In this document: positions 1 to 64,000 of the stretch, piece after piece | Position numbering within the stretch: position 1 is the stretch's first letter | Layout of the letters: every line of letters begins with the position of its first letter | Made by a program: the position numbers and the translations under genes | Origin: Candidatus Iainarchaeum sp. | Lineage (GTDB): Archaea; Iainarchaeota; Iainarchaeia; Iainarchaeales; DTGL01 | Direction of reading: 5' to 3' | Assembly: GCA_038736825.1 (NCBI GenBank) | Contig: JAVYME010000001.1 | Location: 76,933 to 140,932 of the forward strand | Length of the DNA stretch: 64,000 bases | Notes under the pieces: model-generated | What the model was told of the DNA's origin: nothing | Database searches by the model: none | Seen by the model: the letters and a program-made list of their open reading frames with translations, nothing else

Positions 1-279
1 TGAGCAAAATAAAGAGGTAGAATTAACAAAAACGAAAGCAATAATGCCATTAAAAAAATCTTGCGGTTTGAAGCCATGAAAACCACTCAAAACCCAAAAC
101 AAATACAACATTCCAGTATTTAATATTTCCGTATGAATGCAAAGGGTTTGACTGCTGTTGCAATCTCAAAAAAAAAAAGCCAGCAAATGCAACATTGGAC
201 TGTTTTATGGGTTTGACAAAAAAAAGCAATAAATGGCTTTTTATTTTTTTATGCGTTTTTTTGTTAGAGGGCATAGCGC

Positions 280-723
280 ATGATTTCCGAAATAGAAATG
301 CTGGTAAGGCTTGTTGTTGCCACGCTTTTGGGCATGATGGTTGGCTATGAAAGGGAGATAAGCGAAAAGCCGGCTGGCATAAGGACTTTTGCAATAGTTT
401 CAATTGGAGCCTGCCTTTTTGCAATAATTGGCTTGATTATAGCTGAAGGTAACACTGATGGAAGCATTGACAATACCAGGATTGCCGCAGGCATTGTCAG
501 CGGCATAGGTTTTTTGGGCGCTGGTGTTCTATTTCACTCTGAAAACAAGGTTTTAGGGCTTACAACTGCGGCTGGAATTTGGGCAATGGGGGCTGTAGGG
601 CTTGCTGTTGGCTTGGGTTATTATTTGGCAGCCACTCTTGCAACTGCCCTAATATACATTGTTCTCTTTTCAGGAAGGTTTTATGGCAAAAACCCAATAG
701 CAGTAAAAAAAGAAAAAAAATAA
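280..723 (+). CDS. mgtC: MgtC/SapB family membrane protein
   Basis: Translation contains MgtC-family motifs (YEREISEKPAGIRTF..., GIVSGIGFLGAG, GLTTAAGIWAMGAVGLAVGLG). 147 aa with four hydrophobic helices. Confidence 0.7.
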   Translation: MISEIEMLVRLVVATLLGMMVGYEREISEKPAGIRTFAIVSIGACLFAIIGLIIAEGNTDGSIDNTRIAAGIVSGIGFLGAGVLFHSENKVLGLTTAAGIWAMGAVGLAVGLGYYLAATLATALIYIVLFSGRFYGKNPIAVKKEKK

Positions 724-1011
724 TGCAAGGCAAAATGCAAACCGGCAGTTTAAGGGATTTTAAAAATTGGTTGAATTCAAAAAGTCGTTTGCACAAACCA
801 GTGAAAGCCGCAATACCAACAATAAAAGAAATAATTGCAATTCATTCAAAAACTCCAAGCAAAACCGGTTTTTGCGTTCAGTGAAACATTTATATTTATT
901 TCTGTTTACTATGAATAGAGTTTCCAAAATTGCTTGAATAGATATCTTTGTGGCGATTTTTGCGGCTTTATTGGCTTTCCCTCAGCTTTGGTGAATCCCT
1001 CCTGAAATCGT

Positions 1012-1299
1012 TTGCTAAGGTGCCGGGAACGCAAAACGCCAGTTTTTCCGGTGAAACACGTGGCAGAAAAAACCGAACAAGAAGAAGAAAACTTTTTAGT
1101 GCCAAAACATTTCTTGGTAGATGAAGCCGAAGCAACAGCCCTTCTTGCAAGGCTTGACTGCAAAAAAGAAAACCTGCCAGGCATACTAAAGACAGATCCT
1201 GCAATAAAAAAACTCAAAGCCAAAAAAGGAGACATTATAAGGATTGAACGGAATTCTCCAACTGCAGGAAAAGCGATTTATTATAGGGTTGTAAGGTAA
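1012..1299 (+). CDS. rpoH: DNA-directed RNA polymerase subunit H (Rpb5-like)
   Basis: VPKHFLVDEAEATALLARLDCKKENLPGILKTDPAIKKLKAKKGDIIRIERNSPTAGKAIYYRVV matches archaeal RpoH. Sits directly upstream of rpoB. The true start may be an internal GTG; the N-terminus is uncertain. Confidence 0.85.
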   Translation: MLRCRERKTPVFPVKHVAEKTEQEEENFLVPKHFLVDEAEATALLARLDCKKENLPGILKTDPAIKKLKAKKGDIIRIERNSPTAGKAIYYRVVR

Positions 1300-1301
1300 A
1301 G

Positions 1302-2786
1302 GTGTTTGTGGTGACTGAATTTGACAAATGGCCATTGATTGACAATTATTTCCGCAATAGAACCTTTGCAGACCTTGAAATACAGTCCTTTAACCAGTTC
1401 GTGGAAGAAAAACTTCCAGAAATAGTGGTGGAAAACCAAGACATAAGCCCAAAAATAGAAGAAGTGCGAGTGGAGGTTGCAAACATAGAGGTTTTAAGGC
1501 CGCGCGTTGTTGAAGCCGATGGCTCTCCAAGAAACGATTTTTGGCCAATAGAGGCACGCATAAGGAATCGCACTTATTCTGGACCAATTTATCTGGATAT
1601 GCGTTTGCTGCGAAGGGATGTAGAGCAGGACGTGAAAAGAGCCTATGTGGGCGAACTGCCAATAATGCTTAAATCCAACAAGTGCTGGCTTTACGGAAAA
1701 ACCCCAGAAGAACTAATTGAAATGGGTGAAGATCCTTTAGATTTCGGGGGCTATTTTATAATCAATGGCTCGGAAAAAGCACTCATGACTCAAGAAGTGC
1801 TTAGCTCTGACCGAGTAATGATTTCTGAAAAGGTTCGAGGAGACGTCATAGCAGAAGTAATCAGCACTCGCGGAGCATTCAAGGGCCGCGTGAGAGTCAT
1901 GAGGAAAAAAAACGGCTTGCTTTATGTAAGGTTTCCCAGTTCGCCAAAAAAACTCAAATTGTTTGTGCTCATGAGAGCCCTTGGAATGGAATCCGAAAAC
2001 GACATAAAAGCAGCCTTCACAATCGGTGAAGAACAAGTCCAAAATGATGTGCTCTTGAACCTAGAACAAACCGAAATAACAAAAGAAAAGGACGCTCTTG
2101 ACAAGATAGGGAAAAGCGTTGCCCCAGGCCAAGTAATAGATTACAGGCTGAAAAGAGCCCAAGAAGTGGTTGATGGTTTTTTGCTTCCACACATTGGGCA
2201 AAGCAAAAGCGACAGAATTGCAAAAGCATACTATTTGGGAATGATGGCTTCAAAAGCAATAGAAAGAGCCTATGGTTTGAGGGAAGAGGATGACAAAGAC
2301 CATTATGCAAACAAAAGGCTTGAATTGTCCGGCAAGCTCATGGAGCACCTTTTCAGGTATGCTTTCAAGTATTTCGTTAAAGACTTGAAATTCCAAATAG
2401 ACAGGACTGTAACGAGGAGAAGAAAACTCAACATTAGCACAGTGGTTAGACCTGATGCAATAACTGAAAGAATCAGGTTTGCAATGTCCACTGGCAACTG
2501 GATTGGCAGAGCCACTGGTGTAAGCAAATTCATGGACCGCGTGAACTATTTGAGCCCTTTAACCGATATAAGGAAAGTCAAAAGCCCATTGAACAAAAAC
2601 AGGGAATTATATGAAGCAAGAGATGTCCATGGAACACACTGGGGAAGAGTTGACTCTGTTGAAACCCCGGACGGACCGCAATGCGGTTTAGTGAAAAACC
2701 TTTCCTTGATGGCAAGAGTCACCACTGACAGCCGCACTGAAACAATAGAGGAAATGCTTAAAGCAAAGGGAGTGAAACTAGACTAG
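1302..2786 (+). CDS. rpoB2: DNA-directed RNA polymerase subunit B'' (N-terminal half of split Rpb2)
   Basis: 494 aa with Rpb2 N-terminal lobe/protrusion-like sequence. Followed immediately by the B' half; split B subunit as in euryarchaeal/DPANN-type archaea. Confidence 0.9.
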   Translation: MFVVTEFDKWPLIDNYFRNRTFADLEIQSFNQFVEEKLPEIVVENQDISPKIEEVRVEVANIEVLRPRVVEADGSPRNDFWPIEARIRNRTYSGPIYLDMRLLRRDVEQDVKRAYVGELPIMLKSNKCWLYGKTPEELIEMGEDPLDFGGYFIINGSEKALMTQEVLSSDRVMISEKVRGDVIAEVISTRGAFKGRVRVMRKKNGLLYVRFPSSPKKLKLFVLMRALGMESENDIKAAFTIGEEQVQNDVLLNLEQTEITKEKDALDKIGKSVAPGQVIDYRLKRAQEVVDGFLLPHIGQSKSDRIAKAYYLGMMASKAIERAYGLREEDDKDHYANKRLELSGKLMEHLFRYAFKYFVKDLKFQIDRTVTRRRKLNISTVVRPDAITERIRFAMSTGNWIGRATGVSKFMDRVNYLSPLTDIRKVKSPLNKNRELYEARDVHGTHWGRVDSVETPDGPQCGLVKNLSLMARVTTDSRTETIEEMLKAKGVKLD

Positions 2787-2801
2787 GTTTTTTGAATAAA
2801 G

Positions 2802-4628
2802 GTGTGCTTTATGGCGAAAGGCAATGCAAAGGTTTACATTAATGGAAGGCTTATAGGATTCCATCCAGCACCGGAAAAACTCACTCAAGAACTCATTGAG
2901 GCAAGAAGACAGGCAAAAATAGACTCTCAAATAAACATTGCATTAAACGAAATGACAAACGAAATATACATTAACACTGATTCCGGCAGAGTGCAAAGAC
3001 CAGTGATTGTGGTTAAAGACGGAAAACCACTGTTAACCGAAAAACACGTTGAAAAAGTAAAAAACAATGAACTGTCATGGGATGACCTTGTAGAACAAGG
3101 CATAATAGAATACCTTGACGCAGAAGAAGAAGAAAACGCAATGATTGCCACAAAAGAATCCGAACTCACAAAAGAACACACTCACATGGAAATAGAACCT
3201 GCTGGCATCCTGAGCGTCATAACAAACCTCATTCCATTTGTGAGCCACAACCTTAGCGGAAAAGCATTGCATGGCGCAAAAATGTTCAAACAAGCAGCAG
3301 GCATAGGGCAAATAAACTACAATCTAAGAACGGACACTGAAGGCTATTTATTGCACTACCCGCAAAAAAACCTTGTAAAAACCAAAACAATGGACTTAGT
3401 GCACATGGAATCAAGGCCTCAAAACCAAAACTTTGTAGTAGCAATCTTGCCCTATTACGGTTTCAACACTCTTGACGCAGTAGTAATAAACAAGGGCGCT
3501 GTTGAAAGAAGCCTTGGAAGAATGGCTTACTTTCGCACTTATGAAGCCATGCAAACCAGATACCCCGGCGGGCAAAGAGACAAATTTGAAGTTCCAAGCG
3601 AGGAAACAGTTGGCTACCTTGGAAAAGAATACTATCACGCTTTAGGAGAAGACGGCTTTGCAGAAATAGAATCAAAAGTGAACGGCAAAGATGTAGTAAT
3701 AGGCAGAACCTCTCCACCAAGATTCCTTGAAGAAGTCAGCGAATTCGGGGTAGTAAAAGAAAGAAGACGCGAATCCTCAATTACCGCAAGAAAAGGAAAA
3801 GAAGGATTTGTGGACAAAATATTCATTACAGAAAGCACTGACGGCGACATGCTTGTCAAAGCAAAAATCAGGAGCGACATGAGCCCAGAAGTGGGTGACA
3901 AGTTCTCTTCAAGGCATGGCCAAAAAGGAGTTGTCGGCGCAATAGTGCCGGAAGAAGACATGCCCTTTACAGCAGACGGAATAAAACCAGATTTGCTCTT
4001 GAACCCACACTCTATTCCAAGCAGAATGACAATAGGGCACTTGTTGGAAATGCTTGCCGGAAAAGCCGCTTGCATGAACGGCGAAATAGTTGACGGCACT
4101 CCATTCAAGGACGCAAAAAGAAGCGAGCTAGAGCAAATCCTTTTCGAGCACGGTTTCAGGCCGGACGGCAGAGAAGTCCTTTACGATGGAATTTCCGGTC
4201 AAAGAATAGACGGCAAAGTCTTCATAGGAGTGGTTGGATACAGGCGCCTTTACCACATGGTTGCCCACAAAATGCAGGCAAGAGCGCGCGGTCCAGTGCA
4301 AATACTTACAAGGCAACCAACAGAAGGAAAAGAAAAAGAAGGCGGTTTAAGGTTTGGGGAAATGGAAGGCGAAACCCTAGTAGGACACGGTGCAAGCATG
4401 CTCTTGCAAGAAAAATTCATAGATGACTCTGACAAAGTAGTGGAACTGGTTTGCGAAAAATGCGGAATAATTGCAGTCAACGACAAGATAAGGAACAAAA
4501 AATATTGCCCGGTTTGCGGTAGTTCAAGGGTTTACGGAGTGGAAATGAGTTATGGCTTTAAATTGTTGCTGGATGAACTCAAAGCGTTGGGCGTTTACCC
4601 AAAACTCAACTTGGTGGACAAAGCATAG
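2802..4628 (+). CDS. rpoB1: DNA-directed RNA polymerase subunit B' (C-terminal half of Rpb2)
   Basis: Contains GQKGVVG..., the NPHSIPSRMTIGHLLE motif and a C-terminal Zn-ribbon CEKCG...CPVCG. 608 aa. Confidence 0.95.
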   Translation: MCFMAKGNAKVYINGRLIGFHPAPEKLTQELIEARRQAKIDSQINIALNEMTNEIYINTDSGRVQRPVIVVKDGKPLLTEKHVEKVKNNELSWDDLVEQGIIEYLDAEEEENAMIATKESELTKEHTHMEIEPAGILSVITNLIPFVSHNLSGKALHGAKMFKQAAGIGQINYNLRTDTEGYLLHYPQKNLVKTKTMDLVHMESRPQNQNFVVAILPYYGFNTLDAVVINKGAVERSLGRMAYFRTYEAMQTRYPGGQRDKFEVPSEETVGYLGKEYYHALGEDGFAEIESKVNGKDVVIGRTSPPRFLEEVSEFGVVKERRRESSITARKGKEGFVDKIFITESTDGDMLVKAKIRSDMSPEVGDKFSSRHGQKGVVGAIVPEEDMPFTADGIKPDLLLNPHSIPSRMTIGHLLEMLAGKAACMNGEIVDGTPFKDAKRSELEQILFEHGFRPDGREVLYDGISGQRIDGKVFIGVVGYRRLYHMVAHKMQARARGPVQILTRQPTEGKEKEGGLRFGEMEGETLVGHGASMLLQEKFIDDSDKVVELVCEKCGIIAVNDKIRNKKYCPVCGSSRVYGVEMSYGFKLLLDELKALGVYPKLNLVDKA

Positions 4629-7256
4629 GTGAAAAAAATGCTGCAAAAAAAAATAGGCTCAATAGATTTCAGGGTAATGGACCCAAAAACAATAAGAAAA
4701 ATGAGCGCAATAGAAATAAAAACAGCTGAAACCTATGACAAAGACGGTTATCCAATGGAAGAAGGGCTAATGGACCCACACCTTGGCGTCATAAACCCTG
4801 GCTTGAGATGCAAAACCTGCGGGCAAAAAATGAAGCATTGCCCTGGACACTTTGGCTCCTTTGAACTCGTAAGACCAGTATTGCACGCAAAATTCAGTAA
4901 AAAAATAGAAGAACTCTTGCAATGCACTTGCCGCAATTGCGGGCGCATCCTCTTAGAAGAAAGCGCAATAGAAGAACTCTTGAAAAAAACAGGCGGCAAA
5001 CCAGTTGATTTAACCAAAAAAATAAAAACAAAGGCAAAAAATGCCAAAAAATGCCCTCACTGCAATGCCCCCCGCGACAAAATCTCCCTTGACAAGCCAA
5101 CAAATTTTTACATTGAAAAAAACAGGTTTTATCCAACAGAAATAAGGGACTGGCTGGAAAAAATTCCAGACAAGGATTTACCCTTGTTTGGAGTGGATCC
5201 AAAACTGTTAAGGCCTGAATGGCTTGTGCTAACAGTACTGCCTGTTCCGCCAATAACAATAAGGCCGTCAATAACCCTTGAAACAGGCGTAAAATCCGAA
5301 GACGACCTAACACACAAGCTTGTGGACATCATTCGCATTAATGGCAGGCTAAAAGACAACATTGACGCTGGAGCACCACAACTCATTATAGAAGACTTGT
5401 GGGATTTATTACAATACCATGTAACAACCTATTTTGACAACCAGATAGCTGGAGTGCCGCCAGCAAAACACCGTTCCGGCAGGCCATTGAGAACAATAAC
5501 CCAGCGGCTAAAAGGAAAAAAAGGAAGGTTCAGGCACAACCTCACAGGAAAAAGAGTGAATTATGCAGCGCGTTCAACCATAAGCCCCGATCCCTATATC
5601 TCCATAAACGAGGTTGGCATTCCTGAAGAAATAGCCCAAGAACTGACAGTACCGGAAAGGGTTACAGAATGGAACAAAAAAAGAATAGTGGACGCCATCC
5701 TGAAAACAGACACAATTGTCACTGTAACCAGGCCTGATGGCACAAGAAAACGCATTACAGAGGAAACAAAAGCCGACATAGCAAAAGAAATAGACTTGGG
5801 TTACAAGGTTGAAAGAAAACTAAGAGACGGCGACATAGTGCTATTCAACAGGCAACCCTCATTGCACAGGCTTTCAATGCTAGCCCACAAGGCAAGGATT
5901 TTGCCAGAAAAAACCCTTAAAATGAACCCGATAGTGTGCAAGCCATACAATGCAGACTTTGACGGAGACGAAATGAACCTGCACGTGCCACAAACAGAAG
6001 AAGGACAAGCTGAAGCCAAAGAACTCATGTTTGTCCAAAAACAAATAATAAGCCCGAGATATGGCGCTCCAATTATAACCCTTGACGAAGACGGCATTTC
6101 AGGAGCATACGTGCTCACAATGGATCAAACCGAATTCGACAAAGAAAAAGCCTACCAGTATTTTTACGAAATCGGCTTAAAGGAATTCCCAAAACCGGAC
6201 AGGGGAAACAAGTACTCGGGAAAACTCATATTCAGCCAGTTATTGCCAGAAGACCTCACAATTTCCTACAAGTCAAGAATGTGCGAAACCCTGGCGCAAA
6301 GCGATCCACACTACAAATGCCAGGGCGAAAAATGCAAGTATTGCGTTAAAATAGTGAAAGGAAAACTGTTAAGCGGCGTCATAGATGACAACTCGCTCGG
6401 CGAAGGAAAGGGAAAACTAGTGGACGTGCTCACAAGAAAATACCCGCCAGAAATAATAACCGAATTTTATGACAAAATGAGCAGAATCGTTTCAGACCTA
6501 TTGACAACCCGCGGAATCACAGTAGGATTGGACGAATACGAAGTAAGCGACAACATAAAAAAAATGAAAGAAGAAGCATTAAAAGACCTCCAAAAAAGAG
6601 GCGAAGAACTTGTCAAAAAATACAATGAAAAAAAACTCCAGCTCATTCCCGGAAGAGGGTTAGACGAAAGCTTTGAAATCTACATGCTCCGCCTGACATC
6701 TGAAGTAAAATCCAAAGTGGAAAAAGCACTCTTAAGGGAAAAACTTGAAAACGTGCTAAAGGAAAAACCACAATACAACACAAGCGTAATGATTGTCTCC
6801 GGTTCAAGGGGAAGCAGCACCAACCTAATGAACATTGGCGGCTTTTGGGGCCAGGCATCAGTCAGAGAGGGAAGACCAAAGCGTGGATTCTATCACAGGC
6901 TGATAGTGCAAAACAAAAAAGGCGATGTTGGAATAGACGCAGGCGGCTTCATTAAAAGCAATTTCATGGACGGAATGAATTGCACAGAATACTTTTACCA
7001 CGCAATAGGCGGAAGACAAGGAGAAGTGGACACAGGCGTTAGCACAAAAGTCTCAGGATACCTTTACAGGAGGCTCGCCAATTCATTGAAAGACATAAGC
7101 GTTGCAAAAGACGGCACTGTAAGAACAAGCGGCCACAAATTAATACAATATGTTTACGGTGAAGACGGCGTATTCCCAATGAACAGCAGAAAAGGACGAA
7201 CAATAGACCTTAACAGCATAATAAGCGAAATAACCGGTTCGGAAAAAAAGGTGTGA
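4629..7256 (+). CDS. rpoA1: DNA-directed RNA polymerase subunit A' (Rpb1 N-terminal part)
   Basis: N-terminal Zn-binding [16 protein letters not shown] and the catalytic [10 protein letters not shown] motif. 875 aa. Start abuts the rpoB' stop. Confidence 0.95.
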
Positions 7257-8437
7257 AAATGTCATCAAAGGAAAAAAAAGAAGAAAAAGAACCAAAAGAA
7301 AAAAAAACACTAAAAGAAGAGCTCGAAGAGCTCAGGGGAAACCTTCCCCAAAAAACATGGGATGAAATTTTCAAAAAATCAGAAGAACTCGGCTTGAAAA
7401 GAGAACAAATAGAAAAAATAATAGCCCATGCCAGAGAAGAATACGAAAAAAACCTGGTTCAAAGCGGTGAAGCAGTGGGCATAGTGGCAGCGCAAAGCCT
7501 TGGCGAGCCAGGAACACAGCTCACTCTCAGAACAAAACACTTTGCAGGAGCACTAGAGGTTTCAGTAGGCTCAGGAATCCAGAGAGTGGAGGAAATAGTT
7601 GACGGCAGAAGCAAAACAAAATACCCGACAATGACAATCTACCTCTGTGACGAAATCAAAAAAGACAAAAACAAAGTGGAAAAATTCGCGCAATCACTTA
7701 TTGATGTGCGCGGCGAAGAAATACTCAAAATCACAGAAGATTTCTCCAAAAAAACAGTGGAATTGGAACTAATAGAGGAAAAAATAAAAGAAAAAAACCT
7801 TGACGAAACAGAACTCATAAACAAACTCAAAGAACTAATAAAAAAAGGAAAGGCGGCAAAAAGAGGCACCAAACTGATAGTCACATTTCCCCGCAACTAT
7901 CCATTGATAAAAATAAGAAACGAGCTCATAAAAGTGTTGAGAAAACGCATTCAAGGCGTCAACGGAATAGAAAAAACAATAATTTCAGAAAAAGACGGTG
8001 AATTCGTAATACACACTGTTGGAACAAACCTTAAAACAATCCTGAGAAAAAAAGAAGTGGACGCAAAACGCACCACCACAAACGACATAGCCGAAATAGC
8101 AAAAGTGCTGGGCATAGAAGCAGGCAGAACCGCAATCATTGAAGAACTCCACAAAACATTGGAAGAAAACAACATTGCAGTGGACTTAAGACACATAATA
8201 TTGCTCGCAGACGTCATAACCTTTTCAGGAGAAATCAAGGGAACAGTAAGAACAGGCGTAATGAGAGAAAAAACCTCGCCCTTTGCCAGAGCAGCATTCG
8301 AAGAAACAGTCAAACACCTTCTCAACGCAGCAATGTACGGCGAAAGAGAAGAACTGCAAGGAGTAGTGGAAAACATAATTGTAGGCCAGCCAATAAAAAT
8401 TGGCACAGGCACTGTCGAAATAGTCATGAAAGAATAA
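7253..8437 (+). CDS. rpoA2: DNA-directed RNA polymerase subunit A'' (Rpb1 C-terminal part), with K/E-rich N-terminal extension
   Basis: 4-nt overlap with rpoA'. Conserved A'' core ([28 protein letters not shown]). The first ~60 aa are lysine/glutamate low-complexity. Confidence 0.9.
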
Positions 8438-8450
8438 AAAGGGGATTTAA

Positions 8451-8768
8451 ATGACAGAAATTGATTTAGAAAAAGAATTGAGGCGCGCAATAGACACTGG
8501 AAAAGCAGAATTCGGCTACAGGTCAAGCGAAAAAAACATGCTCTTAGGCAAAGGCAGGCTGCTCATAACAAGCACCAACCTTAACAAAAGGCAAAGGGAA
8601 AGACTAGTGCATCTCGCAGGATTATCAGAAATACCAGTGCTGGATTCAGGAAAAAGCGCTCTAAGGCTTGGCTCAATCTGCGGCAAACCCTTTCCAGTAA
8701 CCGCAATGGTAGTCATTGAAACAGGAAAAAGCAAGATTATGAGCATAGCACAGCCAAAAAAACAGTGA
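8451..8768 (+). CDS. rpl30e: ribosomal protein L30e
   Basis: 105 aa; L30e/L7Ae-fold sequence (LRRAIDTGKAEFGYRSS...). Conserved position between rpoA'' and nusA. Confidence 0.85.
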   Translation: MTEIDLEKELRRAIDTGKAEFGYRSSEKNMLLGKGRLLITSTNLNKRQRERLVHLAGLSEIPVLDSGKSALRLGSICGKPFPVTAMVVIETGKSKIMSIAQPKKQ

Positions 8769-9175
8769 ACCAAATGAAACTAGAAATGGAGGAAATTTTC
8801 TTCATTAATGCATTGGACGCAGAAACAGGAGTGATAGCAAAAGACTGCATAATCAGCCCAAAAATGGTGACATTCCTGGTAAAAAACGAGGACATGGGAA
8901 AAGCAATAGGGCCAAAAGGAATCAAAATAAAAAACCTTTCAAAAAAACTCGGCAGAAAAGTGGAATTGCTGGCATTCTTTGAAAGCCCTGAAGAGTTTTT
9001 CCGAAAAGCATTCCCTGAAACCGAATTCGGGGAAATCAAAAAAGAACAAAACTCGCTTGTCCTGCAGATAAACTCCATGGAAAAAAAGAGAATGATGCAG
9101 GACACAGGCAAATTCAAAAGAATAAAAAAGATAGCGGAGAGGAATTATAATATAACCGGAATAAAAATGAAATGA
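8765..9175 (+). CDS. nusA: archaeal NusA-like transcription termination factor (KH domain)
   Basis: KH-domain GxxG motif ([23 protein letters not shown]). Conserved position before S12. Confidence 0.8.
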
Positions 9176-9615
9176 AAAAAAGGTGTGTTTTAATGGCAAA
9201 CGGGGAATTCTCAGCCAGAAAACTGGAAAAAGACAGAAAAAAATGGAGAAAAAAGAAAACAGGATACAAGAAAAAGCACGAATCGCGCAAGCACAGCCTT
9301 TTAGAGGGCGCACCGCAAGCAAAAGGAATAGTGATTGAAAAGCGCGGAGTTGAAGCCAGACAGCCAAATTCAGGCGTAAGAAAATGCGTGAGAGTGCAAC
9401 TAATAAAAAACGGCAAACAATTGACAGCGCTTGCACCAAAAGACAAAGCAATACAATTCATAGACGAACACGATGAAGTGACAATAGAAGGCATAGGCGG
9501 AAGAAAGCACGGCGCAATAGGCGACCTCTGGGGAGTGCGATTCAAAGTCATAGGCGTCAACAACCAGTGCCTAGAAATGCTTCGCACAGGAAGAAAAGAA
9601 AAGGTAAAGAGGTAA
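9172..9615 (+). CDS. rps12: ribosomal protein S12 (S23e)
   Basis: [25 protein letters not shown]...HDEV matches S12. Confidence 0.95.
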
Positions 9616-10223
9616 TGCTGATGGCAAAAGTTTTTGGCAAGTGGGAAACAGAAAACATAAAAATCAGCGATCCGGGACTGCAAAAATACATTTGCCTTGA
9701 AACAAAAACAATCCCGCACACCTTCGGCAGAGCCTCAAAAAAAAGATTTGAAAAAGCAAAAATAAGCATTGTGGAAAGACTGGTGAACAAAGTAATGCGC
9801 TCAGGGCAAGGCAAAAGAAAACTGAGCGGAAAATACATAAGAGGCCGCGGCTCAACCGGAAAAAAACTGCAAGCAATGCAAATAGTTGAAGTGGCATTCG
9901 ACAAAATAGAAAAAAGAACCAAAAAAAACCCAGTGGAAGTTCTAATAAAAGCAATAGAGTTTTCAGCGCCAAGAGAAGACACCACAAGGCTGAAAAAAGG
10001 CGGCATATCCTATTCGCAAAGCGTGGACGTAGCACCAATGAGAAGGCTTGACGAAGCACTGAAAAACCTTGCCCTGGCAGCCTTTGCAAATTCTTTCAAC
10101 AACAAAACCAGCGTTGAAGACGCACTCGCAGAAGAATTGATTCTGGCAAGCCAGGAAAACCCGAAAAGCCAGGCAGTAAAGAGAAGAAACGAAATTGAAA
10201 GAATTGCAGTAAGCTCGAGGTAA
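9615..10223 (+). CDS. rps7: ribosomal protein S7 (S5e)
   Basis: The ORF track begins at 9567, inside S12. The in-frame ATG at 9615 overlaps the S12 stop by 1 nt and gives [11 protein letters not shown]..., a typical archaeal S7 start. Confidence 0.9.
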   Translation: MLMAKVFGKWETENIKISDPGLQKYICLETKTIPHTFGRASKKRFEKAKISIVERLVNKVMRSGQGKRKLSGKYIRGRGSTGKKLQAMQIVEVAFDKIEKRTKKNPVEVLIKAIEFSAPREDTTRLKKGGISYSQSVDVAPMRRLDEALKNLALAAFANSFNNKTSVEDALAEELILASQENPKSQAVKRRNEIERIAVSSR

Positions 10224-10249
10224 AAAAAAACTGTCTGGAAACAGGTTTA

Positions 10250-12454
10250 ATGGTGGTTTCAATGGGAAGAAGAGAGGAAATGGTGAAACTGGCACAAGAC
10301 ATGATGGAAAACAAAGACAACATAAGAAACATAGGGATTGTGGCACACATAGACCACGGCAAAACCACCATGACAGACTCACTAATTGCAGCAGCCGGCT
10401 TGATGTCAGAAGAACTCGCAGGAAAACAATGCTTGATGGACTTCTATGAACTCGAACAACAGCGCGGCATAACAATCAATGCAGCAAACATTTCCGTAGT
10501 ATACAAACACGAAGACAAGCCCTACCTAATAAACGTGATAGACACTCCAGGACACGTGGACTTCGGCGGAGACGTAATAAGAGCGATGCGCGCAGTCGAC
10601 GGCGTAATAGTTTTAGTTGACGCAGTTGAAGGAGTAATGCCACAAACAGAAACCGTGATAAGGCAAGCCTTAAGGGAAAACTGCAAGCCGGTTTTATTCG
10701 TAAACAAAGTAGACAGGCTAATAAACGAATTAAAAGTAAGCGAAGACGAAATGCAAGACCGCTTGATAAAAGCAATTTCAAAAGTGAACACGCTCATAAA
10801 AAAGAACGCGCCAAAACAGTTTGCAGAAAAATGGATTGCAAAAGTTGAAGACGGTTCAGTAACCTTTGGCTCAGGGCTGTACAAGTGGGCAATCTCAGTG
10901 CCAAAAATGAAAGAAACCGGGGTTTCCTTTAAAGAAATATACAAATACTGCAAAGAAGGCAAAATGAAAGAACTCTCAGCAAAAATACCGCTATACAGGG
11001 CATTAATGGACATGATAATCAGACACCTGCCAAGCCCAGTTGAAGCACAAAAATACAGGATTCCAGAAATATGGAAAGGCGAAATAGAAAGCGAAACCGG
11101 AAAAGCAATGCTAAACTGTTCAAGCGAAGGCCCGCTTGCAATGATGGTAACCGACGTAGTGGTTGACCCGCACGCAGGAGAAATTGCAACAGGCAGAGTA
11201 TACTCTGGAAAAATCACTAGAGGAATGAAAGTATTCCTAATCAACTCCAAAAAAGAAGTCAACGTGCAAGCAGTCGGCGTTTACATGGGACCAGAAAGAG
11301 TCAACATGGAATTCATTCCAGCAGGCAATATTGCCGCAATTTCAGGCACAAAAGAGGTATATGCAGGCGAAACCATTGCCACAGAGCAAATCCAGCCATT
11401 TGAATCCTTTAAAAGCTCTGTCGAACCAGTAATGACTGTCAGCATAGAAGCAAAAAAAACCGCAGACCTGCCAAAACTCATAGAAGTACTAAAACAAGTC
11501 TCAAAAGAAGACCCAAACGTTGTAGCAACAATAAACCAAGAAACAGGCGAACACCTGGTAAGCGGAATGGGCGAACTCCACTTGGAAGTCACAAGGTACA
11601 GAATTGAAGTAGACCACAACGTGCCAATAGAAGTAAGCCAGCCAATTGTCGTATACAAAGAAACAACCCTCAAAAAATCGCCATCCTATTTTGGCAAAAG
11701 CCCAAACAAACACAACCAATTCAAAATAAGCGTTGAACCAATCAAGCCAGAAATCCTTGAAAAACTAATAGAATCAAAACTTGAAGGAAAAATAAGAAAA
11801 AAAGACATTGAAAAAATGGCAAAACTGGAAGAAATAGGCTTTTCAAAAGACGATGCAAAAAACACTTGGTGGGTTCACAACAACAATGTACTAATAGACT
11901 GGACAAAAGGAGTTCAAGCAATCCAAGAAATAAAAGAACTCGTATGCCAGGGATTCGTGGACGCAATGAACGAAGGCCCCCTAGCAAAAGAAAAATGCTA
12001 TGGCTTAATAGTAAGGCTGGAGGACGCAAAACTCCACGAAGACGCAATCCACCGCGGTCCAGCACAAGTATTGCCAGCAATCACTAGAACAATCTATGCA
12101 TGCATGTTAAGCGCAAACGCAGTATTGCTTGAACCAAGACAGAAAATGTTCCTTTCAGTGCCACAAGACTACATGGGGGCTGTCAGCAGGGAACTACAAC
12201 AACGCAGAGCCACAATCAACGAAATTCAAAGCGAAGGCGACCAAACCATAGTGATAGCAATCGCTCCAGTAAAAGAACTCATTGGCTTTAGTTCAGCCAT
12301 AAGGGGCGCAACACAAGGAAGAGCAATCTGGACAGCCGAATTCTATGACTATAAAGCGCTACCGGAATCACTGCAAAAAGAAGTAATAAAACAAGTGAGA
12401 ACAAGAAAAGGAATGGAACCAGAACCAAAACCAGCAGCCTTCTTCCTAGAATAA
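10250..12454 (+). CDS. fusA: translation elongation factor 2 (aEF-2)
   Basis: G-domain NIGIVAHIDHGKTT, DTPGHVDF and NKVD. Diphthamide-region AIHRGPAQ. 734 aa. Confidence 0.95.
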   Translation: MVVSMGRREEMVKLAQDMMENKDNIRNIGIVAHIDHGKTTMTDSLIAAAGLMSEELAGKQCLMDFYELEQQRGITINAANISVVYKHEDKPYLINVIDTPGHVDFGGDVIRAMRAVDGVIVLVDAVEGVMPQTETVIRQALRENCKPVLFVNKVDRLINELKVSEDEMQDRLIKAISKVNTLIKKNAPKQFAEKWIAKVEDGSVTFGSGLYKWAISVPKMKETGVSFKEIYKYCKEGKMKELSAKIPLYRALMDMIIRHLPSPVEAQKYRIPEIWKGEIESETGKAMLNCSSEGPLAMMVTDVVVDPHAGEIATGRVYSGKITRGMKVFLINSKKEVNVQAVGVYMGPERVNMEFIPAGNIAAISGTKEVYAGETIATEQIQPFESFKSSVEPVMTVSIEAKKTADLPKLIEVLKQVSKEDPNVVATINQETGEHLVSGMGELHLEVTRYRIEVDHNVPIEVSQPIVVYKETTLKKSPSYFGKSPNKHNQFKISVEPIKPEILEKLIESKLEGKIRKKDIEKMAKLEEIGFSKDDAKNTWWVHNNNVLIDWTKGVQAIQEIKELVCQGFVDAMNEGPLAKEKCYGLIVRLEDAKLHEDAIHRGPAQVLPAITRTIYACMLSANAVLLEPRQKMFLSVPQDYMGAVSRELQQRRATINEIQSEGDQTIVIAIAPVKELIGFSSAIRGATQGRAIWTAEFYDYKALPESLQKEVIKQVRTRKGMEPEPKPAAFFLE

Positions 12455-12507
12455 AAAAAACACAAAAAAACAGCATTTATGCGGCTTTAAAAGCAAAAAA
12501 GCCAAAG

Positions 12508-12524
12508 AATAATATTTAAATTTA
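12508..12524 (+). promoter_or_regulatory. putative BRE/TATA promoter element for tuf
   Basis: AT-rich aatatttaaattta about 80 nt upstream of the tuf ATG. A hairpin GCCCTGTCAAGGGC and an RBS-like GGAGGG follow. Confidence 0.3.
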
Positions 12525-12599
12525 TTCCTTTAACTATTATTAGAAGCCCTGTCAAGGGCAAAGGAATTCTAGCATTTTAATCGGTTAGGAGGGCATTTT

Positions 12600-13871
12600 A
12601 TGGCTGAAAAGAATCACTTGAACCTGATCTTCATTGGCCATGTTGATCACGGTAAATCAACCACTGTTGGAAGGCTCTTGTATGACTCTGGCACGCTAAG
12701 CGAGCAAGAATACAGGAAGCTGGAAGCAGAAGCAGCAGCACAGGGAAAGGCAAGCTTTGCCTTTGCCTATGCAATGGACAGGCTGAAAGAAGAAAGAAAA
12801 AGAGGCCTGACAATAGACCTGGCATACAAAAAATTCAAGGCAAAAAAGAACGATTTCACAATAATTGACGCTCCAGGCCACAAAGACTTTGTAAAAAACA
12901 TGATTACCGGAACAAGCCAAGCGGATGCCGCAGTCCTAGTGATTTCGGCAAAAGAAGGCATCCAGCCGCAAACCAAAGAGCACGCCTTCCTCGCCCAAGT
13001 AATGGGCATAAAACAACTAGTAATAGCAGTCAACAAAATGGACGAAGTGAATTATGACAAGGGTCGCTTTGAACAAATGCAAAAAGAAATCCTGAAGTTC
13101 TTGACAGGCGTTGGAATAAAAGAAGACCAGCTCAAATTTGTGCCAATTTCCGCCTTTAAAGGAGACAACGTGGTAAAAGGCAAGGGCAAGCTGGACTGGT
13201 GGAATGGCCCAACACTCCTAGACGCACTAGACGAACTAAAAGCACCACCACTGCCAACAGATAAACCGCTCAGGCTGCCAATACAGGACGTATACAACAT
13301 TAAAGGCGTTGGCACAGTTCCAGTGGGAAGAGTTGAAACAGGAATAATGAAACCAGGCGACAAAATAGTGATAATGCCAGCAAACAAGACAGGCGAAGTA
13401 AAAACAATTGAAATGCACCACGAACAATTATCGCAAGCAGTTCCAGGAGACAACATTGGCTTCAACGTGAGAGGCTTGGGAAAAGAAGACGTGCAAAGAG
13501 GCGATGTTGCAGGACACACAAACAACCCGCCAACAGTCGCCGAAGAATTCATTGCACGAATTGTGGTCCTAAACCATCCAACCGCAATCCCAGTAAACTA
13601 CACTCCAGTATTCCACTTGCACACAGCACAGCTTTCCTGCCAGATAACCGAAATCCAGAAAAAACTTGACCCGAAAACAGGAGCAGTAGTTGAAGAAAAC
13701 CCCAAGTTCTTGAAAACAGGCGATGCGGCAATAGTAAAAGTAAAACCAACAAAACCAGTAGTAGTGGAAGAATACAAAAAATTCCCACAACTAGGCAGGT
13801 TTGCAATCAGGGACATGGGGCAAACCGTTGCAGCAGGAATGGTTGAAAGCGTTACACCAAAGAAAATGTAA
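12600..13871 (+). CDS. tuf: translation elongation factor 1-alpha (aEF-1A)
   Basis: [17 protein letters not shown] and NKMD motifs. 423 aa. Confidence 0.97.
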
Positions 13872-13924
13872 CGCTTCCCTTTTTTCTCTTCCAAATGATT
13901 TAAAAGCAATGGCAGTGGTGAAAA

Positions 13925-14233
13925 ATGCAAAAAGCACGCATCAAACTAGCAAGCCCAGACTACAAGCAATTAAACGAAGTAAGCGCAAAAATCGTTGAAG
14001 TCGCAAAACGCACTGGAATAAAGTTTTCAGGACCAGTTCCACTGCCAACAAGAAAACTGGTTGTCCCCACAAGAAAAAGCCCTGCTGGCGGGGGAACAGA
14101 AACCTACGAGCGATGGCAAATGCGCATCCACAAGCGCATAATAGACATAGAATCCGATGAAAGAACACTGCGCAAAGTAATGCACATAGAAATACCGGAA
14201 AAAGTGCACATAGAAATAGAACTAATAGAATAA
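13925..14233 (+). CDS. rps10: ribosomal protein S10 (S20e)
   Basis: ARIKLASPDYKQLNEVSAKIVEVAKRTGIKFSGPVPLPTRKL matches S10. Conserved position after tuf. Confidence 0.95.
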   Translation: MQKARIKLASPDYKQLNEVSAKIVEVAKRTGIKFSGPVPLPTRKLVVPTRKSPAGGGTETYERWQMRIHKRIIDIESDERTLRKVMHIEIPEKVHIEIELIE

Positions 14234-14246
14234 AGCTGTTTTTTAT

Positions 14247-15758
14247 TTGCGCAAAAAAGTTAAAAATTTCGCGCCTGCTTTGTCTGTGCAAGAAAGCATT
14301 TTTTTAGGTTTTGCAAAAGGAATTATTGCACGCATTGAAGAAAACCGCCAAGGCATTGCCTTTTGGATCGCACTTCTCTATTTTGTGTGCATTGTCAAGG
14401 CAATTTTTGGCTGGTTTGCAAGCCTGCTCACAACGTTTTCAAGGCCTGTTTTTTTCCTTGCCGGCTGGCCCTTGTTCTATTTCAACATATTTATTTCACT
14501 GGCACTAATTCTCTCTTTTTTCACTAAAGAAACAGTGGATAAAACCTCAAAAGCAGTTTTTGCCTTTTCTTTCATTGTAATCATTATTCCGATTGTTGAT
14601 TTCATTGCATATGGCCCTGAAGTGTGGCGCATCTTTCCAATGAGCATTGAAGAAATTGCTGCACAGTTTTTCTCTTTAGCTGGTCTTTTGCCTGGTTCTG
14701 TCCTGCACTTGGGGCAGGGCTTGACGTTTTGGTTAGCCCAAGCCCTGATTGCAGTGTATGTTTTCACCAAAAAAGGAAGTTGGCTGAAAGCATTGGGAGC
14801 AATGTTTTGCTTTTATGTAGCCTGTTTGGCATTATCCTCAGTCCCTTTCCTTGCATCCATCCTTTTTAGCCTTGGCAACACCTACAATTACACAGTAATA
14901 ATGCACGGGCTCGCGCTATATGCGCTCTCAGCATTTTTGCTTGCTGTAATCTGGCTCTTTATCTATGACCGCGCACTCCTAAAAAAAGTGGTTTTGGAAT
15001 GCAAGCCTGAACGAGCCGCACATTATCTTGCCCTTGTGCTAATGGGCTGGCTTTATGCACTAACGCTTTTCTCAATAGAAAAGCCCAATTTTTTGGGACT
15101 TTTTTTTGCGTCATTTTCAATTTTTTTGGCATTTGAAAGTGCTCTGGCGTGCAATAATCTATTTGACAAGGAATTGAAGGGTATCAAGGCAAGGCAATAC
15201 CGCGGGATTTGCCTTTCGCTGTTCACCCTTGCCCTTGTTTTGGCATATTTTGTAGGAGAAACAATTTTTGCATTAGTGCTTTCAACAATGCTCCTTGGAA
15301 TTGCCTACTCTGCAAAGCCAATTAGCCTAAAAAATCTCGGCTTTCTCAACAATGTGGTAATAGGCCTAATTTCAGCACTCGCATTCATTGTAGGCATTAT
15401 CACACAAAACCCAAAAATTCCCTTTAATGCAACGCTTGCAGTTTTTGCAACATTCTCACTTGCAGCCAACATAAAGGACCTTAAAGACTTTGAATCCGAT
15501 AAAAGGAAGGGCATTCAAACCCTGCCAGTGCTTTTGGGCAAAGAAAAAGGATTGAAAGTGATTGCTGTGCTTTCATCAGTTTCCTTTATTATTCCAGCAG
15601 CTTTTTTAGACTATCCTAATTTATTGCTTGCGGGCATAATTTTTGGCACTCTAAACTTTCTGGCACTAATGAAAACAAAAAAAGAAACTGCAACATTTGC
15701 ACTATACTTCGCTTATGCCTTGCTATTTGCGCTTTCACTGCTTTATCGAATCCCTTGA
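14247..15758 (+). CDS. polytopic membrane protein with C-terminal UbiA-family prenyltransferase-like domain fused to a ~290-aa N-terminal membrane domain
   Basis: The second UbiA Asp-rich motif is present (KDLKDFESDKRKGIQTLPVLLG = DxxDxxxD...TLPV). The first motif is degenerate (NNLFDKELKG). About 14 predicted TM helices. Confidence 0.55.
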   Translation: MRKKVKNFAPALSVQESIFLGFAKGIIARIEENRQGIAFWIALLYFVCIVKAIFGWFASLLTTFSRPVFFLAGWPLFYFNIFISLALILSFFTKETVDKTSKAVFAFSFIVIIIPIVDFIAYGPEVWRIFPMSIEEIAAQFFSLAGLLPGSVLHLGQGLTFWLAQALIAVYVFTKKGSWLKALGAMFCFYVACLALSSVPFLASILFSLGNTYNYTVIMHGLALYALSAFLLAVIWLFIYDRALLKKVVLECKPERAAHYLALVLMGWLYALTLFSIEKPNFLGLFFASFSIFLAFESALACNNLFDKELKGIKARQYRGICLSLFTLALVLAYFVGETIFALVLSTMLLGIAYSAKPISLKNLGFLNNVVIGLISALAFIVGIITQNPKIPFNATLAVFATFSLAANIKDLKDFESDKRKGIQTLPVLLGKEKGLKVIAVLSSVSFIIPAAFLDYPNLLLAGIIFGTLNFLALMKTKKETATFALYFAYALLFALSLLYRIP

Positions 15759-15762
15759 AAAT

Positions 15763-16335
15763 TCAGGTTGCATTCGCATAAACCTTTAACAAATTGCCAC
15801 CATCAGCGCAACCAGAAATGCATGCAACCTCAAAAACCAAAACGCCCTTTTCTTTTTTTTCTGCTTTTGCGCCACTCTTTTCAACAATATCGCCAAAATA
15901 GGGCAATATAACCAAATCCAAAACCGTTGTCTTAGCCGGTGCAACAACAAACTGCACTGCAGAATAATTGGTTCCATCAATTGCTGGAGAGGTAATCGCA
16001 AATGAAAAGGTTTTGCTCGACTTGTTGGATAAAACCAATCCCGTGGATTCCCCAATTGCAATCTCTGTCAAAGAAAAACCTTGTTCTGAAAGTGGCACCT
16101 CAATCATTGACACTTTGTCAAAAGAGAGAACCAATGGTTGTGATGGTTTGTAGTCAGGGTTTTCCTTCAAAAACTGGGAAACAAAATATGGTTTCAAAAC
16201 AATATGAGGATTAGGATCTGGAGGCGGTTCGGCGGAAGGCCGTCCACCCCAATTAAAAACAAAAACAAATAAAGCCAGCAATATTGCAAAAACAACTATT
16301 CCCAAAACAGCCAGCTTCAAATACTTTTTATCCAT
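15763..16335 (-). CDS. hypothetical N-terminally anchored secreted protein
   Basis: N-terminal TM/signal anchor (LAVLGIVVFAILLALFVFVF). No recognizable domain. Convergent with the upstream gene across a 4-nt gap. Confidence 0.45.
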   Translation of the reverse strand: MDKKYLKLAVLGIVVFAILLALFVFVFNWGGRPSAEPPPDPNPHIVLKPYFVSQFLKENPDYKPSQPLVLSFDKVSMIEVPLSEQGFSLTEIAIGESTGLVLSNKSSKTFSFAITSPAIDGTNYSAVQFVVAPAKTTVLDLVILPYFGDIVEKSGAKAEKKEKGVLVFEVACISGCADGGNLLKVYANAT

Positions 16336-16388
16336 TCTATCACCAATCCAAGCATAGTAAAATTAATATATGAGGTTATATATAATGC

Positions 16389-17639
16389 TTGTGCATTACA
16401 TTGCATTGTTTTGACTCTTGTGAAGGTGAAAAATTGGAAAAATCTGGAAAAAAAGGAACTATCGTGTTTTTACTAATTACACTTTTAGTTGCACAAGTTT
16501 TTGCTGCAGATTGCCTGGATTGGATGGAATCACAATCTGGAAAAGAAGTGGGAGACAATATGAATGATGACGGCGTTTTAGGACCTGGGGAAACACTCGC
16601 AAATAATAAAACAAATAAGCCTGGAGAAATCGGAGTTAATAATGCAAGTACTGTTAAACAAATTGGCGAGAACTACATTAATGGCTCAACTGTGCCTGTA
16701 ACAATATCAAACGATAATGGCACAACAGTACAGACAGACCCAAACCTAAAATATGAACTCACTCCAATTTGGGGTTACAGCAAAGAGTACGGATTTTACG
16801 TTAGCGGTTGGAAAGTCAGTGCTGTGGAAGAGGAAACTGAAAAAGATCTGGATTTTGGTGAGGGTTGGACTCCAGTTAGTCCGACTCCAAAGCCTGTGAC
16901 CCCTACTCCAACTCCAACGATAACTCTAACGCCAACACCTACGCTAACCCCTCTCCCAAACCAAGCACCAACCGCAGACTTTGAAATGTATCCAGAGCCA
17001 GCAAATGGCATGGTTCCTTTGACTGTAAAGTTTAAAGATAAAAGTTTTGACCCAGACGGTTCCATTGTTTCATGGAATTGGGAGTTCGGGGTAGGTACAA
17101 TTGAAGGAACAAATTGTTGCACAAATAAGGAAACAAGCCATGTTTACACTTCAGCTGGCTATTATACTGTCCGGCTAACCGTAACAGACAACTTGGGGGC
17201 AACAGCATCTAATCAAAAATCTATAATTGCAATACAAAAAGCGGCAATAACAATTTTCAAATCAAACAATCCAGAAAACCCAAACCAGCCAGCACAAATT
17301 ATTATTGCATGCGGCAAGCAGGCAGCCCTCCAATTGGAATTCCTTGACAAGGACAGCCAGCCACTTTCCGGAGTTCCAACTCAACTAATGGATGGAGCTC
17401 ACGGCCTGCCATTTTGCAATATCACACCTACAATTCTCAACATAACTGGCTTTCCAAAACCAGGGCTTTATCAAATAAAGGCAAACATTCTTGGAGAGGA
17501 GTGCACTAATTGTCCAAAAACGATCCACATAGTTGTCGGTCAAGAAATGCCAGAACTCCAAACTCCAGAAATCCCAGCAATACTAACCGCAGTAATCGCA
17601 CTTGCAGTGATTGTCATCACAAACAGGAAAAAGAAATAA
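16389..17639 (+). CDS. secreted surface protein with Thr/Pro linker, PKD domain and conserved C-terminal sorting signal (PEIPAIL-TM-NRKKK)
   Basis: Signal peptide (alternative TTG start at 16434). TPTPKPVTPTPTPTITLTPTPTLTP linker. PKD-type domain (PTADFEMYP...GMVPLTVKF...WNWEFG). The C-terminal ~35 aa are almost identical to the 27182..29317 protein. Confidence 0.75.
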   Translation: MCITLHCFDSCEGEKLEKSGKKGTIVFLLITLLVAQVFAADCLDWMESQSGKEVGDNMNDDGVLGPGETLANNKTNKPGEIGVNNASTVKQIGENYINGSTVPVTISNDNGTTVQTDPNLKYELTPIWGYSKEYGFYVSGWKVSAVEEETEKDLDFGEGWTPVSPTPKPVTPTPTPTITLTPTPTLTPLPNQAPTADFEMYPEPANGMVPLTVKFKDKSFDPDGSIVSWNWEFGVGTIEGTNCCTNKETSHVYTSAGYYTVRLTVTDNLGATASNQKSIIAIQKAAITIFKSNNPENPNQPAQIIIACGKQAALQLEFLDKDSQPLSGVPTQLMDGAHGLPFCNITPTILNITGFPKPGLYQIKANILGEECTNCPKTIHIVVGQEMPELQTPEIPAILTAVIALAVIVITNRKKK

Positions 17640-17700
17640 AAAAAGCCAATATATTAGTTCAAAGAGAAAAAAAGCAGGGGGACAATTTTTGGTTTGCTCC

Positions 17701-19275
17701 CTATTTTTTTCCTTTTTTTTCTTGTGTTGATTTTTTTAACAATAGTTCTCTTTCTTGTTGTAGTTTGAGGAGTCTTTCCCTGTAAGCGCTTTCTGAAAGC
17801 CGTCTCTTGAAAAAATCCAGTTTTGCTTTTTTTTCAAGTTCTGAAATTTTTTCAAGGCGCCTTTCAATGGAGCGCTTTTCCAGTTGCTTGAGTTTTTTTC
17901 TCCAAAAAAATGCTGAAATTGAAAGAATTAAGGCTGTTATTCCGCCTCCAAAAACAATTATTTTGCCCCAATCTATGGGTTCAATTATTTCTGTTGAAAT
18001 CTTTGCTTTTCCTGAAAAAGGCGGTTTTAAAACAATTTCAATGGTGTGGGTTCCCTGTAAAGCAAATGGCAGGCTTGCAGAGCAAAAGCCTTTTTCAGTG
18101 CAGGAAAGAGTAATTGAGTGCTGTTTTTCGTCAATGTAAAGCAATGCTTCAACCTCATTGCTTGCAACTTGTTGTCCTTCCACTTGTACTTCTATTTTTG
18201 TAGCTCCGCCACGACTTTCAGTTCTGCCTTCCATTGGGAAAACGAACAAAACCTGGTTTTCAGTCGGGCTTGCCCCTTCTGGAGAAAGCATTTCAAGAGA
18301 AAAACTGTTTTTTTCAGTTTTTGTTCCAGAAGCGTTTTTGCCTGAAACAGTTATCTTCAATTCACTGTCTTTCTCGCTAACGGGGCGCGTGAATTCTGCA
18401 CTCCAGGCTCCTCCTGCAAAAGACAATTTTTTTCTTTCCAGTATTTTTTCTTTTGACAAAAGCCAAGCCTCAAAATCCCCGCTGTTGACAACAGTTTCTT
18501 TTTGGTGAAGAGAAAAGGAAATTTTTCCAACAGGCGAGCCAAAAAAATATTTCTGTTCTTCATTGAAGGGATTGCGGACTTGAATGGTTGCTGGCTTGAA
18601 GAAAAGCGGAATGAAAAAAGTTTTTTCCTTTGAGCCTGCAAGCGCTGCCTTCAATTCCAGTTTTTCAAATTCTTCAAAGGAAGCGTCTGGAACAAAAGAG
18701 CCTTCCAAAAAAAGGTTTTTGGAATCCCATTGCAAGGCAATGCTTTTGCCTTTTATTAAGGCACTAAAATGGGAAAAGGCTTCCTTTTCACTTGAACCCA
18801 AAAACCTTTGAATGTAGGAATTGTCTTTGTCCAAGAAAGCAATACGTATCTTTTTTTCAACTCCTGTTTCGATTGCAATATCCTGTCTTGCCTCTGAAGA
18901 GGGCGGCAAAAATGCTTTGAATTCAGTTCTCGTGATTCGCACTGGCACTGTTTTTTCCCCTAAAAGCATGCCGTTGTCCTTAAGCTTTATTTGTGCTTTT
19001 ACTTGAAAGGTTTTCGGGGAAAAATCTATTGCTTCAAGGTAATATGCATGGCTTGCAAAAGGGCTTTCGGTTGAAATTTCAGTGCCATCCCCAAAACTCC
19101 AAACAAAATCCAAAACGCTTTCAGGAAAATTTTCCAGCTTTAAATTGAAATCCACTGCTTGCGCTTCAAATGCCTCGCTAGTGCTCGCTGAAAGCCCGAA
19201 ATCAAGCGAGCTATGGGCAAATGGCAAAAGCAAGAAAAGAAAGGCTGCCAAAAAAAGGCTTTTTGCCATTTTCAC
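17701..19275 (-). CDS. type-I membrane surface protein (PKD-like repeats) with coiled-coil K/E/R-rich cytoplasmic tail
   Basis: N-terminal signal peptide, WSFGDGTE PKD-like motif and a C-terminal TM (ITALILSISAFFW). The tail LEKKAKLDFFKRRLSESAYRERLLKL is homologous to the tail of the upstream 1059-aa protein. Its stop overlaps the next gene's start by 4 nt. Confidence 0.7.
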   Translation of the reverse strand: MKMAKSLFLAAFLFLLLPFAHSSLDFGLSASTSEAFEAQAVDFNLKLENFPESVLDFVWSFGDGTEISTESPFASHAYYLEAIDFSPKTFQVKAQIKLKDNGMLLGEKTVPVRITRTEFKAFLPPSSEARQDIAIETGVEKKIRIAFLDKDNSYIQRFLGSSEKEAFSHFSALIKGKSIALQWDSKNLFLEGSFVPDASFEEFEKLELKAALAGSKEKTFFIPLFFKPATIQVRNPFNEEQKYFFGSPVGKISFSLHQKETVVNSGDFEAWLLSKEKILERKKLSFAGGAWSAEFTRPVSEKDSELKITVSGKNASGTKTEKNSFSLEMLSPEGASPTENQVLFVFPMEGRTESRGGATKIEVQVEGQQVASNEVEALLYIDEKQHSITLSCTEKGFCSASLPFALQGTHTIEIVLKPPFSGKAKISTEIIEPIDWGKIIVFGGGITALILSISAFFWRKKLKQLEKRSIERRLEKISELEKKAKLDFFKRRLSESAYRERLLKLQQERELLLKKSTQEKKGKK

Positions 19276-22200
19276 CTCTCCTTGTAAAGCCTTGCCAAAA
19301 CCATTTCAATTACTTTTTCACTATAGCCCTCGTTTCTAAGCCCTCTTGCCACCTCTTCTCTTGAAAACTCTCCGATTCTTCCGCAAAGTCTTGTTGTGAG
19401 CACTATGGCTTGAACTTTTTCAGGCGCTTTCTTGAAATCCTTTGAGGGAAAAACTGTTTTCCAAAAGCCTGTTTTAATCCAAAAACCGCTTTTTAATAGA
19501 GAATCAATGCATTTCAGTCCTTTGCTTAAAAGCCTTATTTGTTCGCCGAGCTCGCTTTCAGAAATATGCCTTTTGAAAAACTCAAACTTGTATTTTTTCT
19601 CCAGTCCAGTCAAGCGCTCTTTTTCCCTAAGCAAGAAAGCCCTTTCAGAAAAAACATTTCTTAAAAGCAATGCAAGGAAAACCAGGATTACAATGCAAGC
19701 AAAACCGAAAGCCAGCAAAGCAAGGCTTAAGCCTTGCTCAATGGTTGCAATAACTGTTCCTTCTCCAGAAAAATCTTCTTTTAAAACAAGCTTGAGTGAA
19801 TGCGTTCCAGCCAGCAAGGGCGAACTCAAAACCCCCTTGTGCAATTTTTCTTTTTCGTCAAACTTGAGTGAAACAGGCTGCAGGTTGCCGTCAACCAGCA
19901 AATCGCTGTTCAATGCAATGTTGGCAAACAAGTGGTTGTTGGGCTGGAAAAACCTAACACTTATCTCGCTTATTTTGCCATTCCAGGGCTTGTTCAAGCC
20001 AGCGCTGGGTTGAACAAAAACCATTTGCAGGTTGTTTGAAAGTGAAATTGTTAAAAACTCTAAATCCATCAATTCTTTGCCGTCAAGAGTGGCGTGTGCT
20101 TCAAGCCGGCAGCTCACGCTTTTTTTGCCAGAATCCTGCAATGGCAAAAGGATTTTCGCAGAATATTGCTGGCTTTCTTTATCAAAATCCATTTCCTCCA
20201 AAAAATCCAGTTCAGGGCATTCCACAATGATTTTTTTGTTTTTAACCTTGTAATTGTCTGAAAGAATTTTTGCCTTCAAGTTAACTGTTTGCCCGAAAGC
20301 ATACTCGCGCTCACTGTTCACTGGCTCCAATATTGAAATAACCAGTGCCGAGTTTTTTGCAAGCGGAACCGCTTGCACTTCATCAACCTTGTTGCCTGCA
20401 GCATCCCTGCCCTTCAATTTCAACTTTAAACCATGCAAAAAATCGGTTTCATTCACAGTATGGTCAAAATAAAGCGTGTAATCAAACTCGTTTTTTTCAA
20501 TTCTCACTTCTTCCTCTTTTTTGCCTGAAACAAGCACTGCCCTTAACTCGCTTGGAAAAACCACGATTATGCCGTTCAACAAAAACATTACTTTGGCTTT
20601 TTCAAGGGAATCAAGCAAAAAATATTTTTTGCCCTTGAAGACATTGGTTGCCTTGAAAAAAGAAGGCTCAAAAAACACTGGCGCTTTTGCATGGAACTCG
20701 CGCTTTTCCCCCTTAACCTCACTCAAAGCATGAATTTCCAAGAATTCAGTTTCAGAAAGCGAACTCCAAGGCTTAAAAATTCCCTCAAAAATTGTTCCAG
20801 AACAATGCATTTCAACCAGCGAGCCAGCAAGCAAAACCCTGAGCGAAATTCCTTGACAAGCAATCCTTTCATCGGCTTCATCCAAAAACTCCAAGCGCAC
20901 ATTCAAATCCCTTTGCTTTGAATTTGTCTGCACATGGGTTGGCTCCAAAACTCTTGCCTTAAACTTGGACTTTAAAACCTTAACCTTAACCTCTGCGCCT
21001 GCAGTCTGCCCTTTGGAATCACTAACGCGAACCTTCACCAAAAACTCTCGCTCTTTCTCCAAACCCAAAAAATAAGCGTGAAATGCCTCTCTCTGGCTTG
21101 CATTAGAGTCATCACCGAAATCCCAGAAAAATTCAAGCGACTCTTCATTCAAAGCATTAGTGATTGCAGTGAAATAAAAATATTGTCCTTCAAATTGCTG
21201 CCTGCTTTCAGGGTCAACCAGTACTGTCAAAACCTGCAATGGCTCGTCCTTTAAAGAAGTTTTAAAGGACAAAACAGGGCTTTCCCTTGAAAGGCTTTGC
21301 GTTGAAGAAACTGCCTTGAAAAAATAGTTTGTTTCCGGTTTCAATCCAAGCAAGTGGATTTTGTGGTGAATTGTTTTAGTGCCGTCAAAAACCCTTGAAC
21401 CCAAAGCACTGGTTTCACCGAACTCCACTGCAGAATCGGATTGCACTAAAGTGTTCCAGTAAACCTTTGCATGAGTGGCAAAAGCAAAAACCTGAACATT
21501 TTTTGGATCAATATCCTGCAATCCTGCTTTCAAAATGCAGCGGTTTTCTTGACTGCAATAAAAGCCTTCCTCGCACTTTGCAGTGCAATCAATTTTTTGC
21601 CCGCAATTATTGCTTTTAGAACCACACTCGCTCTCGGAACACGAAAGGGCTTTGCAGCATTTTCCATTAATGCAATTCCAGCCAGCACTGCAAGAGCACT
21701 GAATTGTGCCACCGCAATCATTTGAAAAAGAACCGCATTGTCCTGCAAAATCCCTTGAACACGACTTGCAGGATTGCAAGCATTTCCCGTTCAAGCAACC
21801 CCCCGAACAAAACTCGCTTTCAATCCTCGAGCAATCCGCATTAGAGTAAACCCTTGTAGAACCAGAACAAAACCATCCTTGAACACAAGGTTGAAGCAAA
21901 CCACTAGAAGCAGCACTAGAACCCTGTGGTTTGCACTCAGGACACAAAGAACTGCCATCACCTGATTGTGATAAATTTTGTCCTGGCATTTGATAAACAG
22001 CTGCAGGAGAGCCCTTAGCTTTTGATTGCAAATAATCATCATATGGGTCGCCCCCCTTAGACAAATCCTCATAAGAACCACCGGCAGGTGCCGCTCCATC
22101 ATCTTGTCCTAGCTCATTTACTCCTCCTGTAGCTCCTGTTTGACTCAAGCCATCATCATTTTGGACAAAAGTTGGAGTGGAAGCGCCATCAGCAGCCCCG

Positions 22201-22451
22201 CTAGGCAAACTTGGGCCAGGCGAGTTGTTAGTTGGGGGATTGAGTGCGTCGTCTGAAACAGGGCAATCTGGACAGTAGTATGCGCCTGTGCCTTCGGTTA
22301 CAGCAAAATATGCTGTTTTTTCTTTAGGCAAGGCTAATGAAAAGAAACCGGTTTTTTCGCTTAAAATGGTTTCATAAAACAGCCAGGTTATGGCTAGCAC
22401 TAAAACTATTGCCAACAAAAAGGCAGGCTTTTTTGAAAAAACTGAAGGCAT
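19272..22451 (-). CDS. giant type-I membrane surface protein: acidic G/D/S/P-rich region, Cys-rich EGF/laminin-like module, FN3/PKD-like repeats, TM and ~150-aa cytoplasmic tail
   Basis: 1059 aa with signal anchor and a run of CxxxxC repeats (CSGGCLNGKCLQSCKSC...CGQKIDCTAKCEEGFYC). WDFGDDSNA PKD-like and PETNYFFKAVS FN3-like motifs. C-terminal TM followed by LEKKYKFEFFKRHISESELGEQIRLL. Confidence 0.75.
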   Translation of the reverse strand: MPSVFSKKPAFLLAIVLVLAITWLFYETILSEKTGFFSLALPKEKTAYFAVTEGTGAYYCPDCPVSDDALNPPTNNSPGPSLPSGAADGASTPTFVQNDDGLSQTGATGGVNELGQDDGAAPAGGSYEDLSKGGDPYDDYLQSKAKGSPAAVYQMPGQNLSQSGDGSSLCPECKPQGSSAASSGLLQPCVQGWFCSGSTRVYSNADCSRIESEFCSGGCLNGKCLQSCKSCSRDFAGQCGSFSNDCGGTIQCSCSAGWNCINGKCCKALSCSESECGSKSNNCGQKIDCTAKCEEGFYCSQENRCILKAGLQDIDPKNVQVFAFATHAKVYWNTLVQSDSAVEFGETSALGSRVFDGTKTIHHKIHLLGLKPETNYFFKAVSSTQSLSRESPVLSFKTSLKDEPLQVLTVLVDPESRQQFEGQYFYFTAITNALNEESLEFFWDFGDDSNASQREAFHAYFLGLEKEREFLVKVRVSDSKGQTAGAEVKVKVLKSKFKARVLEPTHVQTNSKQRDLNVRLEFLDEADERIACQGISLRVLLAGSLVEMHCSGTIFEGIFKPWSSLSETEFLEIHALSEVKGEKREFHAKAPVFFEPSFFKATNVFKGKKYFLLDSLEKAKVMFLLNGIIVVFPSELRAVLVSGKKEEEVRIEKNEFDYTLYFDHTVNETDFLHGLKLKLKGRDAAGNKVDEVQAVPLAKNSALVISILEPVNSEREYAFGQTVNLKAKILSDNYKVKNKKIIVECPELDFLEEMDFDKESQQYSAKILLPLQDSGKKSVSCRLEAHATLDGKELMDLEFLTISLSNNLQMVFVQPSAGLNKPWNGKISEISVRFFQPNNHLFANIALNSDLLVDGNLQPVSLKFDEKEKLHKGVLSSPLLAGTHSLKLVLKEDFSGEGTVIATIEQGLSLALLAFGFACIVILVFLALLLRNVFSERAFLLREKERLTGLEKKYKFEFFKRHISESELGEQIRLLSKGLKCIDSLLKSGFWIKTGFWKTVFPSKDFKKAPEKVQAIVLTTRLCGRIGEFSREEVARGLRNEGYSEKVIEMVLARLYKER

Positions 22452-22654
22452 ACTATACTTAAGGTTTCTTTTTTATTAATCTTTTCCTTGCTCTTTCAGA
22501 AAGGTTTGAGAAAGCAAAACCATTAAAACACAAAAAAACAGCAAAACAATAAAAAGTTATGGCCAGGCAGTGCAATTAAAAACATTTTTAAAAACATACA
22601 ACATAACTATTTTTAATTAAATAATGAAATTTTTTGGCGTGGAGGGGTTTGAGA

Positions 22655-23926
22655 ATGCTTTTCGGTTTTCCTTTGAAATTCTTTGACCAAAAATTTAAAC
22701 CAGTTGCTTTTTTATCGGTTTTGGCTTTACTGGTTTTTTTTGCCTCGAATTCTTTTGCTCAACAAAGAGTGGAACTGGCAAATCCAGTGTGCTTTTATGA
22801 TGTCAATCAAATGCACGAATACTTTACTGACTTGCAGGGCAATAAAATTCCAAACCTGGACTTTATAAGGCTTTTTAGCGCTATTGAAGCAAAACCCCAA
22901 AACGACCCTTCAATAAAGGACGAAATAAAGCGCGCGCTCAGGGGACAATTTTATACTGGTTATTTGCAGCTCGCTTACACTATTGAAGGCGGAAAAAAGA
23001 ACCCTTTCAAGGGAGGCAATTATGCTAAATGCGATTTAGGTTGCTTTCCACAATTTACTTATTTTGGGAGAACCTATTACAACAAGTGCATTACAAGGAT
23101 TTGCACTGAGGGCAGAATGGTTGGCACTCCTCGTTTTTGTGATCCAAAAATCGGACCCGATATTTACATTCACTACCTGACTTTTTGGTGCGAAGATGTT
23201 CCACAGGCAACAATGATTTGCGGGCCGTCAGCTCATTGCGAGCAAAGAGCGGATGGCACTTTTTTGTGTGAATACAATAGCGCAACTTCTTCAAACCAAA
23301 GCAATGGCGTGGAATATGTTTTGGTTGCTCCAGCGGATTCAAGCTCTCAAATAATGGTTGCAGCATACCAGAACGGAAAGCTCATTGCAAGCAAGCCGAT
23401 TGGCACAACAGGCCCTGTTCATGCAAGCCAGGCTTATGCTTTTGCGCAAAGCACTGGATTGGCTTCGGTTGTGGCTTCAGCACTCCAGCAAAAAACAACA
23501 ACCACTGCTTCCAGTAAGCCTAGCACAACCTATTCTGCATCATACAATGGCAGCACAAACTATTCTTCAACTCCAATAAGAATGCAGGTTGTTGCTAGTG
23601 CCACAAAAGGCCTTTCAGCCTATAGAGCGCCAACTGCAACCTACAAAACATATTCAACCACAAGCACAGCCAGCACTGCAACATACGCTTACAGCACAAG
23701 CCAAACCAAAAGCACTTCTGCAAGCAGTTATTCTTCAAGCACAACTTATTCGCCAACAAAAACCACTTATAGCAATACGGTTTCACCTTATTCAACTTCA
23801 AATTACAGGATTCAAGCAACAACTTATAATCCGACAAGGACAGCATACTCTACAAACGCTTACACAAGCACTTACAGCACCACAACACAGGCTACGGCGA
23901 GTGTTTCAAAATACAGGCAAACCTGA
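22655..23926 (+). CDS. secreted protein with Cys-containing N-terminal domain and ~170-aa Ser/Thr/Tyr-rich low-complexity C-terminal region
   Basis: Signal peptide MLFGFPLKFFDQKFKPVAFLSVLALLVFFASNSFAQQ (the track begins at a TTG at 22634). The C-terminus is dominated by S, T, Y and A (TYSTTSTASTATYAYSTSQTKSTSASSYSSSTTYSPTKTTYS...). Confidence 0.6.
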   Translation: MLFGFPLKFFDQKFKPVAFLSVLALLVFFASNSFAQQRVELANPVCFYDVNQMHEYFTDLQGNKIPNLDFIRLFSAIEAKPQNDPSIKDEIKRALRGQFYTGYLQLAYTIEGGKKNPFKGGNYAKCDLGCFPQFTYFGRTYYNKCITRICTEGRMVGTPRFCDPKIGPDIYIHYLTFWCEDVPQATMICGPSAHCEQRADGTFLCEYNSATSSNQSNGVEYVLVAPADSSSQIMVAAYQNGKLIASKPIGTTGPVHASQAYAFAQSTGLASVVASALQQKTTTTASSKPSTTYSASYNGSTNYSSTPIRMQVVASATKGLSAYRAPTATYKTYSTTSTASTATYAYSTSQTKSTSASSYSSSTTYSPTKTTYSNTVSPYSTSNYRIQATTYNPTRTAYSTNAYTSTYSTTTQATASVSKYRQT

Positions 23927-23953
23927 AACCGCATGTATTTTTTCTTTTGACAA

Positions 23954-25285
23954 TCAGGTCGTTTCCAGAAGCCATTTCCATAAAGGCATAAACCTTATTT
24001 TTTTACCCTTGTATTCTTCAATTCCTTCAAAATCAGCGTTAACCACCAGCAAATTGTTACACTTGAGCTCTGTGCTTGCTTTGAGCAGTCCTTCAAGTTC
24101 TCGTTTTTTGGTTTCAAAATCACTCAAATCATAGCAAACCTGAATTAACTGGAGCACCTTTGGACCTTCCTTTAAAACAAAATCAACCTCTTTGCCTGAA
24201 GAGTCCTTCCAGTAATAGATTTCTGCAGGGGCTTCCAAATAAGACTTTCTCCTAAGCAATTCAATTGCAACCGCATTTTCAACAAGCTTGCCATAATTTT
24301 GGCTTAATTTGAAAGAAACCGCGTTTACAAGGCCAGTGTCAATACAATAGATCTTTTTAGGGGCTTTGATTTGCTCTTTCAACTTGGGTGAAAATCTTTC
24401 AAGTTTGAAAAACAAATAGGAGTTTTCCAAATAAGCAATCCAATTGGACACCGTGTGAGTGCTCTTTAAGCCCAAAATGTTTTTCAGCCGGTTGTAAGTT
24501 AATTCAGAAGAGGTATTGGAAATCAAATACCTTGAAAGCTCTTTAAGTTTCGAAACATATTTTATTTTATACCTTTGAATTACGTCCTTTTCAATGATGT
24601 CACTATAAGTTTCTATAAGAAACAGTCTGCCCAGCTTAAAAGCCAGGGGAAACCCGCCTTCACGCAAATATCTTTCCAAAAAATTCTTTAATTTTGCAAC
24701 AGACTTTGTGGAATACTGGTCTTTTTTATCAAACTCAACCCCAGCATAATCCAAAAACTCTCTGAAGCTGAACGGAAAAAGAACAAAATCAATATGCCTG
24801 CCGGTTAAAAAAGTGGAAAGCTCTTTACTCATCAATCGCGCATTGCTGCCAGTGACAATTACCTTCTTCCCAGTGCTGACTCTAGAAACAAAACGCTCCC
24901 ACCCACTAACATTCTGGATTTCGTCAAAAACAAGAAGGCTAACATCGCCTTTTAAAGAATAAACTGCCTCTATAACTGAATTCAAGTCACGAACAGCCAC
25001 GCCGAGTCGCTCATCTTCAAAATTCACATATCCTCTCCGGTCTGATTCAAAACATTGAAAAGCAAAAACAGACTTGCCACATCGCCTGACACCGGTTATT
25101 ATCACTATAACATCCGTGGAAATAAACTTTTTAACTTGGCTAAGGCATTCCCTCTCAATAATTCGCTCACTCTTGAACTTATCAAGCAAAGCCTCTTCTC
25201 TGTCCACAATTGCAGATTTAATATCCCCCAACAAAACCATAAAAAAAAAGTAACGCAAAGATTTTAAAAAACTTTGCGTTGGCAA
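23954..25285 (-). CDS. AAA+ ATPase of the COG1373/DUF4143 family
   Basis: Walker A ITGVRRCGKS and Walker B LLVFDEIQ. Overall archaeal 'ATPase + DUF4143' architecture, 443 aa. Confidence 0.8.
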   Translation of the reverse strand: MPTQSFLKSLRYFFFMVLLGDIKSAIVDREEALLDKFKSERIIERECLSQVKKFISTDVIVIITGVRRCGKSVFAFQCFESDRRGYVNFEDERLGVAVRDLNSVIEAVYSLKGDVSLLVFDEIQNVSGWERFVSRVSTGKKVIVTGSNARLMSKELSTFLTGRHIDFVLFPFSFREFLDYAGVEFDKKDQYSTKSVAKLKNFLERYLREGGFPLAFKLGRLFLIETYSDIIEKDVIQRYKIKYVSKLKELSRYLISNTSSELTYNRLKNILGLKSTHTVSNWIAYLENSYLFFKLERFSPKLKEQIKAPKKIYCIDTGLVNAVSFKLSQNYGKLVENAVAIELLRRKSYLEAPAEIYYWKDSSGKEVDFVLKEGPKVLQLIQVCYDLSDFETKKRELEGLLKASTELKCNNLLVVNADFEGIEEYKGKKIRFMPLWKWLLETT

Positions 25286-25457
25286 CGCTAACCTGTTTTA
25301 GCCTAGCAAATCCAGCATCCAATACCTTATCGTATACCAAAAACGGTTTTCGATTTAGAGAATTGATAAAAAAAGCCTGCAGGTTAAAGCCAAAGCAAAC
25401 CTGAAGCCAGCTATTGCTTTTTTCTCTTTTTCTTTTCTTTTCACTATAGTGAATTGA

Positions 25458-25895
25458 ATGGATTTTTTTTTGGGTTCAGACCATGGCGGGTATCCCTTAA
25501 AGGAAAAAGTCAAAAAATGGCTGGAAAGCGAAGGCCATTCAATAAAAGATTTTGGCTGTTTTTCAGTGGAAAGCTGTGATTATCCCGAGTTTGCTGAAAA
25601 GGTTGCAAGAGCAGTTACAAAAAATAAAGATTCAATTGGATTGCTTTTTTGCGGCACTGGAATTGGCATGAGCATTGCAGCAAACAAAATCAAGGGAATA
25701 CGGGCAGCACTCTTGCATAACGCTTTTGAGGGAAAAATGGCAAAAGAGCACAACAATGCAAACGTGCTCTGCTTTGGAGGCAGAACTGTTTCTTTCAGGA
25801 ATGCAAAAAAGGCAATCACTGCTTTTTTAAAGGCAGAATTTGTGGGCGGCAGGCATTTGCGGAGAATAGAAAAAATTGCAGCACTCGAGAGATGA
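25458..25895 (+). CDS. rpiB: ribose-5-phosphate isomerase B (RpiB/LacA family)
   Basis: LGSDHGGYPLKE...FCGTGIGMSIAANKIKGIRAAL is characteristic of RpiB. 145 aa. Confidence 0.9.
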   Translation: MDFFLGSDHGGYPLKEKVKKWLESEGHSIKDFGCFSVESCDYPEFAEKVARAVTKNKDSIGLLFCGTGIGMSIAANKIKGIRAALLHNAFEGKMAKEHNNANVLCFGGRTVSFRNAKKAITAFLKAEFVGGRHLRRIEKIAALER

Positions 25896-26317
25896 AAATG
25901 TTTGAATTGTTTGAGCACAAGGCAGACATTGGAGTGCGCGGTTATGGAAAAACGCTTGAAGAAGCCTTTCAAGAGTGCGCGAAGGCAATGTTCAGCGTAA
26001 TGTCAAACCTGAAAAAAGTCAAAGCCAGAGAAAGCATTGAATTGCGAGTTAGAGCGAGAAATGAAGAAGAATTGCTTGTTGCCTGGTTAAACGAATTATT
26101 GTTTGAAAAAGGCACAAAAGAAATGCTGTTCTCTGAATTCAAAGTGAAAATTTCAAAGGAAAAAGAAGGACTGGTTTTGAAAGGCACAGTGAAAGGCGAA
26201 AAAATGAACCACAAAAAACATGAAATGAAAACAGAAGTCAAAGGAGCAACCTATTCTGGCTTGAAAGTGATTAAAGAAAAAGAAAAGTATTTAGCGCAAT
26301 GCATTGTCGATGTATAA
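25892..26317 (+). CDS. archease (RtcB ligase activator)
   Basis: MFELFEHKADIGVRGYGKTLEEAFQECAKAMFSVM matches the archease N-terminal signature. 141 aa. Overlaps the rpiB stop. Confidence 0.85.
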   Translation: MKMFELFEHKADIGVRGYGKTLEEAFQECAKAMFSVMSNLKKVKARESIELRVRARNEEELLVAWLNELLFEKGTKEMLFSEFKVKISKEKEGLVLKGTVKGEKMNHKKHEMKTEVKGATYSGLKVIKEKEKYLAQCIVDV

Positions 26318-26379
26318 AGCAATTGCAGCAAAGCCGCGTGGTTTGACAATAATGTTTAAATAGTGGAAATGCGTAATAT

Positions 26380-27185
26380 TTGAGAATGAAAAGATTTGGT
26401 TTTTTGCCTTCAGTTTTTTACTGTCTCGCCATGTTCGGCTTGATTTTCACGCTAGTGGCAGCCCAAGAAGAAGTAAGGCAGCTTTCCATTAAAATTGAAG
26501 GCTTGCGCTATGTAAGGCATGAAACAGTAACCATTACGGCGCTTTTTGATGGGCAACCCGTTGCTGGCGTTGATGTAAATGTTTTTTTCAAAGATTTGAA
26601 CCTGAAAAAACAGACCAAAACAAAATAATATTGCAAAGAATAGAAGATTATAAGACAGACAGTCAAGGCAAGTTTTCCTTTAAATTGCATGAAGCCGGCA
26701 CTTACTTTTTATTTTTTGCCAAAAAAGAAGGAACCATTTTTTACGCAGCAAGCGAAAAAATAGATTTTTTGATAAATCCAAGACCATATTTCAGTGCAAG
26801 CAATGGCGTTTACAATCTTTGCTTTAGGGAACCAATTGGCTCAATAACAATCATTGAAGGCGAGAAAAGAACAACCCAAAGCCTTGATGAAAACAATTGC
26901 ACTCAATACTCTCCAAAAACAGAGTCCTTCACAGTTGAAACCCCTTACAGCAAAGAATTCAAAAAGATTTCAATACCAGTAAAAGTTGAAACAGAAAAAC
27001 CAACCCCTGTCCCAACACAACCCACTCCAATACAAACACAATTTGAAGAAAAAACAAAGCCGATTTCACAACCAAAAACACAAACCCAGCCAGACTTACT
27101 GTTACCTATCAGCATATTGTTAGTTGCAAGCATATGCTTGGTTGCTGCAGGAGTTTACCTCAGAAAACGGAGGATGAATTCATGA
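26380..27185 (+). pseudogene. frameshift-interrupted gene for a small surface protein (signal peptide + carboxypeptidase-regulatory/transthyretin-like beta-sandwich + Thr/Pro linker + C-terminal TM anchor)
   Basis: Two consecutive ORFs (26380..26628 in frame 1, 26631..27185 in frame 0) together encode one domain (VTITALFDGQPVAGVDVNVFF | YKTDSQGKFSFKLHEAGTYF). Frame 0 is open from 26574. A T7 run (26582-26588) and an A6 run (26605-26610) lie in the overlap. Confidence 0.5.
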
Positions 27186-29317
27186 AAAAAATACTCTTTG
27201 TTTTGGCTCTTTTTTTAATGCTTTCCTGTGCCAATGCAGCAAAAAAAATCCAGCTCACTGTAGAAGACGACGGCATTGACCCAGTAACCCCAGAAGAAGA
27301 TGCTGACACAAAAGACAAAGCATACCTTGTAGTAGGACCAGGGCCTTACACTTTGACAGTCAAAATCCAAAACTTGCAGGAAATAGAAGAGTTTGGCGGT
27401 CCAGTTGATGTAATGGCTTTATTTGATGCCAGTTATAGCTTTAATGATGAAATCGAGGTTGTCAAAAATGACATAGAAAAACTTGGAGCAGAACTGGATC
27501 AAAACTGCCAAAAAATAGGCATTCCGGGGTGCTTCAATTTAGGGCTTTACGTTTTTGAAGGAGGCACTTGCGCTAGAAATTGTTCCAACCAATATGTTTG
27601 CACTCAAATAAATTGCAGAATAGTCACAGTTAAAGATTGGTGCACTGAGTGTACTGTAATAACAATTCCAGGCAAGTGCCAAGTTTGCGATTATGAAACT
27701 GAATGCCGTGAGGTTTGTGAATTGCGTGATAACGTGAAAGTATGCTGGCCAGAGTGCCACGAAGTGCCAAAAAACTGTCGAATGGAGCCATGTGACACAT
27801 ACAAGTGGGATTGCAAACTAGTGCCTTGCTTTGTAGAAGAAGAGGTATGCGATGAACATTGTGAATGGCAAGAAGTTTGTGGTTGGACTGTGTGCAAAAG
27901 GCCTGATGCTGCTTTTTGGAATTCCACTGATTTCCAGCAACCAGTGACTCCGCCATTGCCTTTGGATTATGCAAACGATGTTGGCTTGCTTCCCATAACA
28001 AACAATATGACGCTTGTCAAAAACAACTTGGAAAAAATTAGTGCTCCAAACTTTTCAACACAACAGCTAGAGCCATGGGGTAGCATTATAACCTATGTTT
28101 TGAATGCACCTGAAGTAAAATGGCAGGAAAACCACCGGAGGGCAATAATATTAATCACGGATGAAAAAGATGATTCTGGCACTTACAAGACTGCAGCACA
28201 ACTTGCAAAAGACCAAAACGTGGTTGTGTTCGGCATTATTGGAAAAGGAGTGGGTTCAGATGAAGCGAAAGCCAATGCTGAATATGTTGCAAACCTGACA
28301 GGCGGAAAGGTTTTCACTTATACAAATTCTGAAGAAATAAAAGCCCTATTGCGTGAAATAATGGGCTCACTCATAAAAGAAGACACTTTTGTTTTTTCAA
28401 AAGAATTAGGGCCTAACTGGGATGGAATAACTGCAAATTTTGATCTGCCGCCGGTTCCAAGAAAGGGACCCGGACTTGTTTACCCAATCAAGGGCCTTGC
28501 TCCAGCGGTTTGGCCTACAACTGAGGAATATTTCCATTACAGGGTTTCCTTGAAAAGCAATCCGGCTGTTTTTGATGATGCTTGGGTTAGAGTGACCATT
28601 AATACGCCGCCAACTGCCGATTTTGAAATGATTCCAACTCCGCCAACTGGAATGGTGCCTTTAAGCGTAAAATTCGTCAACAAATCAACAGACAACGAAG
28701 GAAACATTACAAACTACCATTGGGTTTTTGGCGATCCATCTTCAGGAGCAGACAATGAAAGTAATGAAGAAAACCCAACACACGTTTTCCAATATGCTGG
28801 AGAATATTCAGTCACTCTTACAGTAACCGACAGCGGGCAAGCAAGTCACAGTGTTACAAAAAAAGTCATGGCAAAAGAAAGGCCCCTAATTTCTGCGTTC
28901 AAGGCGAATAATCCCAAGACACCAGATGAAGGACTGGACATCACGGTTTACTGCACAAAATTCCAAGCCTTAATCAAAATAGAAATACTGGACAAGGATG
29001 GATTGTTGGTGACAAAGGACAAAGACGGCAACCCCATAACAAACCCAATAAAAATTCCTGGAACAAATGATTGGCCGAGATGCGGAAGCACCATTAGCCC
29101 TGACATCAGGCTTTCAAGCGGAGTCTACCAAATAAGGGCAACAATAATGAAAGATGATGGCAGCGGTCCAGACCCGGATTGCACTAATTGTCCGAAAAGC
29201 ACACACATAACCGTGGGAATGAGCGCACCAGAAATGCAAACCCCAGAAATTCCAGCAATACTAACAACAATAATAGCGCTTGCAGTGATTGTCATTACAA
29301 ACAGGAAAAAGAAATAG
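27182..29317 (+). CDS. secreted multidomain surface protein: vWA-like domain (MIDAS DxSxS) with Cys-rich insertion, PKD domain, conserved C-terminal sorting signal (PEIPAIL-TM-NRKKK)
   Basis: Start chosen at MKKILFVLALFLMLSCANA, preceded by GGAGG. LFDASYSFNDE (DxSxS), AIILITDEKDD, VVVFGIIG. 26 Cys within ~120 aa. PTADFEMIPTPPTGMVPLSVKF PKD. C-terminus is near-identical to the 16389..17639 protein. Confidence 0.75.
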   Translation: MKKILFVLALFLMLSCANAAKKIQLTVEDDGIDPVTPEEDADTKDKAYLVVGPGPYTLTVKIQNLQEIEEFGGPVDVMALFDASYSFNDEIEVVKNDIEKLGAELDQNCQKIGIPGCFNLGLYVFEGGTCARNCSNQYVCTQINCRIVTVKDWCTECTVITIPGKCQVCDYETECREVCELRDNVKVCWPECHEVPKNCRMEPCDTYKWDCKLVPCFVEEEVCDEHCEWQEVCGWTVCKRPDAAFWNSTDFQQPVTPPLPLDYANDVGLLPITNNMTLVKNNLEKISAPNFSTQQLEPWGSIITYVLNAPEVKWQENHRRAIILITDEKDDSGTYKTAAQLAKDQNVVVFGIIGKGVGSDEAKANAEYVANLTGGKVFTYTNSEEIKALLREIMGSLIKEDTFVFSKELGPNWDGITANFDLPPVPRKGPGLVYPIKGLAPAVWPTTEEYFHYRVSLKSNPAVFDDAWVRVTINTPPTADFEMIPTPPTGMVPLSVKFVNKSTDNEGNITNYHWVFGDPSSGADNESNEENPTHVFQYAGEYSVTLTVTDSGQASHSVTKKVMAKERPLISAFKANNPKTPDEGLDITVYCTKFQALIKIEILDKDGLLVTKDKDGNPITNPIKIPGTNDWPRCGSTISPDIRLSSGVYQIRATIMKDDGSGPDPDCTNCPKSTHITVGMSAPEMQTPEIPAILTTIIALAVIVITNRKKK

Positions 29318-29383
29318 GCTTTGCTGGCAGAGCACTAGTTTCTTTTTTTAATCCTTAATTTCCAAATATTTTAGGTTTTTTCT

Positions 29384-30826
29384 ATGGCATTGTTAAAAAT
29401 AAGGGATTTTGTTTGGGAAATCCCGAAAGAGGGAAAAATGCGCGTTCCAGCAAGGCTTTACGTGGACCAAAAAATGATTCAAGAACTGGAACGCGAAGAG
29501 CAAACCAATTGGAGCACTTTAAGGCAGTTGAAAAACATTGCTTCCCTGCCTGGCATTCAAAGCCCTGCACTGGCTTTGGCTGACTGCCATCCAGGTTATG
29601 GCGCGCCAATTGGCAGTGTTGCCGCCATGGATTTAAAGGAAGGCGTTATTTCTTTTGGATGCATTGGGTTTGATGTGAATTGTGGAGTGCGCACTCTTGC
29701 AACCCTGTTAAAAAAAAGCGAAGTGGAGAAAAGGAAAAAAGAGCTTGCAGAAGAGCTTTTCAAAAACGTGCCAGCAGGGCTTGGCGTTACAGGAAAACTC
29801 AAATTAAGCCAAAGCGAAATTGACGAGGTTTTAGTGAAAGGCGCTGAATTTTCCCTTGCAAAAGGTTATGGTTTCAAAGAGGACTTGGAGTTCATTGAAA
29901 TGAATGGAAAAGCAAGGGACGCAAACCCGGAAAATGTTTCGCTCAAGGCAAAACAAAGACAGTTCAAGGAAGTCGGCACTCTTGGTTCAGGCAATCATTA
30001 CCTGGAAGTGCAATTCGTGGAAAAAATATTCGATGAAGAAATCGCACAAGCCTTTGGATTGTTTGAAGGGCAAATCGTTGCAAGCATTCACTGTGGAAGC
30101 AGGGCATTGGGCCACCAGATTGGCGCAGACTATCTGGTGGAACTGAAAAAAGCCTCAGAAAAATACAAATTGCATTTGGCAGACCCTGAACTGGTGTCAG
30201 CGCCAATTGAAAGCGAAGAGGGAAAAAAATATTTTTCCGCTGTGAGCGCTGGAATGAATTGCGCTTTTGCAAACAGGCAGGTTTTAGCACACCTTGCAAG
30301 GGAATCCTTTGCAAGGGTTTTTGGAGTGAATGAAAGGGAAATACGGACTTTTTACGAGGTTGGCCATAATACTGCAAAAATAGAAGAGCATGAAGTGGAA
30401 GGAAAGCAAAAGGAATTGCTTGTGCAAAGAAAAGGCTCTACAAGGGGTTTTGGCCCTGAAAGGAAAGAAGTGCCAGCACAGTATAGAAAGTTTGGACAGC
30501 CAGTACTGGTTGGCGGGACAATGGGCACTGCCAGCTATGTTTTGGCTGGAACAATAAAAGGAATGAAGGAAACCTTTGGTTCGGCAGTGCATGGTGCTGG
30601 AAGAAAACTTAGCCGGAATGCAGCAATCAAGTCTTTCAAGGGAGAACAAATTGCAACAGAATTGAACAAAAAGGGAATAATAATCAAAACGCATTCATGG
30701 AAAGGCATTTCAGAGGAAGCTCCTCAAGCTTACAAGGACATAGATGAAGTAATAGAAATAATGGCTGTCACAGGAATCAGCAGAAAAGTTGCAAGGCTCA
30801 AGCCAATGATAACAATAAAGGGATGA
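29384..30826 (+). CDS. rtcB: RNA-splicing ligase RtcB
   Basis: GSGNHYLEVQ..., HCGSRALGHQ and HNTAKIEEHE motifs. 480 aa. Confidence 0.93.
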   Translation: MALLKIRDFVWEIPKEGKMRVPARLYVDQKMIQELEREEQTNWSTLRQLKNIASLPGIQSPALALADCHPGYGAPIGSVAAMDLKEGVISFGCIGFDVNCGVRTLATLLKKSEVEKRKKELAEELFKNVPAGLGVTGKLKLSQSEIDEVLVKGAEFSLAKGYGFKEDLEFIEMNGKARDANPENVSLKAKQRQFKEVGTLGSGNHYLEVQFVEKIFDEEIAQAFGLFEGQIVASIHCGSRALGHQIGADYLVELKKASEKYKLHLADPELVSAPIESEEGKKYFSAVSAGMNCAFANRQVLAHLARESFARVFGVNEREIRTFYEVGHNTAKIEEHEVEGKQKELLVQRKGSTRGFGPERKEVPAQYRKFGQPVLVGGTMGTASYVLAGTIKGMKETFGSAVHGAGRKLSRNAAIKSFKGEQIATELNKKGIIIKTHSWKGISEEAPQAYKDIDEVIEIMAVTGISRKVARLKPMITIKG

Positions 30827-32292
30827 AAATGCAGTTAGAGGAAAAAAAAATCCTTTTTTTAACATTGTTCTTTTTCTTTATTTCTTTTGGTGTAAGGCTT
30901 TCATTAATGGAATTAAGGCCATTGCATCACGATGAGGGCGTGAATGGCTATTTTATAAGCAATATAGTGGAAGGACGCGGCTGGAAATATGATCCAGAAA
31001 ACTATCATGGACCGACATTTTTCTACATAACAGCGGTTTCTTTCCTTGCTTTCGGCGGAAATATTTTTGCGCTCAGGATTGTGCCAGTAATTTTTGGCTG
31101 CCTGCTGGTGCTAGTGCCATTCCTTCTCAGAAAAAGGCTCGGGTTTTGGGGTGTGCTAACAAGCACGTTTTTCCTCGCTTTCTCACCTGCACTCCTCTAT
31201 TATTCCATGGATGCAATTCACGAAATCCTCTTCACGTTTTTCATGACTGCATCGCTCGTGCTTTTCCTTGAATTTGCTTCAGAAAAAAAGCCATGGATGC
31301 TTTTCGGGGGAAGCGCTTGCCTTGCAATGTTTTTGGCTACAAAGGAAGCTGCCTTCATAATAGGCCCTTTTATAGTGATTCTTGCAATTTTCTTCAGTTT
31401 TGCAAAGGAAAAAAAAACAGAGAATAAATTGGAAGGCAAAAAAATTGCATTTTTAATTGAATTTTTAGTTGCAATTGCAATATTTTTTTCAATTTACATT
31501 CCTCTTTTCACTTCTTTTTTTCAGAACTGGAATGGGTTGGAGGATTCTGTTAAAACCCTTGGATTGTGGGGTCCAAGAGTGATTGTGGAAAAAGGTCATG
31601 ACAAGCCTTTCCCTTATTATTCTGGATTGCTGTTGTTCAGCGAGTTGCCGCTTCTAGTGGCAGGCATTGCGGGAATGCTTTTGGCGTTCTGGAAAAGGAA
31701 CGTTTATTTTTGCGTTATCGGCGTTTTTTTCATTGCAATGTTTTTAGGGGTTTCCGCTGTTCCCTACAAAACCCCTTGGATTGCAATAAACTTTTTGCCG
31801 CCTCTTGCGCTTCTCTCGGGATTTACAGCAAGAGAGTTTTTTGGCGTTAAAACTGGACTTTCAAGGCAAGCCGGCTTGCTGGTGCTAGGAGTGGTTTTTG
31901 CTCTTGTGTTATGGCAATCATATTATGTGAATGTTGTTGCTCCTGCAGCAGAGCGCTCTGAGGAAAATCCCTGGGTTTATGTGCAGACAACAATGAGTGC
32001 AAAGAAGGCATTTGAAAGGGCACTGGCAGCAGATGGAAAAATCCTCATTGCATTGGAGAATGAGAGCACTTGGCCCATGCCTTGGCTTTTAAGGGAAAAA
32101 AAAGTGGAATACCATGGAAGGGACTCTTTGGAGTCTGCTGAATTCTTGCATGGTTTTGAAGTGCTCATAGTGCACAGGAATCTGGGGGAAATTGTTGTAG
32201 GAAAGATTCCAGAATATGAGCGCTTTGGGTTTGATTTGCGTCCAGGAGTGCCTTTGGATGCATTTTTCGCGCAAAAAAAGCAAAATCCCTGA
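30823..32292 (+). CDS. GT-C fold glycosyltransferase-like polytopic membrane protein (PMT_2/ArnT/TIGR03663-like)
   Basis: N-terminal loop LRPLHHDEGVNGYFISNIVEGRGWKYDPENYHGPTFFY resembles the DE-containing first loop of GT39/GT83 enzymes. About 11 TM helices. 4-nt overlap with rtcB. Confidence 0.55.
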   Translation: MKMQLEEKKILFLTLFFFFISFGVRLSLMELRPLHHDEGVNGYFISNIVEGRGWKYDPENYHGPTFFYITAVSFLAFGGNIFALRIVPVIFGCLLVLVPFLLRKRLGFWGVLTSTFFLAFSPALLYYSMDAIHEILFTFFMTASLVLFLEFASEKKPWMLFGGSACLAMFLATKEAAFIIGPFIVILAIFFSFAKEKKTENKLEGKKIAFLIEFLVAIAIFFSIYIPLFTSFFQNWNGLEDSVKTLGLWGPRVIVEKGHDKPFPYYSGLLLFSELPLLVAGIAGMLLAFWKRNVYFCVIGVFFIAMFLGVSAVPYKTPWIAINFLPPLALLSGFTAREFFGVKTGLSRQAGLLVLGVVFALVLWQSYYVNVVAPAAERSEENPWVYVQTTMSAKKAFERALAADGKILIALENESTWPMPWLLREKKVEYHGRDSLESAEFLHGFEVLIVHRNLGEIVVGKIPEYERFGFDLRPGVPLDAFFAQKKQNP

Positions 32293-32368
32293 TTTTAACT
32301 TGTTAACTCAATAAAAGGAAATATTTAAATACTTGAAGGGCGCTATTTATTATATCTACTAAATCCGG

Positions 32369-33583
32369 GTGGTTGGTTTGAGGAATGAATTTTTTGCTCT
32401 AGCCGTTTTTTCGCTCTTGCTTTTGGGCAGCAATGCTTTTGCCTTGCCCAACTGCAACATGGTTTTCTTTGAATTGTACAATGTGGAATTATGGGAAGGC
32501 TCCAAGGAAACATTCACTTTTGCAATTAACAACACAGGCAATGAAAGATTCTACATTGACAAAGTAAACGCTTTTGATTTCTCTGAGGGAATTGCAGTGC
32601 AAGAAGAATACTGGGGCGACGTAGTTCTCCCAGGAGAAAAAGCCTTTGCCACAATATCCGTTAAAGCAGACAAAGGAACAGAGGAAAGGGAAAGAAAGGC
32701 ATACATAGAGCTCAGCGGCCGCTTTTTGGGAGGAAAAAGGTGTTCTTTTTCGGATGTGCACGGCGAATTCAATGTAAGCGTGCTCAAAGAACCAGTGCAC
32801 AAGATTGAACCCAGGTGTGATGGCTTTTCACTCACTGCCCCAAAAGAAAAATACATTGAGGGCGAAGGCACAATAGAGTTTTTTGCCTCAAACAAAACCA
32901 ATTATGATGCAATCATAACACTGGAAAGCGAAAGCATTAGCGTAAGCGAAAGCGTTTTCCAGTTAAGGAAAGGCGAAGAAAAAAAGTTTTCTGCCTTCAT
33001 TAAAAGCGATGCTGACCGGGCAACACTCAAATACAATGTAAGGGTAAGCGATTGCGGCATACCCTCTCAGGAAACAAGAATTTATTCAGCAATGGAAACA
33101 CCAATTCCAACACCAACCCCTCAACCCTTTAAAGCCATTGAAATAGGAGCATCAGCCTCTAAAGACGCAAACGGCTTCCTTGTAACAGTGGAAATCCACA
33201 ATCCAAACAGTGAAGGCATTATCGGAAACCTTGAAGCAATTGTGCCACAAGGGTGGACTGTAATAGGGGAAAAGGCGGTTTTGGCTGAACCTCTTTCAAA
33301 AACAATTTCCCTTATAAGGATTGCACCACCAAAGGGAGCAAGCGGAACACACCCCGTACAAATAGTATTTTCATATGATGGAATTGAGGAAAGCACAAAA
33401 TTAGAGCTTGCAACCGGAAGCGAAGGCTTTGACTTTGGCGGAGCAGCCTTTGCAGTGCTTGGCTCAGGAGCATTCCTTATAGGACTAATAATCGTGGCAA
33501 TAATACTGATAATAATGCTTTTCTCAAGCCCGCCAAGGCAATACTTTGAACCATGGCTGGAAGCAAAGGAAACCAAAAAATGA
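32369..33583 (+). CDS. secreted surface protein with C-terminal TM anchor
   Basis: Signal peptide, short Thr/Pro linker (ETPIPTPTPQPF), C-terminal hydrophobic helix and a short basic tail. No recognizable catalytic domain. Confidence 0.5.
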   Translation: MVGLRNEFFALAVFSLLLLGSNAFALPNCNMVFFELYNVELWEGSKETFTFAINNTGNERFYIDKVNAFDFSEGIAVQEEYWGDVVLPGEKAFATISVKADKGTEERERKAYIELSGRFLGGKRCSFSDVHGEFNVSVLKEPVHKIEPRCDGFSLTAPKEKYIEGEGTIEFFASNKTNYDAIITLESESISVSESVFQLRKGEEKKFSAFIKSDADRATLKYNVRVSDCGIPSQETRIYSAMETPIPTPTPQPFKAIEIGASASKDANGFLVTVEIHNPNSEGIIGNLEAIVPQGWTVIGEKAVLAEPLSKTISLIRIAPPKGASGTHPVQIVFSYDGIEESTKLELATGSEGFDFGGAAFAVLGSGAFLIGLIIVAIILIIMLFSSPPRQYFEPWLEAKETKK

Positions 33584-33748
33584 AAACAGCACAAGTTTGA
33601 AAATCCCGCCCAAAAAGCTTTTAAACCAATCTTTGGGATATTAATAGTGGTGCATAGTACACTGTGCCCTTAACAGTTGTTTCAGAATAAAGTTCAGGAA
33701 TCAAGCAAAAAAAAAGGGCATAAATGCTGGCATTGAATTTCTCTTTTT

Positions 33749-33770
33749 ATTGCATTCCATTGAATGCAAT
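33749..33770 (+). promoter_or_regulatory. perfect 9-bp inverted repeat (ATTGCATTC-CATT-GAATGCAAT) in the leader of the L3 r-protein operon
   Basis: Seen directly in sequence. The palindromic core TTGCAA recurs at 33776-33784. Lies about 50 nt upstream of the rpl3 GTG start. Confidence 0.4.
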
Positions 33771-33820
33771 TTTGAAATTGCAATGCCATTTTTCTGGTGA
33801 GCCATAAGGGTGTTTGAAAG

Positions 33821-34849
33821 GTGACAAGAAAACACAAGCCAAGAAGCGGTTCGCTTGCATTTTATCCCAGAAAAAGGGCAAAATCCGAAAAACCCTTGAT
33901 GAGAGCCTTCAAGCGCGACGGCGAAACAGTGAAAGTACTCAATTTTTATGGATATAAGGCTGGCATGACACACGTGACAGGCATAAACCAGCACCAGAAA
34001 AGCCACATGTTCGGGCAAAAAACCGTTGTGCCAGTAACCTTGATAGAATGCCCTCCAATAAGAATCACTGGATTCAGGGCATACGGTTCAAACCCTTACG
34101 GGGAATTCGCAATAAGCGAAGAATGGGCAAAAGAACTGCCAAAAGAGATTTCGAGAACCATTGCTGGAAAAAAAGAAGCGAAAAAAAAGGAAAAAGAAAG
34201 CACTGAAAACAATAAAGAAAAAGCAAAAAAAGGCATTGAAAAAATAATGGAATCCCTTGCAGCGGGCGAAGTCAAAGAAATAAGGCTTATTGGGTGCTTG
34301 AGACCGGATTTGACTGGAATTGGCAAAAAAAAGCCAGAAATAGTGGAATTGTTCCTTGACGGCACGCCGGAAAAACAATTTGAATTTGCAAAACAGTTTT
34401 TGGGAAAAGATGTTTCCGCAAGCGATGTATTCAATGCAGGCGATTTCTTGGATGTTTGCGCCATAACAACCGGCAAAGGCTTTAGCGGAGTAGTGAAAAG
34501 AGCCGGAGTGAAAAGCGACAACCGAAAAGCAAAAAAAGAAAGAATTGTCGGCAGCATTGGCCCATGGCATCCACCAACAGTAATGTTCACTGTTGCAAGA
34601 GCCGGACAGCTTGGCTACCACAAGAGAACAGAATTCAACAAAAAACTCCTAAAAATAGACTCCGATCAAAGCATTAACCCGAAAAGCGGCTTCAAACACT
34701 ATGGCTTGATAAAAAACCCATACTTGATTGTAGAAGGCTCAATTGCTGGACCAGTCAAGAGATGCGTTGAAATGAGAAAAGGCATTAGGCCAAAACCCCT
34801 TGAAAAAGTGCTAATAACGGAGGTTGACTTTATTGCCTCAAAAGCATAG
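33821..34849 (+). CDS. rpl3: ribosomal protein L3
   Basis: GTG start. HKPRSGSLAFYPRKRA...GYKAGMTHV matches archaeal L3. Confidence 0.95.
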   Translation: MTRKHKPRSGSLAFYPRKRAKSEKPLMRAFKRDGETVKVLNFYGYKAGMTHVTGINQHQKSHMFGQKTVVPVTLIECPPIRITGFRAYGSNPYGEFAISEEWAKELPKEISRTIAGKKEAKKKEKESTENNKEKAKKGIEKIMESLAAGEVKEIRLIGCLRPDLTGIGKKKPEIVELFLDGTPEKQFEFAKQFLGKDVSASDVFNAGDFLDVCAITTGKGFSGVVKRAGVKSDNRKAKKERIVGSIGPWHPPTVMFTVARAGQLGYHKRTEFNKKLLKIDSDQSINPKSGFKHYGLIKNPYLIVEGSIAGPVKRCVEMRKGIRPKPLEKVLITEVDFIASKA

Positions 34850-35651
34850 GCTTGCAGTGCCGGTTTTCTCCCTTGACGGAAAAAAAATCAAGGAAGAAAT
34901 CCTTCCAGAGGTTTTTTCAGAAGCAATAGAGCCAGAACTAATAGAAAGAGCAGTGCTCTCAATAAATTCTGCGAGAAAACAACCCCAAGGGGTAATGCCG
35001 CACGCTGGAATGAACACTACCGCAGAATACCGTGGAAGCAGAAAACTGCCGGCTGACGTGAGAGGCATAAACATTGAAAGGTCAAGATTGCCTAGAACAA
35101 AAAACCGCAGGGCAAAAAATGCTGGAAGGGTTGCAGGCGTGCCAAGAGCAGTAGGTGGCCCAAAAGCCCACCCTCCAAAAGTGGAAAAGAAAATATTGGA
35201 AAAAATAAACAAAAAGGAAAAAAGAAAAGCATTGAAAAGCGCTGTTGCAGCCGCAAAAGAGTTCTCGCTTGTATCCAAAAGGCACTCGCTTGAAAAAGAA
35301 ATTCCCCTCCCAATTGTGATAGAAGACAAATTTGAAGAACTCAAAAAAACAAAAGACGTTATTAAAGCGCTTTCAGCAATAGGCCTTTCAAGAGACCTGG
35401 AAAACGCGAAAAAAAAGACAGTAATGCGCTCTGGAAAGGCAAGAAGGCGCGGCAGAACAAAAAAGGAAAAAAAGAGCGTTTTGATTGTAACAGGAAAGGA
35501 CGCGCCTGTTTACAGGGCAGCAAGAAACATTGAAGGCGTGGACATTTCCCCAGTAAACAGGCTTAACGCTGCATTATTGGCGCCAGGCGGAATGCCCGGA
35601 AGGCTTGCAGTATTCACTGAAAGCGCTCTGGCTGAAATGAAAAAGTGGTAA
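34824..35651 (+). CDS. rpl4: ribosomal protein L4 (L1e)
   Basis: Likely real start is the GTG at 34857, just after the L3 stop (VPVFSLDGKKIKEEILPEVF). L4 family by sequence and position. Confidence 0.85.
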   Translation: MTLLPQKHRLAVPVFSLDGKKIKEEILPEVFSEAIEPELIERAVLSINSARKQPQGVMPHAGMNTTAEYRGSRKLPADVRGINIERSRLPRTKNRRAKNAGRVAGVPRAVGGPKAHPPKVEKKILEKINKKEKRKALKSAVAAAKEFSLVSKRHSLEKEIPLPIVIEDKFEELKKTKDVIKALSAIGLSRDLENAKKKTVMRSGKARRRGRTKKEKKSVLIVTGKDAPVYRAARNIEGVDISPVNRLNAALLAPGGMPGRLAVFTESALAEMKKW

Positions 35652-35654
35652 AAA

Positions 35655-35951
35655 ATGAAAAAAAAGGAAGAACAGAAAAAAACAATTTCCGGAAAACACA
35701 AAGAGATAATTTTGTTCCCGCTAATAACAGAAAAAGCAGTTGACGCAATCGAAAAAGACAACAAAATAGCCTTTGTTGTCGGAAAAAAAGCCACCAAAAC
35801 AGAAATAAAAAACCAGATTGAAAAAGAATTCAATGTCAAGGTTGACAGCGTGAATGTTTTAAACGACATGAAGGGAAGAAAAAGAGCAATAGTGAAAATC
35901 GCAAAAGAATTCAAAGCAAACGACATTGCAATGAAATTAGGCGTAATATGA
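35655..35951 (+). CDS. rpl23: ribosomal protein L23
   Basis: 98 aa; ILFPLITEKAVDAIEKDNKIAFVV... Confidence 0.9.
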   Translation: MKKKEEQKKTISGKHKEIILFPLITEKAVDAIEKDNKIAFVVGKKATKTEIKNQIEKEFNVKVDSVNVLNDMKGRKRAIVKIAKEFKANDIAMKLGVI

Positions 35952-35962
35952 TGGTGAACTGA

Positions 35963-36676
35963 ATGGGAAAACGAATTGAAATCCAGCGCAGGGGAAAAGG
36001 AGGACCAGTCTGGACAGCAAGAAAAAAAGGAAGAAAATCCAGTTACCCTCCACTTGAAAAAGGAAAAGATGTTGAAAAAGGCCAAATAGTGGAATTCTCC
36101 AAAGAGATTGGAAGAAACGCGCTTTTGGCAAGAGTTTTAATGGATTCGGAAAAGGAATTCTATGTGGTTGCAGCAGAAGGGGTTTTCCTAGGGCAAGAAA
36201 TAGAAATGGGCAGAAAGGCTGAAATCAAAATAGGCAATATTCTGCCATTGTCAGAAATCCCTGAAGGATGCCCAGTATTCAACATAGAAATGAGGCCTGG
36301 CGATGGAGGCAAACTGGTAAGGGCAACCGGCAGCTATTCATTACTCGTATCAAAAAACAACAAAACAGCGGTTTTAAGGCTGCCTTCAGGCAAAAACAAA
36401 GAAGTTTTGGCTGAATGCAGGGCAAGCATAGGAAACGTTGCATGCGGTGAAAGAACTGAAAAACCATTCATTAAAGCAGGCGCAAAATTCCATTACATGA
36501 AGGCAAAAAGCAGGCCTTGGCCGGTTGTCAGGGGAGTTGCCAAAAATGCATTGGATCACCCCTTTGGCGGAGCACAACACCATGCTGGAAAAAGCAAGAG
36601 CGTTTCAAGGAATGCGCCTCCTGGAAGGAAAGTTGGAGCAATCGCTTCAAGGCGCACTGGGAGAAGAAAGAAATGA
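35963..36676 (+). CDS. rpl2: ribosomal protein L2
   Basis: GRNA...GSYSLLVSK... and C-terminal HPFGGAQHHAGKS. Confidence 0.95.
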   Translation: MGKRIEIQRRGKGGPVWTARKKGRKSSYPPLEKGKDVEKGQIVEFSKEIGRNALLARVLMDSEKEFYVVAAEGVFLGQEIEMGRKAEIKIGNILPLSEIPEGCPVFNIEMRPGDGGKLVRATGSYSLLVSKNNKTAVLRLPSGKNKEVLAECRASIGNVACGERTEKPFIKAGAKFHYMKAKSRPWPVVRGVAKNALDHPFGGAQHHAGKSKSVSRNAPPGRKVGAIASRRTGRRKK

Positions 36677-36701
36677 ATTTGGAGTGAAAGAAGGGATGTA
36701 A

Positions 36702-37097
36702 ATGGTTAAAGCCAGTTTCACTTACAAGGGCAAAACGCTTGAAGAACTCAAAAAAATGTCCATTGAAGAGTTCGCAAGCCTTGTCCCATCAAGAGCGAGA
36801 AGATCATTGTTGCGTGGCACCAACAAACTCATACACAAAAAAATAGATGAAGCAATCAAACTCAAACAAACACAAAAAGTGATAAGAACACATGACAGGG
36901 AAGCAGTTGTCACTCCAAAAATGCTTGGCTTCAAAATAGGCATTCATTCAGGCAAAGAATTCCAGCAAGTGGAAATAGTGCCTGAAATGCTTGGCCACAA
37001 GCTGGGCGAACTAGCCCTCACAAGAAAAAGATTAAAGCACGGCAAAGCCGGCGTGGGCGCAACCAAATCCAGCACTGCAATTACAGCGAGAGGATGA
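36702..37097 (+). CDS. rps19: ribosomal protein S19
   Basis: FTYKGKTLEEL..., EMLGHKLGELALTRK and GKAGVGATKSS. Confidence 0.9.
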   Translation: MVKASFTYKGKTLEELKKMSIEEFASLVPSRARRSLLRGTNKLIHKKIDEAIKLKQTQKVIRTHDREAVVTPKMLGFKIGIHSGKEFQQVEIVPEMLGHKLGELALTRKRLKHGKAGVGATKSSTAITARG

Positions 37098-37098
37098 A

Positions 37099-37575
37099 AT
37101 GGTTAAGGAAAAATACCAAGCAATAGAGGCAAGGGATGAAATTACAGCCAAGGCAATGCTCAAAAACAAGCCTGTCAGCCTCAAATACTCCACTGAAATA
37201 TGCAATCTGATAAGGGGACAGCCTGTGGCAAAAGCCGAAAGGCTTTTAAATGAAATAATTGCCCACAAAAAATTCCTTCCCTTGCTAAAATACAAAAAAA
37301 AGGTGCCGCACAGGAAAGGACAGAGTTTTGCAGGCACAAAGGCAGGGCGCTATCCTGAAAACACTTGCAAGGCATTCCTTGAACTTTTGGGCTATGCAAA
37401 GGCAAACGCTGAAAACAAGGGATTGGACAGCGAAAAACTCTTGATAAGGCATTGCTTTGCAAGCAAGGGCTTTAGGAGATTCAAAATGCAACCCAAGGGA
37501 AGGATTGCTGGAAAAAGAAGAAGGGCAAAATCCGCACACCTTGAAGTCATCCTGCAAGAGGTTGAATCAATATGA
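37099..37575 (+). CDS. rpl22: ribosomal protein L22
   Basis: 158 aa. Position and sequence are consistent with archaeal L22. Confidence 0.85.
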   Translation: MVKEKYQAIEARDEITAKAMLKNKPVSLKYSTEICNLIRGQPVAKAERLLNEIIAHKKFLPLLKYKKKVPHRKGQSFAGTKAGRYPENTCKAFLELLGYAKANAENKGLDSEKLLIRHCFASKGFRRFKMQPKGRIAGKRRRAKSAHLEVILQEVESI

Positions 37576-38423
37576 TAGAACGTTACTTCATAGAACAGGG
37601 AATGAAAAAAATCAAGCTTGAAGAGTATTTCAAAAACGAGCTTGACAGGGCTGGCTTCACTGGAATGAAAATACAAAAAACCCCTCTCGCCACAAAAATA
37701 ACATTGAGAGTTGCAAAACCAGGGCTTGCAATCGGAAAAAAAGGAAAAACCATTAGAACAATCACTGAAGAAATAGCTGAAAAATTCGGCATAGAAAACC
37801 CAGAACTGGAAATACAGCAAATAGAAAAACCAGAACTTGACGCACAAGCAATGGTGGACAGAATAATCACACTATTAGCGCGCGGCTATTCTTGGAGAAG
37901 CGTTGCATACAAAAGCATTGAAGACATAATGCAGGCTGGAGCGCAAGGAGTTGAATTGATTTTCAAGGGAAAGCTTGCAGGCAAAAGCGGAAGAAAAAAG
38001 AAAGAAAGACTGGCAAAAGGCTACATGAAAAAAGCAGGCGAACAATCCAGTCTTGTGGATTACGCTCACGGCACAGCATACCCCAAAGTTGGAGCAATAG
38101 GAGTAAAACTGCGCATTATCAAACCAGACGTGGTTTTCCCAGACAAAAAGAAAATAGAAGACATAATAGAAGAAAAAAAGAGAGGCAAAACAGAGGAAAA
38201 AAAAGAAGAAAAAACAGAAACAACAGAAAAAGAAGAACCCGAAAAGGAAACCACTGAACCCGAAAAAACACAAGAAAAAGAAAAAACCCAGGAACCAGAA
38301 AGCAAAGAAAAAACAGAAAAAAAAGAAAACAAAAAGAAAGAAAAAAGCGAAAAAGAAGCAAAAAAAACAGAAAAAGAAAAAAAAGCCAGCGCAAAAAAAG
38401 AAACAGAAAAAAAGGAACAGTGA
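37572..38423 (+). CDS. rps3: ribosomal protein S3 with ~85-aa K/E/T-rich C-terminal extension
   Basis: KH-domain core (KIQKTPLATKITLRVAKPGLAIGKKGKTIR). The low-complexity tail is EEKKRGKTEEKKEEKTETTEKEE... Confidence 0.9.
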   Translation: MIERYFIEQGMKKIKLEEYFKNELDRAGFTGMKIQKTPLATKITLRVAKPGLAIGKKGKTIRTITEEIAEKFGIENPELEIQQIEKPELDAQAMVDRIITLLARGYSWRSVAYKSIEDIMQAGAQGVELIFKGKLAGKSGRKKKERLAKGYMKKAGEQSSLVDYAHGTAYPKVGAIGVKLRIIKPDVVFPDKKKIEDIIEEKKRGKTEEKKEEKTETTEKEEPEKETTEPEKTQEKEKTQEPESKEKTEKKENKKKEKSEKEAKKTEKEKKASAKKETEKKEQ

Positions 38424-38656
38424 AAAACATGAAAAAAACAGCAGAAATAAGGGAAATGCCATTGGCTGAAATAAAGGAAAAAACAGCCGCTTTGAGAAAA
38501 ACCCTGGCAAAAGAAAAAGCAGTTCTGGCATCAGGCACAAGACCTGAAAACCCCGGAAAAATCCGCTCTATAAAAAGAGACATTGCAAGAATGCTCACAA
38601 TAATAAAAGAAAAAGAAACAGAAACTGAAAAGAAAGAAAAAGAGGTGAAGAAATAG
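38420..38656 (+). CDS. rpl29: ribosomal protein L29
   Basis: 78 aa; EIREMPLAEIKEKTAALRKTL... Confidence 0.85.
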   Translation: MKNMKKTAEIREMPLAEIKEKTAALRKTLAKEKAVLASGTRPENPGKIRSIKRDIARMLTIIKEKETETEKKEKEVKK

Positions 38657-38658
38657 AA

Positions 38659-38961
38659 ATGGCTGAATTCTGCCCTGTCTGCGGCCAGCTCAAAGAACTG
38701 TGTGTTTGCGGAGAAATGGCAAAAGAATCTCAAAAAATCAGGGTGCGAACACTGCAAAGAAGGTTTGGAAAATTTGTCACAACAGTAAGCGGCCTTGACA
38801 AAGACATCAATATTGACGAACTCAACAAAGAACTAAAAAAAAGGCTTGCATGCGGTGGAACCGTGAAAAACGGCATAATAGAATTGCAGGGCGCCCACAA
38901 AGAAAAAGTCAAAGAAATCCTGTTAAAACAAGGATTCAAAGAAGAACAAATAGACGCTTAA
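38659..38961 (+). CDS. sui1: translation initiation factor SUI1 (aIF1)
   Basis: N-terminal Zn-ribbon CPVCGQLKELCVC followed by the SUI1 fold (KIRVRTLQRRFGKFVTTVSGL...LACGGTVKNGIIELQG). Confidence 0.85.
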   Translation: MAEFCPVCGQLKELCVCGEMAKESQKIRVRTLQRRFGKFVTTVSGLDKDINIDELNKELKKRLACGGTVKNGIIELQGAHKEKVKEILLKQGFKEEQIDA

Positions 38962-38973
38962 AACGGTGAAAAA

Positions 38974-39270
38974 ATGCAAGAAAACTACGGAATAAATGAA
39001 AAAAACCTCTTAGCCCACGAACTAATAGGGCTCAAAGCAAGAGTGAGTGAATCAAATTGCAAAGAAAGAATTGGAATTGAAGGAACAATAGTTGACGAAA
39101 CAAAAAACACCTTCAAACTGGAAACAAAAAAAGGAGAAACAATACTGCCAAAAAAAGAATGCATTTTTGAATTCTCACTGCCAAAAAACAAAAAAGCCAC
39201 AGTTAAAGGAAAGACTTTGTGCTTTAGGCCAGAAGACAGAATCAAAGAATACTGGAGGAAAGCCATATGA
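38974..39270 (+). CDS. rnp1: RNase P protein component 1 (Rpp29/Pop4)
   Basis: [39 protein letters not shown] is Rpp29-like. Conserved position between SUI1 and S17. Confidence 0.75.
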
Positions 39271-39563
39271 ACGAATGCAATGACAGCAAGTGCCCAATCC
39301 ATGGAACCACAAGAGTAAGAGGACAATCCTTTAAAGGCAAAGTGATAAGCGCAAAGCCAACCCGCACAGTCACAGTGGAAAGAACCATTATACGGTTTGT
39401 GCCAAAATTTGAAAGATACAAAAAAACAAGGTCAAGAGTGCACGCCCACAATCCCCCGTGCATTAACGCAAAAGAAGGCGACACAGTAATAATAGGTGAA
39501 ACCAGAAGGCTAAGCAAAACAAAAAATTTTGCGGTTTTAAAAATAGTGAGTGGTGAAAAATGA
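39267..39563 (+). CDS. rps17: ribosomal protein S17
   Basis: [35 protein letters not shown]. Confidence 0.9.
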
Positions 39564-39958
39564 AAGCAATAAGTGCCTCTCAAACAAAATGCCTTACGCT
39601 CAGAAGCTCGCTCTTTTGCACAGACAATTCTGGCGCAAAAGAACTCTACATTATAGGAGTTTTCGGGCACAAAACAAGAAAAAAAATGAGCCCAAAAGCA
39701 GGAATAGCTGACATGCTGAACGTAGTTGTAAAAAAAGGAAAACCGGAAATAAGGAAAAAAGTTGAAAGAGCGGTTGTAGTAAGAGTCAAAAAAGAATACC
39801 GCAGACCTGATGGAACCCGCGTAAAGTTTGAAGACAATGCAGCAGTGCTTGTGGACGACAAAGGAGTTCCAAAAGCAAGCGAGATAAAGGGGGCTGTTGC
39901 AAAAGAAGCAGCAGAACGCTGGCCGAAAATCGCAGGCCTTGCAGAACAAATAGTTTGA
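39560..39958 (+). CDS. rpl14: ribosomal protein L14
   Basis: 132 aa; ...[16 protein letters not shown]... Confidence 0.9.
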
Positions 39959-39959
39959 A

Positions 39960-40358
39960 GTGATGGTCATGAAATCAAGCAAGCCGAAAAAGAACAGAAA
40001 GGCTTTCTATGAAAAGCCACTCCACAAAAAACAAAAAAGCCTGGCAGCACACCTCTCCAAAAAACTAGCGGAAGAACTCGGCAGGCGCTCGGTTCCGCTC
40101 CGCAAAGGAGATGAAGTGAAAATCATCAGAGGAGACTTCAAGGGCAAAAAAGGAAAAATATCCAGGGTTGACCTTTCAAGAGGACGCGTTTACATTGAAA
40201 AAATTTCCAGAAAAAAAGCCGATGGAACTGAAACACAGGTTCCATTTCAAGCATCAAAGCTCATCGTGGAATCACTTGACAGGGGAGACAGCAAAAGGCT
40301 TAAATTCTTGAAAAAAGAAAGGGAAAGCAAAGGCAAAAAAACAGCTGAAAATGAATAA
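39960..40358 (+). CDS. rpl24: ribosomal protein L24 (KOW)
   Basis: KGDEVKIIRGDFKGKKGKISRVDLSRGRVYIE. Confidence 0.9.
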   Translation: MMVMKSSKPKKNRKAFYEKPLHKKQKSLAAHLSKKLAEELGRRSVPLRKGDEVKIIRGDFKGKKGKISRVDLSRGRVYIEKISRKKADGTETQVPFQASKLIVESLDRGDSKRLKFLKKERESKGKKTAENE

Positions 40359-40370
40359 AGGTGAAAAACA

Positions 40371-41087
40371 ATGGCTAAAAAAGGCGGAAATAAAAGGCAA
40401 AAACGCTTTACTGCAAGCAAAGCCAGGCAAATGAACACAAAAAGCGAAAAATGGACAGTAAAATCCATTCCAGGGCCATTTTCAAAAGAAAAAAGCATTC
40501 CTCTGGGAGTTCTTTTAAGAGACTTGCTTGGAATTGGCAGAAATTTGCGCGAAACAAAAATAGTTTTGCACCAGGGAAAGGTTTCAGTCAATGGAAAAAA
40601 AAGACGCGATTACAGGTTTCCGGTTGGATTGTTTGACATTATTTCAATTGAAGGCTTTGAAAAAGATTTCATGATGGTTTTTGACAGGAAGGGAAAACTC
40701 TTGCCAAAAGAAAAAAGCAAAGAAGAAAAAAAATCCAAGGTTTGCAGAATTGAAGGAAAAAAAACAGCAAAAAAAGGCAAAACCCAGCTATTAACCAATG
40801 ACGGCAGAAACATTCTGGTTGAAAAAGGCAGTGAGATCAATACAAACGATTCAATAGAAATAGAAGTACCATCCCAAAAAGTGCTGAAAATATTTCGCTT
40901 TGAAAAAGGCGCAAAAGTTTTCATACGAGGTGGAAAGCACGCAGGACAAGAAGGCATAATAAAGGAAATAATTGAAGGAAGCACAGAACAGGCTCTCAAG
41001 CCAGAAAAGCTTGTGCTGGTAAAATCCGGCTCAAAAGAATTTCAAACCAATTCAAAAAACATTTTCGTAATAGGTGAAGCAAAGTGA
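40371..41087 (+). CDS. rps4e: ribosomal protein S4e
   Basis: 238 aa. S4e family by sequence and position between L24 and L5. Confidence 0.85.
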   Translation: MAKKGGNKRQKRFTASKARQMNTKSEKWTVKSIPGPFSKEKSIPLGVLLRDLLGIGRNLRETKIVLHQGKVSVNGKKRRDYRFPVGLFDIISIEGFEKDFMMVFDRKGKLLPKEKSKEEKKSKVCRIEGKKTAKKGKTQLLTNDGRNILVEKGSEINTNDSIEIEVPSQKVLKIFRFEKGAKVFIRGGKHAGQEGIIKEIIEGSTEQALKPEKLVLVKSGSKEFQTNSKNIFVIGEAK

Positions 41088-41602
41088 GCGCTCAAGAAAA
41101 CCCAATGAGAGAAATACGCATTTCAAAGGTAGTCGTAAACATGGGTGTCGGCGAAAGCGGAGAAGAGCTTGAAAAAGCAATCAAAATAATGCAACAAATT
41201 ACTGGCGCAAAAATAGTGAAAACCAAAGCCAAAGTAAAACTCCCAACATGGGACATAAGGCCAGGGCTTGAAATTGGCGCCAAAACAACGCTTAGGGGCG
41301 CAAGAGCGCTTGAATTCCTGAAAAACGCTCTTGCAGCAAAAGAAAACACTCTCTCTGAAAGAAACTTTGACAATTGCGGCAATTTTGGCTTTGGCATAAG
41401 GGAACACATTGAATTGCCAAAAACAAAATATGACCCAAAACTTGGAATCAGGGGATTTGATGTTTTAGTGTGCCTTGAAAGACCGGGCTACAGGGTAAAA
41501 AAAAGAAAGCATTGCAGGTCCATGGTTGGAAAAAAACACTGCATTTCAAGGAAAGAGGCAATTGCATTTGTTAAAGAAAAACTTGGAGTGAGCGTGAACT
41601 GA
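41084..41602 (+). CDS. rpl5: ribosomal protein L5
   Basis: MREIRISKVVVNMGVGESGEELEKA... Confidence 0.9.
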   Translation: MSAQENPMREIRISKVVVNMGVGESGEELEKAIKIMQQITGAKIVKTKAKVKLPTWDIRPGLEIGAKTTLRGARALEFLKNALAAKENTLSERNFDNCGNFGFGIREHIELPKTKYDPKLGIRGFDVLVCLERPGYRVKKRKHCRSMVGKKHCISRKEAIAFVKEKLGVSVN

Positions 41603-41734
41603 ATGGTCAAAAAGAGGCCGAGATGCAAGTTTTGCGGTGCAGCAGACGCGGTAATAAGAAAGTACAGGTTGAACATTTGCAGGAGATGCTTTAAAGAAAA
41701 GGCTGAAAAGCTAGGATTTAGGAAATTTGACTAG
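41603..41734 (+). CDS. rps14: ribosomal protein S14 (type Z, zinc-binding; S29e)
   Basis: A 43-aa ORF absent from the track because it is under 60 aa: MVKKRPRCKFCGAADAVIRKYRLNICRRCFKEKAEKLGFRKFD, with CxxC...CxxC. Begins directly after the L5 stop. Confidence 0.85.
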   Translation: MVKKRPRCKFCGAADAVIRKYRLNICRRCFKEKAEKLGFRKFD

Positions 41735-41743
41735 GTGAAGTGA

Positions 41744-42136
41744 ATGACTCTGACTGACCCCATATCTGATGCCCTTGTTTCAATAAAAAACTGTGAGCTT
41801 GTGGCAAAAAAAGAAATGCTTTTCAGGCCCGGTTCAAAACTGTTGGGCAGCATCTTGGAAGTAATGAAAGCCCACAACTACATAGTCGACTATGAATTCA
41901 TAGATGACGGAAAAAGCGGCATTTACAGGATAAAACTGGCAGGCAAAATAAACGAGTGCAGGGCAGTAAAGCCCCGTTACACAGTAAAAAAGAACGGGTT
42001 TGAAAAATTCGAGAAAAGGTTTTTGCCGTCAAGGGACATAGGGTTGCTCATTGTGAGCACTCCAATGGGCGTGATGTCCCACAAAGAGGCAATAGCCAAA
42101 AAAACAGGGGGAAGGCTGCTAGCATACGTTTACTAG
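41744..42136 (+). CDS. rps8: ribosomal protein S8
   Basis: DPISDALVSIKNCELVAKKE... Confidence 0.9.
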   Translation: MTLTDPISDALVSIKNCELVAKKEMLFRPGSKLLGSILEVMKAHNYIVDYEFIDDGKSGIYRIKLAGKINECRAVKPRYTVKKNGFEKFEKRFLPSRDIGLLIVSTPMGVMSHKEAIAKKTGGRLLAYVY

Positions 42137-42152
42137 AAAAAAGAGTGGTTTT

Positions 42153-42701
42153 ATGGAACTAAAAATTGATTTCAAGGAACCGTATAAGGTGTCTCTCTCT
42201 GGACAAACAGTTACAATTTCAAAAGGGGAAAAAAGCGAATCCAAAACCTTTAGGTGCAAAAACGTTGATTTTGCAATTGAAGGAAATTCCCTTGTTTTGA
42301 GAGGCCTCAACGAAAAAAAGAGAACAAGTTCAATCATTAAAACCGTAAAAAAACAGCTTGAAAACCTGGTTGTAGGCCTTGAAAAAGGCTATGAATACAG
42401 GCTAAGAGTGGTTTTCTCACACTTTCCAATAAACCTGCAAGTGTCAGGAAAAAATGTGGTGATAAACAATTTTGGCGGAGAAAAAAAACCAAGAAAGGCA
42501 AAAATTGTTGGAGAAAACACCAAAGTGGAAATAAAAGGCAAAGAAATAACAATAACCGGAAGCAACAGCGAACACGTCGGCCAAACCGCGGCAAACCTTG
42601 AAAGGGCTACAGCTATAAAAAACAAAGACTTGAGGGTTTTCCAGGACGGAATTTACTTGATAAGCAAAGGCTTGGCGCAAAAAGAAAAGGAAGGTGCTTG
42701 A
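42153..42701 (+). CDS. rpl6: ribosomal protein L6
   Basis: 182 aa. L6 two-domain repeat pattern and operon position. Confidence 0.85.
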   Translation: MELKIDFKEPYKVSLSGQTVTISKGEKSESKTFRCKNVDFAIEGNSLVLRGLNEKKRTSSIIKTVKKQLENLVVGLEKGYEYRLRVVFSHFPINLQVSGKNVVINNFGGEKKPRKAKIVGENTKVEIKGKEITITGSNSEHVGQTAANLERATAIKNKDLRVFQDGIYLISKGLAQKEKEGA

Positions 42702-43212
42702 AATGGCTGGAGAGAAAGAAACCGAAAAAAAAGCCATTGCAAAAAAAGACAAAGACAAAAAGCCGGAAACCAAAAAAAGCGAAGAAAAAAAGAAAACCTC
42801 AAAGGCTTACGCAAGAAAAGCAAAAATTGCAAAAAGCGCCATCCTGAAAAAGATTGCAATAAAAATTGCAAAAAAGAAAAGAAAAAAATTCCGCGGTAGG
42901 TTTGGCAAAAACTCCATTCGGAGAAAAAGCATAAAAAAATGGCAAAAATGGCGTTATCCGAGGGGTGCAGACCTGGAAAAAACCAAACAGTACACTTGCA
43001 TGCCCTCAAGCGGCTGGCGTTCAAGAAAAGAAACCAGAGGATTGCACCCGAGCGGCTATAAAGAAAAAATTGTGAGAAACTTAAAAGAACTTGAAATGAT
43101 TGCAGGGGAAAAAGAAACAGTTGCTGCAAGAATTGCAGCCACAACAGGTGGAAGAAAAAGAACTGAAATCATAAAAAAGGCAAACGAGTTGGGCATAAAA
43201 GTGTTGAATTAG
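42694..43212 (+). CDS. rpl32e: ribosomal protein L32e with K-rich N-terminal extension
   Basis: ...WQKWRYPRGADLEKTKQY...GYKEKIVRNLKELE is L32e-like. Confidence 0.8.
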   Translation: MLEMAGEKETEKKAIAKKDKDKKPETKKSEEKKKTSKAYARKAKIAKSAILKKIAIKIAKKKRKKFRGRFGKNSIRRKSIKKWQKWRYPRGADLEKTKQYTCMPSSGWRSRKETRGLHPSGYKEKIVRNLKELEMIAGEKETVAARIAATTGGRKRTEIIKKANELGIKVLN

Positions 43213-43220
43213 GTGAAAAA

Positions 43221-43670
43221 ATGAAAGGGGAGAAAGCGAAAAAAATCGCAGCGGAAATCCTTAACACTTCAAGCAAAAAAATCTGGGTTAACCCAGAAGA
43301 AAGCGAAGCACTAAAGGATGCAATAACAAAGGATGACATTCGCGCCCTAATAAAGGATGGAATAATAAAAAAGAAAAAAACCCCGTTTCAGAGCAGGGTT
43401 AGAGCAAGAGAGAAAAAAGCAAAAAAAGAAAAAGGCAGAAGGCGTGGTCCAGGCAGAAAAAGGGGAACCAAAAAAAACCGCATTGGAAAAAAGAAAAGCT
43501 GGATGAAAAGAGTGCGATCCCAAAGACAGGCATTGCGAGAATTAAGGAAAAGCGACAAAAAAGCTGTTGAAAAAATCGGCTATAGAAAGGTTTACAGCAT
43601 GATAAAAGGCAATTATTTCAAGGGAAAGCGCTATCTCGTGCAATTCGTTAAAGAAGGTGCTGGAAAATGA
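43221..43670 (+). CDS. rpl19e: ribosomal protein L19e
   Basis: MKGEKAKKIAAEILNTSSKKIWVNPEESEALKDAITKDDIRALIKDGII. Confidence 0.85.
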   Translation: MKGEKAKKIAAEILNTSSKKIWVNPEESEALKDAITKDDIRALIKDGIIKKKKTPFQSRVRAREKKAKKEKGRRRGPGRKRGTKKNRIGKKKSWMKRVRSQRQALRELRKSDKKAVEKIGYRKVYSMIKGNYFKGKRYLVQFVKEGAGK

Positions 43671-44257
43671 CCAAGGGAAAGGGAAAGCTAAAGTTCAGAA
43701 GGCGCAGGGAAGGCAAAACCGATTTCAAGAAAAGACTGGCATTGCTGAAAAGCGCAAAAAACCGCGCGGTTTTCAGGAAATCCAACAAGCGCATAATCAT
43801 GGAACTCGTTGAATTCAAACCAGACGGCGACAAAACCCTTTTCAGTGTCAATTCCAGTGAACTCAAAAAAGCAGGCTTTCCGGGAAAATGCAACATTCCC
43901 TCAGCATACCTTGCAGGCTATTGGCTTGGAAAAAAAGCCATTGCAGCAGGAATCAGCGAAGCAATATTTGACATTGGAAGAAACACGCCCGTGCGCGGAG
44001 GAAGAGCCTTTGCTGCACTAAAAGGATTAATAGACGCCGGAATGAATGTGCCAGCTGGAGAGCAAGCATTCCCTTCAAAAGAAAGAATTGAAGGACAACA
44101 CATAAAAAAATACGCGGAAAGCCTGGGTGAAAAAAAGGAAAAAAGGTTTAGCGGTTATGCAAAAGAAAAAATCAGCATTGAAAGCATTACAAGCCTTTTC
44201 AATGAAGCAAAGAAAAAAATAGACTCTTTTGAGGCAAAAGACAAGGTGGTCCAATGA
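43667..44257 (+). CDS. rpl18: ribosomal protein L18 (L5e)
   Basis: 196 aa. Position and sequence (RLALLKSAKNRAVFRKSNKRIIMELVEF) match. Confidence 0.85.
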   Translation: MTKGKGKLKFRRRREGKTDFKKRLALLKSAKNRAVFRKSNKRIIMELVEFKPDGDKTLFSVNSSELKKAGFPGKCNIPSAYLAGYWLGKKAIAAGISEAIFDIGRNTPVRGGRAFAALKGLIDAGMNVPAGEQAFPSKERIEGQHIKKYAESLGEKKEKRFSGYAKEKISIESITSLFNEAKKKIDSFEAKDKVVQ

Positions 44258-44922
44258 AGCACGAGGAAAGAGAAGAAATGGAAAAAGAAAAAGAGCTAAG
44301 GGAATGGATTCCGAAAACTTCACTGGGCAGAAAAGTCATCAATGGCGAAATAAAATCACTGGAAGAAATACTGTCCAGCAATGTTCCAATACTTGAACCG
44401 GAAATCGTGGACTATCTTGAACCAATGGAAGAAAAAACCATAGATGTTCAAAAAACAGCCCGTGTCGTGAGAGCAGGCAGAAAGTTCTCCTTCCGGGTAA
44501 GCGTTCTCGTGGGAAACAGGAACGGAATTGTCGGCATAGGCACAGCCAAAGACAAAGAAAGATGGCCTGCCACAAGAAAGGCTGCAAGAAACGCAAAACT
44601 CAACCTAGTGCTTGTGAAAAGAGGCTGTGGAAGCTGGGAATGCCCGTGCAACACGCCACACTCTGTGCCATTCAAAGTGGAAGGCAAAAATGCTTCAGTA
44701 AGGGTAACCCTCATTCCAGCACCAAAAGGCCTTGGACTGGTGGCCGGCGACCACATAAAAGACGTGCTGGAACTCGCAGGAATAAAAGATGTTTGGACAA
44801 AAACAAGGGGGGCAACAGCAACAACCCTTAACTTTGCAAGAGCCACAATAGATGCACTCGCAGCAACCTCGCGGGTCAGGGTATCCAATGAAATGGAGAA
44901 AAAGCTTGAACTAGAAAGGTGA
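44254..44922 (+). CDS. rps5: ribosomal protein S5
   Basis: ...VVRAGRKFSFRVSVLVGNRNGIVGIGTAK... Confidence 0.9.
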   Translation: MKHEEREEMEKEKELREWIPKTSLGRKVINGEIKSLEEILSSNVPILEPEIVDYLEPMEEKTIDVQKTARVVRAGRKFSFRVSVLVGNRNGIVGIGTAKDKERWPATRKAARNAKLNLVLVKRGCGSWECPCNTPHSVPFKVEGKNASVRVTLIPAPKGLGLVAGDHIKDVLELAGIKDVWTKTRGATATTLNFARATIDALAATSRVRVSNEMEKKLELER

Positions 44923-44926
44923 TTTT

Positions 44927-45385
44927 ATGTTTGCAGTTATAAGAGTCAGGGGAAGCATTAAAGTAAACGCAAAAATGGAGAAAACCCTTGCAATGATGAA
45001 CCTTAACCGAGTAAACAGGCTCACCCTCTTGCCAGAGGAAGAGAAAACCAAAAAACTGCTCAAAAAAGCAGAAAACTATGTTACTTGGGGCGAAATAAGC
45101 AAAGAAACCCTTGCAAGAGTGCTGGAAAAAAGAGGAAAGACAAGCATTGAAAAAAAAATCTCTCTGGACACATTAAAGGAAAAAAACATTAACTCTTTTG
45201 AAGAACTCGCGGAAAAAATCCTTGAAGGCAAAAAACCAAGAGATTTTGGCTTAAAACCATTTTTTGCACTAAAACCGCCAAGCAAAGGCTATGAAAGAGC
45301 AGGAATAAAAAAACCATACGCAATAGGGGGAGCACTGGGTTACAGGGGCAAAGAAATAAACCAGTTAATTGAAAGAATGGTTTAG
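44927..45385 (+). CDS. rpl30: ribosomal protein L30 (L7e)
   Basis: MFAVIRVRGSIKVNAKMEKTLAMMNLNRVNRLTLL. Confidence 0.85.
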   Translation: MFAVIRVRGSIKVNAKMEKTLAMMNLNRVNRLTLLPEEEKTKKLLKKAENYVTWGEISKETLARVLEKRGKTSIEKKISLDTLKEKNINSFEELAEKILEGKKPRDFGLKPFFALKPPSKGYERAGIKKPYAIGGALGYRGKEINQLIERMV

Positions 45386-45841
45386 GTGAAAAAAATGTCT
45401 GTTAGAAAGAGAAGGAAAAAAGACAAATTGCGAGGCCAGAGAACCCATGGAAAGGGGGACACAAAAAACAGGCGCGGTTCTGGCTCCAAGGGCGGAAAGG
45501 GAAGAGGCGGTTCCCACAAAAACAAGTGGAGCAAATACTATCTTGAATTTGGCGGAACAAAAAAAATGACGCCAAAGAAAAAACCACTGGCATTAAATGT
45601 TGGCGATTTAGAAAAAAAAGCAGAACAGTTGGCATTGGAAAAAAAAGCAGAGATTAAAGGAAACGAAATATTCATTGATGGAAAAAATGCTGGCATTGGC
45701 AAAATCCTTTCCCGGGGAAATGTTTCAAAAAAGTTTTTCCTCAAAAATGTGAGAGTGAGCGCAAAGGCAAGGGAAAAAATAATTGCAGCTGGCGGAAAAA
45801 TAGAGGAAACCGAAATTCAATCCAAAGAGAGCAAAAAATGA
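45386..45841 (+). CDS. rpl15: ribosomal protein L15
   Basis: KLRGQRTHGKGDTKNRRGSGSKGGKGRGG. Confidence 0.85.
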   Translation: MKKMSVRKRRKKDKLRGQRTHGKGDTKNRRGSGSKGGKGRGGSHKNKWSKYYLEFGGTKKMTPKKKPLALNVGDLEKKAEQLALEKKAEIKGNEIFIDGKNAGIGKILSRGNVSKKFFLKNVRVSAKAREKIIAAGGKIEETEIQSKESKK

Positions 45842-45859
45842 AAAAAAAGGCGATGCAAA

Positions 45860-47272
45860 ATGGGCATAGTTGACGCACTGGAACCCATTTATTCCATTCT
45901 TCCTGAAGTGAAAACCCCAGAAGTGGCTCCCCCGCTCAAAAAAAAGATAATGTGGAGTGCAGCAGCCCTGCTGATATTCTTTATTTTGGGCAGAATTTGG
46001 CTTGTGGGAATACCAAAAGAAGACCTAAACCAGTACAACCAACTGTTAGCGTTCCAAGAACTGCTGGCAAGCGAAACTGGAACACTTTTGACTGCAGGAA
46101 TCGGCCCAATAGTTTTCGCTTCAATCATACTGCAATTGCTGGTTGGAGCAAAAATAATAGAAATAGACTTAACTGACCCAAAAGGCAAAGCCAAATTCCA
46201 GGGAATGCAAAAGCTTTTCACTATAGCAATGTGCTTTTTTGAAGGCATTATTTATCCGCTCAGTGGAATGCTGGGCCCCAATATTGGTTTTTCCAGTGCA
46301 GTCTTTTTGGGATTGCAAATAGCACTGGGCTCAATGATATTGTTGTATCTTGATGAAGTTGTAGGCAAATACGGAATTGGCTCCGGAATAGGATTGTTCA
46401 TTGCCGGAGGTGTAACGCAAAGCTTTTTCTGGCAGGTTTTCAGACCGCCATTATTTGAAAGCGAAGGCTTGGCTCCCGGAATAATCTGGCGTTTCATGTC
46501 AACACCAAACTTAATACTATTGCTTCCAATAATAGTTGCAATAATCATTTTCGCAATAATTGTTTACGCTGACGCAATCCATGTAAACATTCCAATAACA
46601 ATGGGCAGAAGAGGCTTTGGCGGCAGATATCCTGTAAGCCTCTTGTATGTCAGTGTAATGCCAGTAATACTGGCAGTAGCGCTTTTTGCAAACATTCGGC
46701 TGTGGGGCTCACTTGTATCTAATGTGCCGTTTGTTGGTGATGCAATGCGTTATCTTATATGGGCTACGGGCAATCCAGTAAGCGCTCCTGGCTGGCAATA
46801 CTTTGATTCATACATTTACAATTTATTTCCAGAACTAATAACTCAAATTGGAGCTTCAGGTTTTGAAATACTTGGAACAGTGGCCTGGCAAATGAGAATA
46901 TTGCAAGGCATTGTCTACCTTTTATTTTTGTGCATAACCTGCGTTGTTTTCGGCAAATTTTGGGTTAAAATGGGCGGCCAGAGCTCAGAAGACATTGCAG
47001 AACAGCTTGAAAGCTCTGGCATGTATGTTCCAGGCTTTAGGAGAGACAGCAGGATAATAGAGAAAATCCTTGACAGATACATTCCCCCAATAGTTGTAAT
47101 AGGCTCAATATTTGTAGCATTGCTTGCCGGAATAGGCAATATGACTCTCACTTCTGTAACCTCTGGAACAGGCATTCTTTTGACAGTTGGAATAGTCTAC
47201 AAATTGTACGAGCAAATTGCAAGAGAGCAAGCCAAAGAGTCAAGCGTGCTCTTGAAAAAACTTTTCATTTAG
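45860..47272 (+). CDS. secY: preprotein translocase subunit SecY (Sec61alpha)
   Basis: 470 aa, 10 TM. Conserved position after L15. Confidence 0.92.
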   Translation: MGIVDALEPIYSILPEVKTPEVAPPLKKKIMWSAAALLIFFILGRIWLVGIPKEDLNQYNQLLAFQELLASETGTLLTAGIGPIVFASIILQLLVGAKIIEIDLTDPKGKAKFQGMQKLFTIAMCFFEGIIYPLSGMLGPNIGFSSAVFLGLQIALGSMILLYLDEVVGKYGIGSGIGLFIAGGVTQSFFWQVFRPPLFESEGLAPGIIWRFMSTPNLILLLPIIVAIIIFAIIVYADAIHVNIPITMGRRGFGGRYPVSLLYVSVMPVILAVALFANIRLWGSLVSNVPFVGDAMRYLIWATGNPVSAPGWQYFDSYIYNLFPELITQIGASGFEILGTVAWQMRILQGIVYLLFLCITCVVFGKFWVKMGGQSSEDIAEQLESSGMYVPGFRRDSRIIEKILDRYIPPIVVIGSIFVALLAGIGNMTLTSVTSGTGILLTVGIVYKLYEQIAREQAKESSVLLKKLFI

Positions 47273-47354
47273 GAGGGAAAAGGTTTTATAATCATGGCTT
47301 TAAAAATATTATAATGGCGCCCAAAAGGGCTTTTCTGCATTTTTTGGTGGTTTT

Positions 47355-47801
47355 ATGGTGTTTATTGACCCACTTATAGAAGTTGCAATAATTGCAATTG
47401 CACTGGTAGCATTCAGCACTTTTATAAGAAACCGCTTTATGGACAAAGAAGCGGAAAAAGGCATGAAGGAAAAACAAAAAGAATTCAAAGAACTCTTAAA
47501 AAGCAAGGACAAAGCCTCAATGAAAAGACTGGAAGAAGTGCAAAAGGAACTGCTTGAACTGCAATACAAGGTCATGAGAAGCTCTATTCCCTCCATGCTC
47601 GTAATGCTTGGAGTGTTTTTCCTCCTATTACCCATAATGAATTCAAGTTATGGAGGCATACAATTCCCGCCAGCACCCTACATAGTGCTTCCAGGGCAAA
47701 GCTGGATATGGTATTACATTCTCATAGGACTAATGGTTTCAATAGCGGTTGCAATCGGAAAAAAAATAATGAAAAAAAACAAGGAAACAAAAACAGAGTG
47801 A
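47355..47801 (+). CDS. DUF106 family membrane protein (archaeal YidC/Oxa1/EMC3-like insertase homologue)
   Basis: 148 aa with three TM helices and a coiled-coil loop. Occupies the conserved archaeal position downstream of secY. Confidence 0.7.
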   Translation: MVFIDPLIEVAIIAIALVAFSTFIRNRFMDKEAEKGMKEKQKEFKELLKSKDKASMKRLEEVQKELLELQYKVMRSSIPSMLVMLGVFFLLLPIMNSSYGGIQFPPAPYIVLPGQSWIWYYILIGLMVSIAVAIGKKIMKKNKETKTE

Positions 47802-47805
47802 TTTT

Positions 47806-48147
47806 ATGCCAAAACAAAGGGAAACCAGGAAAAAAAAGGTTTTCAGGAAAACCCCTGGCGGTAAAACCAAAACAGCCTTCCTGAAAAGGCGCACTTCAAG
47901 AAAAAAATGCTCTGTATGCGGCAAAAAAATCAGCGGAACACTTCCTGCAAAAAAAGAAGCAAAAGCCAGCAAAACAGAAAAAAGACCTTCAGCACCACTT
48001 GCCGGCATACTTTGCAATTCATGCAGGGCAATTGCAGTGGAGGAAGCATTAAAGGTAAAGGAAGGCATTAAAAAGGAAAGCGAAGTGGAACTGCGCTTTA
48101 GGAAATACGCGCTTTCAGTCCTAAGCGGAATCAAAGGAGGGCTATAA
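47806..48147 (+). CDS. rpl34e: ribosomal protein L34e
   Basis: ...FRKTPGGKTKTAFLKRRTSRKKCSVCGKKISG. Confidence 0.85.
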   Translation: MPKQRETRKKKVFRKTPGGKTKTAFLKRRTSRKKCSVCGKKISGTLPAKKEAKASKTEKRPSAPLAGILCNSCRAIAVEEALKVKEGIKKESEVELRFRKYALSVLSGIKGGL

Positions 48148-48151
48148 AAAA

Positions 48152-48673
48152 ATGATTTTGGCAATTACAGGTTTGCCCGGGACTGACACCAGGAACCTGT
48201 GCAAAAGCCTGGCATTGCAGCTCGGCATAAAGTATTTGCCAAAAGAAAAAATCCTTGAAAAAACACTGGAGGAAAAAAAGGGCGGAGGAAAAAAAGAAGA
48301 AACAGAATTGAGCGAAGAATTCGTTCAAAAGCTAAGGCAGGCAATACTCGCAGAAGCAAAACAGGACCACATAATAATAGACTGGGGCCTTGCAACATGG
48401 GTTTTGAACGAAGCAGACCTAAAAGTGTTCATTCTGTCCAAGCAAAAAAACCGCGCAATGGAAATTACAAAGGCAAAAAAAATTCCCTTTGTTGAAGCAA
48501 AACAGGAATTGGAAGAAATGGAGGAGGAAGAAAGAAAAAAACTCTTGCATTTTCTCGGCGTTAACATTCATGACTTGAAATACTTTGACTTGGTAATAAA
48601 CGCAGACAAGCTTGAAATGGAAGGAATAACAGCAATAATAATGAAATTCATGAAAAACTTTAAGGTGAAATGA
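48152..48673 (+). CDS. cmk: archaeal cytidylate kinase-like protein with degenerate P-loop
   Basis: Cmk-family C-terminal half is present. The N-terminal Walker A reads ITGLPGTDTRN instead of the canonical G-PGSGKTT, so the catalytic Lys is absent. Confidence 0.65.
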   Translation: MILAITGLPGTDTRNLCKSLALQLGIKYLPKEKILEKTLEEKKGGGKKEETELSEEFVQKLRQAILAEAKQDHIIIDWGLATWVLNEADLKVFILSKQKNRAMEITKAKKIPFVEAKQELEEMEEEERKKLLHFLGVNIHDLKYFDLVINADKLEMEGITAIIMKFMKNFKVK

Positions 48674-48975
48674 TGCCCGCAATAGAAATAGGCAGAGTGT
48701 GTTATCTTGAAAGGGGCAGGAATGCAGGCACAAAAGCCATAATTGCCGAAAAACCAGAAGGCACAATCGTTACAGTGCTTGTTGGTGGAAAAAGAAAAAA
48801 ATGCAATATCAGGCACTTGTTTCCAACAAAGGAAATTGTTGACATTAGAGAAATAAAAGAAGCAAAAGTTGAAGAAAAAAAAGCAGAAAAACCAGAAAAA
48901 CCAAAACAAGAAAAGAAAAGGAAAGAAAAAAATAAAGAAAAGGCAAAAGAAGCCAAAAAAAAGAAAAAAAAGTGA
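48670..48975 (+). CDS. rpl14e: ribosomal protein L14e (KOW) with K/E-rich C-terminal tail
   Basis: EIGRVCYLERGRNAGTKAIIAEKPEGTIVTVLVGGKRKKCNIRHL. Confidence 0.85.
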   Translation: MMPAIEIGRVCYLERGRNAGTKAIIAEKPEGTIVTVLVGGKRKKCNIRHLFPTKEIVDIREIKEAKVEEKKAEKPEKPKQEKKRKEKNKEKAKEAKKKKKK

Positions 48976-48992
48976 AAAAATAGCGTTAAAAA

Positions 48993-49526
48993 ATGTGGAA
49001 AGGGAAAAAAATGAAACAAGAAACCGCAAAAGAAGAAATGCGCTACATTGTAAGGATTGCAGGAAAAGACCTTGACGGCACCAAACCAATATTTTCAGCC
49101 TTAAGGGGAATAAAAGGAATAAGCCACAGGTTTGCAAGAGTTGCAGCAATACAATTCGAAAAAGAAACAGGCATCAAATTCGATTCAAGGCTTGGAACAA
49201 TTCCAGAAAACCACGACAAAACCCTTGAAGCAATAATAACCGAACCAGAAAAGCACGGTTTTCCAGAATGGATGCTTAACAGGAGAAAAGACTTTTACAC
49301 TGGAAAAAGCAGCCACCTAATCATGGGCGACCTAGACTTTGCAAAAAGAGAAGACATCAAAAGACTCAACATAATAAAAAGCTATAGGGGCTTAAGGCAC
49401 AGCTGGGGCTTGCCAGTAAGAGGGCAAAGAACAAAAAGCACTCACAGAGGCAAAGGCCCAGTAGTCGGAGTCATGAAAAAAGAAGCCAAAAAGGGTGGCG
49501 GCGGCCAAAAAAAAGAAGGAAAGTGA
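48993..49526 (+). CDS. rps13: ribosomal protein S13
   Basis: YIVRIAGKDLDGTKPIFSALRGIKGISHRFA... Confidence 0.9.
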   Translation: MWKGKKMKQETAKEEMRYIVRIAGKDLDGTKPIFSALRGIKGISHRFARVAAIQFEKETGIKFDSRLGTIPENHDKTLEAIITEPEKHGFPEWMLNRRKDFYTGKSSHLIMGDLDFAKREDIKRLNIIKSYRGLRHSWGLPVRGQRTKSTHRGKGPVVGVMKKEAKKGGGGQKKEGK

Positions 49527-49532
49527 CAATAA

Positions 49533-50282
49533 ATGGGCGACCCCAAACGGCAGAAAAAACACTATGAGCGACCCAAAAAAATCTGGGATAAAGCAAAAGT
49601 GGAAGAAAGAAGGCATTTCACAGAAGCCTATGGCTTGAAAAACAAGAGGGAAATCTGGAAAAGCGAAACATTCCTGAGAAAAAAAAGAGCCAGTGCAAGA
49701 AAGCTTTTAGCACAACCAGTGGAAACAAGAAAACAAAGAGAAAAAGAACTATTGGAAAGCCTATTGAAAGTAGGCATCTTGAAAAAAAATGCAACACTGG
49801 ACGACGTGCTCGGCCTAAAAGTAGAAGCAGTGCTGGAAAGAAGACTGCAAACAATAGTTTGGAAGCAAGGACTGGCAGCCACGCTTAAACAGGCAAGACA
49901 ACTAATAACACATGGACACATTGGAATAAACGGAAAAAAAATAACCGCTCCAGGCTACATTGTAAGAAAAGACGAAGAAACAAAAATAGGGTTTTTGGAC
50001 AAAGCACTGGAAATAAAAATAAAAAAAGCAGCGCAAAAGAAAAAAGAAACCTTGAAACCAGAAGGAAAAGGCGCAGAAAACAAGCCAGTGGAAACAAAAA
50101 CAGTCGCTCAAGAAACAATGCCGAAAGAGGAAAAAACTGAAAAAAAAGAAGACATTGAAAAAGAAAAACCAGAAAAAAAGGAAAGCAAAGCAAAACCAGA
50201 GCAAGCAAAAACAGAAAAACCGCACAAAAAAGAAACAATCCAGAGAAAAAAAACAGGCAAGGAAGGGCAAAAAGGAGAGTGA
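49533..50282 (+). CDS. rps4: ribosomal protein S4 with ~90-aa K/E-rich C-terminal extension
   Basis: GDPKRQKKHYERPKK... and the S4 domain (RLQTIVWKQGLAATLKQARQLITHGHIGINGKKITAPGYIV). The tail is lysine/glutamate low-complexity. Confidence 0.9.
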   Translation: MGDPKRQKKHYERPKKIWDKAKVEERRHFTEAYGLKNKREIWKSETFLRKKRASARKLLAQPVETRKQREKELLESLLKVGILKKNATLDDVLGLKVEAVLERRLQTIVWKQGLAATLKQARQLITHGHIGINGKKITAPGYIVRKDEETKIGFLDKALEIKIKKAAQKKKETLKPEGKGAENKPVETKTVAQETMPKEEKTEKKEDIEKEKPEKKESKAKPEQAKTEKPHKKETIQRKKTGKEGQKGE

Positions 50283-50288
50283 AAGGAA

Positions 50289-50678
50289 ATGGTTTCACAA
50301 CGAGAAGGAATAATCCACATTTTTGCCTCACACAACAACACACTAATGCTCTTAACAGACATTACAGGCAGTGAAACACTTGCAAAATGCACTGGCGGCA
50401 TAGTGGAAAAATCCGACCACAAGCACGGCTCGCCATACACTGCAATGAAAATAGCTGAAATAATAGCAGAAAAAGCCAAAGAAAAAGGCATAACCAACGT
50501 AATAGTCAAAGTAAGAGCGCAAGGCGGCAACAAAAGCGCTTCCCCTGGAAAAGGAAGCGAAGCAGCAATAAGAAGCCTTACAAGAAACGGCATACGCATA
50601 AAATCAATAGAAAACGTAACACCAATACCGCACGATGGCTGCAGGAGAAAGAAAAAATTTAGATCAAAAAAGGGCTGA
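50289..50678 (+). CDS. rps11: ribosomal protein S11
   Basis: GIIHIFASHNNTLMLLTDITGSETLAKCTGG. Confidence 0.9.
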   Translation: MVSQREGIIHIFASHNNTLMLLTDITGSETLAKCTGGIVEKSDHKHGSPYTAMKIAEIIAEKAKEKGITNVIVKVRAQGGNKSASPGKGSEAAIRSLTRNGIRIKSIENVTPIPHDGCRRKKKFRSKKG

Positions 50679-50683
50679 AAAAA

Positions 50684-51436
50684 ATGAATGTAAAAAAAAT
50701 AAGCGAAGAAGGCAACACACTAGTGCTCTTAGTCAGCGGCACACACCCGCAATTCATGAACGCAATAAGAAGAATCGTAATGAAATCTGTTCCCACGCTT
50801 GCAATAGAAAACGTAACAATATACAAAAACGATTCAGTATTGTTTGATGAATTCCTGGCAAGCAGGCTAGGCGCACTCCCAATAAAAATAAAAAAAAGCA
50901 TGAAAAAAGGCGAAAAAGCCAAGTTTGTGCTAAAAGCAAAAGGCCCAAAAATGGTTTACGCCAGCGACATAGAATCAAAAGATGACGATGTTGAAATAGT
51001 CAACAAAGAAACCCCATTGGTAAAACTAAAAGAAGGCCAAGAAATAAAAATAGAAATGGAAGCAGTAATGGAATCAGGAAGAGAGCACGTAAAATGGCAG
51101 CCTGCAATAATATACTACAAAGAACTCCCCGAAATAAGCAACAAAAACGCCAAAATAAAAAACGCTCAAAAAATAGTTGAATCCTGTCCAAAAAAAGTGC
51201 TTGAAATAAAAGCCGGAAAAATAGTGATGAAAAACCCTTACGAATGCACTTTATGCGGTTATTGCGAAGACATTAGCGAAGAACAAATAGAAGTAAAAGC
51301 AAACTCAAACTCTTTCGTGCTCACAATAGAAACATTTGGACAGCGTGAAAGCACAAAATTGCTGGAAGAAGCTGCAGAAATACTCAAACAAAAAACTGAA
51401 TCACTGGAAGAGGAGGCTGGCAAAAAAATAAAATGA
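50684..51436 (+). CDS. rpoD: DNA-directed RNA polymerase subunit D (Rpb3-like)
   Basis: 250 aa with an Rpb3 dimerisation-like N-terminus and the Cys cluster ESCP...YECTLCGYCE. Conserved position after S11. Confidence 0.85.
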   Translation: MNVKKISEEGNTLVLLVSGTHPQFMNAIRRIVMKSVPTLAIENVTIYKNDSVLFDEFLASRLGALPIKIKKSMKKGEKAKFVLKAKGPKMVYASDIESKDDDVEIVNKETPLVKLKEGQEIKIEMEAVMESGREHVKWQPAIIYYKELPEISNKNAKIKNAQKIVESCPKKVLEIKAGKIVMKNPYECTLCGYCEDISEEQIEVKANSNSFVLTIETFGQRESTKLLEEAAEILKQKTESLEEEAGKKIK

Positions 51437-51457
51437 AAAAAAACAGCATTTCTTAAT

Positions 51458-51581
51458 GCAGGAGTACCCAAGCGGCCAAAGGGGCAGGACTTAAGAAAAT
51501 GCTCAAAAAAAAACCCGGCATTTAAAGGTTGAGATATCCTGTGGCTTAGTGCCTTCGGGGGTTCGAATCCTCCCTCCTGCA
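51458..51581 (+). tRNA. tRNA-Leu (anticodon UAA) with ~39-nt intron at the canonical 37/38 position
   Basis: Acceptor stem GCAGGAG/CTCCTGC with discriminator A. D-arm with GG. Anticodon stem CAGGA/TCCTG, loop CTTAAGA. Insertion aaatgctcaaaaaaaaacccggcatttaaaggttgagat contains a CTCAA/TTGAG helix. Long variable arm TGGCTTAGTGCCTTC. T-arm GGGGG-TTCGAAT-CCTCC. No encoded CCA. Confidence 0.8.
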
Positions 51582-51617
51582 ATACAAGAAAAAAAAACTA
51601 GAAAAAAAAGTGGTTTT

Positions 51618-51980
51618 ATGAAAGAATTAAAGAAAAAAAAGGCAACAAAAGCCTTGCTGGCAGAACTGAAAAAAGCCTCAAATGAAAGAAAGGAACAGTT
51701 ATGGGCAGACCTTGCAAAAAGGCTTTCAAAACCGTCAAGGCAGTTGCACTCAGTGAACATTGAAAAAATTTCAGCAATTGCTGGAAAAAACAAGGGCAAA
51801 ACCATAGTGGTTGCAGGCAAAGCCTTGGGCAAGGGCGAAATGCTGGAAAAAGCAGAAGTAAGCGCCTTTGCATTCAGCAAAGAGGCAAAGGAAAAAATCA
51901 ATTCCAACGGAAAAGCAATGGATTTATGGGAACTCATGGAATCCAAAAAAAAGGCAAGCGAAATCGTGGTTATATGGTGA
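51618..51980 (+). CDS. rpl18e: ribosomal protein L18e
   Basis: The track start at 51549 runs through the tRNA. The internal ATG at 51618 gives MKELKKKKATKALLAELKKAS...IVVAGKALGKGEMLEKAEVSAFAFSKEAKEKI, which is L18e-like. Confidence 0.8.
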   Translation: MKELKKKKATKALLAELKKASNERKEQLWADLAKRLSKPSRQLHSVNIEKISAIAGKNKGKTIVVAGKALGKGEMLEKAEVSAFAFSKEAKEKINSNGKAMDLWELMESKKKASEIVVIW

Positions 51981-51986
51981 AATGAA

Positions 51987-52406
51987 ATGGCAGTCATAGA
52001 TGCTTCAAACCTTGTGTTTGGAAGAATTGCAAGCATTGCAGCAGAAAGAGCACTCAAAGGCGAACAAATAGACATAGTGAACGCTGAAAAAGCCATTATA
52101 ATCGGCCACAAAGACTGCATTGTGGAAAAATTCAAAAAAAGGATAAGAATGGGAGCAAAAGGAAATCCCGAAAAAGGCCCCAAATACCCGAAAACACCGC
52201 ATGGCTTGCTAAGGCATGCAGTGAAAGGAATGCTGCCAGACAGAAAAGAGAGAGGCGTGAAAGCATTAAAGAGAGTGCGCGTATATGTTGGAATTCCAAA
52301 AAAACTGGAAAAAGAGCCAAGGGAAACAATAAAAATCGCACTATACAATGGAAAAGAGGAAGCTTCAGAGCTTGGAGAGATAAGCAAAGCACTTGGATGG
52401 AAGTGA
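51987..52406 (+). CDS. rpl13: ribosomal protein L13
   Basis: MAVIDASNLVFGRIASIAAERALKGEQIDIVNAEKAIIIG. Confidence 0.9.
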   Translation: MAVIDASNLVFGRIASIAAERALKGEQIDIVNAEKAIIIGHKDCIVEKFKKRIRMGAKGNPEKGPKYPKTPHGLLRHAVKGMLPDRKERGVKALKRVRVYVGIPKKLEKEPRETIKIALYNGKEEASELGEISKALGWK

Positions 52407-52818
52407 TTGTTTGACCAAAAAGAAAGGAATTACTGCAAAAGCGAAAAAAAAGGAAGCCAGGGCAAGAGCAGTGATAAGAAAGGGCACTGGCAAGATAAAA
52501 ATCAACAAGTTAAACCTTGAATGCGTGGAACCAAAATATGTAAGGCTTTACATTTCTGAACCGCTTGAACTGGCTGGCCCGCTTGCAAAAGAAGTGGACA
52601 TAGATGTTTCCGTTAAAGGCGGCGGCTTCATGGGTCAAGCGGTAAGCGCAAGAGCAGCAATAGCGAAAGCGCTTTTGCGGATTCACAAGTCAAGCGAACT
52701 CAAGCAAAAATTCCTCAAATATGACAGAATGCTTTTGGTTGACGACCCGAGAAGGACAGAACCGAAAAAGCCGCTGGGCACTGGCGCCAGAGCCAAAAAA
52801 CAGAAAAGCAAAAGGTGA
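52393..52818 (+). CDS. rps9: ribosomal protein S9
   Basis: GKRKEARARAVIRKGTGKIKIN... and C-terminal ...GTGARAKKQKSKR. The start may be slightly downstream. Confidence 0.88.
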   Translation: MDGSDCLTKKKGITAKAKKKEARARAVIRKGTGKIKINKLNLECVEPKYVRLYISEPLELAGPLAKEVDIDVSVKGGGFMGQAVSARAAIAKALLRIHKSSELKQKFLKYDRMLLVDDPRRTEPKKPLGTGARAKKQKSKR

Positions 52819-52823
52819 ATTGA

Positions 52824-53018
52824 ATGATTGTTCCAGTAAGATGCTTTAGTTGTGGAAAAATTGTCGGAGACAAGTATGAAGTTCTAGTGAAAGAAGTGCA
52901 AAACGGAAAAAAGGCAGAAACAGTTCTTGACGAGCTTGGAATCAAGAGATATTGTTGCAGGAGAATGCTTTTGTCCCATGTGGACTTGATTGATGAAATA
53001 ATAAAGTATGGAAAGTGA
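52824..53018 (+). CDS. rpoN: DNA-directed RNA polymerase subunit N (Rpb10)
   Basis: [19 protein letters not shown]...[19 protein letters not shown]. Confidence 0.92.
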
Positions 53019-53022
53019 TTGC

Positions 53023-53703
53023 ATGGTTGAAAAAACTCTAGTGCCAGCAAAAGAATACCTTCAAACAGGAGCTCACATTGGCGCCAAATTCAAAAGCGAT
53101 GGAATGCGCAAATACATTTTCAAGCACAGAAAGGACAGCCTGAAAGTCCTTGACGTCAGCACAATAGATGAAAGGCTGAGGATTGCAGCAAAATTCCTTT
53201 CCTCTTTTGAACCATCAAAAATCGCAGTAGTATCACAAAAAGAATACGGTCAAATAGCAGTCAAAAAATTTTCAGAACTGGTGGGTGCAAAAGCCATAAC
53301 CGGACGGTTTGTGCCTGGAACCTTCACAAACCCTATCTCCAACAATTTCATGGAACCGCAAGTGCTAATAGTGACAGACCCAAACAGTGACAGACAGGCA
53401 ATAAGGGAAGCAAAAAAAATGCGTTTTCCGGTAATAGCCTTTTGCAGTACAGACAATCAGACAAAAAACATAGATTTGATTGTGCCAATAAACAACAAGG
53501 GAAGAAAAAGCCTAGCACTCGCCTACTGGTTGCTTGCAAGAGAGATTTTGCGAGAAAAGGGCATTGTCAAAAAAGAAGCGGATTTCAGTGTAAAAATAGA
53601 CGAATTCGAGTTTTCAATGGATGAAAAAGCACAACAAAAATACCGCCAGCCAGAAGAAGGCAAAGACCGCTTTGAAAGGCATGGAAAGCATTACAAGGAA
53701 TAA
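53023..53703 (+). CDS. rps2: ribosomal protein S2
   Basis: In-frame ATG at 53023 just after the rpoN stop; the track start at 53008 overlaps rpoN. S2 family sequence. Confidence 0.88.
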   Translation: MVEKTLVPAKEYLQTGAHIGAKFKSDGMRKYIFKHRKDSLKVLDVSTIDERLRIAAKFLSSFEPSKIAVVSQKEYGQIAVKKFSELVGAKAITGRFVPGTFTNPISNNFMEPQVLIVTDPNSDRQAIREAKKMRFPVIAFCSTDNQTKNIDLIVPINNKGRKSLALAYWLLAREILREKGIVKKEADFSVKIDEFEFSMDEKAQQKYRQPEEGKDRFERHGKHYKE

Positions 53704-53776
53704 TTGAAAAGGCTGTCAGGCAGCGTTTGCTGAAAAAAACCCCTGATTAAAAATTTTTTCACTGCATAAATTTTTT

Positions 53777-54568
53777 ATGAACGCGCGCATGCCGGCGGTT
53801 GCAGGACAGTTTTATCCGAAAAGCGAAAGCCAGCTTAAGAAAACCCTGGAAAACCTTTTCTTGAATGCAAAAACCACGCCCAGTTCGAGGGCAATAATTG
53901 CCCCGCATGCAGGCTACATTTACAGCGGGCGAACTGCAGCACTGGCGCATGCACGGCTTGAAAAGGCTGAAACCTTTGTATTGCTTGGCCCCAATCACAC
54001 CGGGCTTGGTCCAAGCATTTCGGTTTCTGAAAGCAGTGAATGGATTACGCCGCTTGGCAGAATAAAAACAGATGCTGTTATTGCAAAAAAAATAATTGAA
54101 AAATCTGCAGCAGAATTTGACTTGCTTGCACACATTGGAGAGCACTCTCTGGAAGTGCAATTGCCTTTTTTGCAGTATCGTTTTGGCGAATTCAAAATTG
54201 TTCCACTGACAATTGCATCTTGCAGTTTGAAAGAATTGCTTGAACTGGGAAATGCGATTGCTGAACTCAAAGGGGACATTGCGGTTATTGCCTCAAGCGA
54301 TTTCTCCCACTTCATTCCACTCAAAAAAGCGAAGGAAAAAGACCTTGAAGCAATAGAATTAGCCTTAAAAGTAAATCCCGAGGGATTCCATTCCCTTGTC
54401 AGCCAAAAAAACTTGAGCATTTGCGGTCATAATGCAATAACTGTCTTGCTTCAATACTGTAAAAAGAAAGGATTGAAAAAAGGCGAATTGCTGGAATACT
54501 GCACTTCTGCTGACAGGACAGGCGACCAAAGCAGTGTTGTTGGCTATGCAGGCATTGCATTTCATTAA
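53777..54568 (+). CDS. MEMO1/AmmeMemoRadiSam system protein B family protein
   Basis: MPAVAGQFYPKSESQL...AIIAPHAGYIYSGRTAALAHA...LGPNH is the Memo-like signature. Conserved archaeal neighbour of S2. Confidence 0.85.
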   Translation: MNARMPAVAGQFYPKSESQLKKTLENLFLNAKTTPSSRAIIAPHAGYIYSGRTAALAHARLEKAETFVLLGPNHTGLGPSISVSESSEWITPLGRIKTDAVIAKKIIEKSAAEFDLLAHIGEHSLEVQLPFLQYRFGEFKIVPLTIASCSLKELLELGNAIAELKGDIAVIASSDFSHFIPLKKAKEKDLEAIELALKVNPEGFHSLVSQKNLSICGHNAITVLLQYCKKKGLKKGELLEYCTSADRTGDQSSVVGYAGIAFH

Positions 54569-54755
54569 AAACAAAAGCAAAGCACTAATGCAAAAAAATT
54601 GTTTGAAAAAGCAAAAAAAGGCATATAAAGCCATAAAAACAGCTTAAAAGGCTAAAAAAAGAAAAAAAGCCAAAAAAAGGGCTGAAAACAGCAAAAAACA
54701 AAAAAAAAGGCAAAAAACCCAAAAAACAGTATGTTTAAATAAAATTAACTCGCTA
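54569..54755 (+). repeat. phased A-tract low-complexity intergenic region
   Basis: About 185 nt of A5-9 runs punctuated by short G/C elements (aaaaaaaggc, aaaaaaagcc, aaaaaaagggc, aaaaaaaaaggc, aaaaaaccc). Immediately upstream of the trmB-like gene. Confidence 0.6.
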
Positions 54756-54830
54756 ATGTTATATGTAAAGTATATAAATGAGAATGTTGTTATAATATTG
54801 TTTGTTTTGGCTGGACAGGGATTGGTTTAT

Positions 54831-55571
54831 ATGGATTTTCGCGAAATTCAAGGGCTTCTTGCAAGACTGGGTTTGACTGAATACGAGTCAAAAACCCTTA
54901 CAAGCCTTTTAAGATTGAACGAGGCAAAAGCGCCGGACATAAGCAGGGAAGCACAAGTGCCAAAAACCAGGGTTTACGATGTATTGGACAGCCTGGTGGC
55001 AAAAGACCTAATAATAGAAATCCAAGGGCGCCCTAAAAGATACCGTGCAAGAGAACCAGACAAGGTTTTCTCAGAATTGCTTAACAGCAAAAAGCAGGAA
55101 ATAAGAGAGCTTGAAAACGAAACAGCCAGCCTTCAAGCAAAAATAGGTTCGGTTTTTTCCGAAGATGAAGTCGGAGAAAAAGTATTGAAAGTAAAAGAAC
55201 CACAAGACTTTGTGAGAATCCTGGCACAAGAAATCAGCAAAGCCAAGAGCTCTGTAATAGCATTCACAGAAATCACTCCAAAACAGGCAGTGCTAAGGAA
55301 CGCAATCGCCCAAGCAAAAGCAAACAAAGTAAACGTGAAAATGTTGCACGCCTTGGACGAAACAGACATTAGCAAAATAAAAGAACTCGGCGTTGAACTA
55401 AAAAAATCAAAACACGGCCTTGAAGCATTCATTATAGACGGAAAAAAGCTTGTCATGGCATTAAGCGATTTCAGCAAGGCACAGCCAGAATACCATTTTG
55501 CAATCTGGACAGACGCTCCAATCATAGGACCGCTAAACGACCATTTCTCAAAGCTCTGGAATGCAAAATAA
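54831..55571 (+). CDS. TrmB-family transcriptional regulator (wHTH)
   Basis: LGLTEYESKTLTSLLRLNEAKAPDISREAQVPKTRVYDVLDSLVAKDLI is a TrmB N-terminal wHTH. The start was moved to the internal ATG; the track start at 54756 adds an implausible hydrophobic leader. Confidence 0.75.
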   Translation: MDFREIQGLLARLGLTEYESKTLTSLLRLNEAKAPDISREAQVPKTRVYDVLDSLVAKDLIIEIQGRPKRYRAREPDKVFSELLNSKKQEIRELENETASLQAKIGSVFSEDEVGEKVLKVKEPQDFVRILAQEISKAKSSVIAFTEITPKQAVLRNAIAQAKANKVNVKMLHALDETDISKIKELGVELKKSKHGLEAFIIDGKKLVMALSDFSKAQPEYHFAIWTDAPIIGPLNDHFSKLWNAK

Positions 55572-55623
55572 CCAGAAAAAACCCCTTTTTAAACTATTTC
55601 TGCAATCTTTAGTTTGAAGTAAG

Positions 55624-57288
55624 GTGTTTTTTGTGGGCTTGGAAGAACAAGCATACAAGTATGCAGTGAAAAACGCGTTTTTGCACGGCGGAAAAGCAGA
55701 CGCAGGCGCAGTAGCAGGCAAGCTCAAGGCATTGAATCCCGAAAAAGAAATGAAAGAGCTAGCGCTTGCTGCACAAAAAGCAGTGGCTACAGTCAATGCA
55801 CTGCCAAAGGCAGAACTTGAATCAGATTACAAAAAATTTGAAGCAGAAGGCTATGAATTGAAACCAAAAGAAAAAACCGAAGGGCTGGCAGAACTTGCAT
55901 GGGCTGAAAAAGGCAAGGTTATAACAAGGTTCGCCCCAAACCCGAACGGCCCAATCCATTTGGGCTCTTCAAGAGCAGCAATACTAAGCCATGAATACGC
56001 AAGAAAATACGAAGGCAAATTCATACTGAGATTTGATGACACTGACCCGAAAGTGAAAAAACCAATGGAGGACGCAGAAACAGTTTTCAGAGAAGACCTG
56101 GAATGGCTGGGCTGCAAAATAGACAAGCTTTTTTTCGCCTCAGACAGACTGCAAATCTATGAAGCATACATGGAAAAACTCTTGAAAAAAGGCCATGCTT
56201 ATGTTTGCACTTGCCGCCCAGAAGAATGGCGGGAAAAAATAAAAAACGAAAAAGCCTGCCCTTGCAGGGATTTGCCGCCAACCGAACAAATGGAAAGATT
56301 TGAAAAAATGCGCTCTCACAAGTTCAAGGAAGGACAAGCAGTCTTGCGCATTAAAACCTCGTTATCACACAAGGATCCAAGCGTGAGAGACTGGTGGGCT
56401 GCAAAAATAGTTGACAGGCCAATTCATCCGAGAGCAAGCGAAACACAACATGTTTGGCCGAGCTACAATTTTGCATCCGCAATTGACGACCACGAAATGG
56501 GAACAACGCTAATCATAAGGGGGCAAGAGCACGCTCAAAACGAAACAAAACAAATGTTTTTGTACAATTATTTTGGCTGGGAGTACCCGCACACTTTTTA
56601 CACTGGCAGGGTAATGCTTGAAGGCGCAGTATTATCCACTTCAAAAATAAAGGAAGGAATAGAAAAAGGCGAATTTATTGGGTGGAGCGATCCAAGGCTT
56701 GGAACAATAGCCTCACTGCGCAGGCGCGGCTTTCACCCAGAAGCAATTCGCAAAATAATAATAAGCATTGGCACAAAACCAAATGACACCACAATAACCT
56801 GGGACCAGCTTGCTGCAGAAAACCGTGAAATCATAAAAGACGAAGCCGAAAAAATAAAGGTATTGGAAAAGCCCTTCAAACTTGTAGTGGAATACGCTCC
56901 AGAAAAGAAAATAAAGTCAGAATTCGGTGACGTGGTATTGCACGAAGGACTCCAAGACTTTTTTGTTGAAAAAAGCGCAGTGGAAAAAAGCGCGGGCACA
57001 ACCATAAGGCTTAGAGAAGCATATAATGTTAAAATCAAGAAAGTCAGCGAACTCCAAGCAATAGGCGAATACGCTGGCGAACAAAAAATTGAACCAATCG
57101 TGCCATGGATTTCTGAAGGAATAGAAATCCATGTTATTCTGCCAACAGGCAAAAAAATCACCAAGATAGCGGACACCCGCATAATGTCAAAAAACATTGG
57201 CGACAGGGTTTACTTGGACAAAATCGGTTATTGCCGCATAGACCGCAAAGAAGAAAAAAAAGTAGTGGCTTGGTTCACTCACAAGTGA
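55624..57288 (+). CDS. gltX: glutamyl-tRNA synthetase (archaeal/eukaryal type Glu/GlnRS family)
   Basis: Class-I HIGH region FAPNPNGPIHLGSSRAA. 554 aa. GTG start. N-terminal ~100-aa appended domain. Confidence 0.88.
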   Translation: MFFVGLEEQAYKYAVKNAFLHGGKADAGAVAGKLKALNPEKEMKELALAAQKAVATVNALPKAELESDYKKFEAEGYELKPKEKTEGLAELAWAEKGKVITRFAPNPNGPIHLGSSRAAILSHEYARKYEGKFILRFDDTDPKVKKPMEDAETVFREDLEWLGCKIDKLFFASDRLQIYEAYMEKLLKKGHAYVCTCRPEEWREKIKNEKACPCRDLPPTEQMERFEKMRSHKFKEGQAVLRIKTSLSHKDPSVRDWWAAKIVDRPIHPRASETQHVWPSYNFASAIDDHEMGTTLIIRGQEHAQNETKQMFLYNYFGWEYPHTFYTGRVMLEGAVLSTSKIKEGIEKGEFIGWSDPRLGTIASLRRRGFHPEAIRKIIISIGTKPNDTTITWDQLAAENREIIKDEAEKIKVLEKPFKLVVEYAPEKKIKSEFGDVVLHEGLQDFFVEKSAVEKSAGTTIRLREAYNVKIKKVSELQAIGEYAGEQKIEPIVPWISEGIEIHVILPTGKKITKIADTRIMSKNIGDRVYLDKIGYCRIDRKEEKKVVAWFTHK

Positions 57289-57374
57289 AACCAGCACTTG
57301 CATAAAACAGAAGGAGTGGAAAAAGAAAAAAACAACAGGAATCTTTGCCAGCCCATCTTTCCAAACAAAAACCA

Positions 57375-57489
57375 AAAAACCGGTTTTTAACCCAAACAAT
57401 CACCCTTTTAAAGGGTTTCTTGGCATTTTATATCAGTAAAATCATCGCTTTTTTTCAAGCCGATGACCAAAACAAAACCCAAAGGGTTT
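57375..57489 (+). promoter_or_regulatory. cluster of three palindromes/hairpins in the L7Ae 5' leader
   Basis: AAAAACCGGTTTTT (57375-57388), CCCTTTTAAAGGG (57403-57415) and AAAACCC-AAA-GGGTTTT (57473-57489), followed by GGAGGTG and the ATG. Confidence 0.35.
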
Positions 57490-57504
57490 TATTTGGAGGT
57501 GTAA

Positions 57505-57870
57505 TTGATGGACTTCAATGTTCCAGACGGAGTAATGGCTGAGGCCCTCGCAGTCCTTGCAAAAAGCAGGGAAAAAGGAAAAATAAAAATTGGCGTAAAC
57601 GAGGTCACCAAAGCAGTTGAAAGAGAAGTTGCAAAACTTGTCCTGATAGCGGAAGACGTGGAACCAAAGGAAATAGTAATGCACATTCCACTAATCTGTG
57701 ACGAAAAAAAAATACCCTATTGCCCGGTGAAAACCAAAAAAGAACTGGGAGAAAAAGCAGGCATTGAAGTGGGAACAAGCAGTGTGGCAATAATTGACCC
57801 TGGAATGGCAAAAAAAGAACTTGCAGATTTGACAAAAAAAATCTTGGAACTCAAGGGCGCAAAGGAGTGA
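57505..57870 (+). CDS. rpl7ae: ribosomal protein L7Ae
   Basis: [29 protein letters not shown]...[27 protein letters not shown]. Confidence 0.92.
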
Positions 57871-57874
57871 TTGC

Positions 57875-58081
57875 ATGGAACAAGGAACCCCGGCAAAAGT
57901 AGTTGAAATAGTCAAGAGAACAGGCGTGCAAGGAGAAATCGTTCAAGTAATGCTGGAAATAATGGACGGCCCGGAAAAAGGCCGCGTCAAAAGGCGCAAT
58001 GTAAAGGGCAACGTGCAAAAGGGAGACATAGTGATACTCTTAAGCACTGAAAGAGAAGCAACTGAAATAAAAGCCCAATAA
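57875..58081 (+). CDS. rps28e: ribosomal protein S28e
   Basis: [56 protein letters not shown]. Confidence 0.92.
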
Positions 58082-58134
58082 AAAAAATTCCAAGCAACAT
58101 CAAAGCAAGCGGAATTTTTTAAAGAGGTGATAAG

Positions 58135-58350
58135 GTGAAGTGCTCTTTTTGCGGAAAAGAAATATTGGATGGCACCGGCACAATGTTTGTTTTCAGGACT
58201 GGAAAAAGATACCATTTTTGCTCCAAAAAATGCGAAAAAAACATGCTAAAACTCGGTCGCAAGCCATCCAGACAGAAATGGACAGAATTGGGCAGATCAG
58301 AGCGAAAACCTGAAAAGGCAAGTGCAGACAAAAAGAAAAAAGGTGACTGA
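58135..58350 (+). CDS. rpl24e: ribosomal protein L24e
   Basis: VKCSFCGKEILDGTGTMFVFRTGKRYHFCSKKCEKN. GTG start. Confidence 0.9.
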   Translation: MKCSFCGKEILDGTGTMFVFRTGKRYHFCSKKCEKNMLKLGRKPSRQKWTELGRSERKPEKASADKKKKGD

Positions 58351-58355
58351 AAAAA

Positions 58356-58793
58356 ATGCAGTTCAAAGTCAAAGTTCAAAAAACCTGTGCTTGGGCAAAA
58401 CTCCCAGAAATGGCACACAAGGGCGATTCCGGCTTTGACCTTTTTGCAAGCGAAACCGTTTTATTGAAACCAGGGGAAAGAAAACTGGTTGGAACAGGAT
58501 TGAAAATGGAAATGCCTGAAGGCATAGAGGCACAAGTAAGGCCTAAAAGCGGGCTTGCAATAAACTATGGCATTTCAGTGCTCAATTCGCCTGGAACTGT
58601 TGATTCAGGATACCGTGGCGAAGTGAAAGTAATTCTTGCAAATTTTGGGGAAAAAGATTTTTTGGTTGAAAAAGGCTCAAAAATAGCACAAATGGTTTTT
58701 GCAAGAGTGGAATGCCCTGAATTTGAAGAAACCCTGAAATTGAATGAAACCAAGAGAAGCAATGGTGGTTTTGGCTCAACCGGCTTAAAGTGA
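58356..58793 (+). CDS. dut: dUTP diphosphatase
   Basis: AHKGDSGFDLFA...RPKSGLAINYGISVLNSPGTVDSGYRGEV matches trimeric dUTPase motifs. Confidence 0.88.
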   Translation: MQFKVKVQKTCAWAKLPEMAHKGDSGFDLFASETVLLKPGERKLVGTGLKMEMPEGIEAQVRPKSGLAINYGISVLNSPGTVDSGYRGEVKVILANFGEKDFLVEKGSKIAQMVFARVECPEFEETLKLNETKRSNGGFGSTGLK

Positions 58794-58799
58794 TTAATT

Positions 58800-60557
58800 A
58801 TGATGATAAGGGAACCGATTATTTCGGTGTTAGGCCATGTTGACCATGGCAAAACAACTTTTTTGGACAAAATCAGGGGCACCACTCTGGCTGAAAGAGA
58901 GGCTGGCAGGATAACCCAACACATAGGCGCAACAGAAGTGCCAATTGAAACCGTAAAAGAGCTCAGCGGTGAACTCATAAAAAGGTTTGGCTTTCAATTA
59001 AACATTCCAGGGCTTTTGTTCATTGACACTCCAGGGCATGCTGCCTTCACCAACCTGAGAAAAAGAGGCGGTTCAATTGCAGACCTTGCAGTGCTAGTAG
59101 TGGACATAACCCAGGGATTCCAAGAACAAACAGTTGAAGCAATAGAAATACTGCGCTCTTACAAGACACCCTTCATTGTTGCAACAACAAAAATAGACAA
59201 GCTCAGGGAATGGAATTCAAGGGAAGGCTCTTTCATTGCAAACCTTAAAAGGCAGGGAGCGCAAGCAGAACAAGAATTGAATGAAAAAATTTACGCTATT
59301 GTGGCATCACTCTTCAAGCACGGCTTTGAATCCGAAAGAGTTGACTTGTGCGCGGATTTCACCAAACAAGTGCCAATAGTTCCGGTTTCAAGCGTTTCAG
59401 GGGAAGGCATTCCAGAAATCCTTGTCCTATTGGCAGGCTTAAGCCAAAAATTCTTGAAAAAAGAGCTTGAAGTTCTGGAAAGCGAAGAAATGAAAGGCAC
59501 AGTCCTAGAAGTAAAAGAGGAAAAAGGCTTTGGCACAACAGTGGACTTGATACTTTACAGTGGAACCCTTCACACTGGCAGCGAAATAGTGTTAGGCGGA
59601 AAAAACGGCATCATTAAAACAAAAGTCAGGGCTCTCTTGAAACCAATGCCGTTAGAGGAAATGCGTGACACGAAAAAAAAATTTTTGAAAGTGAAAGAGG
59701 CTGTTGCCGCTTGCGGAGTCAAGGTTGCAGCACCAGGGCTTGACGAAGCGCTTGCTGGCTCGCCAGTAAGAGTGCCATCTGAAAAAAAAGACGTGGAAAG
59801 CGAAATACTAAAGGAAATAGACTCAATAAAAGTCAAGGGCACAAGCGGAATAGTGATAAAGGCAGACACATTGGGATCTCTTGAAGCACTCACTAGGGTT
59901 TTCTCTGAAAAAAACATTCCAATAAAAAAAGGCGATCTTGGAAGCATAACAAAACACGACATCCTTGAAGCACACTCTGTAAAAACAAAAAACCCATTGC
60001 ACGGTGTTGTCATTGGTTTCAACGTTGAAACCGAGCACCACGCAACAGAGGAAGCAAAAAGGCTCGGCGTAAAAATATTTTCAGAAAAAGTCATTTATTC
60101 GCTCATAGAAGCATACTTGAAATTTGTTGAAGAGGAAACACAAAAAGCAAGAGCGGAAAAAGAAAAAAAACTGGCATTCCCTGCAAAATTTGTCTTCCTT
60201 AAAGGATTTGTCTTCAGGAGAAGCGATCCCGCAATTTTTGGCGTCAAAATCCTTGCCGGAAAACTCAAACCCAATGCAAGAATAATGGATTCATGCGGAA
60301 GGGAAATTGGAAAAGTCGAATGCCTGCAATGCAATGGCAAAAACCTGCAAGAAGCACGAGAAGGTCAAGAAATAGCGCTTTCCCTTTCAGGAGGCATAAT
60401 CGGCAGAAACTTGAAGGAAGGCGATATTCTGTTCACAATAATACCTGAAAACTCTTTCGGGGAACTGCTCTCGCTCGACCTAAGCGAAAGCGAGTGCACT
60501 CTATTGGAAGAAATAAAAAAGATATGGCAAAAAGAAGCAAAGGAGGCGGTTGAATGA
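58800..60557 (+). CDS. infB: translation initiation factor aIF5B (IF-2)
   Basis: PIISVLGHVDHGKTTFLDKIRGT, DTPGHAAF and TKIDK. 585 aa. No intein. Confidence 0.95.
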   Translation: MMIREPIISVLGHVDHGKTTFLDKIRGTTLAEREAGRITQHIGATEVPIETVKELSGELIKRFGFQLNIPGLLFIDTPGHAAFTNLRKRGGSIADLAVLVVDITQGFQEQTVEAIEILRSYKTPFIVATTKIDKLREWNSREGSFIANLKRQGAQAEQELNEKIYAIVASLFKHGFESERVDLCADFTKQVPIVPVSSVSGEGIPEILVLLAGLSQKFLKKELEVLESEEMKGTVLEVKEEKGFGTTVDLILYSGTLHTGSEIVLGGKNGIIKTKVRALLKPMPLEEMRDTKKKFLKVKEAVAACGVKVAAPGLDEALAGSPVRVPSEKKDVESEILKEIDSIKVKGTSGIVIKADTLGSLEALTRVFSEKNIPIKKGDLGSITKHDILEAHSVKTKNPLHGVVIGFNVETEHHATEEAKRLGVKIFSEKVIYSLIEAYLKFVEEETQKARAEKEKKLAFPAKFVFLKGFVFRRSDPAIFGVKILAGKLKPNARIMDSCGREIGKVECLQCNGKNLQEAREGQEIALSLSGGIIGRNLKEGDILFTIIPENSFGELLSLDLSESECTLLEEIKKIWQKEAKEAVE

Positions 60558-60982
60558 ACATAGTCTTAAGCGATCCAAAAAGCGGAAAAGCATATTCAAA
60601 AAAAATAGAGTCTGTTGCATTCATGGGAAAAAAACTGGGTGAAACAGTTTCACTGGAAACAATTGGATTGAAAGGCTACAAGGCAATAATAACAGGCGGA
60701 AGCGACAAAGATGGCTTTCCAATGAAACCCTCAGTGGAAGGACAATCCAGAAAAAAAATCTTAATGTCAAAAGGCATAGGCATAAAAGGGCTTAAAAAAG
60801 GCGAAAAGCGCAGGAAAAGAGTGAGAGGAAACACTGTTGCAAAAGACATTCACCAGCTCAACCTCAAAATAACAGAATACGGTCCAGAAAGCCTTGCCGA
60901 AATATTCAAAAAAACCGGCGAAGAAAAAAAAGAAGAAGCAAAAGATGAAAAAAAAGCAAAAAAAGAACCAGCAAAAGAATAA
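60554..60982 (+). CDS. rps6e: ribosomal protein S6e
   Basis: NIVLSDPKSGKAYSKKIE...GYKAIITGGSDKDGFPMKPSVEG. Confidence 0.88.
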   Translation: MNIVLSDPKSGKAYSKKIESVAFMGKKLGETVSLETIGLKGYKAIITGGSDKDGFPMKPSVEGQSRKKILMSKGIGIKGLKKGEKRRKRVRGNTVAKDIHQLNLKITEYGPESLAEIFKKTGEEKKEEAKDEKKAKKEPAKE

Positions 60983-61002
60983 AAAAAATCAACAGAGAAG
61001 GG

Positions 61003-62355
61003 TTGCCTTTGAAGGAAAAAAAGGAAACTGCAAAAACCAAAAAGCCAAAACTGCAAAAAAAAACAGCGGAAGCAGAGCCATTGCACGCAAAAAAAAAGCA
61101 CACAAAAGAGGAAAGCAAAAAAACACCACCCCATGAAAAGCCAGCAAAAACAAGCACTGCCTTGGAAAAAGAACCATTGCAGGCAGAAATAAACATTGGC
61201 ATGATAGGCCACGTTGATGCTGGCAAAACAAGCCTGGTTGAAGCACTAACAGGGCAATGGGTTGACACTCACAGCGAGGAATTAAAGCGAGGCATTTCCA
61301 TAAGAATAGGGTATGCTGACACTTCCTTTTACCATTGCCAGAAATGCTCCTTAAACTTTTCAATAAAAAACGAATGCCCGGCATGTGGCGCAAAAGGCTC
61401 CTTTCTTAGAAAGGTTTCATTTGTGGATGCACCAGGGCATGAAACCCTGATGACAACAATGTTGAGCGGAGCTGCAATGATGAACGGCGCCATACTAGTG
61501 GTTGCTGCAAACGAGTTTTGCCCGCAAGCCCAAACCATAGAGCACTTGAACGCAATGAAGATTGCGGGAATAAAAAACATAGTTGTGGCACAAAACAAAA
61601 TAGACTTGGTGGACAAAAACAGGGCACTGGAATCCTACAAAGAAATACAAAAATTCTTGAAAGAAAACAATTATGAAGGCTCACCAGTAGTGCCTGTTGC
61701 AGCCCACTCAAAAGCCAACATCAGTGCACTCATAGAGGCAATACAGCAAACAATGCCATCCCCAGTGCTGGATCCATTAAAACCAGCAAAAATGTATTGC
61801 GGGCGATCCTTTGACGTGAACAGGCCTGGCACCAAGCCAGCTGACTTGAAGGGAGGCGTTCTCGGAGGAACCTTGCTCCAAGGAACAATCAAAAAGAACG
61901 AAATCATTGAAATTGCTCCAGGGTTTAACGGCAAAAAAATTGCAACCAAAGTGTTCAAAATAAATTGCGCTAGCGGAGAGCTTGAAACAGCCAAACCAGG
62001 GGGATTGATAGCAATAGAAACCGGCATAGACCCAAGCCTTGCCCAAAACGACCAGTTGAAAGGGCAAGTGATAGGAGCCCTTGGCTCTCTTCCAGAACCT
62101 ATAAGCACTCTCAAACTCGAAATTGAATTTCTCAAAAGACAGGCTGTTGAAGCAGTTCCAGAAATAAAAACAAACGAATCAATTGTGCTCACAATTGGCA
62201 CAATGACAGTAATGGGCACAGTCATAGAAGCCAAGCCTGGTTCAATAACAGTATTGTTGCCTCGCCCTGTTATTGCTGAAAAAGGACAACAAGTGGCAAT
62301 AAGCAAAAAGGAAAAAATGAAGTGGAGGCTGATTGCCTTTGGAAGAATGGAATAA
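61003..62355 (+). CDS. eif2g: translation initiation factor 2 subunit gamma (aIF2gamma) with ~60-aa K-rich N-terminal extension
   Basis: INIGMIGHVDAGKTSLVEALTG, DAPGHETL and NKIDL. Zn-ribbon CQKCS...CPACG. Confidence 0.9.
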   Translation: MPLKEKKETAKTKKPKLQKKTAEAEPLHAKKKHTKEESKKTPPHEKPAKTSTALEKEPLQAEINIGMIGHVDAGKTSLVEALTGQWVDTHSEELKRGISIRIGYADTSFYHCQKCSLNFSIKNECPACGAKGSFLRKVSFVDAPGHETLMTTMLSGAAMMNGAILVVAANEFCPQAQTIEHLNAMKIAGIKNIVVAQNKIDLVDKNRALESYKEIQKFLKENNYEGSPVVPVAAHSKANISALIEAIQQTMPSPVLDPLKPAKMYCGRSFDVNRPGTKPADLKGGVLGGTLLQGTIKKNEIIEIAPGFNGKKIATKVFKINCASGELETAKPGGLIAIETGIDPSLAQNDQLKGQVIGALGSLPEPISTLKLEIEFLKRQAVEAVPEIKTNESIVLTIGTMTVMGTVIEAKPGSITVLLPRPVIAEKGQQVAISKKEKMKWRLIAFGRME

Positions 62356-62719
62356 GGTTGCCCTTGACACCAGCATTCTACTGTCAATTCCAGAAAACGG
62401 AGCGCAAGTCTTTGAGGGAATAACAGAAAAACTGGGCAAAACAGAATTTTTTGTCACTGAAAGCGTTTTGCGGGAACTTGAAATATTGAAGCAAAAAAAG
62501 GGAAAAAAGCAGGAAATCGCAATAGTGGAAAAAGCACTTAAAGCCAACAAAGTAAAAAAAATAGGCAACAATTATGCAAATGCAGATGACTGCCTTGAAG
62601 AAAAAGCCAGGAACGGCTTTATTGTGGCAACAAGCGACAGAGAGCTTAAGAAAAGAATTAAAGGCTTTGGTGGAAGGATTATTTATTTAAAAAAAGGAAA
62701 GCTAATTGAAACTGAATGA
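62333..62719 (+). CDS. PIN-domain protein (conserved aIF2gamma-neighbour PIN nuclease)
   Basis: VALDTSILLSI... and ...IVATSDRELKKRIKGFGGRIIYLKKGKL show PIN-domain acidic residues. Conserved position before rpoE. Confidence 0.7.
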   Translation: MPLEEWNKVALDTSILLSIPENGAQVFEGITEKLGKTEFFVTESVLRELEILKQKKGKKQEIAIVEKALKANKVKKIGNNYANADDCLEEKARNGFIVATSDRELKKRIKGFGGRIIYLKKGKLIETE

Positions 62720-62736
62720 CAACAGGTGGAAGCCAA

Positions 62737-63384
62737 ATGTTTGAAGTTGTAAAAATAAAGGACACTGTGAGAGTGCCCCCTGAAAAATTCGGAAAAGACA
62801 TGCCTGAATCCCTAGTGAAACTCACCCAAGAAGAATACGAAGGACTATTAGACGAAGACCTTGGAATAGTGGTTGCAGTAATAAGTGCAGTCAAAAGCGG
62901 TGAAGGAAAGGTTGTTTTAGGGGATGGAGCAGCATACTATAAAACCGATATAGAATTGCTGGTCTTTAAACCTGAAATGCACGAACTAGTGGAAGGAAAG
63001 GTAAGCGAAATAACCGAATTCGGTGCATTTGTCGGAGTCGGTCCAATGGAAGGCTTAATCCATGTAAGCCAGATAATGGACGAATACTTGAATTATGATT
63101 CAAAGGCAGCGTGCTTTACTGGAAAAGAAAGCAAAAAAAAGCTAAAAGTGGATGACCGCGTTCTTGCAAGGATTGTGAGCATAAGCTTGAAGGGAACATT
63201 GCAGGATTCAAAGCTGGGGCTTACAATGAGACAACCCTTTTTGGGAAAAGATGCATGGATAGAGCAAGAAATAAAAGACACAAGAAAAGGCAAGCCCAGG
63301 AAAAGCGAAAAACCAGCCAAGGCAAAAAAACCAGAAATTGAAAAACAGGCAAAAAGCGAAAGAAGAGAGGGTGGAAGAAGATGA
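62737..63384 (+). CDS. rpoE: DNA-directed RNA polymerase subunit E' (Rpb7-like, S1 domain) with K-rich C-terminal tail
   Basis: MFEVVKIKDTVRVPPEKFG... and the S1-domain VEGKVSEITEFGAFVGVGPMEGLIHVSQI. Confidence 0.88.
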   Translation: MFEVVKIKDTVRVPPEKFGKDMPESLVKLTQEEYEGLLDEDLGIVVAVISAVKSGEGKVVLGDGAAYYKTDIELLVFKPEMHELVEGKVSEITEFGAFVGVGPMEGLIHVSQIMDEYLNYDSKAACFTGKESKKKLKVDDRVLARIVSISLKGTLQDSKLGLTMRQPFLGKDAWIEQEIKDTRKGKPRKSEKPAKAKKPEIEKQAKSERREGGRR

Positions 63385-63578
63385 CATTCAAGGGAAAAGC
63401 CTGCAGGAATTGCAGAAAAATAATAGAAAAAGGAAAGGACTGCCCTGTCTGTGGAAGCACTTCCTTTACAACATTTTGGCGTGGTTATGTGGTAATACTG
63501 GATCCGCAAAATTCAGAAATCGCGCAAAAAATGGGGGTTTCAACAATTGGAAAGCATGCTTTACGGCTTAGCAGGTGA
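63381..63578 (+). CDS. spt4: transcription elongation factor Spt4 / RNAP subunit E''
   Basis: KACRNCRKIIEKGKDCPVCGSTSFTTFWRGYVVILDPQNSEIAQKMGV. Confidence 0.9.
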   Translation: MTFKGKACRNCRKIIEKGKDCPVCGSTSFTTFWRGYVVILDPQNSEIAQKMGVSTIGKHALRLSR

Positions 63579-63585
63579 GAACAAA

Positions 63586-63933
63586 ATGGATTTAAGAATA
63601 ATCAAAGAAAAAGAAGACAGTTTGCTTAAAAGAACAGAAATAGATTTTGAAATTGAGAACGCCCAGAAAACCCCTGCAAGAGCCGAATTAAGGAAAAGGA
63701 TTGCTGCACTCAAAAACGCAAGGGAAGAGCTTGTGTCAATTTACTGGGAAAGACAGTGCTTTGGCGAGCACAAAGCAAAAGGAAAAGCATTCGTTTATTC
63801 AGACGAAGGAACATTCAAGCTGGTTGAACCAAAATTCCTTGCTGAAAGGGAAAACAAAGGCGGAAAGAAAAAAAAGGAAAAAAGTGAAACCCAGACAGAA
63901 AAAAGCGAAGCAGCGGAAAAAGGTGAACAATAA
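63586..63933 (+). CDS. rps24e: ribosomal protein S24e
   Basis: Internal ATG start gives MDLRIIKEKEDSLLKRTEIDFEIENAQKTPARAELRKRIAALKNAREELVSIYWERQCFGEHKAKGKAFVY. Confidence 0.85.
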   Translation: MDLRIIKEKEDSLLKRTEIDFEIENAQKTPARAELRKRIAALKNAREELVSIYWERQCFGEHKAKGKAFVYSDEGTFKLVEPKFLAERENKGGKKKKEKSETQTEKSEAAEKGEQ

Positions 63934-64000
63934 TGGCTGAAAAAGGAGAGAAAACTGGAAAAAAGCAAAAAAAGAAAAAGGCAAAAATGAAAAAATCCGC
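63934..64000 (+). CDS. 5' end of a following ORF (possibly ribosomal protein S27ae); truncated by the window end
   Basis: MAEKGEKTGKKQKKKKAKMKKS... Lysine-rich N-terminus directly after S24e, where S27ae usually sits. Confidence 0.3.

Follow-up and report, generated by a model that had tools for sequence, protein, structure and literature searches.

Does the DNA that separates the EF-1alpha-S10 genes from the L3 operon in this archaeon represent an acquired block of surface genes, or does it belong to the inherited chromosome? The DNA analysed here (the window, 64,000 nucleotides) derives from an Iainarchaeota (Diapherotrites) MAG, a DPANN archaeon. Its EF-1alpha is 73-83% identical to those of Iainarchaeum-labelled MAGs in the species collection and 93% identical to that of L081, one of the relatives' loci used for comparison (labelled L001, L002, L008-L014, L081, L082 and L107-L110). 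S10 closes the archaeal rpo-L30e-NusA-S12-S7-EF2-EF1alpha-S10 cluster and L3 opens the L3-L4-L23-L2-S19-L22-S3... cluster, and the S10-to-L3 gap in the window measures 19.6 kb. A first-pass annotation had described the interval 14247-33583 as an accessory island of surface cargo inserted between the two clusters. Our comparisons favour a vertically inherited, fast-evolving neighbourhood of surface and housekeeping genes in a gap between two tandem clusters, not a foreign island, with a probability of about 0.8.

Gene content of the interval

The open reading frames lay where the first-pass annotation had placed them (Table 1), and domain matches supported its view of the flanks as core information-processing machinery: RNA polymerase subunits, EF-2, EF-1alpha and S10 on the left, and L3 onward, SecY, a class I Glu/Gln-type aminoacyl-tRNA synthetase, an IF-2/aIF5B-type GTPase and aIF2-gamma on the right, where a Memo-like gene and a TrmB regulator were additionally found. 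The interval contains 14 genes (i01-i14) encoding eight secreted or anchored proteins, two polytopic membrane proteins (i01 and i13), one ATPase and three housekeeping proteins. A signal and/or single anchor was detected in i02, i03, i04, i05, i06, i10, i11 and i14, in agreement with the minimum of eight such proteins previously claimed. Secreted and membrane proteins made up 10 of the 14 interval genes compared with 1 of the 17 genes tested in the flanks (Fisher p = 3.5e-4), the sole flank match being an internal hydrophobic stretch in EF-2. The earlier description as surface cargo was correct as to this enrichment but had overlooked RpiB, archease and RtcB. The five strand switches it listed are real, but a sixth at about 16.36 kb had been missed. 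The PKD (i03, i11), vWA (i11), FN3-like (i05) and Cys-rich (i05, i11) modules and the Thr/Pro linkers (i03, i10, i14) were recovered, and domain matches confirmed the UbiA-like fusion (i01), the GT-C membrane protein (i13) and the COG1373 ATPase (i07).

Table 1. Genes of the S10-L3 interval and its two anchors (positions in the window).
Gene	Position	Strand	Assignment	Evidence or remark
S10	13925-14233	+	Left anchor	Pfam Ribosomal_S10 101.8 bits; collinear in all relatives
i01	14247-15758	+	12-TM membrane protein, 503 aa	Pfam UbiA 68.6 bits, residues 313-487
i02	15763-16335	-	Small N-terminally anchored protein, C-terminal CxxxC motif	Divergent from i03
i03	16389-17639	+	Secreted PKD protein	PKD 57.3 bits
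i04	17701-19275	-	Type I membrane protein, short-head paralogue of i05	26-28% identity to i05
i05	19272-22451	-	Type I membrane protein, 1059 aa	Domain matches; NCBI: hypothetical protein QXK06_00375
i06	22634-23926	+	Secreted protein	Cys-containing N-terminal domain, long Ser/Thr-rich tail (24% Ser+Thr)
i07	23954-25285	-	AAA_14+DUF4143 (COG1373-type) ATPase	Pfam 106.9 and 111.1 bits
i08	25458-25895	+	Ribose-5-phosphate isomerase B (RpiB)	LacAB_rpiB 186.9 bits; TIGR01120 177 bits (cut-off 139)
i09	25892-26317	+	Archease (RtcB activator)	Pfam Archease 154.5 bits
i10	26386-27185	+	Small secreted, C-terminally anchored protein, Pro/Thr linker	43% identity to L109
i11	27134-29317	+	Secreted protein	VWA 27.6 bits (cut-off 23.8), PKD_4 55 bits
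i12	29384-30826	+	RtcB tRNA-splicing ligase	Pfam RtcB 516.4 bits
i13	30823-32292	+	GT-C-fold membrane protein, TIGR03663/Agl23 family	TIGR03663 199.6 bits (cut-off 126.25); PMT, PMT_2 matches
i14	32369-33583	+	Surface protein, C-terminal TM helix	Signal, three predicted beta-sandwich domains, Pro/Thr linker
L3	33821-34849	+	Right anchor	Pfam Ribosomal_L3 260 bits; collinear in relatives

From its N-terminus i05 comprises a signal, an acidic low-complexity region, Cys-rich modules, FN3-like and PKD domains, a beta-rich stalk, a TM helix and a conserved cytoplasmic tail; the FN3-like domain matched Pur_ac_phosph_N, the PKD match was sub-threshold, and the protein has 33 cysteines (29 in i11). 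Orthologues were 58% (L081), 39% (L082) and 39% (L109) identical over about 80-85% of its length, and its family-specific half matched 81 cluster representatives among 1.84 billion. The predicted layout of i04 is a signal, a PKD-like domain, a beta-rich stalk, a TM helix and a coiled-coil-like cytoplasmic tail; its orthologues (46% in L081, 33% in L082, 32% in L109) always follow i05 immediately downstream, in the same orientation. The i03 protein consists of a PKD domain, Thr/Pro linker, Ig-like Cys-containing domain and C-terminal anchor, and i11, which probably starts at an ATG near 27182, of a Cys-rich vWA head, PKD, Ig-like domain and C-terminal anchor. Both ends resemble the PGF-CTERM/archaeosortase, Loki-CTERM and Heimdall-CTERM signals, with (E)TPE[IMTV], a hydrophobic helix and a basic cluster. 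Against Loki-CTERM they scored 18.5 (i03) and 17.9 bits (i11), below the curated cut-off of 19.9, and no tail of the relatives' i03/i11 families matched this model.

No Pfam or NCBIfam match was obtained for i02 (orthologues 41% in L081, 38% in L082), which together with i03 forms a divergent pair that recurs once in L081 and twice each in L082 and L108. Orthologues of i06 were 51% (L082) and 28% (L081) identical, the latter being an intact ORF (7819-9000) overlooked by the gene caller. In the present assembly i10 is frameshifted near 26.59-26.67 kb; its two frames align to the 261-aa orthologue of L109, and the intact downstream ORF spans 26631-27185. A Pfam search gave no match for i14. Its AlphaFold2 model was of modest confidence (mean pLDDT 70, domains about 70-90, pTM 0.34, 7-sequence alignment), and structure comparison returned generic tandem Ig/PapD-like matches only (TM-score about 0.2). 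Orthologues of i14 were 62-66% identical in L081 and L110, 49% in L082 and 41% in L109, with distant homologues (23-32%) in L108, L107, L011, L008, L012, L013 and L014; by homology and position, i14 represents the class-wide surface protein of the gap, adjoining L3 or lying a short way upstream of it. The window lacks a small secreted gene that four relatives carry between i14 and L3. The surface families are uncharacterised, and the locus is ordinary in kind.

Gene order and gap length in relatives

The flanks were perfectly collinear across relatives. S10 and L3 were nowhere adjacent among the genomes examined, so the claim that the interval had been inserted between them was not upheld, and among about 28 other archaeal loci for which a complete 10-kb flank was available, none had L3 within 10 kb downstream of S10. 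The S10-to-L3 distance ranged from 4.7 kb in L011 (five genes) through 6.7 kb in L008, 6.8 kb in L107 (six genes), 7.0 kb in L012 and 8.9 kb in L014 to 15.3 kb in L081, 17.0 kb in L109 and at least 18.8 kb in L082. Archease and RtcB were inside every gap measured on a spanning contig except L012, and an i14 homologue lay upstream of L3 in all of them. Archease was found between S10 and L3 in L002, L008, L009, L010, L011, L013, L014, L081, L082, L107, L108 and L109, with RpiB adjoining it in L081, L082, L108, L109 and L011, and RtcB identity to the window was 85% in L081, 77% in L082, 75% in L109, 69% in L108 and 64% in L107. Archease and RtcB are backbone genes of the gap.

In four related genomes (RtcB 75-85% identical, plus one short contig), positional orthologues were found for 13 of the 14 genes, whose order was largely retained. 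With minus-strand genes marked (-), L081 reads S10, i04(-), i05(-), i06, toxin-antitoxin pair, RpiB, archease, i02(-), PKD, RtcB, GT-C, i14, x, L3; L109 reads S10, i04(-), i05(-), x, RpiB, archease, i10, i11, RtcB, GT-C, i14, ..., L3; L082 reads UbiA, i02(-), PKD, i04(-), i05(-), i06, RpiB, archease, ..., PKD, RtcB, GT-C, i14, ..., L3; L110 reads RtcB, GT-C, i14, x, L3; and L001 reads S10, UbiA, i02(-). Gap content is incompletely conserved even within the subclade: UbiA-i02-i03 lies next to S10 in the window, L082 and L001, but not in the closer L081, nor in L109.

The i01 protein joins an uncharacterised N-terminal membrane half to a C-terminal UbiA-family prenyltransferase half, which scored only 51-59 bits against DGGGP-synthase equivalog models (cut-offs 269-353). 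Orthologues (41-45% in L001 and L082, 34% in L108) follow S10 in L001, as in the window, open the L082 locus, ahead of the i02 orthologue, and follow archease in L108; none was present in the L081 and L109 intervals. The start of i13 overlaps the RtcB stop codon, and its orthologues directly follow RtcB in L081 and L110 (67.5%), L082 (48%) and L109 (46%), whereas that of L108 (42%) sits after S10 instead.

The one gene for which no counterpart was found in any relative's interval was i07, which has a GC content of 0.379 compared with about 0.42 and matched PADLOC PDC-S01 (PDLC04787) over its full length (363.6 bits). PADLOC PDC families are candidates only, and i07, a lone gene without partner genes, is a candidate defence gene only. 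In L081 the slot just upstream of RpiB is occupied by DUF4258/DUF2283 (the toxin-antitoxin pair), in L108 by a PIN gene together with an 80-aa gene. Judged by these family matches, the slot takes in selfish or defence-type genes, with the PDC-S01 ATPase in the window and toxin-antitoxin genes in relatives.

Divergence, composition and alternative readings

Mean identity of core compared with membrane/surface genes was 85 versus 49% in L081, 68 versus 43% in L082 and 70 versus 40% in L109; the surface proteins evolve at roughly double the rate of core genes. Compared at genus-to-order depth, the gap shows much greater plasticity than its flanks, its modules having been gained, lost, duplicated and relocated. 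The first-pass view of a variable locus in a syntenic backbone is accurate at this depth (gap length 4.7-19.6 kb), but not in the sense of a strain-specific island.

Such plasticity is also what a hypervariable contingency locus might display, with paralogue recombination or a diversity-generating mechanism creating strain-level variation for host switching or evasion. The locus does carry paralogous modules: i03 is a paralogue of the C-terminal third of i11 (45% identity over 243 aa), and gene conversion or recent duplication is indicated by an 89-nt repeat, 89% identical, at the i03 anchor and by the two PKD genes of L082, which share 79% DNA identity over 1.15 kb. N-terminal heads of PKD proteins have been swapped on the conserved C-terminal module between genera; L109 alone has a full-length i11 orthologue (39%, 99% coverage), and L081 and L082 carry other heads. 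The i10 frameshift and the high non-synonymous SNP densities of Nanoarchaeota surface proteins (PMC6142677) point the same way. The strain variability predicted earlier was, however, absent from the sole testable case: over 18.8 kb, spanning the whole interval, three contigs of one related population (a relative's; no genome of the window organism's own species was found) from different, possibly related samples were free of indels and 99.96% identical. No reverse transcriptase or template/variable repeat pair was found in the interval, and mismatches of the one repeat were not adenine-specific. Contig breaks in relatives were about equally common upstream (7/14) and downstream (9/14) of EF-1alpha, and thus gave no assembly-fragmentation signal. 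We consider a contingency locus improbable.

Horizontal acquisition of an accessory island between formerly adjacent ribosomal-protein operons is less probable still, at most an outside chance. It would account for the secreted/membrane enrichment, for six strand switches in an otherwise single-strand region and for the unique, slightly AT-richer i07. Against this, S10 and L3 adjoin neither in relatives nor in other archaea (PMC10833476), three housekeeping genes lie inside the interval, and the identity of its orthologues declines in step with core genes. Composition was indistinguishable from the flanks: GC was 0.38-0.44 throughout, tetranucleotide distances were 0.16-0.20 for the interval and 0.13-0.19 for the flanks, and per-gene GC3 ranges overlapped. 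No tRNA genes, Rfam matches, flanking repeats or integrase were found for the interval, and nothing points to a block having been inserted horizontally. As relatives carry the same genes in largely the same order and the interval resembles its flanks in composition, the accessory-island reading fails; this is the very result that the first-pass annotation said would overturn it.

An assembly or binning artefact, in which a chimeric join put foreign surface genes between the conserved clusters, would suit a MAG source and the frequency with which conserved genes such as EF-1alpha are contig-break points in relatives, but is for practical purposes refuted by the recurrence of this arrangement across five or more assemblies made independently in different projects (277-kb and 853-kb contigs among them) and by the uniform composition.

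Known systems and a proposed history of the gap

In a published survey of Archaea, uS10 ends the str/L30e cluster and is always apart from uL3-uL4-uL23, and the DPANN archaeon GW2011_AR10 (CP010424) is given as '...EF(1a)-S10)-5HPs-...(L3-L4...' (PMC10833476). GW2011_AR10 shares the tandem layout of EF-1alpha-S10, a short non-ribosomal block and L3-L4-L23-L2..., but the window spacer (14 genes, 19.6 kb) is about four times longer. The short gaps of L011 and L107 match the '5 HPs' of GW2011_AR10, which we take to be assigned to Diapherotrites. Spacer genes left as unnamed 'HPs' in the survey (PMC10833476) are here archease, RtcB, RpiB, an Agl23-like GT-C and surface proteins. The gammaproteobacterial str/S10/spc region is likewise a set of translation superclusters split by a few non-mobile, vertically inherited genes, but there the L3 operon begins with S10 and the contiguous state is the ancestral one (PMC6735719). 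Since archaeal S10 belongs to the EF-1alpha cluster and its separation from L3 is the norm, it is the linkage, not the separation, that is derived in the window. The highest non-synonymous SNP densities in Nanoarchaeota are those of hypothetical proteins of the cell surface (PMC6142677); these are also single-pass or secreted proteins that evolve faster than the remaining genome, with a proposed role in host contact, but that study concerned within-population SNPs, whereas our data concern between-genus divergence and one population comparison without variation.

On the vertical-inheritance reading, a gap between rpo...EF-1alpha-S10 and L3...spc would be typical of Iainarchaeota (Diapherotrites) chromosomes, with an old vertical core of archease and RtcB (jointly acting in tRNA splicing ligation), in most cases RpiB, in most cases an Agl23-like GT-C, and an anchored i14-type protein of tandem beta-sandwich domains beside or near L3. 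Within the subclade that includes the window, the gap would have expanded to 15-20 kb as PKD-type single-pass surface genes (the i04/i05, i06, i02/i03 and i10/i11 modules) accumulated, duplicated and were shuffled, and would also have acquired a UbiA-family membrane enzyme. Change would proceed by rapid divergence, head swapping, small indels and, among paralogues, duplication or gene conversion, with the slot upstream of RpiB taking in selfish or defence-type genes. Judged from sequence, the surface proteins would be exported via Sec, held to the cell by a C-terminal helix and probably glycosylated, and may serve as envelope or adhesion proteins. Host interaction is a plausible, putative role for them in a DPANN archaeon.

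Gene content of the S10–L3 interval

ORF listing and translation placed 14 genes, i01 to i14 in order, in the interval between S10 and L3, and the flanks of the window consist of core machinery. A hydrophobicity scan identified signal and/or anchor segments in eight of the encoded proteins and polytopic topology in two. Together these account for 10 of the 14 interval genes; among the 17 flank genes tested, one had such a feature (Fisher P = 3.5e-4). The first-pass annotation had described this stretch as a run of surface genes, and this account held; its content list overlooked three cytoplasmic housekeeping genes (RpiB, archease and RtcB), and its list of strand switches overlooked one of the six in the interval. 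In the protein database, i05 and i14 of the window are entered as hypothetical and archease is named (tags QXK06_00375 to QXK06_00425, 'Candidatus Diapherotrites archaeon'). A Memo-like protein (247 bits) and a TrmB-family regulator lie amid the translation genes of the right flank, which is not purely information-processing.

RtcB and archease are both full-length, score above curated thresholds and share one locus, as expected of a tRNA ligation pair; they lie 3 kb apart in the window and are neighbours in L011 and L107 (L numbers denote loci from other genomes compared with the window). The i13 product aligns with almost the whole TIGR03663/Agl23 model, and a role in N-glycosylation is suggested by its family name only. 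The i01 product is a UbiA-superfamily member; its assignment as a DGGGP synthase was rejected on score (51-59 bits against equivalog cut-offs of 269-353). The i10 gene spans two reading frames, both of which align to the intact 261-aa orthologue in L109, and its frameshift marks either a real pseudogene or an artefact of assembly, the sequence there being rich in homopolymers.

Coordinates of features in the window and in compared loci
Feature	Locus	Position	Strand	Description
S10	window	13925-14233		left border
i01	window	14247-15758	+	12-TM protein; UbiA-family C-terminal half (Pfam 68.6 bits, cut-off 34.2)
i02	window	15763-16335	-	small N-anchored protein
i03	window	16389-17639	+	PKD, Thr/Pro linker, C-terminal anchor
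i03 3' end	window	17498-17638		anchor-coding
i04	window	17701-19275	-	single-pass paralogue of i05
i04 tail	window	17701-17900		cytoplasmic
19-nt repeat, copy 1	window	18441-18459		inside i04
i05	window	19272-22451	-	single-pass; Cys-rich, FN3-like and PKD-like parts, cytoplasmic tail
i05 tail	window	19275-19640		residues ~940-1059
i06	window	22634-23926	+	secreted, Ser/Thr-rich
19-nt repeat, copy 2	window	23935-23953		in the 27-nt spacer between the i06 and i07 stops
i07	window	23954-25285	-	ATPase, AAA_14+DUF4143
i08	window	25458-25895	+	RpiB
i09	window	25892-26317	+	archease (154.5 bits, cut-off 25; NF001617 142.7 bits, cut-off 126)
i10	window	about 26386-27185	+	anchored; frameshifted
i10, signal-peptide part	window	~26386-26630		first frame
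i10, body	window	26586-27173		second frame
i11	window	27134-29317	+	Cys-rich vWA head, PKD, anchor
i11 3' end	window	29176-29316		anchor-coding
i12	window	29384-30826	+	RtcB (516.4 bits, cut-off 27)
i13	window	30823-32292	+	GT-C protein, TIGR03663/Agl23 family (199.6 bits, cut-off 126.25; model positions 7-432 of 435)
i14	window	32369-33583	+	signal, beta-rich ectodomain, anchor
i14–L3 spacer	window	33584-33820		237 nt
L3	window	33821-34849		right border
Memo-like protein and TrmB-family regulator	window	53777-55571		right flank
Divergent RtcB paralogue	L003	11692-12858
Divergent RtcB paralogue	L007	2731-3903
Divergent RtcB paralogue	L035	11624-12994
RtcB with in-frame insertion	L008	2493-5435		ORF of 980 aa
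Small gene between i14 and L3	L081	17310-17891
Small gene between i14 and L3	L110	2910-3491
Small gene between i14 and L3	L082	17894-18502
Small gene between i14 and L3	L109	15561-16247
PKD surface gene	L082	2472-3617
PKD surface gene	L082	12199-13344

Conservation of the interval in relatives

In the species collection, MAGs labelled Candidatus Iainarchaeum have an EF-1alpha 73-83% identical to that of the window. Archease was chosen as the anchor for fetching the genomic contexts of relatives because it is independent of the island content. The L081 locus (EF-1alpha 93%, RtcB 85% identity) reads S10, i04(-), i05(-), i06, a DUF4258/DUF2283 pair, RpiB, archease, i02(-), a PKD protein, RtcB, GT-C, i14, a 193-aa gene and L3, with an i06 ORF that is intact though it was overlooked by the gene caller. 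The order in L082/L083 (RtcB 77%) is almost that of the window: UbiA, i02(-), PKD, i04(-), i05(-), i06, RpiB, archease, two small genes, PKD, RtcB, GT-C, i14, a 202-aa gene and L3. L109 (RtcB 75%) carries S10, i04(-), i05(-), a 415-aa gene, RpiB, archease, i10, a full-length i11 with its vWA head, RtcB, GT-C, i14, two genes and L3. Two shorter contexts were recovered from L110 (RtcB, GT-C, i14, a 193-aa gene, L3) and L001 (S10, UbiA, i02(-), then the end of the contig). Positional orthologues were identified in L081, L082, L109, L110 or L001 for 13 of the 14 island genes, the i07 ATPase being the sole gene lacking a counterpart in the intervals of relatives. The proposal of an accessory island, present or absent as a block, was not supported by this comparison.

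The island also proved to be like its flanks in composition, and its suspected foreign origin found no support. GC content was 0.38-0.44 throughout the window, tetranucleotide distances were 0.16-0.20 for the island and 0.13-0.19 for the flanks, and the GC3 ranges of island and flank genes overlapped. The border hallmarks of a horizontally acquired island were absent: a tRNA scan identified no tRNA genes in the whole window, an Rfam scan of the interval gave no matches, no repeats flanking the interval were found, and no island ORF contained an integrase or transposase domain. The first-pass annotation had itself named the same genes, in the same order and with similar composition in relatives, as evidence against an accessory island; since this is what the relatives carry, the accessory-island reading fails by that test.

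The idea of an insertion further presupposed a broken S10–L3 adjacency. EF-1alpha served as the anchor for 80 archaeal loci, in almost all of which S10 was located downstream of it; L3 was found within 10 kb downstream of S10 in the Iainarchaeota-like group only, and nowhere did it adjoin S10. The window displays the archaeal str/L30e arrangement by ORFs and Pfam (rpoB-rpoA-L30e-NusA-S12-S7-EF2-EF1alpha-S10, with uS10 unfused to uL3-uL4-uL23), and the rpoB...EF1alpha-S10 order is also annotated in L107 and L108. This agrees with a survey in which uS10 of Archaea closes the str/L30e cluster and is always apart from uL3-uL4-uL23, and in which the DPANN archaeon GW2011_AR10 has the two clusters in tandem with '5HPs' between them (PMC10833476).

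The distance from S10 to L3 was 4.7 kb in L011, 6.7 kb in L008, 6.8 kb in L107, 7.0 kb in L012, 8.9 kb in L014, 15.3 kb in L081, 17.0 kb in L109, at least 18.8 kb in L082 and 19.6 kb in the window. Archease and RtcB form the backbone of the gap in all spanning contigs but L012; upstream of L3 the Iainarchaeota gap also carries an i14 homologue, and RpiB and a GT-C protein are each frequent members. Taken together, these data identify the interval not as an inserted island but as an envelope-gene neighbourhood that is specific to its clade, inherited vertically and located in a class-typical gap.

Two observations concern the core genes of these loci. A divergent RtcB-family paralogue (~30% identity) lies directly after S10 in three more distant relatives (L003, L007 and L035), where it replaces archease and the canonical RtcB. 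In-frame insertions of ~0.5-1.5 kb, probably inteins, interrupt EF-2 in L004, L006, L009 and L013 and RtcB in L008; EF-2 and RtcB of the window are uninterrupted, yet the best NCBIfam match of the window RtcB is an intein-containing RtcB model.

Variability of the gap

The flanks were perfectly collinear in all relatives, and the gap was not. The UbiA-i02-i03 module adjoins S10 in the window, L082 and L001, and is missing beside S10 in L109 and in the closer relative L081; in L108, UbiA follows archease and the GT-C gene follows S10. Between archease and RtcB lie i10 and the vWA-headed i11 in the window and L109, and an i02-like gene with a PKD protein bearing another head in L081 and L082. 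The i14–L3 spacer of the window is without the small secreted gene found in four relatives, whose product has a basic Ser/Thr/Lys-rich tail. Mean identity to the window was 85% for core genes and 49% for membrane/surface genes in L081, 68% and 43% in L082, and 70% and 40% in L109. The gap also contains clear paralogues: in the window, i03 and i11 share a 243-aa C-terminal module at 45% identity, and i04 and i05 are 26-28% identical. Two PKD surface genes of L082 share 78.7% DNA identity across 1151 bp, pointing to recent duplication or gene conversion inside the gap.

The slot immediately upstream of RpiB contains i07 in the window, the DUF4258/DUF2283 pair in L081, and an 80-aa gene with a PIN gene in L108. 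The i07 gene is slightly AT-richer, and its product matches the candidate defence family PADLOC PDC-S01 over its full length (363.6 bits; residues 41-441 against profile positions 9-408 of 412). The slot resembles a minor hot spot at which selfish or defence-type genes insert. The 19-nt T-rich repeat GTATTTTTTCTTTTGACAA occurs in two exact copies, one inside i04 and the other beside i07; it may reflect chance or be a trace of i07 insertion. The envelope-gene neighbourhood diverges fast, has its modules shuffled and contains one small accessory slot.

Variability of the gap was evident across relatives, and it was not seen in the one comparison at the population level. Contigs with identical archease from three samples were 99.96% identical with zero indels over 18.8 kb; this sole available test of strain-to-strain variability, which was negative, concerns the population of a relative and not the window species. 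Contig ends just after S10 in several relatives were considered as an assembly-break hot spot and rejected as evidence of microdiversity, since breaks were similarly frequent on both sides of EF-1alpha (upstream in 7 of 14 relatives, downstream in 9 of 14). Diversification by a DGR or phase variation was likewise rejected: the interval contains no RT domain and no template/variable repeat pair, and the mismatches of its only repeat pair, the i03/i11 anchor, are not adenine-specific as in a DGR target.

Surface protein families and their significance

When the family-specific half of i05 was searched exhaustively with HMMER, 81 of 1.84 billion cluster representatives matched, including 17 at E <= 1e-30. 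The wider family needed HMMER; a word-indexed search matched i05 itself and the L081 copy only, and a metagenome scan with the i05 alignment gave only weak FN3-domain matches and did not recover the L082 contig. Members of the i05 family combine variable N-terminal heads (FN3-like, PKD and Big_x domains) with a constant part, in which a PKD-proximal stalk leads to a single TM helix and a tail. The PKD/PKD_4 gathering score was exceeded by i03 (57.3 bits) and i11 (55 bits); i04 (19.4 bits) and i05 (24.6 bits) fell below the PKD cut-offs of 23.5 and 27, and members of their family have clear PKD domains. Across genera, few parts of i04 and i05 are as well conserved as their cytoplasmic tails, which carry the motifs EKERLLGLEKKYKFEFFKRHI and GRIGEFSREEIA..EGYS and give a weak RecX_HTH1 match (E = 0.004). 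These features hint that the tails bind an intracellular partner or act in signalling.

The i03/i11 family ends in CxNCPK...(E)TPE[IMTV], then a helix, then RKK, a tripartite shape that is conserved. The i03 and i11 tails of the window scored 18.5 and 17.9 bits against NCBIfam Loki-CTERM (cut-off 19.9), and the tails of relatives gave no Loki-CTERM match. At the DNA level, the anchor-coding 3' ends of i03 and i11 (ETPE[IM]-helix-RKK) are 89% identical over 89 nt, and the rest of the common module reaches only 45% protein identity; these ends may be a sorting signal that selection or gene conversion has kept alike.

No Pfam or NCBIfam family matched i14. Its AlphaFold2 model, built from seven sequences (mean pLDDT 70, pTM 0.34), shows three beta-sandwich domains between a signal helix and a C-terminal helix. 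A fold search against the PDB returned generic tandem Ig/PapD/ASH-like arrays only. As to a possible S-layer or major envelope role of i14, the sequence searches thus gave no family and the fold search only generic tandem Ig-like matches. Across the island, the sequence features suggest export, anchoring, adhesion, and glycosylation by the adjoining Agl23-like protein.

A more specific reading is that the Iainarchaeota S10–L3 gap is dedicated to the envelope, with i14 as the main envelope protein and with i04/i05 receptors and PKD adhesins added in a subclade; taken jointly, we consider these propositions improbable. Under it, the i14 family, a class-wide tandem beta-sandwich surface protein, may be made together with the Agl23-like GT-C enzyme, and its place just ahead of the L3 operon may serve high expression. 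The i04/i05 proteins may be a new receptor-like family in which variable heads sit on a conserved stalk with a single TM helix and a cytoplasmic tail, likewise conserved, that gives the weak HTH-like match, and the PKD adhesins may carry a new TPE-type C-terminal sorting signal.

The vertically inherited envelope-gene neighbourhood is ordinary in kind and opens no new kind of system; its protein families are themselves uncharacterised. Its S10–L3 gap is comparable in kind to bacterial str/S10 spacers (PMC6735719), and its surface genes to the fast-evolving surface proteins of DPANN archaea (PMC6142677). A run of secreted proteins with strand switches between ribosomal clusters looks inserted, a tempting misreading that comparison corrects by showing inherited content. 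The '5HPs'-type spacer genes between S10 and L3 in Diapherotrites-type genomes can now be named as archease, RtcB, RpiB, an Agl23-like GT-C protein and a conserved anchored surface protein. The analysis also yields a short list of clade-restricted, fast-evolving surface proteins as a starting point for the study of envelope building or partner attachment in small archaea.

Follow-up and report, generated by a model that had tools for sequence, protein, structure and literature searches.

The two-domain gene at 14286..15758 (+) of the window, the 64-kb stretch of DNA analysed here, encodes a membrane protein of ~500 aa in which a UbiA-fold domain is fused directly to an N-terminal domain. We tentatively favour its reading as a functional, integral-membrane UbiA-type transferase that acts on a Mg2+-diphosphate substrate, has its place in a ChlG/HPT/DGGGPS-like branch and carries, as a permanent fusion partner, the N-domain of six transmembrane (TM) helices that defines its family. 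An earlier note on this DNA had put forward two options, a divergent lipid-type prenyltransferase that carries an accessory domain and a paralogue with altered catalysis. Both proposals were partly right: the UbiA fold and the accessory domain are real, and 'altered' fits better than 'dead' because all direct metal and diphosphate ligands are kept and selection looks normal.

The longest open reading frame (ORF), from a TTG codon, spans 14247..15758 (+), the interval given in the earlier note, and encodes 503 aa. The true start is probably the GTG at 14286, giving 490 aa, because NCBI model P0001 has 490 aa and is 100% identical, and because residue 14 is where the homologues begin. Residue numbers throughout are counted from 14247.

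A UbiA-fold domain and its N-terminal partner

Membership in the UbiA superfamily (PF01040) is solid by profile and by predicted nine-TM fold. The domain covers residues ~251–503 (14997..15755, +), with a Pfam PF01040 match over residues 313–487 at 68.6 bits (gathering score, 34.2; E = 6.5e-19) and an NCBIfam PRK12884 alignment spanning residues 255–449. In the AF2 full-length model (pTM 0.80, pLDDT 83.7), helices 254–274 and 282–307 correspond to UbiA TM1 and TM2. Foldseek matched the C-terminal half to 4tq3/4tq6, 7bpu, 4od5 and 8djk with a probability of 1.0 and TM(target) values of 0.54–0.68, these entries being AfUbiA, MjDGGGPS, ApUbiA and UBIAD1. The Pfam score and the fold matches thus bear out the proposed UbiA-family assignment, while the domain, previously put at ~210 aa, is actually ~250 aa long with nine helices, as indicated by the PRK12884 start at 255 and the modelled TM1 and TM2. 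R256 and H259 are junction residues within it. Its closest curated relatives lie in the ChlG/BchG, HPT and DGGGPS branch.

The best PDB sequence match (E = 1e-9) and best structural match was AfUbiA (4tq3–4tq6), which has the same nine-TM fold; equivalents of AfUbiA N68, D72, Y139, K146, D198 and D202 are all present in the window protein, and in neither protein is position 2 of motif 1 an Asp. AfUbiA differs in being a single domain of ~300 aa that keeps a third Asp (D76) and a long L2-3 loop, whereas the window protein has an extra 235-aa N-domain and a 5-residue L2-3 turn.

The family-defining N-domain occupies residues 14–248 (~235 aa; 14286..14990, +) and consists of an amphipathic helix (14–31) and six TM helices (37–58, 67–93, 97–122, 155–176, 179–206 and 215–240), with a short helix (134–142) in its long outer loop. 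The earlier note had described a separate region of ~290 aa with ~7 TM helices; the separate domain is real, but it is smaller and has six TM helices plus the amphipathic one. That region was also said to carry no recognisable signature, which holds for existing libraries (no match to the N-domain in Pfam, NCBIfam or PDB) but overlooks a strongly conserved signature of its own: E31, R51, E55, H73, Y78, P115, D118, G123, G156, E160, Y171, K175, Y190 and P200. Within the family, the N-domain is under the strongest constraint, and its most invariant motif, P115-x-x-D118 (14589..14600, +; column counts of 158/159 for P and 158/159 for D), would lie at the outer end of TM3 if topology is assigned from the positive-inside rule and from the orientation known for UbiA proteins. 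Ten of the 14 signature residues are kept in the window protein, the changes being R51 to K, E55 to G, H73 to G and E160 to T. We rejected the idea that the N-domain is a cryptic duplicate of the UbiA fold, as hhalign comparison of the N and C profiles gave a probability of 0.7%.

Family distribution and the window clade

The window protein is not an isolated oddity but one of a large family found in Bacteria and Archaea. The N-domain profile retrieved 1263 cluster representatives (a lower bound, with clusters at 50% identity), including 911 at E ≤ 1e-10; most are ~500 aa long, and so presumably most have the N-domain plus UbiA architecture. The window protein itself sits in the seed alignment, and its own match to the N-domain profile (5e-51) is therefore by construction; it matches the C-domain profile at 1e-68. 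A profile search with 105 sequences against a word-indexed database gave only 12 close proteins and told nothing about the rest of the family. Family hosts include DPANN archaea, Patescibacteria, Omnitrophota, Thermoplasmata, Bdellovibrionales and other groups, and a genome scan based on a subfamily alignment recovered 80 loci, all 80 from MAGs or uncultured isolates and many from DPANN, Patescibacteria and Omnitrophota. Public annotations call these proteins 'UbiA family prenyltransferase' or '4-hydroxybenzoate polyprenyltransferase'. The literature on DPANN or CPR UbiA, Lipocone and AliA/AliB yielded no description of the N-domain plus UbiA architecture, and we found no characterised family member in the literature.

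Canonical NxxxDxxxD and DxxDxxxD motifs are present in most of the family, and the canonical relatives share N[ND]xxDxxIDxISNxxRPL with ChlG and MjDGGGPS. In a neighbour-joining tree, the window protein falls in a single Diapherotrites clade (hereafter the window clade), whose members no longer have E160, R253, the cap loop or the third Asp of motif 1. Judged from the sequences, the degeneracy of motif 1 is a derived trait of this one clade, accompanied by the L2-3 cap-loop deletion. Compared with the canonical family, the window protein also lacks E55, H73, P357, R360 and R363 and carries R51K; it keeps nearly all UbiA signature residues. Position 160 (Thr; 14724..14726, +) is Glu in 89% of canonical members, and a clade-versus-family comparison found E160 missing throughout the window clade. 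Loss of E160 is associated with loss of the Asp at position 311 (raw Fisher p = 8e-9), although coupling between the two is only suggestive, since 15 of the 17 double losses come from one clade and sister sequences lack E160 alone.

Identity in the N-domain is ~34% where UbiA identity is 40–50%, in the clade and the canonical family alike, and a comparison of N- and C-domain identities gave no sign of pseudogenisation or relaxed constraint. In six other family members the UbiA motifs are thoroughly degenerate and the N-domain signature is intact, and in such truly degenerate members the remaining catalytic residues drift. The existence of members that keep the N-domain with dead UbiA motifs implies that the family can function without UbiA catalysis. 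Probable stand-alone N-domain paralogues adjoin family genes, and a family gene occasionally adjoins Lgt. Some members carry a C-terminal TPR tail that would be extracytoplasmic after 15 TM helices. No conserved operon partner was found across the wider family, the best neighbour cluster occurring in 9 of the 80 loci.

A remodelled active site

The degenerate first Asp-rich motif, NNLFDKELKG, lies at 15153..15182 (+) and reads as quoted in the earlier note. In the translation, aligned to N68, D72 and D76 of AfUbiA, N303 and D307 are present and K311 replaces the third Asp. This third position is Asp in 111 of 141 sequences from the whole family sample, in 91% of 112 members outside the clade and in 89 of 90 canonical members (alignment A3). 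Neither the translation nor the alignment revealed an Asp-rich first motif at a shifted position in the region, the finding that would have told against the degeneracy. Two of the three Mg-coordinating aspartates had been described as missing. The third Asp is indeed absent, but the count was overstated: position 2 is often Asn rather than Asp in the family (84 of 143 members; Ala in AfUbiA), the missing Asp is the equivalent of D76, which is no direct ligand, and equivalents of all four direct ligands are kept. In AfUbiA, Mg2+ is bound directly by N68, D72, D198 and D202, with D76 described as too distant for direct binding; Mg2+-dependent GPP binding needs N68, D72, K146, D198 and D202, and function needs Y139 as well (PMC4106721). 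In MjDGGGPS, the binding of GGGP was impaired when the third Asp was mutated, as it was by other mutations in motifs 1 and 3 (review PMC9385802).

A larger change, absent from the earlier note, is a deletion in the cap loop after motif 1. Alignment, loop-length counts and the AF2 model all place a shortened L2-3 cap loop at 15168..15200 (+). The distance from the motif-1 Asn to a conserved Tyr is 11–16 residues in the clade versus 27 in 84 of 90 canonical members; the 11–12 residues deleted right after motif 1 take with them the conserved I-S-N-x-x-R-P-L, and in the AF2 model helices 282–307 and 313–336 are joined by residues 308–312 alone. The Arg of the deleted loop is conserved in 78 of 90 canonical members, and the analogous Arg147 of COQ2 adjoins the donor diphosphate (PMC11047366).

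The remaining catalytic elements are better preserved. Translation and column comparison place the L4-5 motif YSAKPISLKN (family consensus YSxPPxRLKR) at 15306..15335 (+); Y354, S355 and K362 are kept, with Y354 and K362 aligned to AfUbiA Y139 and K146 and invariant in the clade, while the changes of P357 to K, R360 to S and R363 to N occur in the window protein only. The second Asp-rich motif, KDLKDFESDKRKGIQTLPVLLG, is intact, as had been reported, and lies at 15474..15539 (+); its D411, D414 and D418 do not vary within the clade, and across the family their conservation is 92% or higher. The equivalents of the AfUbiA Mg2+ and diphosphate ligands (N303, D307, K362, D414 and D418) are thus all kept, in 12 of 12 clade members. 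Overall, N303, D307, Y354, S355, K362, D411, K413, D414, D418 and T425 are invariant in a clade whose overall identity is 32–56%.

According to the model that we favour, the UbiA half would bind a Mg2+-diphosphate, most likely an isoprenoid one, at the cytoplasmic face through N303, D307, K362, D414 and D418. Since R253, the third Asp and the L2-3 cap loop that bears Arg-Pro-Leu have been lost, the active site of the clade would be more open, and donor or acceptor specificity, or kinetics, may have moved away from those of the ancestor. A short helix links the N-domain to UbiA TM1, so that the domain should adjoin the lateral lipid portal; its conserved polar cluster of R51, E55, H73, D118 and E160 is predicted to lie in the outer-leaflet half, and the domain probably serves to bind, position or hand on the lipid acceptor or product. 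Four of these five polar residues are changed in the window protein (K51, G55, G73 and T160), which suggests that its N-domain module has been modified too.

Support for a functional enzyme comes from the solid fold and Pfam match, the AF2 pTM of 0.80, the ligands kept in all 12 clade members, the identity of the missing Asp with a residue that is no direct ligand in AfUbiA, the lack of any sign of decay, conserved synteny, the extended motif shared by canonical relatives and the constraint on the N-domain. The TPR tails fit a function that spans both membrane faces, given that they would be extracytoplasmic after 15 TM helices. Against this stand the near-universal third Asp of canonical members (89 of 90), the frequent conservation of the deleted Arg (78 of 90), the absence of R360 and R363 from the basic L4-5 motif of the window protein, the lack of any substrate, operon partner or isoprenoid gene linked to the gene, and the dead-UbiA family members that keep the N-domain.

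Genomic context and competing readings

Immediately 5' of the two-domain gene lies the gene for ribosomal protein S10 (13925..14233, +), the synteny anchor of the clade, preceded by EF-2 and EF-1alpha; the earlier placement of the gene directly after the tuf-S10 cluster therefore stands. On the 3' side, a convergent 190-aa membrane-anchored ORF (15763..16335, −) adjoins the gene in all clade loci examined (tblastn against loci L001, L002, L003 and L008) and had no match in a Pfam search. It is followed by a surface protein with a Pfam PKD domain (16389..17639, +), a downstream neighbour kept within the clade. A PMT/PMT_2-type GT-C glycosyltransferase identified by Pfam, and found also in loci L002 and L008, is encoded at 30823..32292 (+) after RtcB (29384–30826); in related loci it lies 2.6–4 kb downstream of the UbiA-like gene, and in the window it has been shifted away by an insertion of ~11.6 kb. 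At least four divergent genomes have the two-domain gene at full length and in conserved synteny. No second UbiA or N-domain gene was found in the 64-kb window, and none of the 20 non-ribosomal window ORFs scanned had a lipid or isoprenoid Pfam match. A scan for bacterial-type promoters and terminators at the gene gave no more than the shuffled expectation, with a bacterial model ill-suited to the archaeal host.

A less probable reading, yet one that deserves weight, is that the UbiA half of the clade is a non-catalytic, lipid-binding scaffold for the N-domain or for partners, the activity of the family residing in the N-domain. That the clade no longer has R253, the RPL cap loop or the third Asp, and that the window protein also lacks R360 and R363, would agree with this, as would the six degenerate members with intact N-domain signatures and the probable stand-alone N-domain paralogues. 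However, ten catalytic residues that stay invariant at 32–56% identity are unexpected for a dead site, especially as the same residues drift in truly degenerate members, and an N-domain that does the work fits poorly with the window protein, whose N-domain is the most altered in its polar signature. Rather unlikely, in our estimate, is that the N-domain is an unrecognised intramembrane catalytic or lipid-translocating module, with its polar site (R51, E55, H73, D118 and E160) presumably in the outer leaflet, that works with the cytoplasm-facing UbiA domain to make an isoprenoid-modified lipid and hand it across or onward, the Diapherotrites clade then being a rewired version with both sites remodelled. 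The N-like paralogues, the Lgt adjacency, the dead-UbiA members that keep the N-domain and the TPR tails would fit such an arrangement.

Two more specific assignments appear less probable still. It is improbable that the UbiA half works like the DPPR synthase Rv3806c, with a donor that is a non-prenyl diphosphate or an acceptor that is a polyprenyl phosphate, and makes a lipid-linked sugar or phosphate donor with which the nearby GT-C enzyme decorates the neighbouring PKD surface proteins. Within the clade, the GT-C gene and genes for PKD surface proteins recur near the two-domain gene, the opened cap might admit a bulkier soluble donor, and polyprenyl phosphates are, to our knowledge, the one isoprenoid pool common to the bacterial and archaeal hosts of the family. 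Yet the structural likeness to Rv3806c is weak (8j8k, rank 33, E = 0.19), no phosphoribosyltransferase model is among the NCBIfam matches at E ≤ 1, the GT-C and PKD neighbours are absent in the wider family, and the locus lies between two ribosomal operons, so that the neighbourhood may be due to a conserved order of core genes and not to a functional link.

We consider it slightly less probable again that the window protein is the archaeon's own DGGGP synthase, fused and divergent, forming the second ether bond of archaeol. DGGGPS models are among its best NCBIfam and PDB matches, its UbiA half has the fold of MjDGGGPS (6m31/7bpu), the window holds no other UbiA gene, and most archaea need this enzyme, though some DPANN bins lack it (PMC6431249). 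By curated thresholds, however, the window protein is not a DGGGP synthase, as its scores fall 7–12-fold below the equivalog cutoffs (PRK12883, 51.1 versus 353 bits; PRK12882, 38.6 versus 296; PRK12872.1-1, 22.6 versus 278) and ChlG models score equally well or better. MjDGGGPS and canonical family members share NDxxDxEIDxINxPxRPLxxG and a second motif, KDxxDxEGDKxxG, whereas the window clade lacks the D70 equivalent and the INxPxRPL loop, and DGGGPS lacks the N-domain. Of the DGGGPS pattern DxxxD followed by INxPxRPLPSG, the window protein lacks the second Asp, which is the third Asp of motif 1, and the whole I-N-x-P-x-R-P-L. The occurrence of the same family in Archaea and commonly in Bacteria (Patescibacteria, Omnitrophota and Bdellovibrionales) also argues against a DGGGP-synthase role for it. 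No canonical DGGGPS was found within the 64-kb window, which covers ~40% of one contig. The ChlG/BchG models rank first among the NCBIfam matches of the window protein, as they do for each of the 13 canonical members tested, and ChlG/BchG (9sau) is the window protein's second-best PDB sequence match, but here too the scores are far from the cutoffs (PRK07566, 60.3 versus 313 bits; TIGR01476, 53.3 versus 212.3; TIGR02056, 30.5 versus 436), the family's hosts are non-phototrophic organisms of DPANN, CPR and similar groups, and the architecture is different.

For annotation, reconstructions of the lipid pathways of Diapherotrites should not take this gene for a DGGGP synthase. Archaeal lipids, quinones, haems, chlorophylls and cell-wall precursors are all made by enzymes of the UbiA superfamily, and new UbiA branches usually mean new membrane chemistry. 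The analysis exposes a large family (at least 1263 clusters) whose defining half is missing from Pfam and NCBIfam and is without a solved structural relative. Within it, the window clade is a natural experiment, in which the cap loop and the third Asp are gone and all direct metal ligands are kept, and it bears on which parts of a UbiA active site are truly essential. Many DPANN, Patescibacteria and Omnitrophota are thought to depend on hosts for lipids; if the family is enriched in these groups, it is a candidate for a part in how symbiotic nano-organisms handle their envelope or lipids, and if its N-domain does act as a second, outward-facing module, envelope or lipid remodelling or surface-protein lipidation in these same lineages would be possible.

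Gene and domain architecture

The UbiA-like open reading frame (14247..15758, + strand) was present as the earlier note had described it and encodes 503 aa from a TTG start. An identical NCBI protein, P0001 ('MAG: UbiA family prenyltransferase [Candidatus Diapherotrites archaeon]'), has 490 aa, and homologues start at residue 14 (counted from 14247), so the likely start of the gene is GTG 14286. EF-2 (10250-12454), EF-1alpha (12600-13871) and S10 (13925-14233) precede it, in agreement with the claimed position after the tuf-S10 genes, and translation reproduced exactly both reported Asp-rich motifs, NNLFDKELKG (motif 1, 15153-15182) and KDLKDFESDKRKGIQTLPVLLG (motif 2, 15474-15539).

Pfam PF01040 matched residues 313-487 (E 6.5e-19, 68.6 bits versus a cutoff of 34.2), the NCBIfam PRK12884 match reached back to residue 255, and AfUbiA (4tq3) was the best solved relative by sequence (E 1e-9). 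In an AlphaFold2 model based on a 10-sequence alignment (pLDDT 83.7, pTM 0.80), the C-terminal ~280 residues superposed on AfUbiA, MjDGGGPS (7bpu), ApUbiA and UBIAD1 (Foldseek probability 1.0, TM(target) 0.54-0.68). Based on the PRK12884 match, the confident model and this superposition, the UbiA domain is complete, with nine helices spanning residues ~251-503, and is larger than the ~210 aa first assigned to it. No NCBIfam model (ChlG, BchG, PRK12884, DGGGPS, HPT, MenA and others) reached its curated cutoff with the window protein; all scores were far below (for example, 60 versus 313 for ChlG), and 13 canonical relatives, which have intact Asp motifs, gave the same pattern. By these comparisons, the domain is assigned to a ChlG/HPT/DGGGPS-like branch outside every curated subfamily.

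The remainder, residues 14-248 (N-domain), begins with an amphipathic helix and continues with six TM helices according to the model and helix analysis, rather than the ~290 aa with ~7 TM helices previously proposed. The positive-inside rule and the known cytoplasmic orientation of the UbiA N-terminus and Asp motifs suggest an N-in/C-in topology. The N-domain had no family match in Pfam or NCBIfam and no PDB sequence relative up to E<=10; current domain and structure libraries do not contain it. A cryptic UbiA duplication was considered and rejected (hhalign probability 0.7%). The earlier description of this half as lacking a recognizable signature therefore holds for known families, but the proteins sharing it have strongly conserved residues of their own: E31 (154/158 in the family alignment), P115, D118 and G156 (each 158/159), Y171 (156/159), K175 (147/159), Y190 (157/159) and P200 (144/156), together with R51 (99%), E55 (97%), H73 (88%) and E160 (89%) outside the window protein's clade (n = 112). 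With the topology suggested here, R51, E55, H73, D118 and E160 would cluster in the outer-leaflet half, while E31, E95, K175, R253 and R256 would lie on the cytoplasmic side, shared with the UbiA active site.

A two-domain family and its derived clade

Searching exhaustively by HMMER, the N-domain profile recovered 1263 cluster representatives (clustered at 50% identity) with E<=1e-3, of which 911 had E<=1e-10. Most matches were ~500 aa long, and the alignment ran through both domains in 127 of 159 examined proteins. Shorter proteins look like fragments, and some of ~800 aa have a C-terminal TPR tail. The tail of one member, P0009, is predicted to be extracytoplasmic; P0015, P0017, P0018 and P0025 presumably carry one as well, all five being ~800-850 aa long. 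Another member, P0138 (1251 aa), has a long N-terminal extension and its N-domain at residues 483-706. A subfamily alignment, used to scan the genomes of GTDB species, gave 98 confirmed relatives, with hosts among DPANN archaea (Iainarchaeum, Woese-, Nano-, Aenigm-, Pace- and Micrarchaeia), Patescibacteria, Omnitrophota, Thermoplasmata, Bdellovibrionales and further lineages; each of the 80 loci listed came from a MAG or an uncultured isolate. Tandem paralogues occur in some Omnitrophota and other genomes (three copies at locus L017, two each at L075 and L048). We found no description of this architecture in the literature.

Among the top matches, 93 of 127 two-domain sequences had the canonical NxxxDxxxD and DxxDxxxD motifs. 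Proteins without the third Asp of motif 1, replaced by K, P, T, I, G or E, formed one clade in a neighbour-joining tree, comprising the window protein and its Diapherotrites relatives. A systematic comparison of columns conserved in 75% or more of 112 canonical members identified D311, E160, R253, G152, G417, S368, F44 and F194 as lost in the clade. Immediately C-terminal to motif 1, clade members also lack 11-12 residues, leaving 11-16 residues between the motif-1 Asn and a conserved Tyr versus 27 in 84 of 90 canonical members. This deletion removes a conserved I-S-N-x-x-R-P-L (R in 78/90, P in 74/90 and L in 72/90 canonical members), a segment that canonical members have in common with ChlG (NDFYDRDIDAINEPYRPIPSG) and MjDGGGPS (NDIFDIEIDRINKPSRPLPSG). 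Because the modelled TM2-TM3 link of the window protein comprises residues 308-312 only, the usual L2-3 cap element is missing. Judged from the alignments, the degenerate motif 1 is clade-specific and part of a larger change. H73G, P357K, R360S and R363N were found in the window protein alone, and E55G also in its two closest relatives and in the homologue P0014.

Losses of E160 (N-domain TM4, 14724-14726) and D311 (15177-15179) were associated, with both lost in 17 sequences, E160 alone in 10, D311 alone in 8 and neither in 92. Outside the clade, P0065 lost both independently and has a shortened loop, and the sister sequences P0028, P0029 and P0033 lost E160 but not D311. The association is only suggestive, since the pattern is not phylogenetically independent.

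Genomic neighbourhood

In the clade, the gene always follows rpoB, rpoA, L30e, NusA, S12, S7, EF-2, EF-1alpha and S10. Downstream lie a convergent small membrane-anchored ORF and a PKD surface protein, then RtcB, a PMT_2-type GT-C glycosyltransferase and L3/L4. The convergent ORF (190 aa, 15763-16335, - strand), with an N-terminal membrane anchor and no Pfam match, meets the 3' end of the UbiA-like gene and is kept throughout the clade's loci, at 27-39% identity in L001-L003 and L008; as called in L001-L003, it runs 4 bp over the UbiA-like stop. Compared with the synteny of L002 and L008, the window has an ~11.6-kb insertion (17701-29317) separating the PKD gene from RtcB/PMT. This block of large surface-protein genes contains ORFs of 524 and 1059 aa on the - strand (with PKD and purple-acid-phosphatase-N domains), one of 430 aa without matches, a DUF4143/AAA_14 ATPase (23954-25285, - strand) and a 727-aa VWA+PKD protein. 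The clade's slot between two ribosomal operons is not common to canonical members elsewhere, and its position may simply reflect conserved core gene order. Within the 64-kb window there was no second UbiA gene, and none of 20 non-ribosomal ORFs scanned against Pfam was a lipid or isoprenoid gene.

Across 80 canonical loci, we found no broadly conserved neighbour, with one exception in nine loci: one or two ~250-aa polytopic membrane proteins downstream on the same strand, at 5-80 bp in most (L012:9522-10556; L016:9514-11898; L023:9602-11175; L028:3579-5086; L064:5883-8262; also L034, L047, L084 and L087). These had no Pfam match but aligned with the N-domain (hhalign probability 63.5%, E 7e-5) with RNxLE, PxxD and YxxxK in register, and are probably stand-alone N-domain paralogues. 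At three loci, a gene for prolipoprotein diacylglyceryl transferase (Lgt; Pfam LGT E 9e-44) lies just upstream (L012:7013-7822, -; L016:7019-7804, -; L059:7184-7990, +). One is on a contig labelled Nanoarchaeota; archaeal Lgt homologues were stated in 2025 not to be known (PMC12462473), and this case could have arisen by horizontal transfer or wrong binning, or could be a real archaeal Lgt. In a Candidatus Moraniibacteriota (CPR) locus (L060:8001-16413), a canonical family gene lies ~2.6-7 kb upstream of fusA, tuf and rpsJ (S10), a likeness to the archaeal position that is probably coincidental.

Active site and possible function

In AfUbiA, N68, D72, D198 and D202 are Mg2+ ligands, R22 and K146 are required for GPP binding, and Y139 is needed for function; D76 is described as too distant to bind the metal directly (PMC4106721). 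HMMER alignment equates N68, D72, D76, K146, D198 and D202 with N303, D307, K311, K362, D414 and D418 of the window protein. Motif 1 is thus degenerate at its third Asp (K311), but equivalents of all direct AfUbiA ligands are retained, including N303 and D307 in that motif, which corrects the earlier claim that two of three Mg-coordinating aspartates were lost. With this claim and the domain boundary corrected, the original observation was real.

The ligand-equivalent residues do not vary across the 12-15 clade members despite overall identity down to 32%. The two domains are conserved in the same proportion in the clade and the canonical family, so nothing points to relaxed constraint; the site is probably not dead. 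Against a live site, the third Asp is present in 89 of 90 canonical members. Motif-1 mutations of MjDGGGPS, including D70A, impaired GGGP binding (PMC9385802), and COQ2 models place an Arg analogous to the one deleted in the clade beside the donor diphosphate (PMC11047366). A pseudoenzyme or scaffold is a weaker candidate, though one to be taken seriously. Unlike the clade, six other family members (P0087, P0119, P0109, P0140, P0148 and P0114) have thoroughly and independently decayed UbiA motifs with a complete 14-residue N-domain signature, and N-domain function is therefore not always dependent on UbiA catalysis.

We tentatively favour a functional UbiA-type enzyme, a reading with somewhat less than even chances. 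Its UbiA half would work on a Mg2+-bound diphosphate with an active-site cap cut back in this lineage, which would imply altered specificity or kinetics, and the fused intramembrane N-module, which has no known fold match, would probably handle the lipid acceptor or product. DPPR-synthase-like chemistry supplying the nearby GT-C enzyme seems improbable. That the protein is the organism's DGGGP synthase is very doubtful: it misses the curated threshold (51 versus 353) and the motif tests, and the family is frequent in Bacteria. The window protein's clade is a derived one inside a large, uncharacterised two-domain UbiA family, and this family-level finding is of greater interest than the single degenerate motif.

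Follow-up and report, generated by a model that had tools for sequence, protein, structure and literature searches.

The window, the whole 64-kb stretch of DNA analyzed here, belongs to an uncultured DPANN archaeon and encodes two surface proteins, A and B, that share a C-terminal module. Both open reading frames lie where the preliminary description had placed them, and Pfam-type matches agree with its assignment of a PKD domain to each protein and a vWA domain to B. The features of the two genes, together with two genes lying upstream of A, are as follows.

14247..15758, + strand: UbiA-family prenyltransferase (UbiA, 6.5e-19), with an N-terminal extension of ~250 residues; 6 predicted helices
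15763..16335, − strand: 190-residue protein with an N-terminal helix anchor, divergently paired with A
16389..17639, + strand: protein A (PKD match, 1.6e-15); signal peptide, Thr/Pro linker, PKD domain, four-cysteine Ig-like domain, tail
16959..17219, + strand: PKD domain of A (Pfam PF00801/PF18911), residues 191-277 in the 416-residue reading
17226..17540, + strand: four-cysteine Ig-like beta-sandwich domain of A, C-terminal end CTNCPKTIHIVVG
17541..17639, + strand: tail of A; linker QEMPELQ, TPE (17562-17570), hydrophobic stretch IPAILTAVIALAVIVITN (17571-17624), RKKK (17625-17636), stop
27182..29317, + strand: protein B (VWA and PKD matches); signal peptide, vWA with a Cys-rich insert, PKD, four-cysteine Ig-like domain, tail
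28601..28861, + strand: PKD domain of B, residues 474-560
28862..29218, + strand: four-cysteine Ig-like domain of B, C-terminal end CTNCPKSTHITVG
29219..29317, + strand: tail of B; linker MSAPEMQ, TPE (29240-29248), hydrophobic stretch IPAILTTIIALAVIVITN (29249-29302), RKKK (29303-29314), stop

Protein A is identical in sequence to P0002 (MEM0359773.1) and protein B to P0001 (MEM0359782.1); an ortholog of B with unchanged architecture is encoded in L001. The start of A is uncertain. The TTG at 16434, which has GGTG upstream and yields a normal signal peptide, is likely the true one, while the GenBank start at 16524 gives a protein without a signal peptide. No family match was found for the N-terminal extension of the UbiA-family protein, and no Pfam or NCBIfam family for the 190-residue protein. 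The UbiA-family gene is a conserved neighbor of family members, being found beside them in L023, L024, and L026 as well.

As had been described, A and B end alike: both read CTNCPK(T/S)xHIxVG...PE(L/M)QTPEIPAILT(A/T)(V/I)IALAVIVITNRKKK-stop, and the near-identical DNA strings quoted for their 3′ ends proved correct to the letter and differ from each other at 3 of 42 nt. The likeness had been placed at the tail, where it is indeed closest, but the homology is wider and takes in a C-terminal module of ~226 residues (A191-416 and B474-711; 45% identity, E 4e-55). In both proteins, the module consists of the PKD domain, the four-cysteine Ig-like domain ending in CxNCPKT..VG, a short linker, [T/S]-P-E, ~18 hydrophobic residues, and RKK. 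Lying between PKD and tail, the other conserved domain is ~100 residues long and has four cysteines that do not vary; it is all-beta in the AF2 model of B (pLDDT 85.8), and its structure matches are generic Ig-like folds. The AF2 helix in the B module spans residues 141-159 of 160 and begins just past TPEIP. The DNA 3′ of the two stop codons is unrelated, and homology ends at the stop.

Distribution and homogenization of the module

An exhaustive profile search for the module returned 17 further clusters beyond A and B, and we compared the resulting 19 family tails. All clusters with a traceable origin came from Iainarchaeota/Diapherotrites archaea. Searches of a 5.8-billion-protein set with the module, or with the tail only (which was underpowered), gave no usable matches. 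At least three copies per genome were present in three genomes; the members in JAPLVS01 are P0006, P0024, and one 876-residue protein, and three members each were found in JAZDDY01 and on one 277-kb contig. The N-terminal halves of members differ, comprising vWA domains, CGTGTE cysteine repeats, and acidic or Thr/Pro linkers, and none of the 19 members carries the tail without the PKD and four-cysteine module. The window itself holds only two PEIPAIL-type tails, A and B, but there is a probable third copy, P0003 (MEM0360500.1), whose accession belongs to the same series as those of A and B and which probably derives from the same MAG.

Between A and B, identity is 80% in the tail and 37% in the adjacent domain. 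The final 26 codons specify the same residue at 24 positions, with a nucleotide identity of 70/78; 18 of these 24 residues share a codon, against 10.2 expected from window codon usage (simulated P ~9e-4). The likeness of the two tails thus exceeds chance. In JAZDDY01, paralog tails are 90% identical and the CxNC block has 19/19 identical codons, and on the three-copy 277-kb contig the whole module is homogenized (PKD, 84%; four-cysteine domain, 74%). The near-identity of A and B is thus due in part to tail-specific homogenization within genomes. Such homogenization proceeds via gene conversion and/or selection to fit one enzyme, and is separate from, and additional to, any sorting mechanism. 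The duplication or gene conversion that had been offered as an alternative to a sorting signal therefore survives as concerted evolution accounting for part of the A/B identity, but it is compatible with a sorting signal, and both can hold.

Anatomy of the tail and the named CTERM models

The PEIPAIL motif highlighted in the preliminary description is present in A, B, and P0003, but IPAIL is limited to these three among the 19 tails, and what the family has in common is [T/S]-P-E with a stretch of ~18 hydrophobic residues behind it. The pattern [T/S/A/G]-P-[E/D] occurs in 17/19 tails, with L-E at that site in the other two. The Pro of P-[E/D] is one of just three columns conserved at ≥90% in the tail region, while the flanking linker varies. 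When tails were parsed by script at P-E, which was possible for 15/19 (the remaining four were parsed elsewhere or interrupted), the distance to the first charged residue was exactly 18 residues in 11/15, with a range of 17-21. The hydrophobic stretch has recurrent small residues (e.g., AGIAFAV, AVIALAV) and is followed by a basic cluster of RKK, RKH, or KKK. The family alignment has four invariant Cys as well as the N and P of CxNCP, and CxNC lies 43-47 residues from the C terminus in 17/19 members. The Pro and the 18-residue spacing persist in family members with tails otherwise only 28-50% identical to that of A. The linker from the folded domain to P-E measures 7-9 residues and lacks a Thr/Ser-rich stalk, and a motif of the rhombosortase/myxosortase type, rich in Gly or containing Cys, is missing from the tail. 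The tail does show the generic features of a sorting signal: a position at the extreme C terminus (stop after RKKK in A and B), a Pro motif, a helix and basic cluster, and several occurrences per genome.

The view that the tail fits no named class exactly was borne out, since none of the CTERM models attains its cut-off. Those nearest to the A and B tails, both below threshold, are Loki-CTERM (NF033507; cut-off, 19.9 bits), which gave 19.2-19.7 bits for the isolated tail of A and 18.7 for that of B (13.2 and 12.8 bits on the whole proteins), and Heimdall-CTERM (NF045529; cut-off, 24 bits), which gave 15.0-15.4 bits for the A/B tails. Each of these two models matched 3/19 tails at E<=10. The PGF-, PEF-, PEP-, PIP-, and GlyGly-CTERM models (NCBIfam/Pfam) returned no listing at E<=10 for the 19 tails, a result to be read with the HMMER filters in mind, which discard most matches above ~E = 0.1. 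Lone weak matches were obtained with PGAP-CTERM (0.0027) and VPxxxP-CTERM (0.013).

Archaeosortase and CDP-archaeol synthase genes in related lineages

A lineage-specific sorting or lipid-anchoring system with its processing enzyme outside the window had been proposed. We found no sortase in the 64-kb window, but two related lineages encode, immediately behind CDP-archaeol synthase (CarS), an archaeosortase-family protein of 158-159 residues, and the tail family has so far been traced to Iainarchaeota/Diapherotrites alone; the proposal is thus supported in part, with a candidate enzyme seen in relatives. The proteins from L002/L020 (MCX6801604.1) and L025 score 46.2 and 45.7 bits on the exosortase/archaeosortase signature TIGR04178 (cut-off, 23), and Pfam Exosortase_EpsH (PF09721) is on record for those of L020 and L025. 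These two are 53.5% identical, and NxCTG, NLxRVY, and HTxSW are kept in both. All named subfamilies, from ArtA through ArtF to pacearchaeosortase and heimdallarchaeosortase, fell below their cut-offs (best score/cut-off: heimosortase, 36.9/130; ArtD, 32.9/125; paceosortase, 31.1/80; ArtC, 29.8/100; ArtA, 28.6/75); the best subfamily was heimdallarchaeosortase for the L025 enzyme (36.9 bits) and ArtD for the JAPLVS01 enzyme (30 bits). On sequence criteria, the L020 and L025 enzymes belong to the exosortase/archaeosortase family and to no named subfamily, and the search for an archaeosortase gene that had been suggested thus yielded an unclassified one in two related lineages. The gene order in L025 is as follows.

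10001-12661: family member
12654-13163: CarS
13165-13641: archaeosortase
13641-14210: methyltransferase

These genes overlap or abut, forming a tight operon, and L012 has the same order. JAPLVS01 has a family member 4 kb upstream of the CarS-archaeosortase pair. Sortase and tail family thus occur together in the JAPLVS01 genome as well as on contigs L025 and L012. Both linked loci are flanked alike, by S15-S3Ae-DUF92 on one side and SecDF-NOG1-PolD on the other, which makes the linkage of member, CarS, and archaeosortase a single inherited arrangement rather than two independent events.

A candidate signal for cleavage and lipid anchoring

In relatives, a gene for a tail protein adjoins genes for a sortase-like and a lipid-activating enzyme, and the tail is therefore probably a signal for cutting and lipid re-attachment. 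We regard an archaeosortase-dependent cleavage and lipid-anchoring signal as the likeliest reading, with a probability of roughly 0.6. The N-terminal signal peptide would direct Sec export, and, judging by the sequence and by the helix of the AF2 model, the hydrophobic tail and the basic cluster behind it would arrest the protein as a type I membrane protein. By analogy with ArtA, the 158-159-residue enzyme would recognize P-E at the outer membrane face and remove the helix via a thioacyl intermediate on its cysteine. Gene linkage and the Haloferax ArtA/PssA/PssD precedent suggest that the new C terminus would be joined to an archaeol lipid that bears an amine and is made from CDP-archaeol, supplied by the co-transcribed CarS. 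This reading is supported by the conserved Pro and 18-residue spacing of the tail, by its being the best-conserved segment between paralogs, by several putative substrates per genome with differing N termini, and by an archaeosortase-family enzyme in the lineage in operon linkage with a member and CarS. It is also favored by the artA and P-E precedents described below and by a sub-threshold concord, in that the tail is nearest to Loki-/Heimdall-CTERM and the L025 enzyme to heimdallarchaeosortase. It is weakened by the occurrence of all 19 tails on one PKD and four-cysteine module, by the sub-threshold CTERM scores and the lack of a sortase in the window, by the common inheritance of the two linked loci, and by the short linker; a Thr/Ser-rich stalk is typical of PGF-CTERM proteins.

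The tail might instead be the plain, permanent type I transmembrane anchor of a PKD/Ig-like/TM module, with TPE as a helix N-cap, the 3′ ends of A and B alike through gene conversion of nearby paralogs, and the archaeosortase serving other substrates. T/S-P-E is a common helix N-cap, and a permanent anchor could therefore conserve it too; the AF2 helix beginning directly past TPEIP fits this account, as do homology over all 226 residues, a tail never met without the module, CTERM models below cut-off, synonymous sites that are alike too (18/24 versus 10.2 in A/B; 19/19 in the JAZDDY01 CxNC block), and homogenization of the entire module on the 277-kb contig. However, gene conversion covers identity within a genome and not the Pro and 18-residue spacing kept across tails 28-50% identical to that of A. 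Anchors of this kind usually keep hydrophobicity rather than sequence, whereas in this family no segment is better conserved between paralogs than the tail. Moreover, other proteins with a strictly C-terminal motif, helix, and basic cluster were limited, in the window and nine related loci, to CarboxypepD_reg-like proteins, and co-transcription of a member with CarS and archaeosortase would go unexplained. We consider a plain anchor rather unlikely.

A partner other than an archaeosortase, engaged either by helix pairing with the ~190-residue N-anchored protein or through cleavage by a CPBP/Rce1-like protease or a rhomboid, seems very improbable. Counting the window, there are four cases of a ~190-residue membrane protein encoded divergently to a family member, with homologs of the window protein in this position at two sites in L023 and one in L026, and the small-residue pattern could aid helix packing, but the pairing may be mere inherited synteny, and any tie of this protein to the tail system is conjectural. 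An Rce1-like gene lies ~5 kb from a family member in L026 but is absent from the other loci examined, a rhombosortase- or myxosortase-type motif is lacking, and the CarS-archaeosortase linkage would again be unaccounted for.

Among known systems, P-E reportedly forms the core of both the PEP-CTERM and the PEF-CTERM motif, and the tails share with PEF-CTERM/archaeosortase C and PEP-CTERM/exosortase a Pro-Glu core immediately before the helix; however, they are unmatched by these models at E<=10, and the ArtC model gives the enzymes 22.4-29.8 bits against a cut-off of 100. VPEID-CTERM/exosortase E is said to be a dedicated single-target system of bacteria with the substrate gene beside the sortase gene. 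Substrate and sortase genes also adjoin in L025 and L012, but at least two additional putative substrates are encoded at other sites in each genome, the host is archaeal, and the motif differs. The Asgard Loki-CTERM and Heimdall-CTERM are the nearest signal models (19.7/18.7 and 15.4/15.1 bits for A/B) and heimdallarchaeosortase (NF045528) the best subfamily for the L025 enzyme (36.9 bits), yet these scores lie below the cut-offs of 19.9, 24, and 130, only 3/19 tails match at E<=10, and the host is DPANN rather than Asgard. We found no paper on these three, which are known as NCBIfam models. Pacearchaeosortase (NF033505) is likewise a small archaeosortase of a DPANN lineage, but at 25.1 and 31.1 bits (cut-off, 80) the present enzymes are non-members.

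In PGF-CTERM/ArtA of Haloferax volcanii and methanogens, as here, Sec-exported surface proteins end in a motif, a helix, and a basic cluster, together with an exosortase-superfamily cysteine enzyme (PMC7157517, PMC6098224). Each of the two enzyme genes also has a link to the metabolism of archaeol-lipid head groups: in Methanosarcina, artA adjoins pssA/pssD, and PssA uses CDP-archaeol (PMC7157517). Unlike in those systems, the motif here is [T/S]-P-E and not P-G-F and always sits on one fixed Ig-like module, the enzymes have 158-159 residues and reach 22.7-28.6 bits with the model for ArtA, whose cut-off is 75, and linkage is to the lipid gene CarS, which acts one step before PssA. ArtC, for its part, is described as PEF-CTERM-specific (PMC9723798).

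A more specific proposal, which we hold to be doubtful, is a DPANN-specific, self-contained lipid-anchoring cassette of co-transcribed substrate, CDP-archaeol synthase, minimal archaeosortase, and methyltransferase. The sortase might draw on a CDP-archaeol-derived lipid produced locally, or on some donor different from archaetidylethanolamine, in anchoring adhesin-like vWA/PKD/Cys-repeat proteins. If so, the archaeosortase-lipid link, for which Haloferax offers genetic evidence only, could be read directly from an operon, and the anchoring chemistry would be identified for surface proteins with which an archaeon of small genome may contact other cells.

As a side observation, CarboxypepD_reg-like proteins in the scanned Iainarchaeal DNA also carry a C-terminal tail of motif, helix, and basic cluster.

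Two surface proteins with a common C-terminal end

The preliminary description drew attention to two surface proteins, here A and B, whose reading frames and Pfam domains are as it had reported:

16389..17639, + strand: A, 416 residues from the first TTG, with a PKD domain
27182..29317, + strand: B, 711 residues, with a VWA and a PKD domain

Both C termini likewise read ...CTNCPK(T/S)xHIxVG(7)TPEIPAILT(A/T)(V/I)IALAVIVITNRKKK-stop, the DNA strings quoted for them are exact, and a six-frame scan of the window found only these two copies of the tail. The shared tail is present and near-identical, but the similarity is not confined to it: BLASTP aligned A191-416 with B474-711 at 45% identity (E 4e-55). 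Along this region, the resemblance is very uneven. The last 26 residues are identical at 24 positions (70 of 78 nucleotides), and identity falls to about 37-39% in the domain preceding the tail, where third codon positions agree at close to the random level. The same codon is used for 18 of the 24 identical tail residues, compared with 10.2 expected from the codon usage of the window (P about 9e-4), and the DNA similarity stops at the stop codon.

In GenBank, A is MEM0359773.1 and B is MEM0359782.1, both on a 157-kb contig. The GenBank model of A starts at the ATG at 16524 (371 residues) and therefore misses the signal peptide. An alternative start, the TTG at 16434 with GGTG 6-9 nt upstream, yields M-EKSGKKGTIVFLLITLLVAQVFA, a normal signal peptide.

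The tail family

A profile of the region after the PKD domain, searched against 1.84 billion representative proteins, recovered A and B themselves (clusters P0002 and P0001) plus 17 further clusters, every one with the same C-terminal module:

PKD domain
~100-residue domain in which four cysteines and a CxNCP motif are invariant, with [K/Q]T and then ..VG after the motif in most members
acidic, variable linker of 7-9 residues
[T/S]-P-E, then a hydrophobic stretch, then RKK

Based on the family alignment, AlphaFold2 predicted a confident beta-sandwich followed by a helix starting just past TPEIP (pLDDT 85.8), and Foldseek returned generic Ig-like folds only. Conserved in the tail are the proline (column at least 90% conserved) and the acidic nature of the next residue, and the first charged residue lies 18 residues from P-E in most members (range 17-21). 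The PEIPAIL motif singled out in the preliminary description is found in A and B but is not family-wide, IPAIL being confined to these two and P0003 (MEM0360500.1, tail QTPEIPAILTAIIALAVVLITGRKK), which is probably from the same MAG. The N-terminal halves vary widely: B and its orthologs have a vWA domain with a cysteine-rich insert, P0008 and P0013 have long cysteine repeats of the CGTGTE type, and acidic or Thr/Pro linkers also occur.

Three family members each were found in the related MAGs JAPLVS01 and JAZDDY01 and on one 277-kb JGI contig; GenBank labels the proteins 'PKD domain-containing protein [Candidatus Diapherotrites archaeon]'. The A/B island is syntenic among these related genomes, in the order EF-1alpha/S10, UbiA-like, A-type member, two large minus-strand surface proteins, RpiB, archease, B-type member, RtcB, Agl23, and L3. 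When a degenerate hand-made DNA pattern, CxNCP[KQ]T(4)VG, was scanned across 185,579 species genomes (GTDB) and JGI metagenomes, the GTDB genomes yielded five real genes, all from two 'Candidatus Iainarchaeum archaeon' MAGs, and the metagenomes one, on a 1-kb contig; the ten remaining matches were attributed to chance. A protein search with the 55 tail residues of A alone gave zero candidates, and a search of genome and metagenome collections with the A/B tail for related loci returned nothing. A profile of 19 tails produced 3048 candidates among 5.8 billion proteins, none at E<=10, a null result that is uninformative on the portability of the tail because a 30-residue profile is too short to reach significance in a set of that size. 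The module profile had no matches in the same set, though the family occurs in the representative library; the set evidently lacks or masks these proteins.

That the tail fits no named class of sorting signal was borne out, every named CTERM model scoring below its cut-off. On isolated tails, Loki-CTERM reached 19.2-19.7 bits for A and 18.7 bits for B (cut-off 19.9) and Heimdall-CTERM about 15 bits (cut-off 24), whereas the PGF-, PEF-, PEP-, PIP-, and GlyGly-CTERM models matched nothing among the family tails. Only three of the 19 family tails matched Loki-CTERM or Heimdall-CTERM at E<=10. We rejected membership in Loki-CTERM since the near-threshold scores are restricted to the IPAIL subgroup.

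Region-by-region identities showed that tails within a genome are more alike than positional counterparts between genomes. The tails of A and B are 80% identical, those of two adjacent JAZDDY01 paralogs 90%, and those of two paralogs on the 277-kb contig 65%, compared with 40-68% between the window tails and those of other genomes. The JAZDDY01 paralogs share all 19 codons from CxNC onward, and on the 277-kb contig the entire module is homogenised (PKD 84%, four-cysteine domain 74%). Homogenisation is not universal, as the P0006 and P0008-type tails of JAPLVS01 are only 38% identical. Gene conversion, the alternative that the preliminary description had itself offered, therefore accounts for part of the identity between A and B.

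A candidate archaeosortase beside CDP-archaeol synthase

The processing enzyme had been placed outside the window. We identified none within it: no sortase was found among its multi-pass membrane proteins, and no homolog of either archaeosortase described below is encoded there. The membrane proteins considered were:

14247..15758: UbiA-family protein, described below
30823..32292: Agl23
45860..47272: read as SecY, on the basis of its position after ribosomal protein genes only
47355..47801: match to the EMC3/TMCO1 family

Agl23 was rejected as a sortase, being a glycosylation-associated membrane protein.

Archaeosortase-family genes are present in related lineages. In JAPLVS01, MCX6801604.1 (159 residues) scores 46.2 bits on the exosortase/archaeosortase signature model (cut-off 23) and lies 4 kb from a family member; its gene directly follows that of CDP-archaeol synthase (CarS), beside SppA and SecDF. 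GenBank labels the enzyme only 'exosortase/archaeosortase family protein'. In a second lineage, JGI contig Ga0366838_1000483 (locus L025) encodes a homolog 53.5% identical to MCX6801604.1:

10001-12661: family member P0013
12654-13163: CarS
13165-13641: archaeosortase
13641-14210: UbiE-like SAM methyltransferase, beginning at the last base of the archaeosortase gene

The order of tail protein, CarS, and archaeosortase recurs on a 1-kb contig. Given their common flanking synteny, the two linked loci count as one retained ancestral arrangement and not as two independent events. Both enzymes fall below the cut-off of every named archaeosortase subfamily (best, heimdallarchaeosortase, 36.9 of 130), and they have the motifs NxCTG, NLxRVY, and HTxSW in common.

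We favor the reading, at a probability of roughly 0.6, that the tail is the signal of an archaeosortase system in the sense of Haft et al., based on its tripartite anatomy with a conserved Pro-Glu, the several substrates per genome, the unclassified archaeosortase in the lineage, and the co-transcription of one substrate with the enzyme. As read from the sequence, the tail proteins would be exported and arrested in the membrane; by analogy, recognition, cleavage, and lipid transfer would then take place at the tail. The linkage to CarS in Iainarchaeota parallels the artA-pssA-pssD linkage in Methanosarcina as well as the fact that Haloferax needs PssA and PssD for ArtA-dependent cleavage and lipidation, the substrate of PssA being CDP-archaeol (PMC7157517, PMC6098224).

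The main rival explanation is a permanent anchor in which T-P-E caps the helix and the identity of the paralogs stems from conversion. It is favored by the fact that no tail was seen apart from the PKD and four-cysteine module, but conversion cannot explain a proline and a spacing kept across the whole divergent family, and we regard this explanation as rather unlikely.

If the archaeosortase reading is correct, the signal and enzyme would form a new member of the archaeosortase/CTERM class, unusual in its minimal enzyme, the fixed Ig-like module before the signal, and the operon with CarS. This undescribed pair would extend the system to Iainarchaeota (DPANN), very small archaea, and would offer biochemistry a compact enzyme of 158-159 residues with short, well-defined substrates. 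From the genomic side, the CarS-archaeosortase operon independently supports a connection between the metabolism of CDP-archaeol and the lipidation of protein C termini, and dedicated models would improve the annotation of both signal and enzyme. To our knowledge, archaeosortase-dependent lipid anchoring has been proven experimentally for ArtA of Haloferax only. Our literature search returned nothing on archaeosortases in Diapherotrites/Iainarchaeota or on these signals, and no paper on Loki-CTERM, Heimdall-CTERM, or pacearchaeosortase. The vWA, PKD, and cysteine-repeat domains are typical of adhesins, which makes the tail proteins candidate parts of the machinery that these archaea use for cell contact.

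Genes neighboring the family

CarS abuts the archaeosortase in both lineages (L025 12654..14210; L020, in JAPLVS01, 8480..10480; also the further locus L012). SecD/SecF are the next genes in both, and JAPLVS01 has the gene for the signal peptide peptidase SppA immediately upstream, in opposite orientation. Between the family member and SppA/CarS/archaeosortase, JAPLVS01 encodes two secreted, cysteine-rich proteins of 509 and 341 residues (L020 5879..8459, equivalent to L002 2984..5564 on the minus strand) with lipobox-like N termini (...FSGC, ...LSGC); counterparts are absent from that position in L025.

Two genes recur next to family members:

window 14247..15758, + strand; L023 11900..13426; L024 9037..10563; L026 7816..9276: UbiA-family prenyltransferase, ~500 residues
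window 15763..16335; L023 9319..9909 and 13423..13962; L026 9283..9867; - strand: ~190-residue protein

The UbiA-like gene is a conserved neighbor, with family genes on either side in L023 and L026, and its product scores weakly on the named UbiA subfamilies, DGGGP synthase among them, and in every case below the cut-off; a lipid link is possible. Its N-terminal extension of ~250 residues has six predicted helices and no family assignment. We rejected this extension as a hidden sortase domain, there being no family match and no tblastn match to either archaeosortase. The ~190-residue protein has an N-terminal membrane anchor (MDKKYxKLAVLG...), a cysteine motif close to the C terminus, and no family in Pfam or NCBIfam; its gene is divergent from the adjoining tail-family gene in four of four cases.

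Directly upstream of B, a gene for a CarboxypepD_reg/SdrD-like surface protein with its own C-terminal anchor (26380..27185, + strand) is broken into ORFs 26380..26628 and 26631..27185 in different frames. The frame changes near 26590, at ...NVFF/QRFEP..., and the orthologs are single genes (L001 2721..3614, 297 residues; L027 8402..9187, 261 residues). Either a frameshift has made this gene a pseudogene or the assembly contains an error here. In three of the four apparent homologs, the helix is immediately preceded by 'PD[L/Y]' and followed by R[K/Q]RR; as the 'PD' is missing in L022, we rejected the idea that it clearly points to a portable signal. Another candidate, the fifth, from L017, seems not to be a homolog.

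Further genes lie between A and B:

17701..19275, - strand, and 19272..22451, - strand: large surface proteins with weak PKD matches and one Pur_ac_phosph_N match
22634..23926, + strand: secreted protein, 430 residues, C-terminal half nearly all Ser/Thr/Tyr/Ala low-complexity
23954..25285, - strand: AAA_14/DUF4143 ATPase

In each of the two large proteins, a membrane helix leads into a basic cytoplasmic tail of 70-150 residues that is probably a coiled coil, and one of these tails has a weak RecX-like HTH match at its end. The anchors of both proteins are unlike the A/B tail, and L017, L023, and L027 have counterparts at this position. Neither a membrane anchor nor a family match was found in the 430-residue protein. 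The ATPase gene lies between the gene for that protein and RpiB; L017/L018/L019 and L027 have no such gene at the corresponding site, suggesting that it was inserted in the window's genome.

The L026 genome alone carries, a few kb upstream of its island of tail-family genes (L026 1..4775), two radical SAM genes and genes for a prepilin peptidase (Peptidase_A24) and an Rce1-like CPBP intramembrane protease. No tRNA genes or Rfam families were found in the 64-kb window. Nearly all of its genes are on the + strand, and its AT skew is strongly positive in the RNA polymerase, elongation factor, and ribosomal protein blocks.
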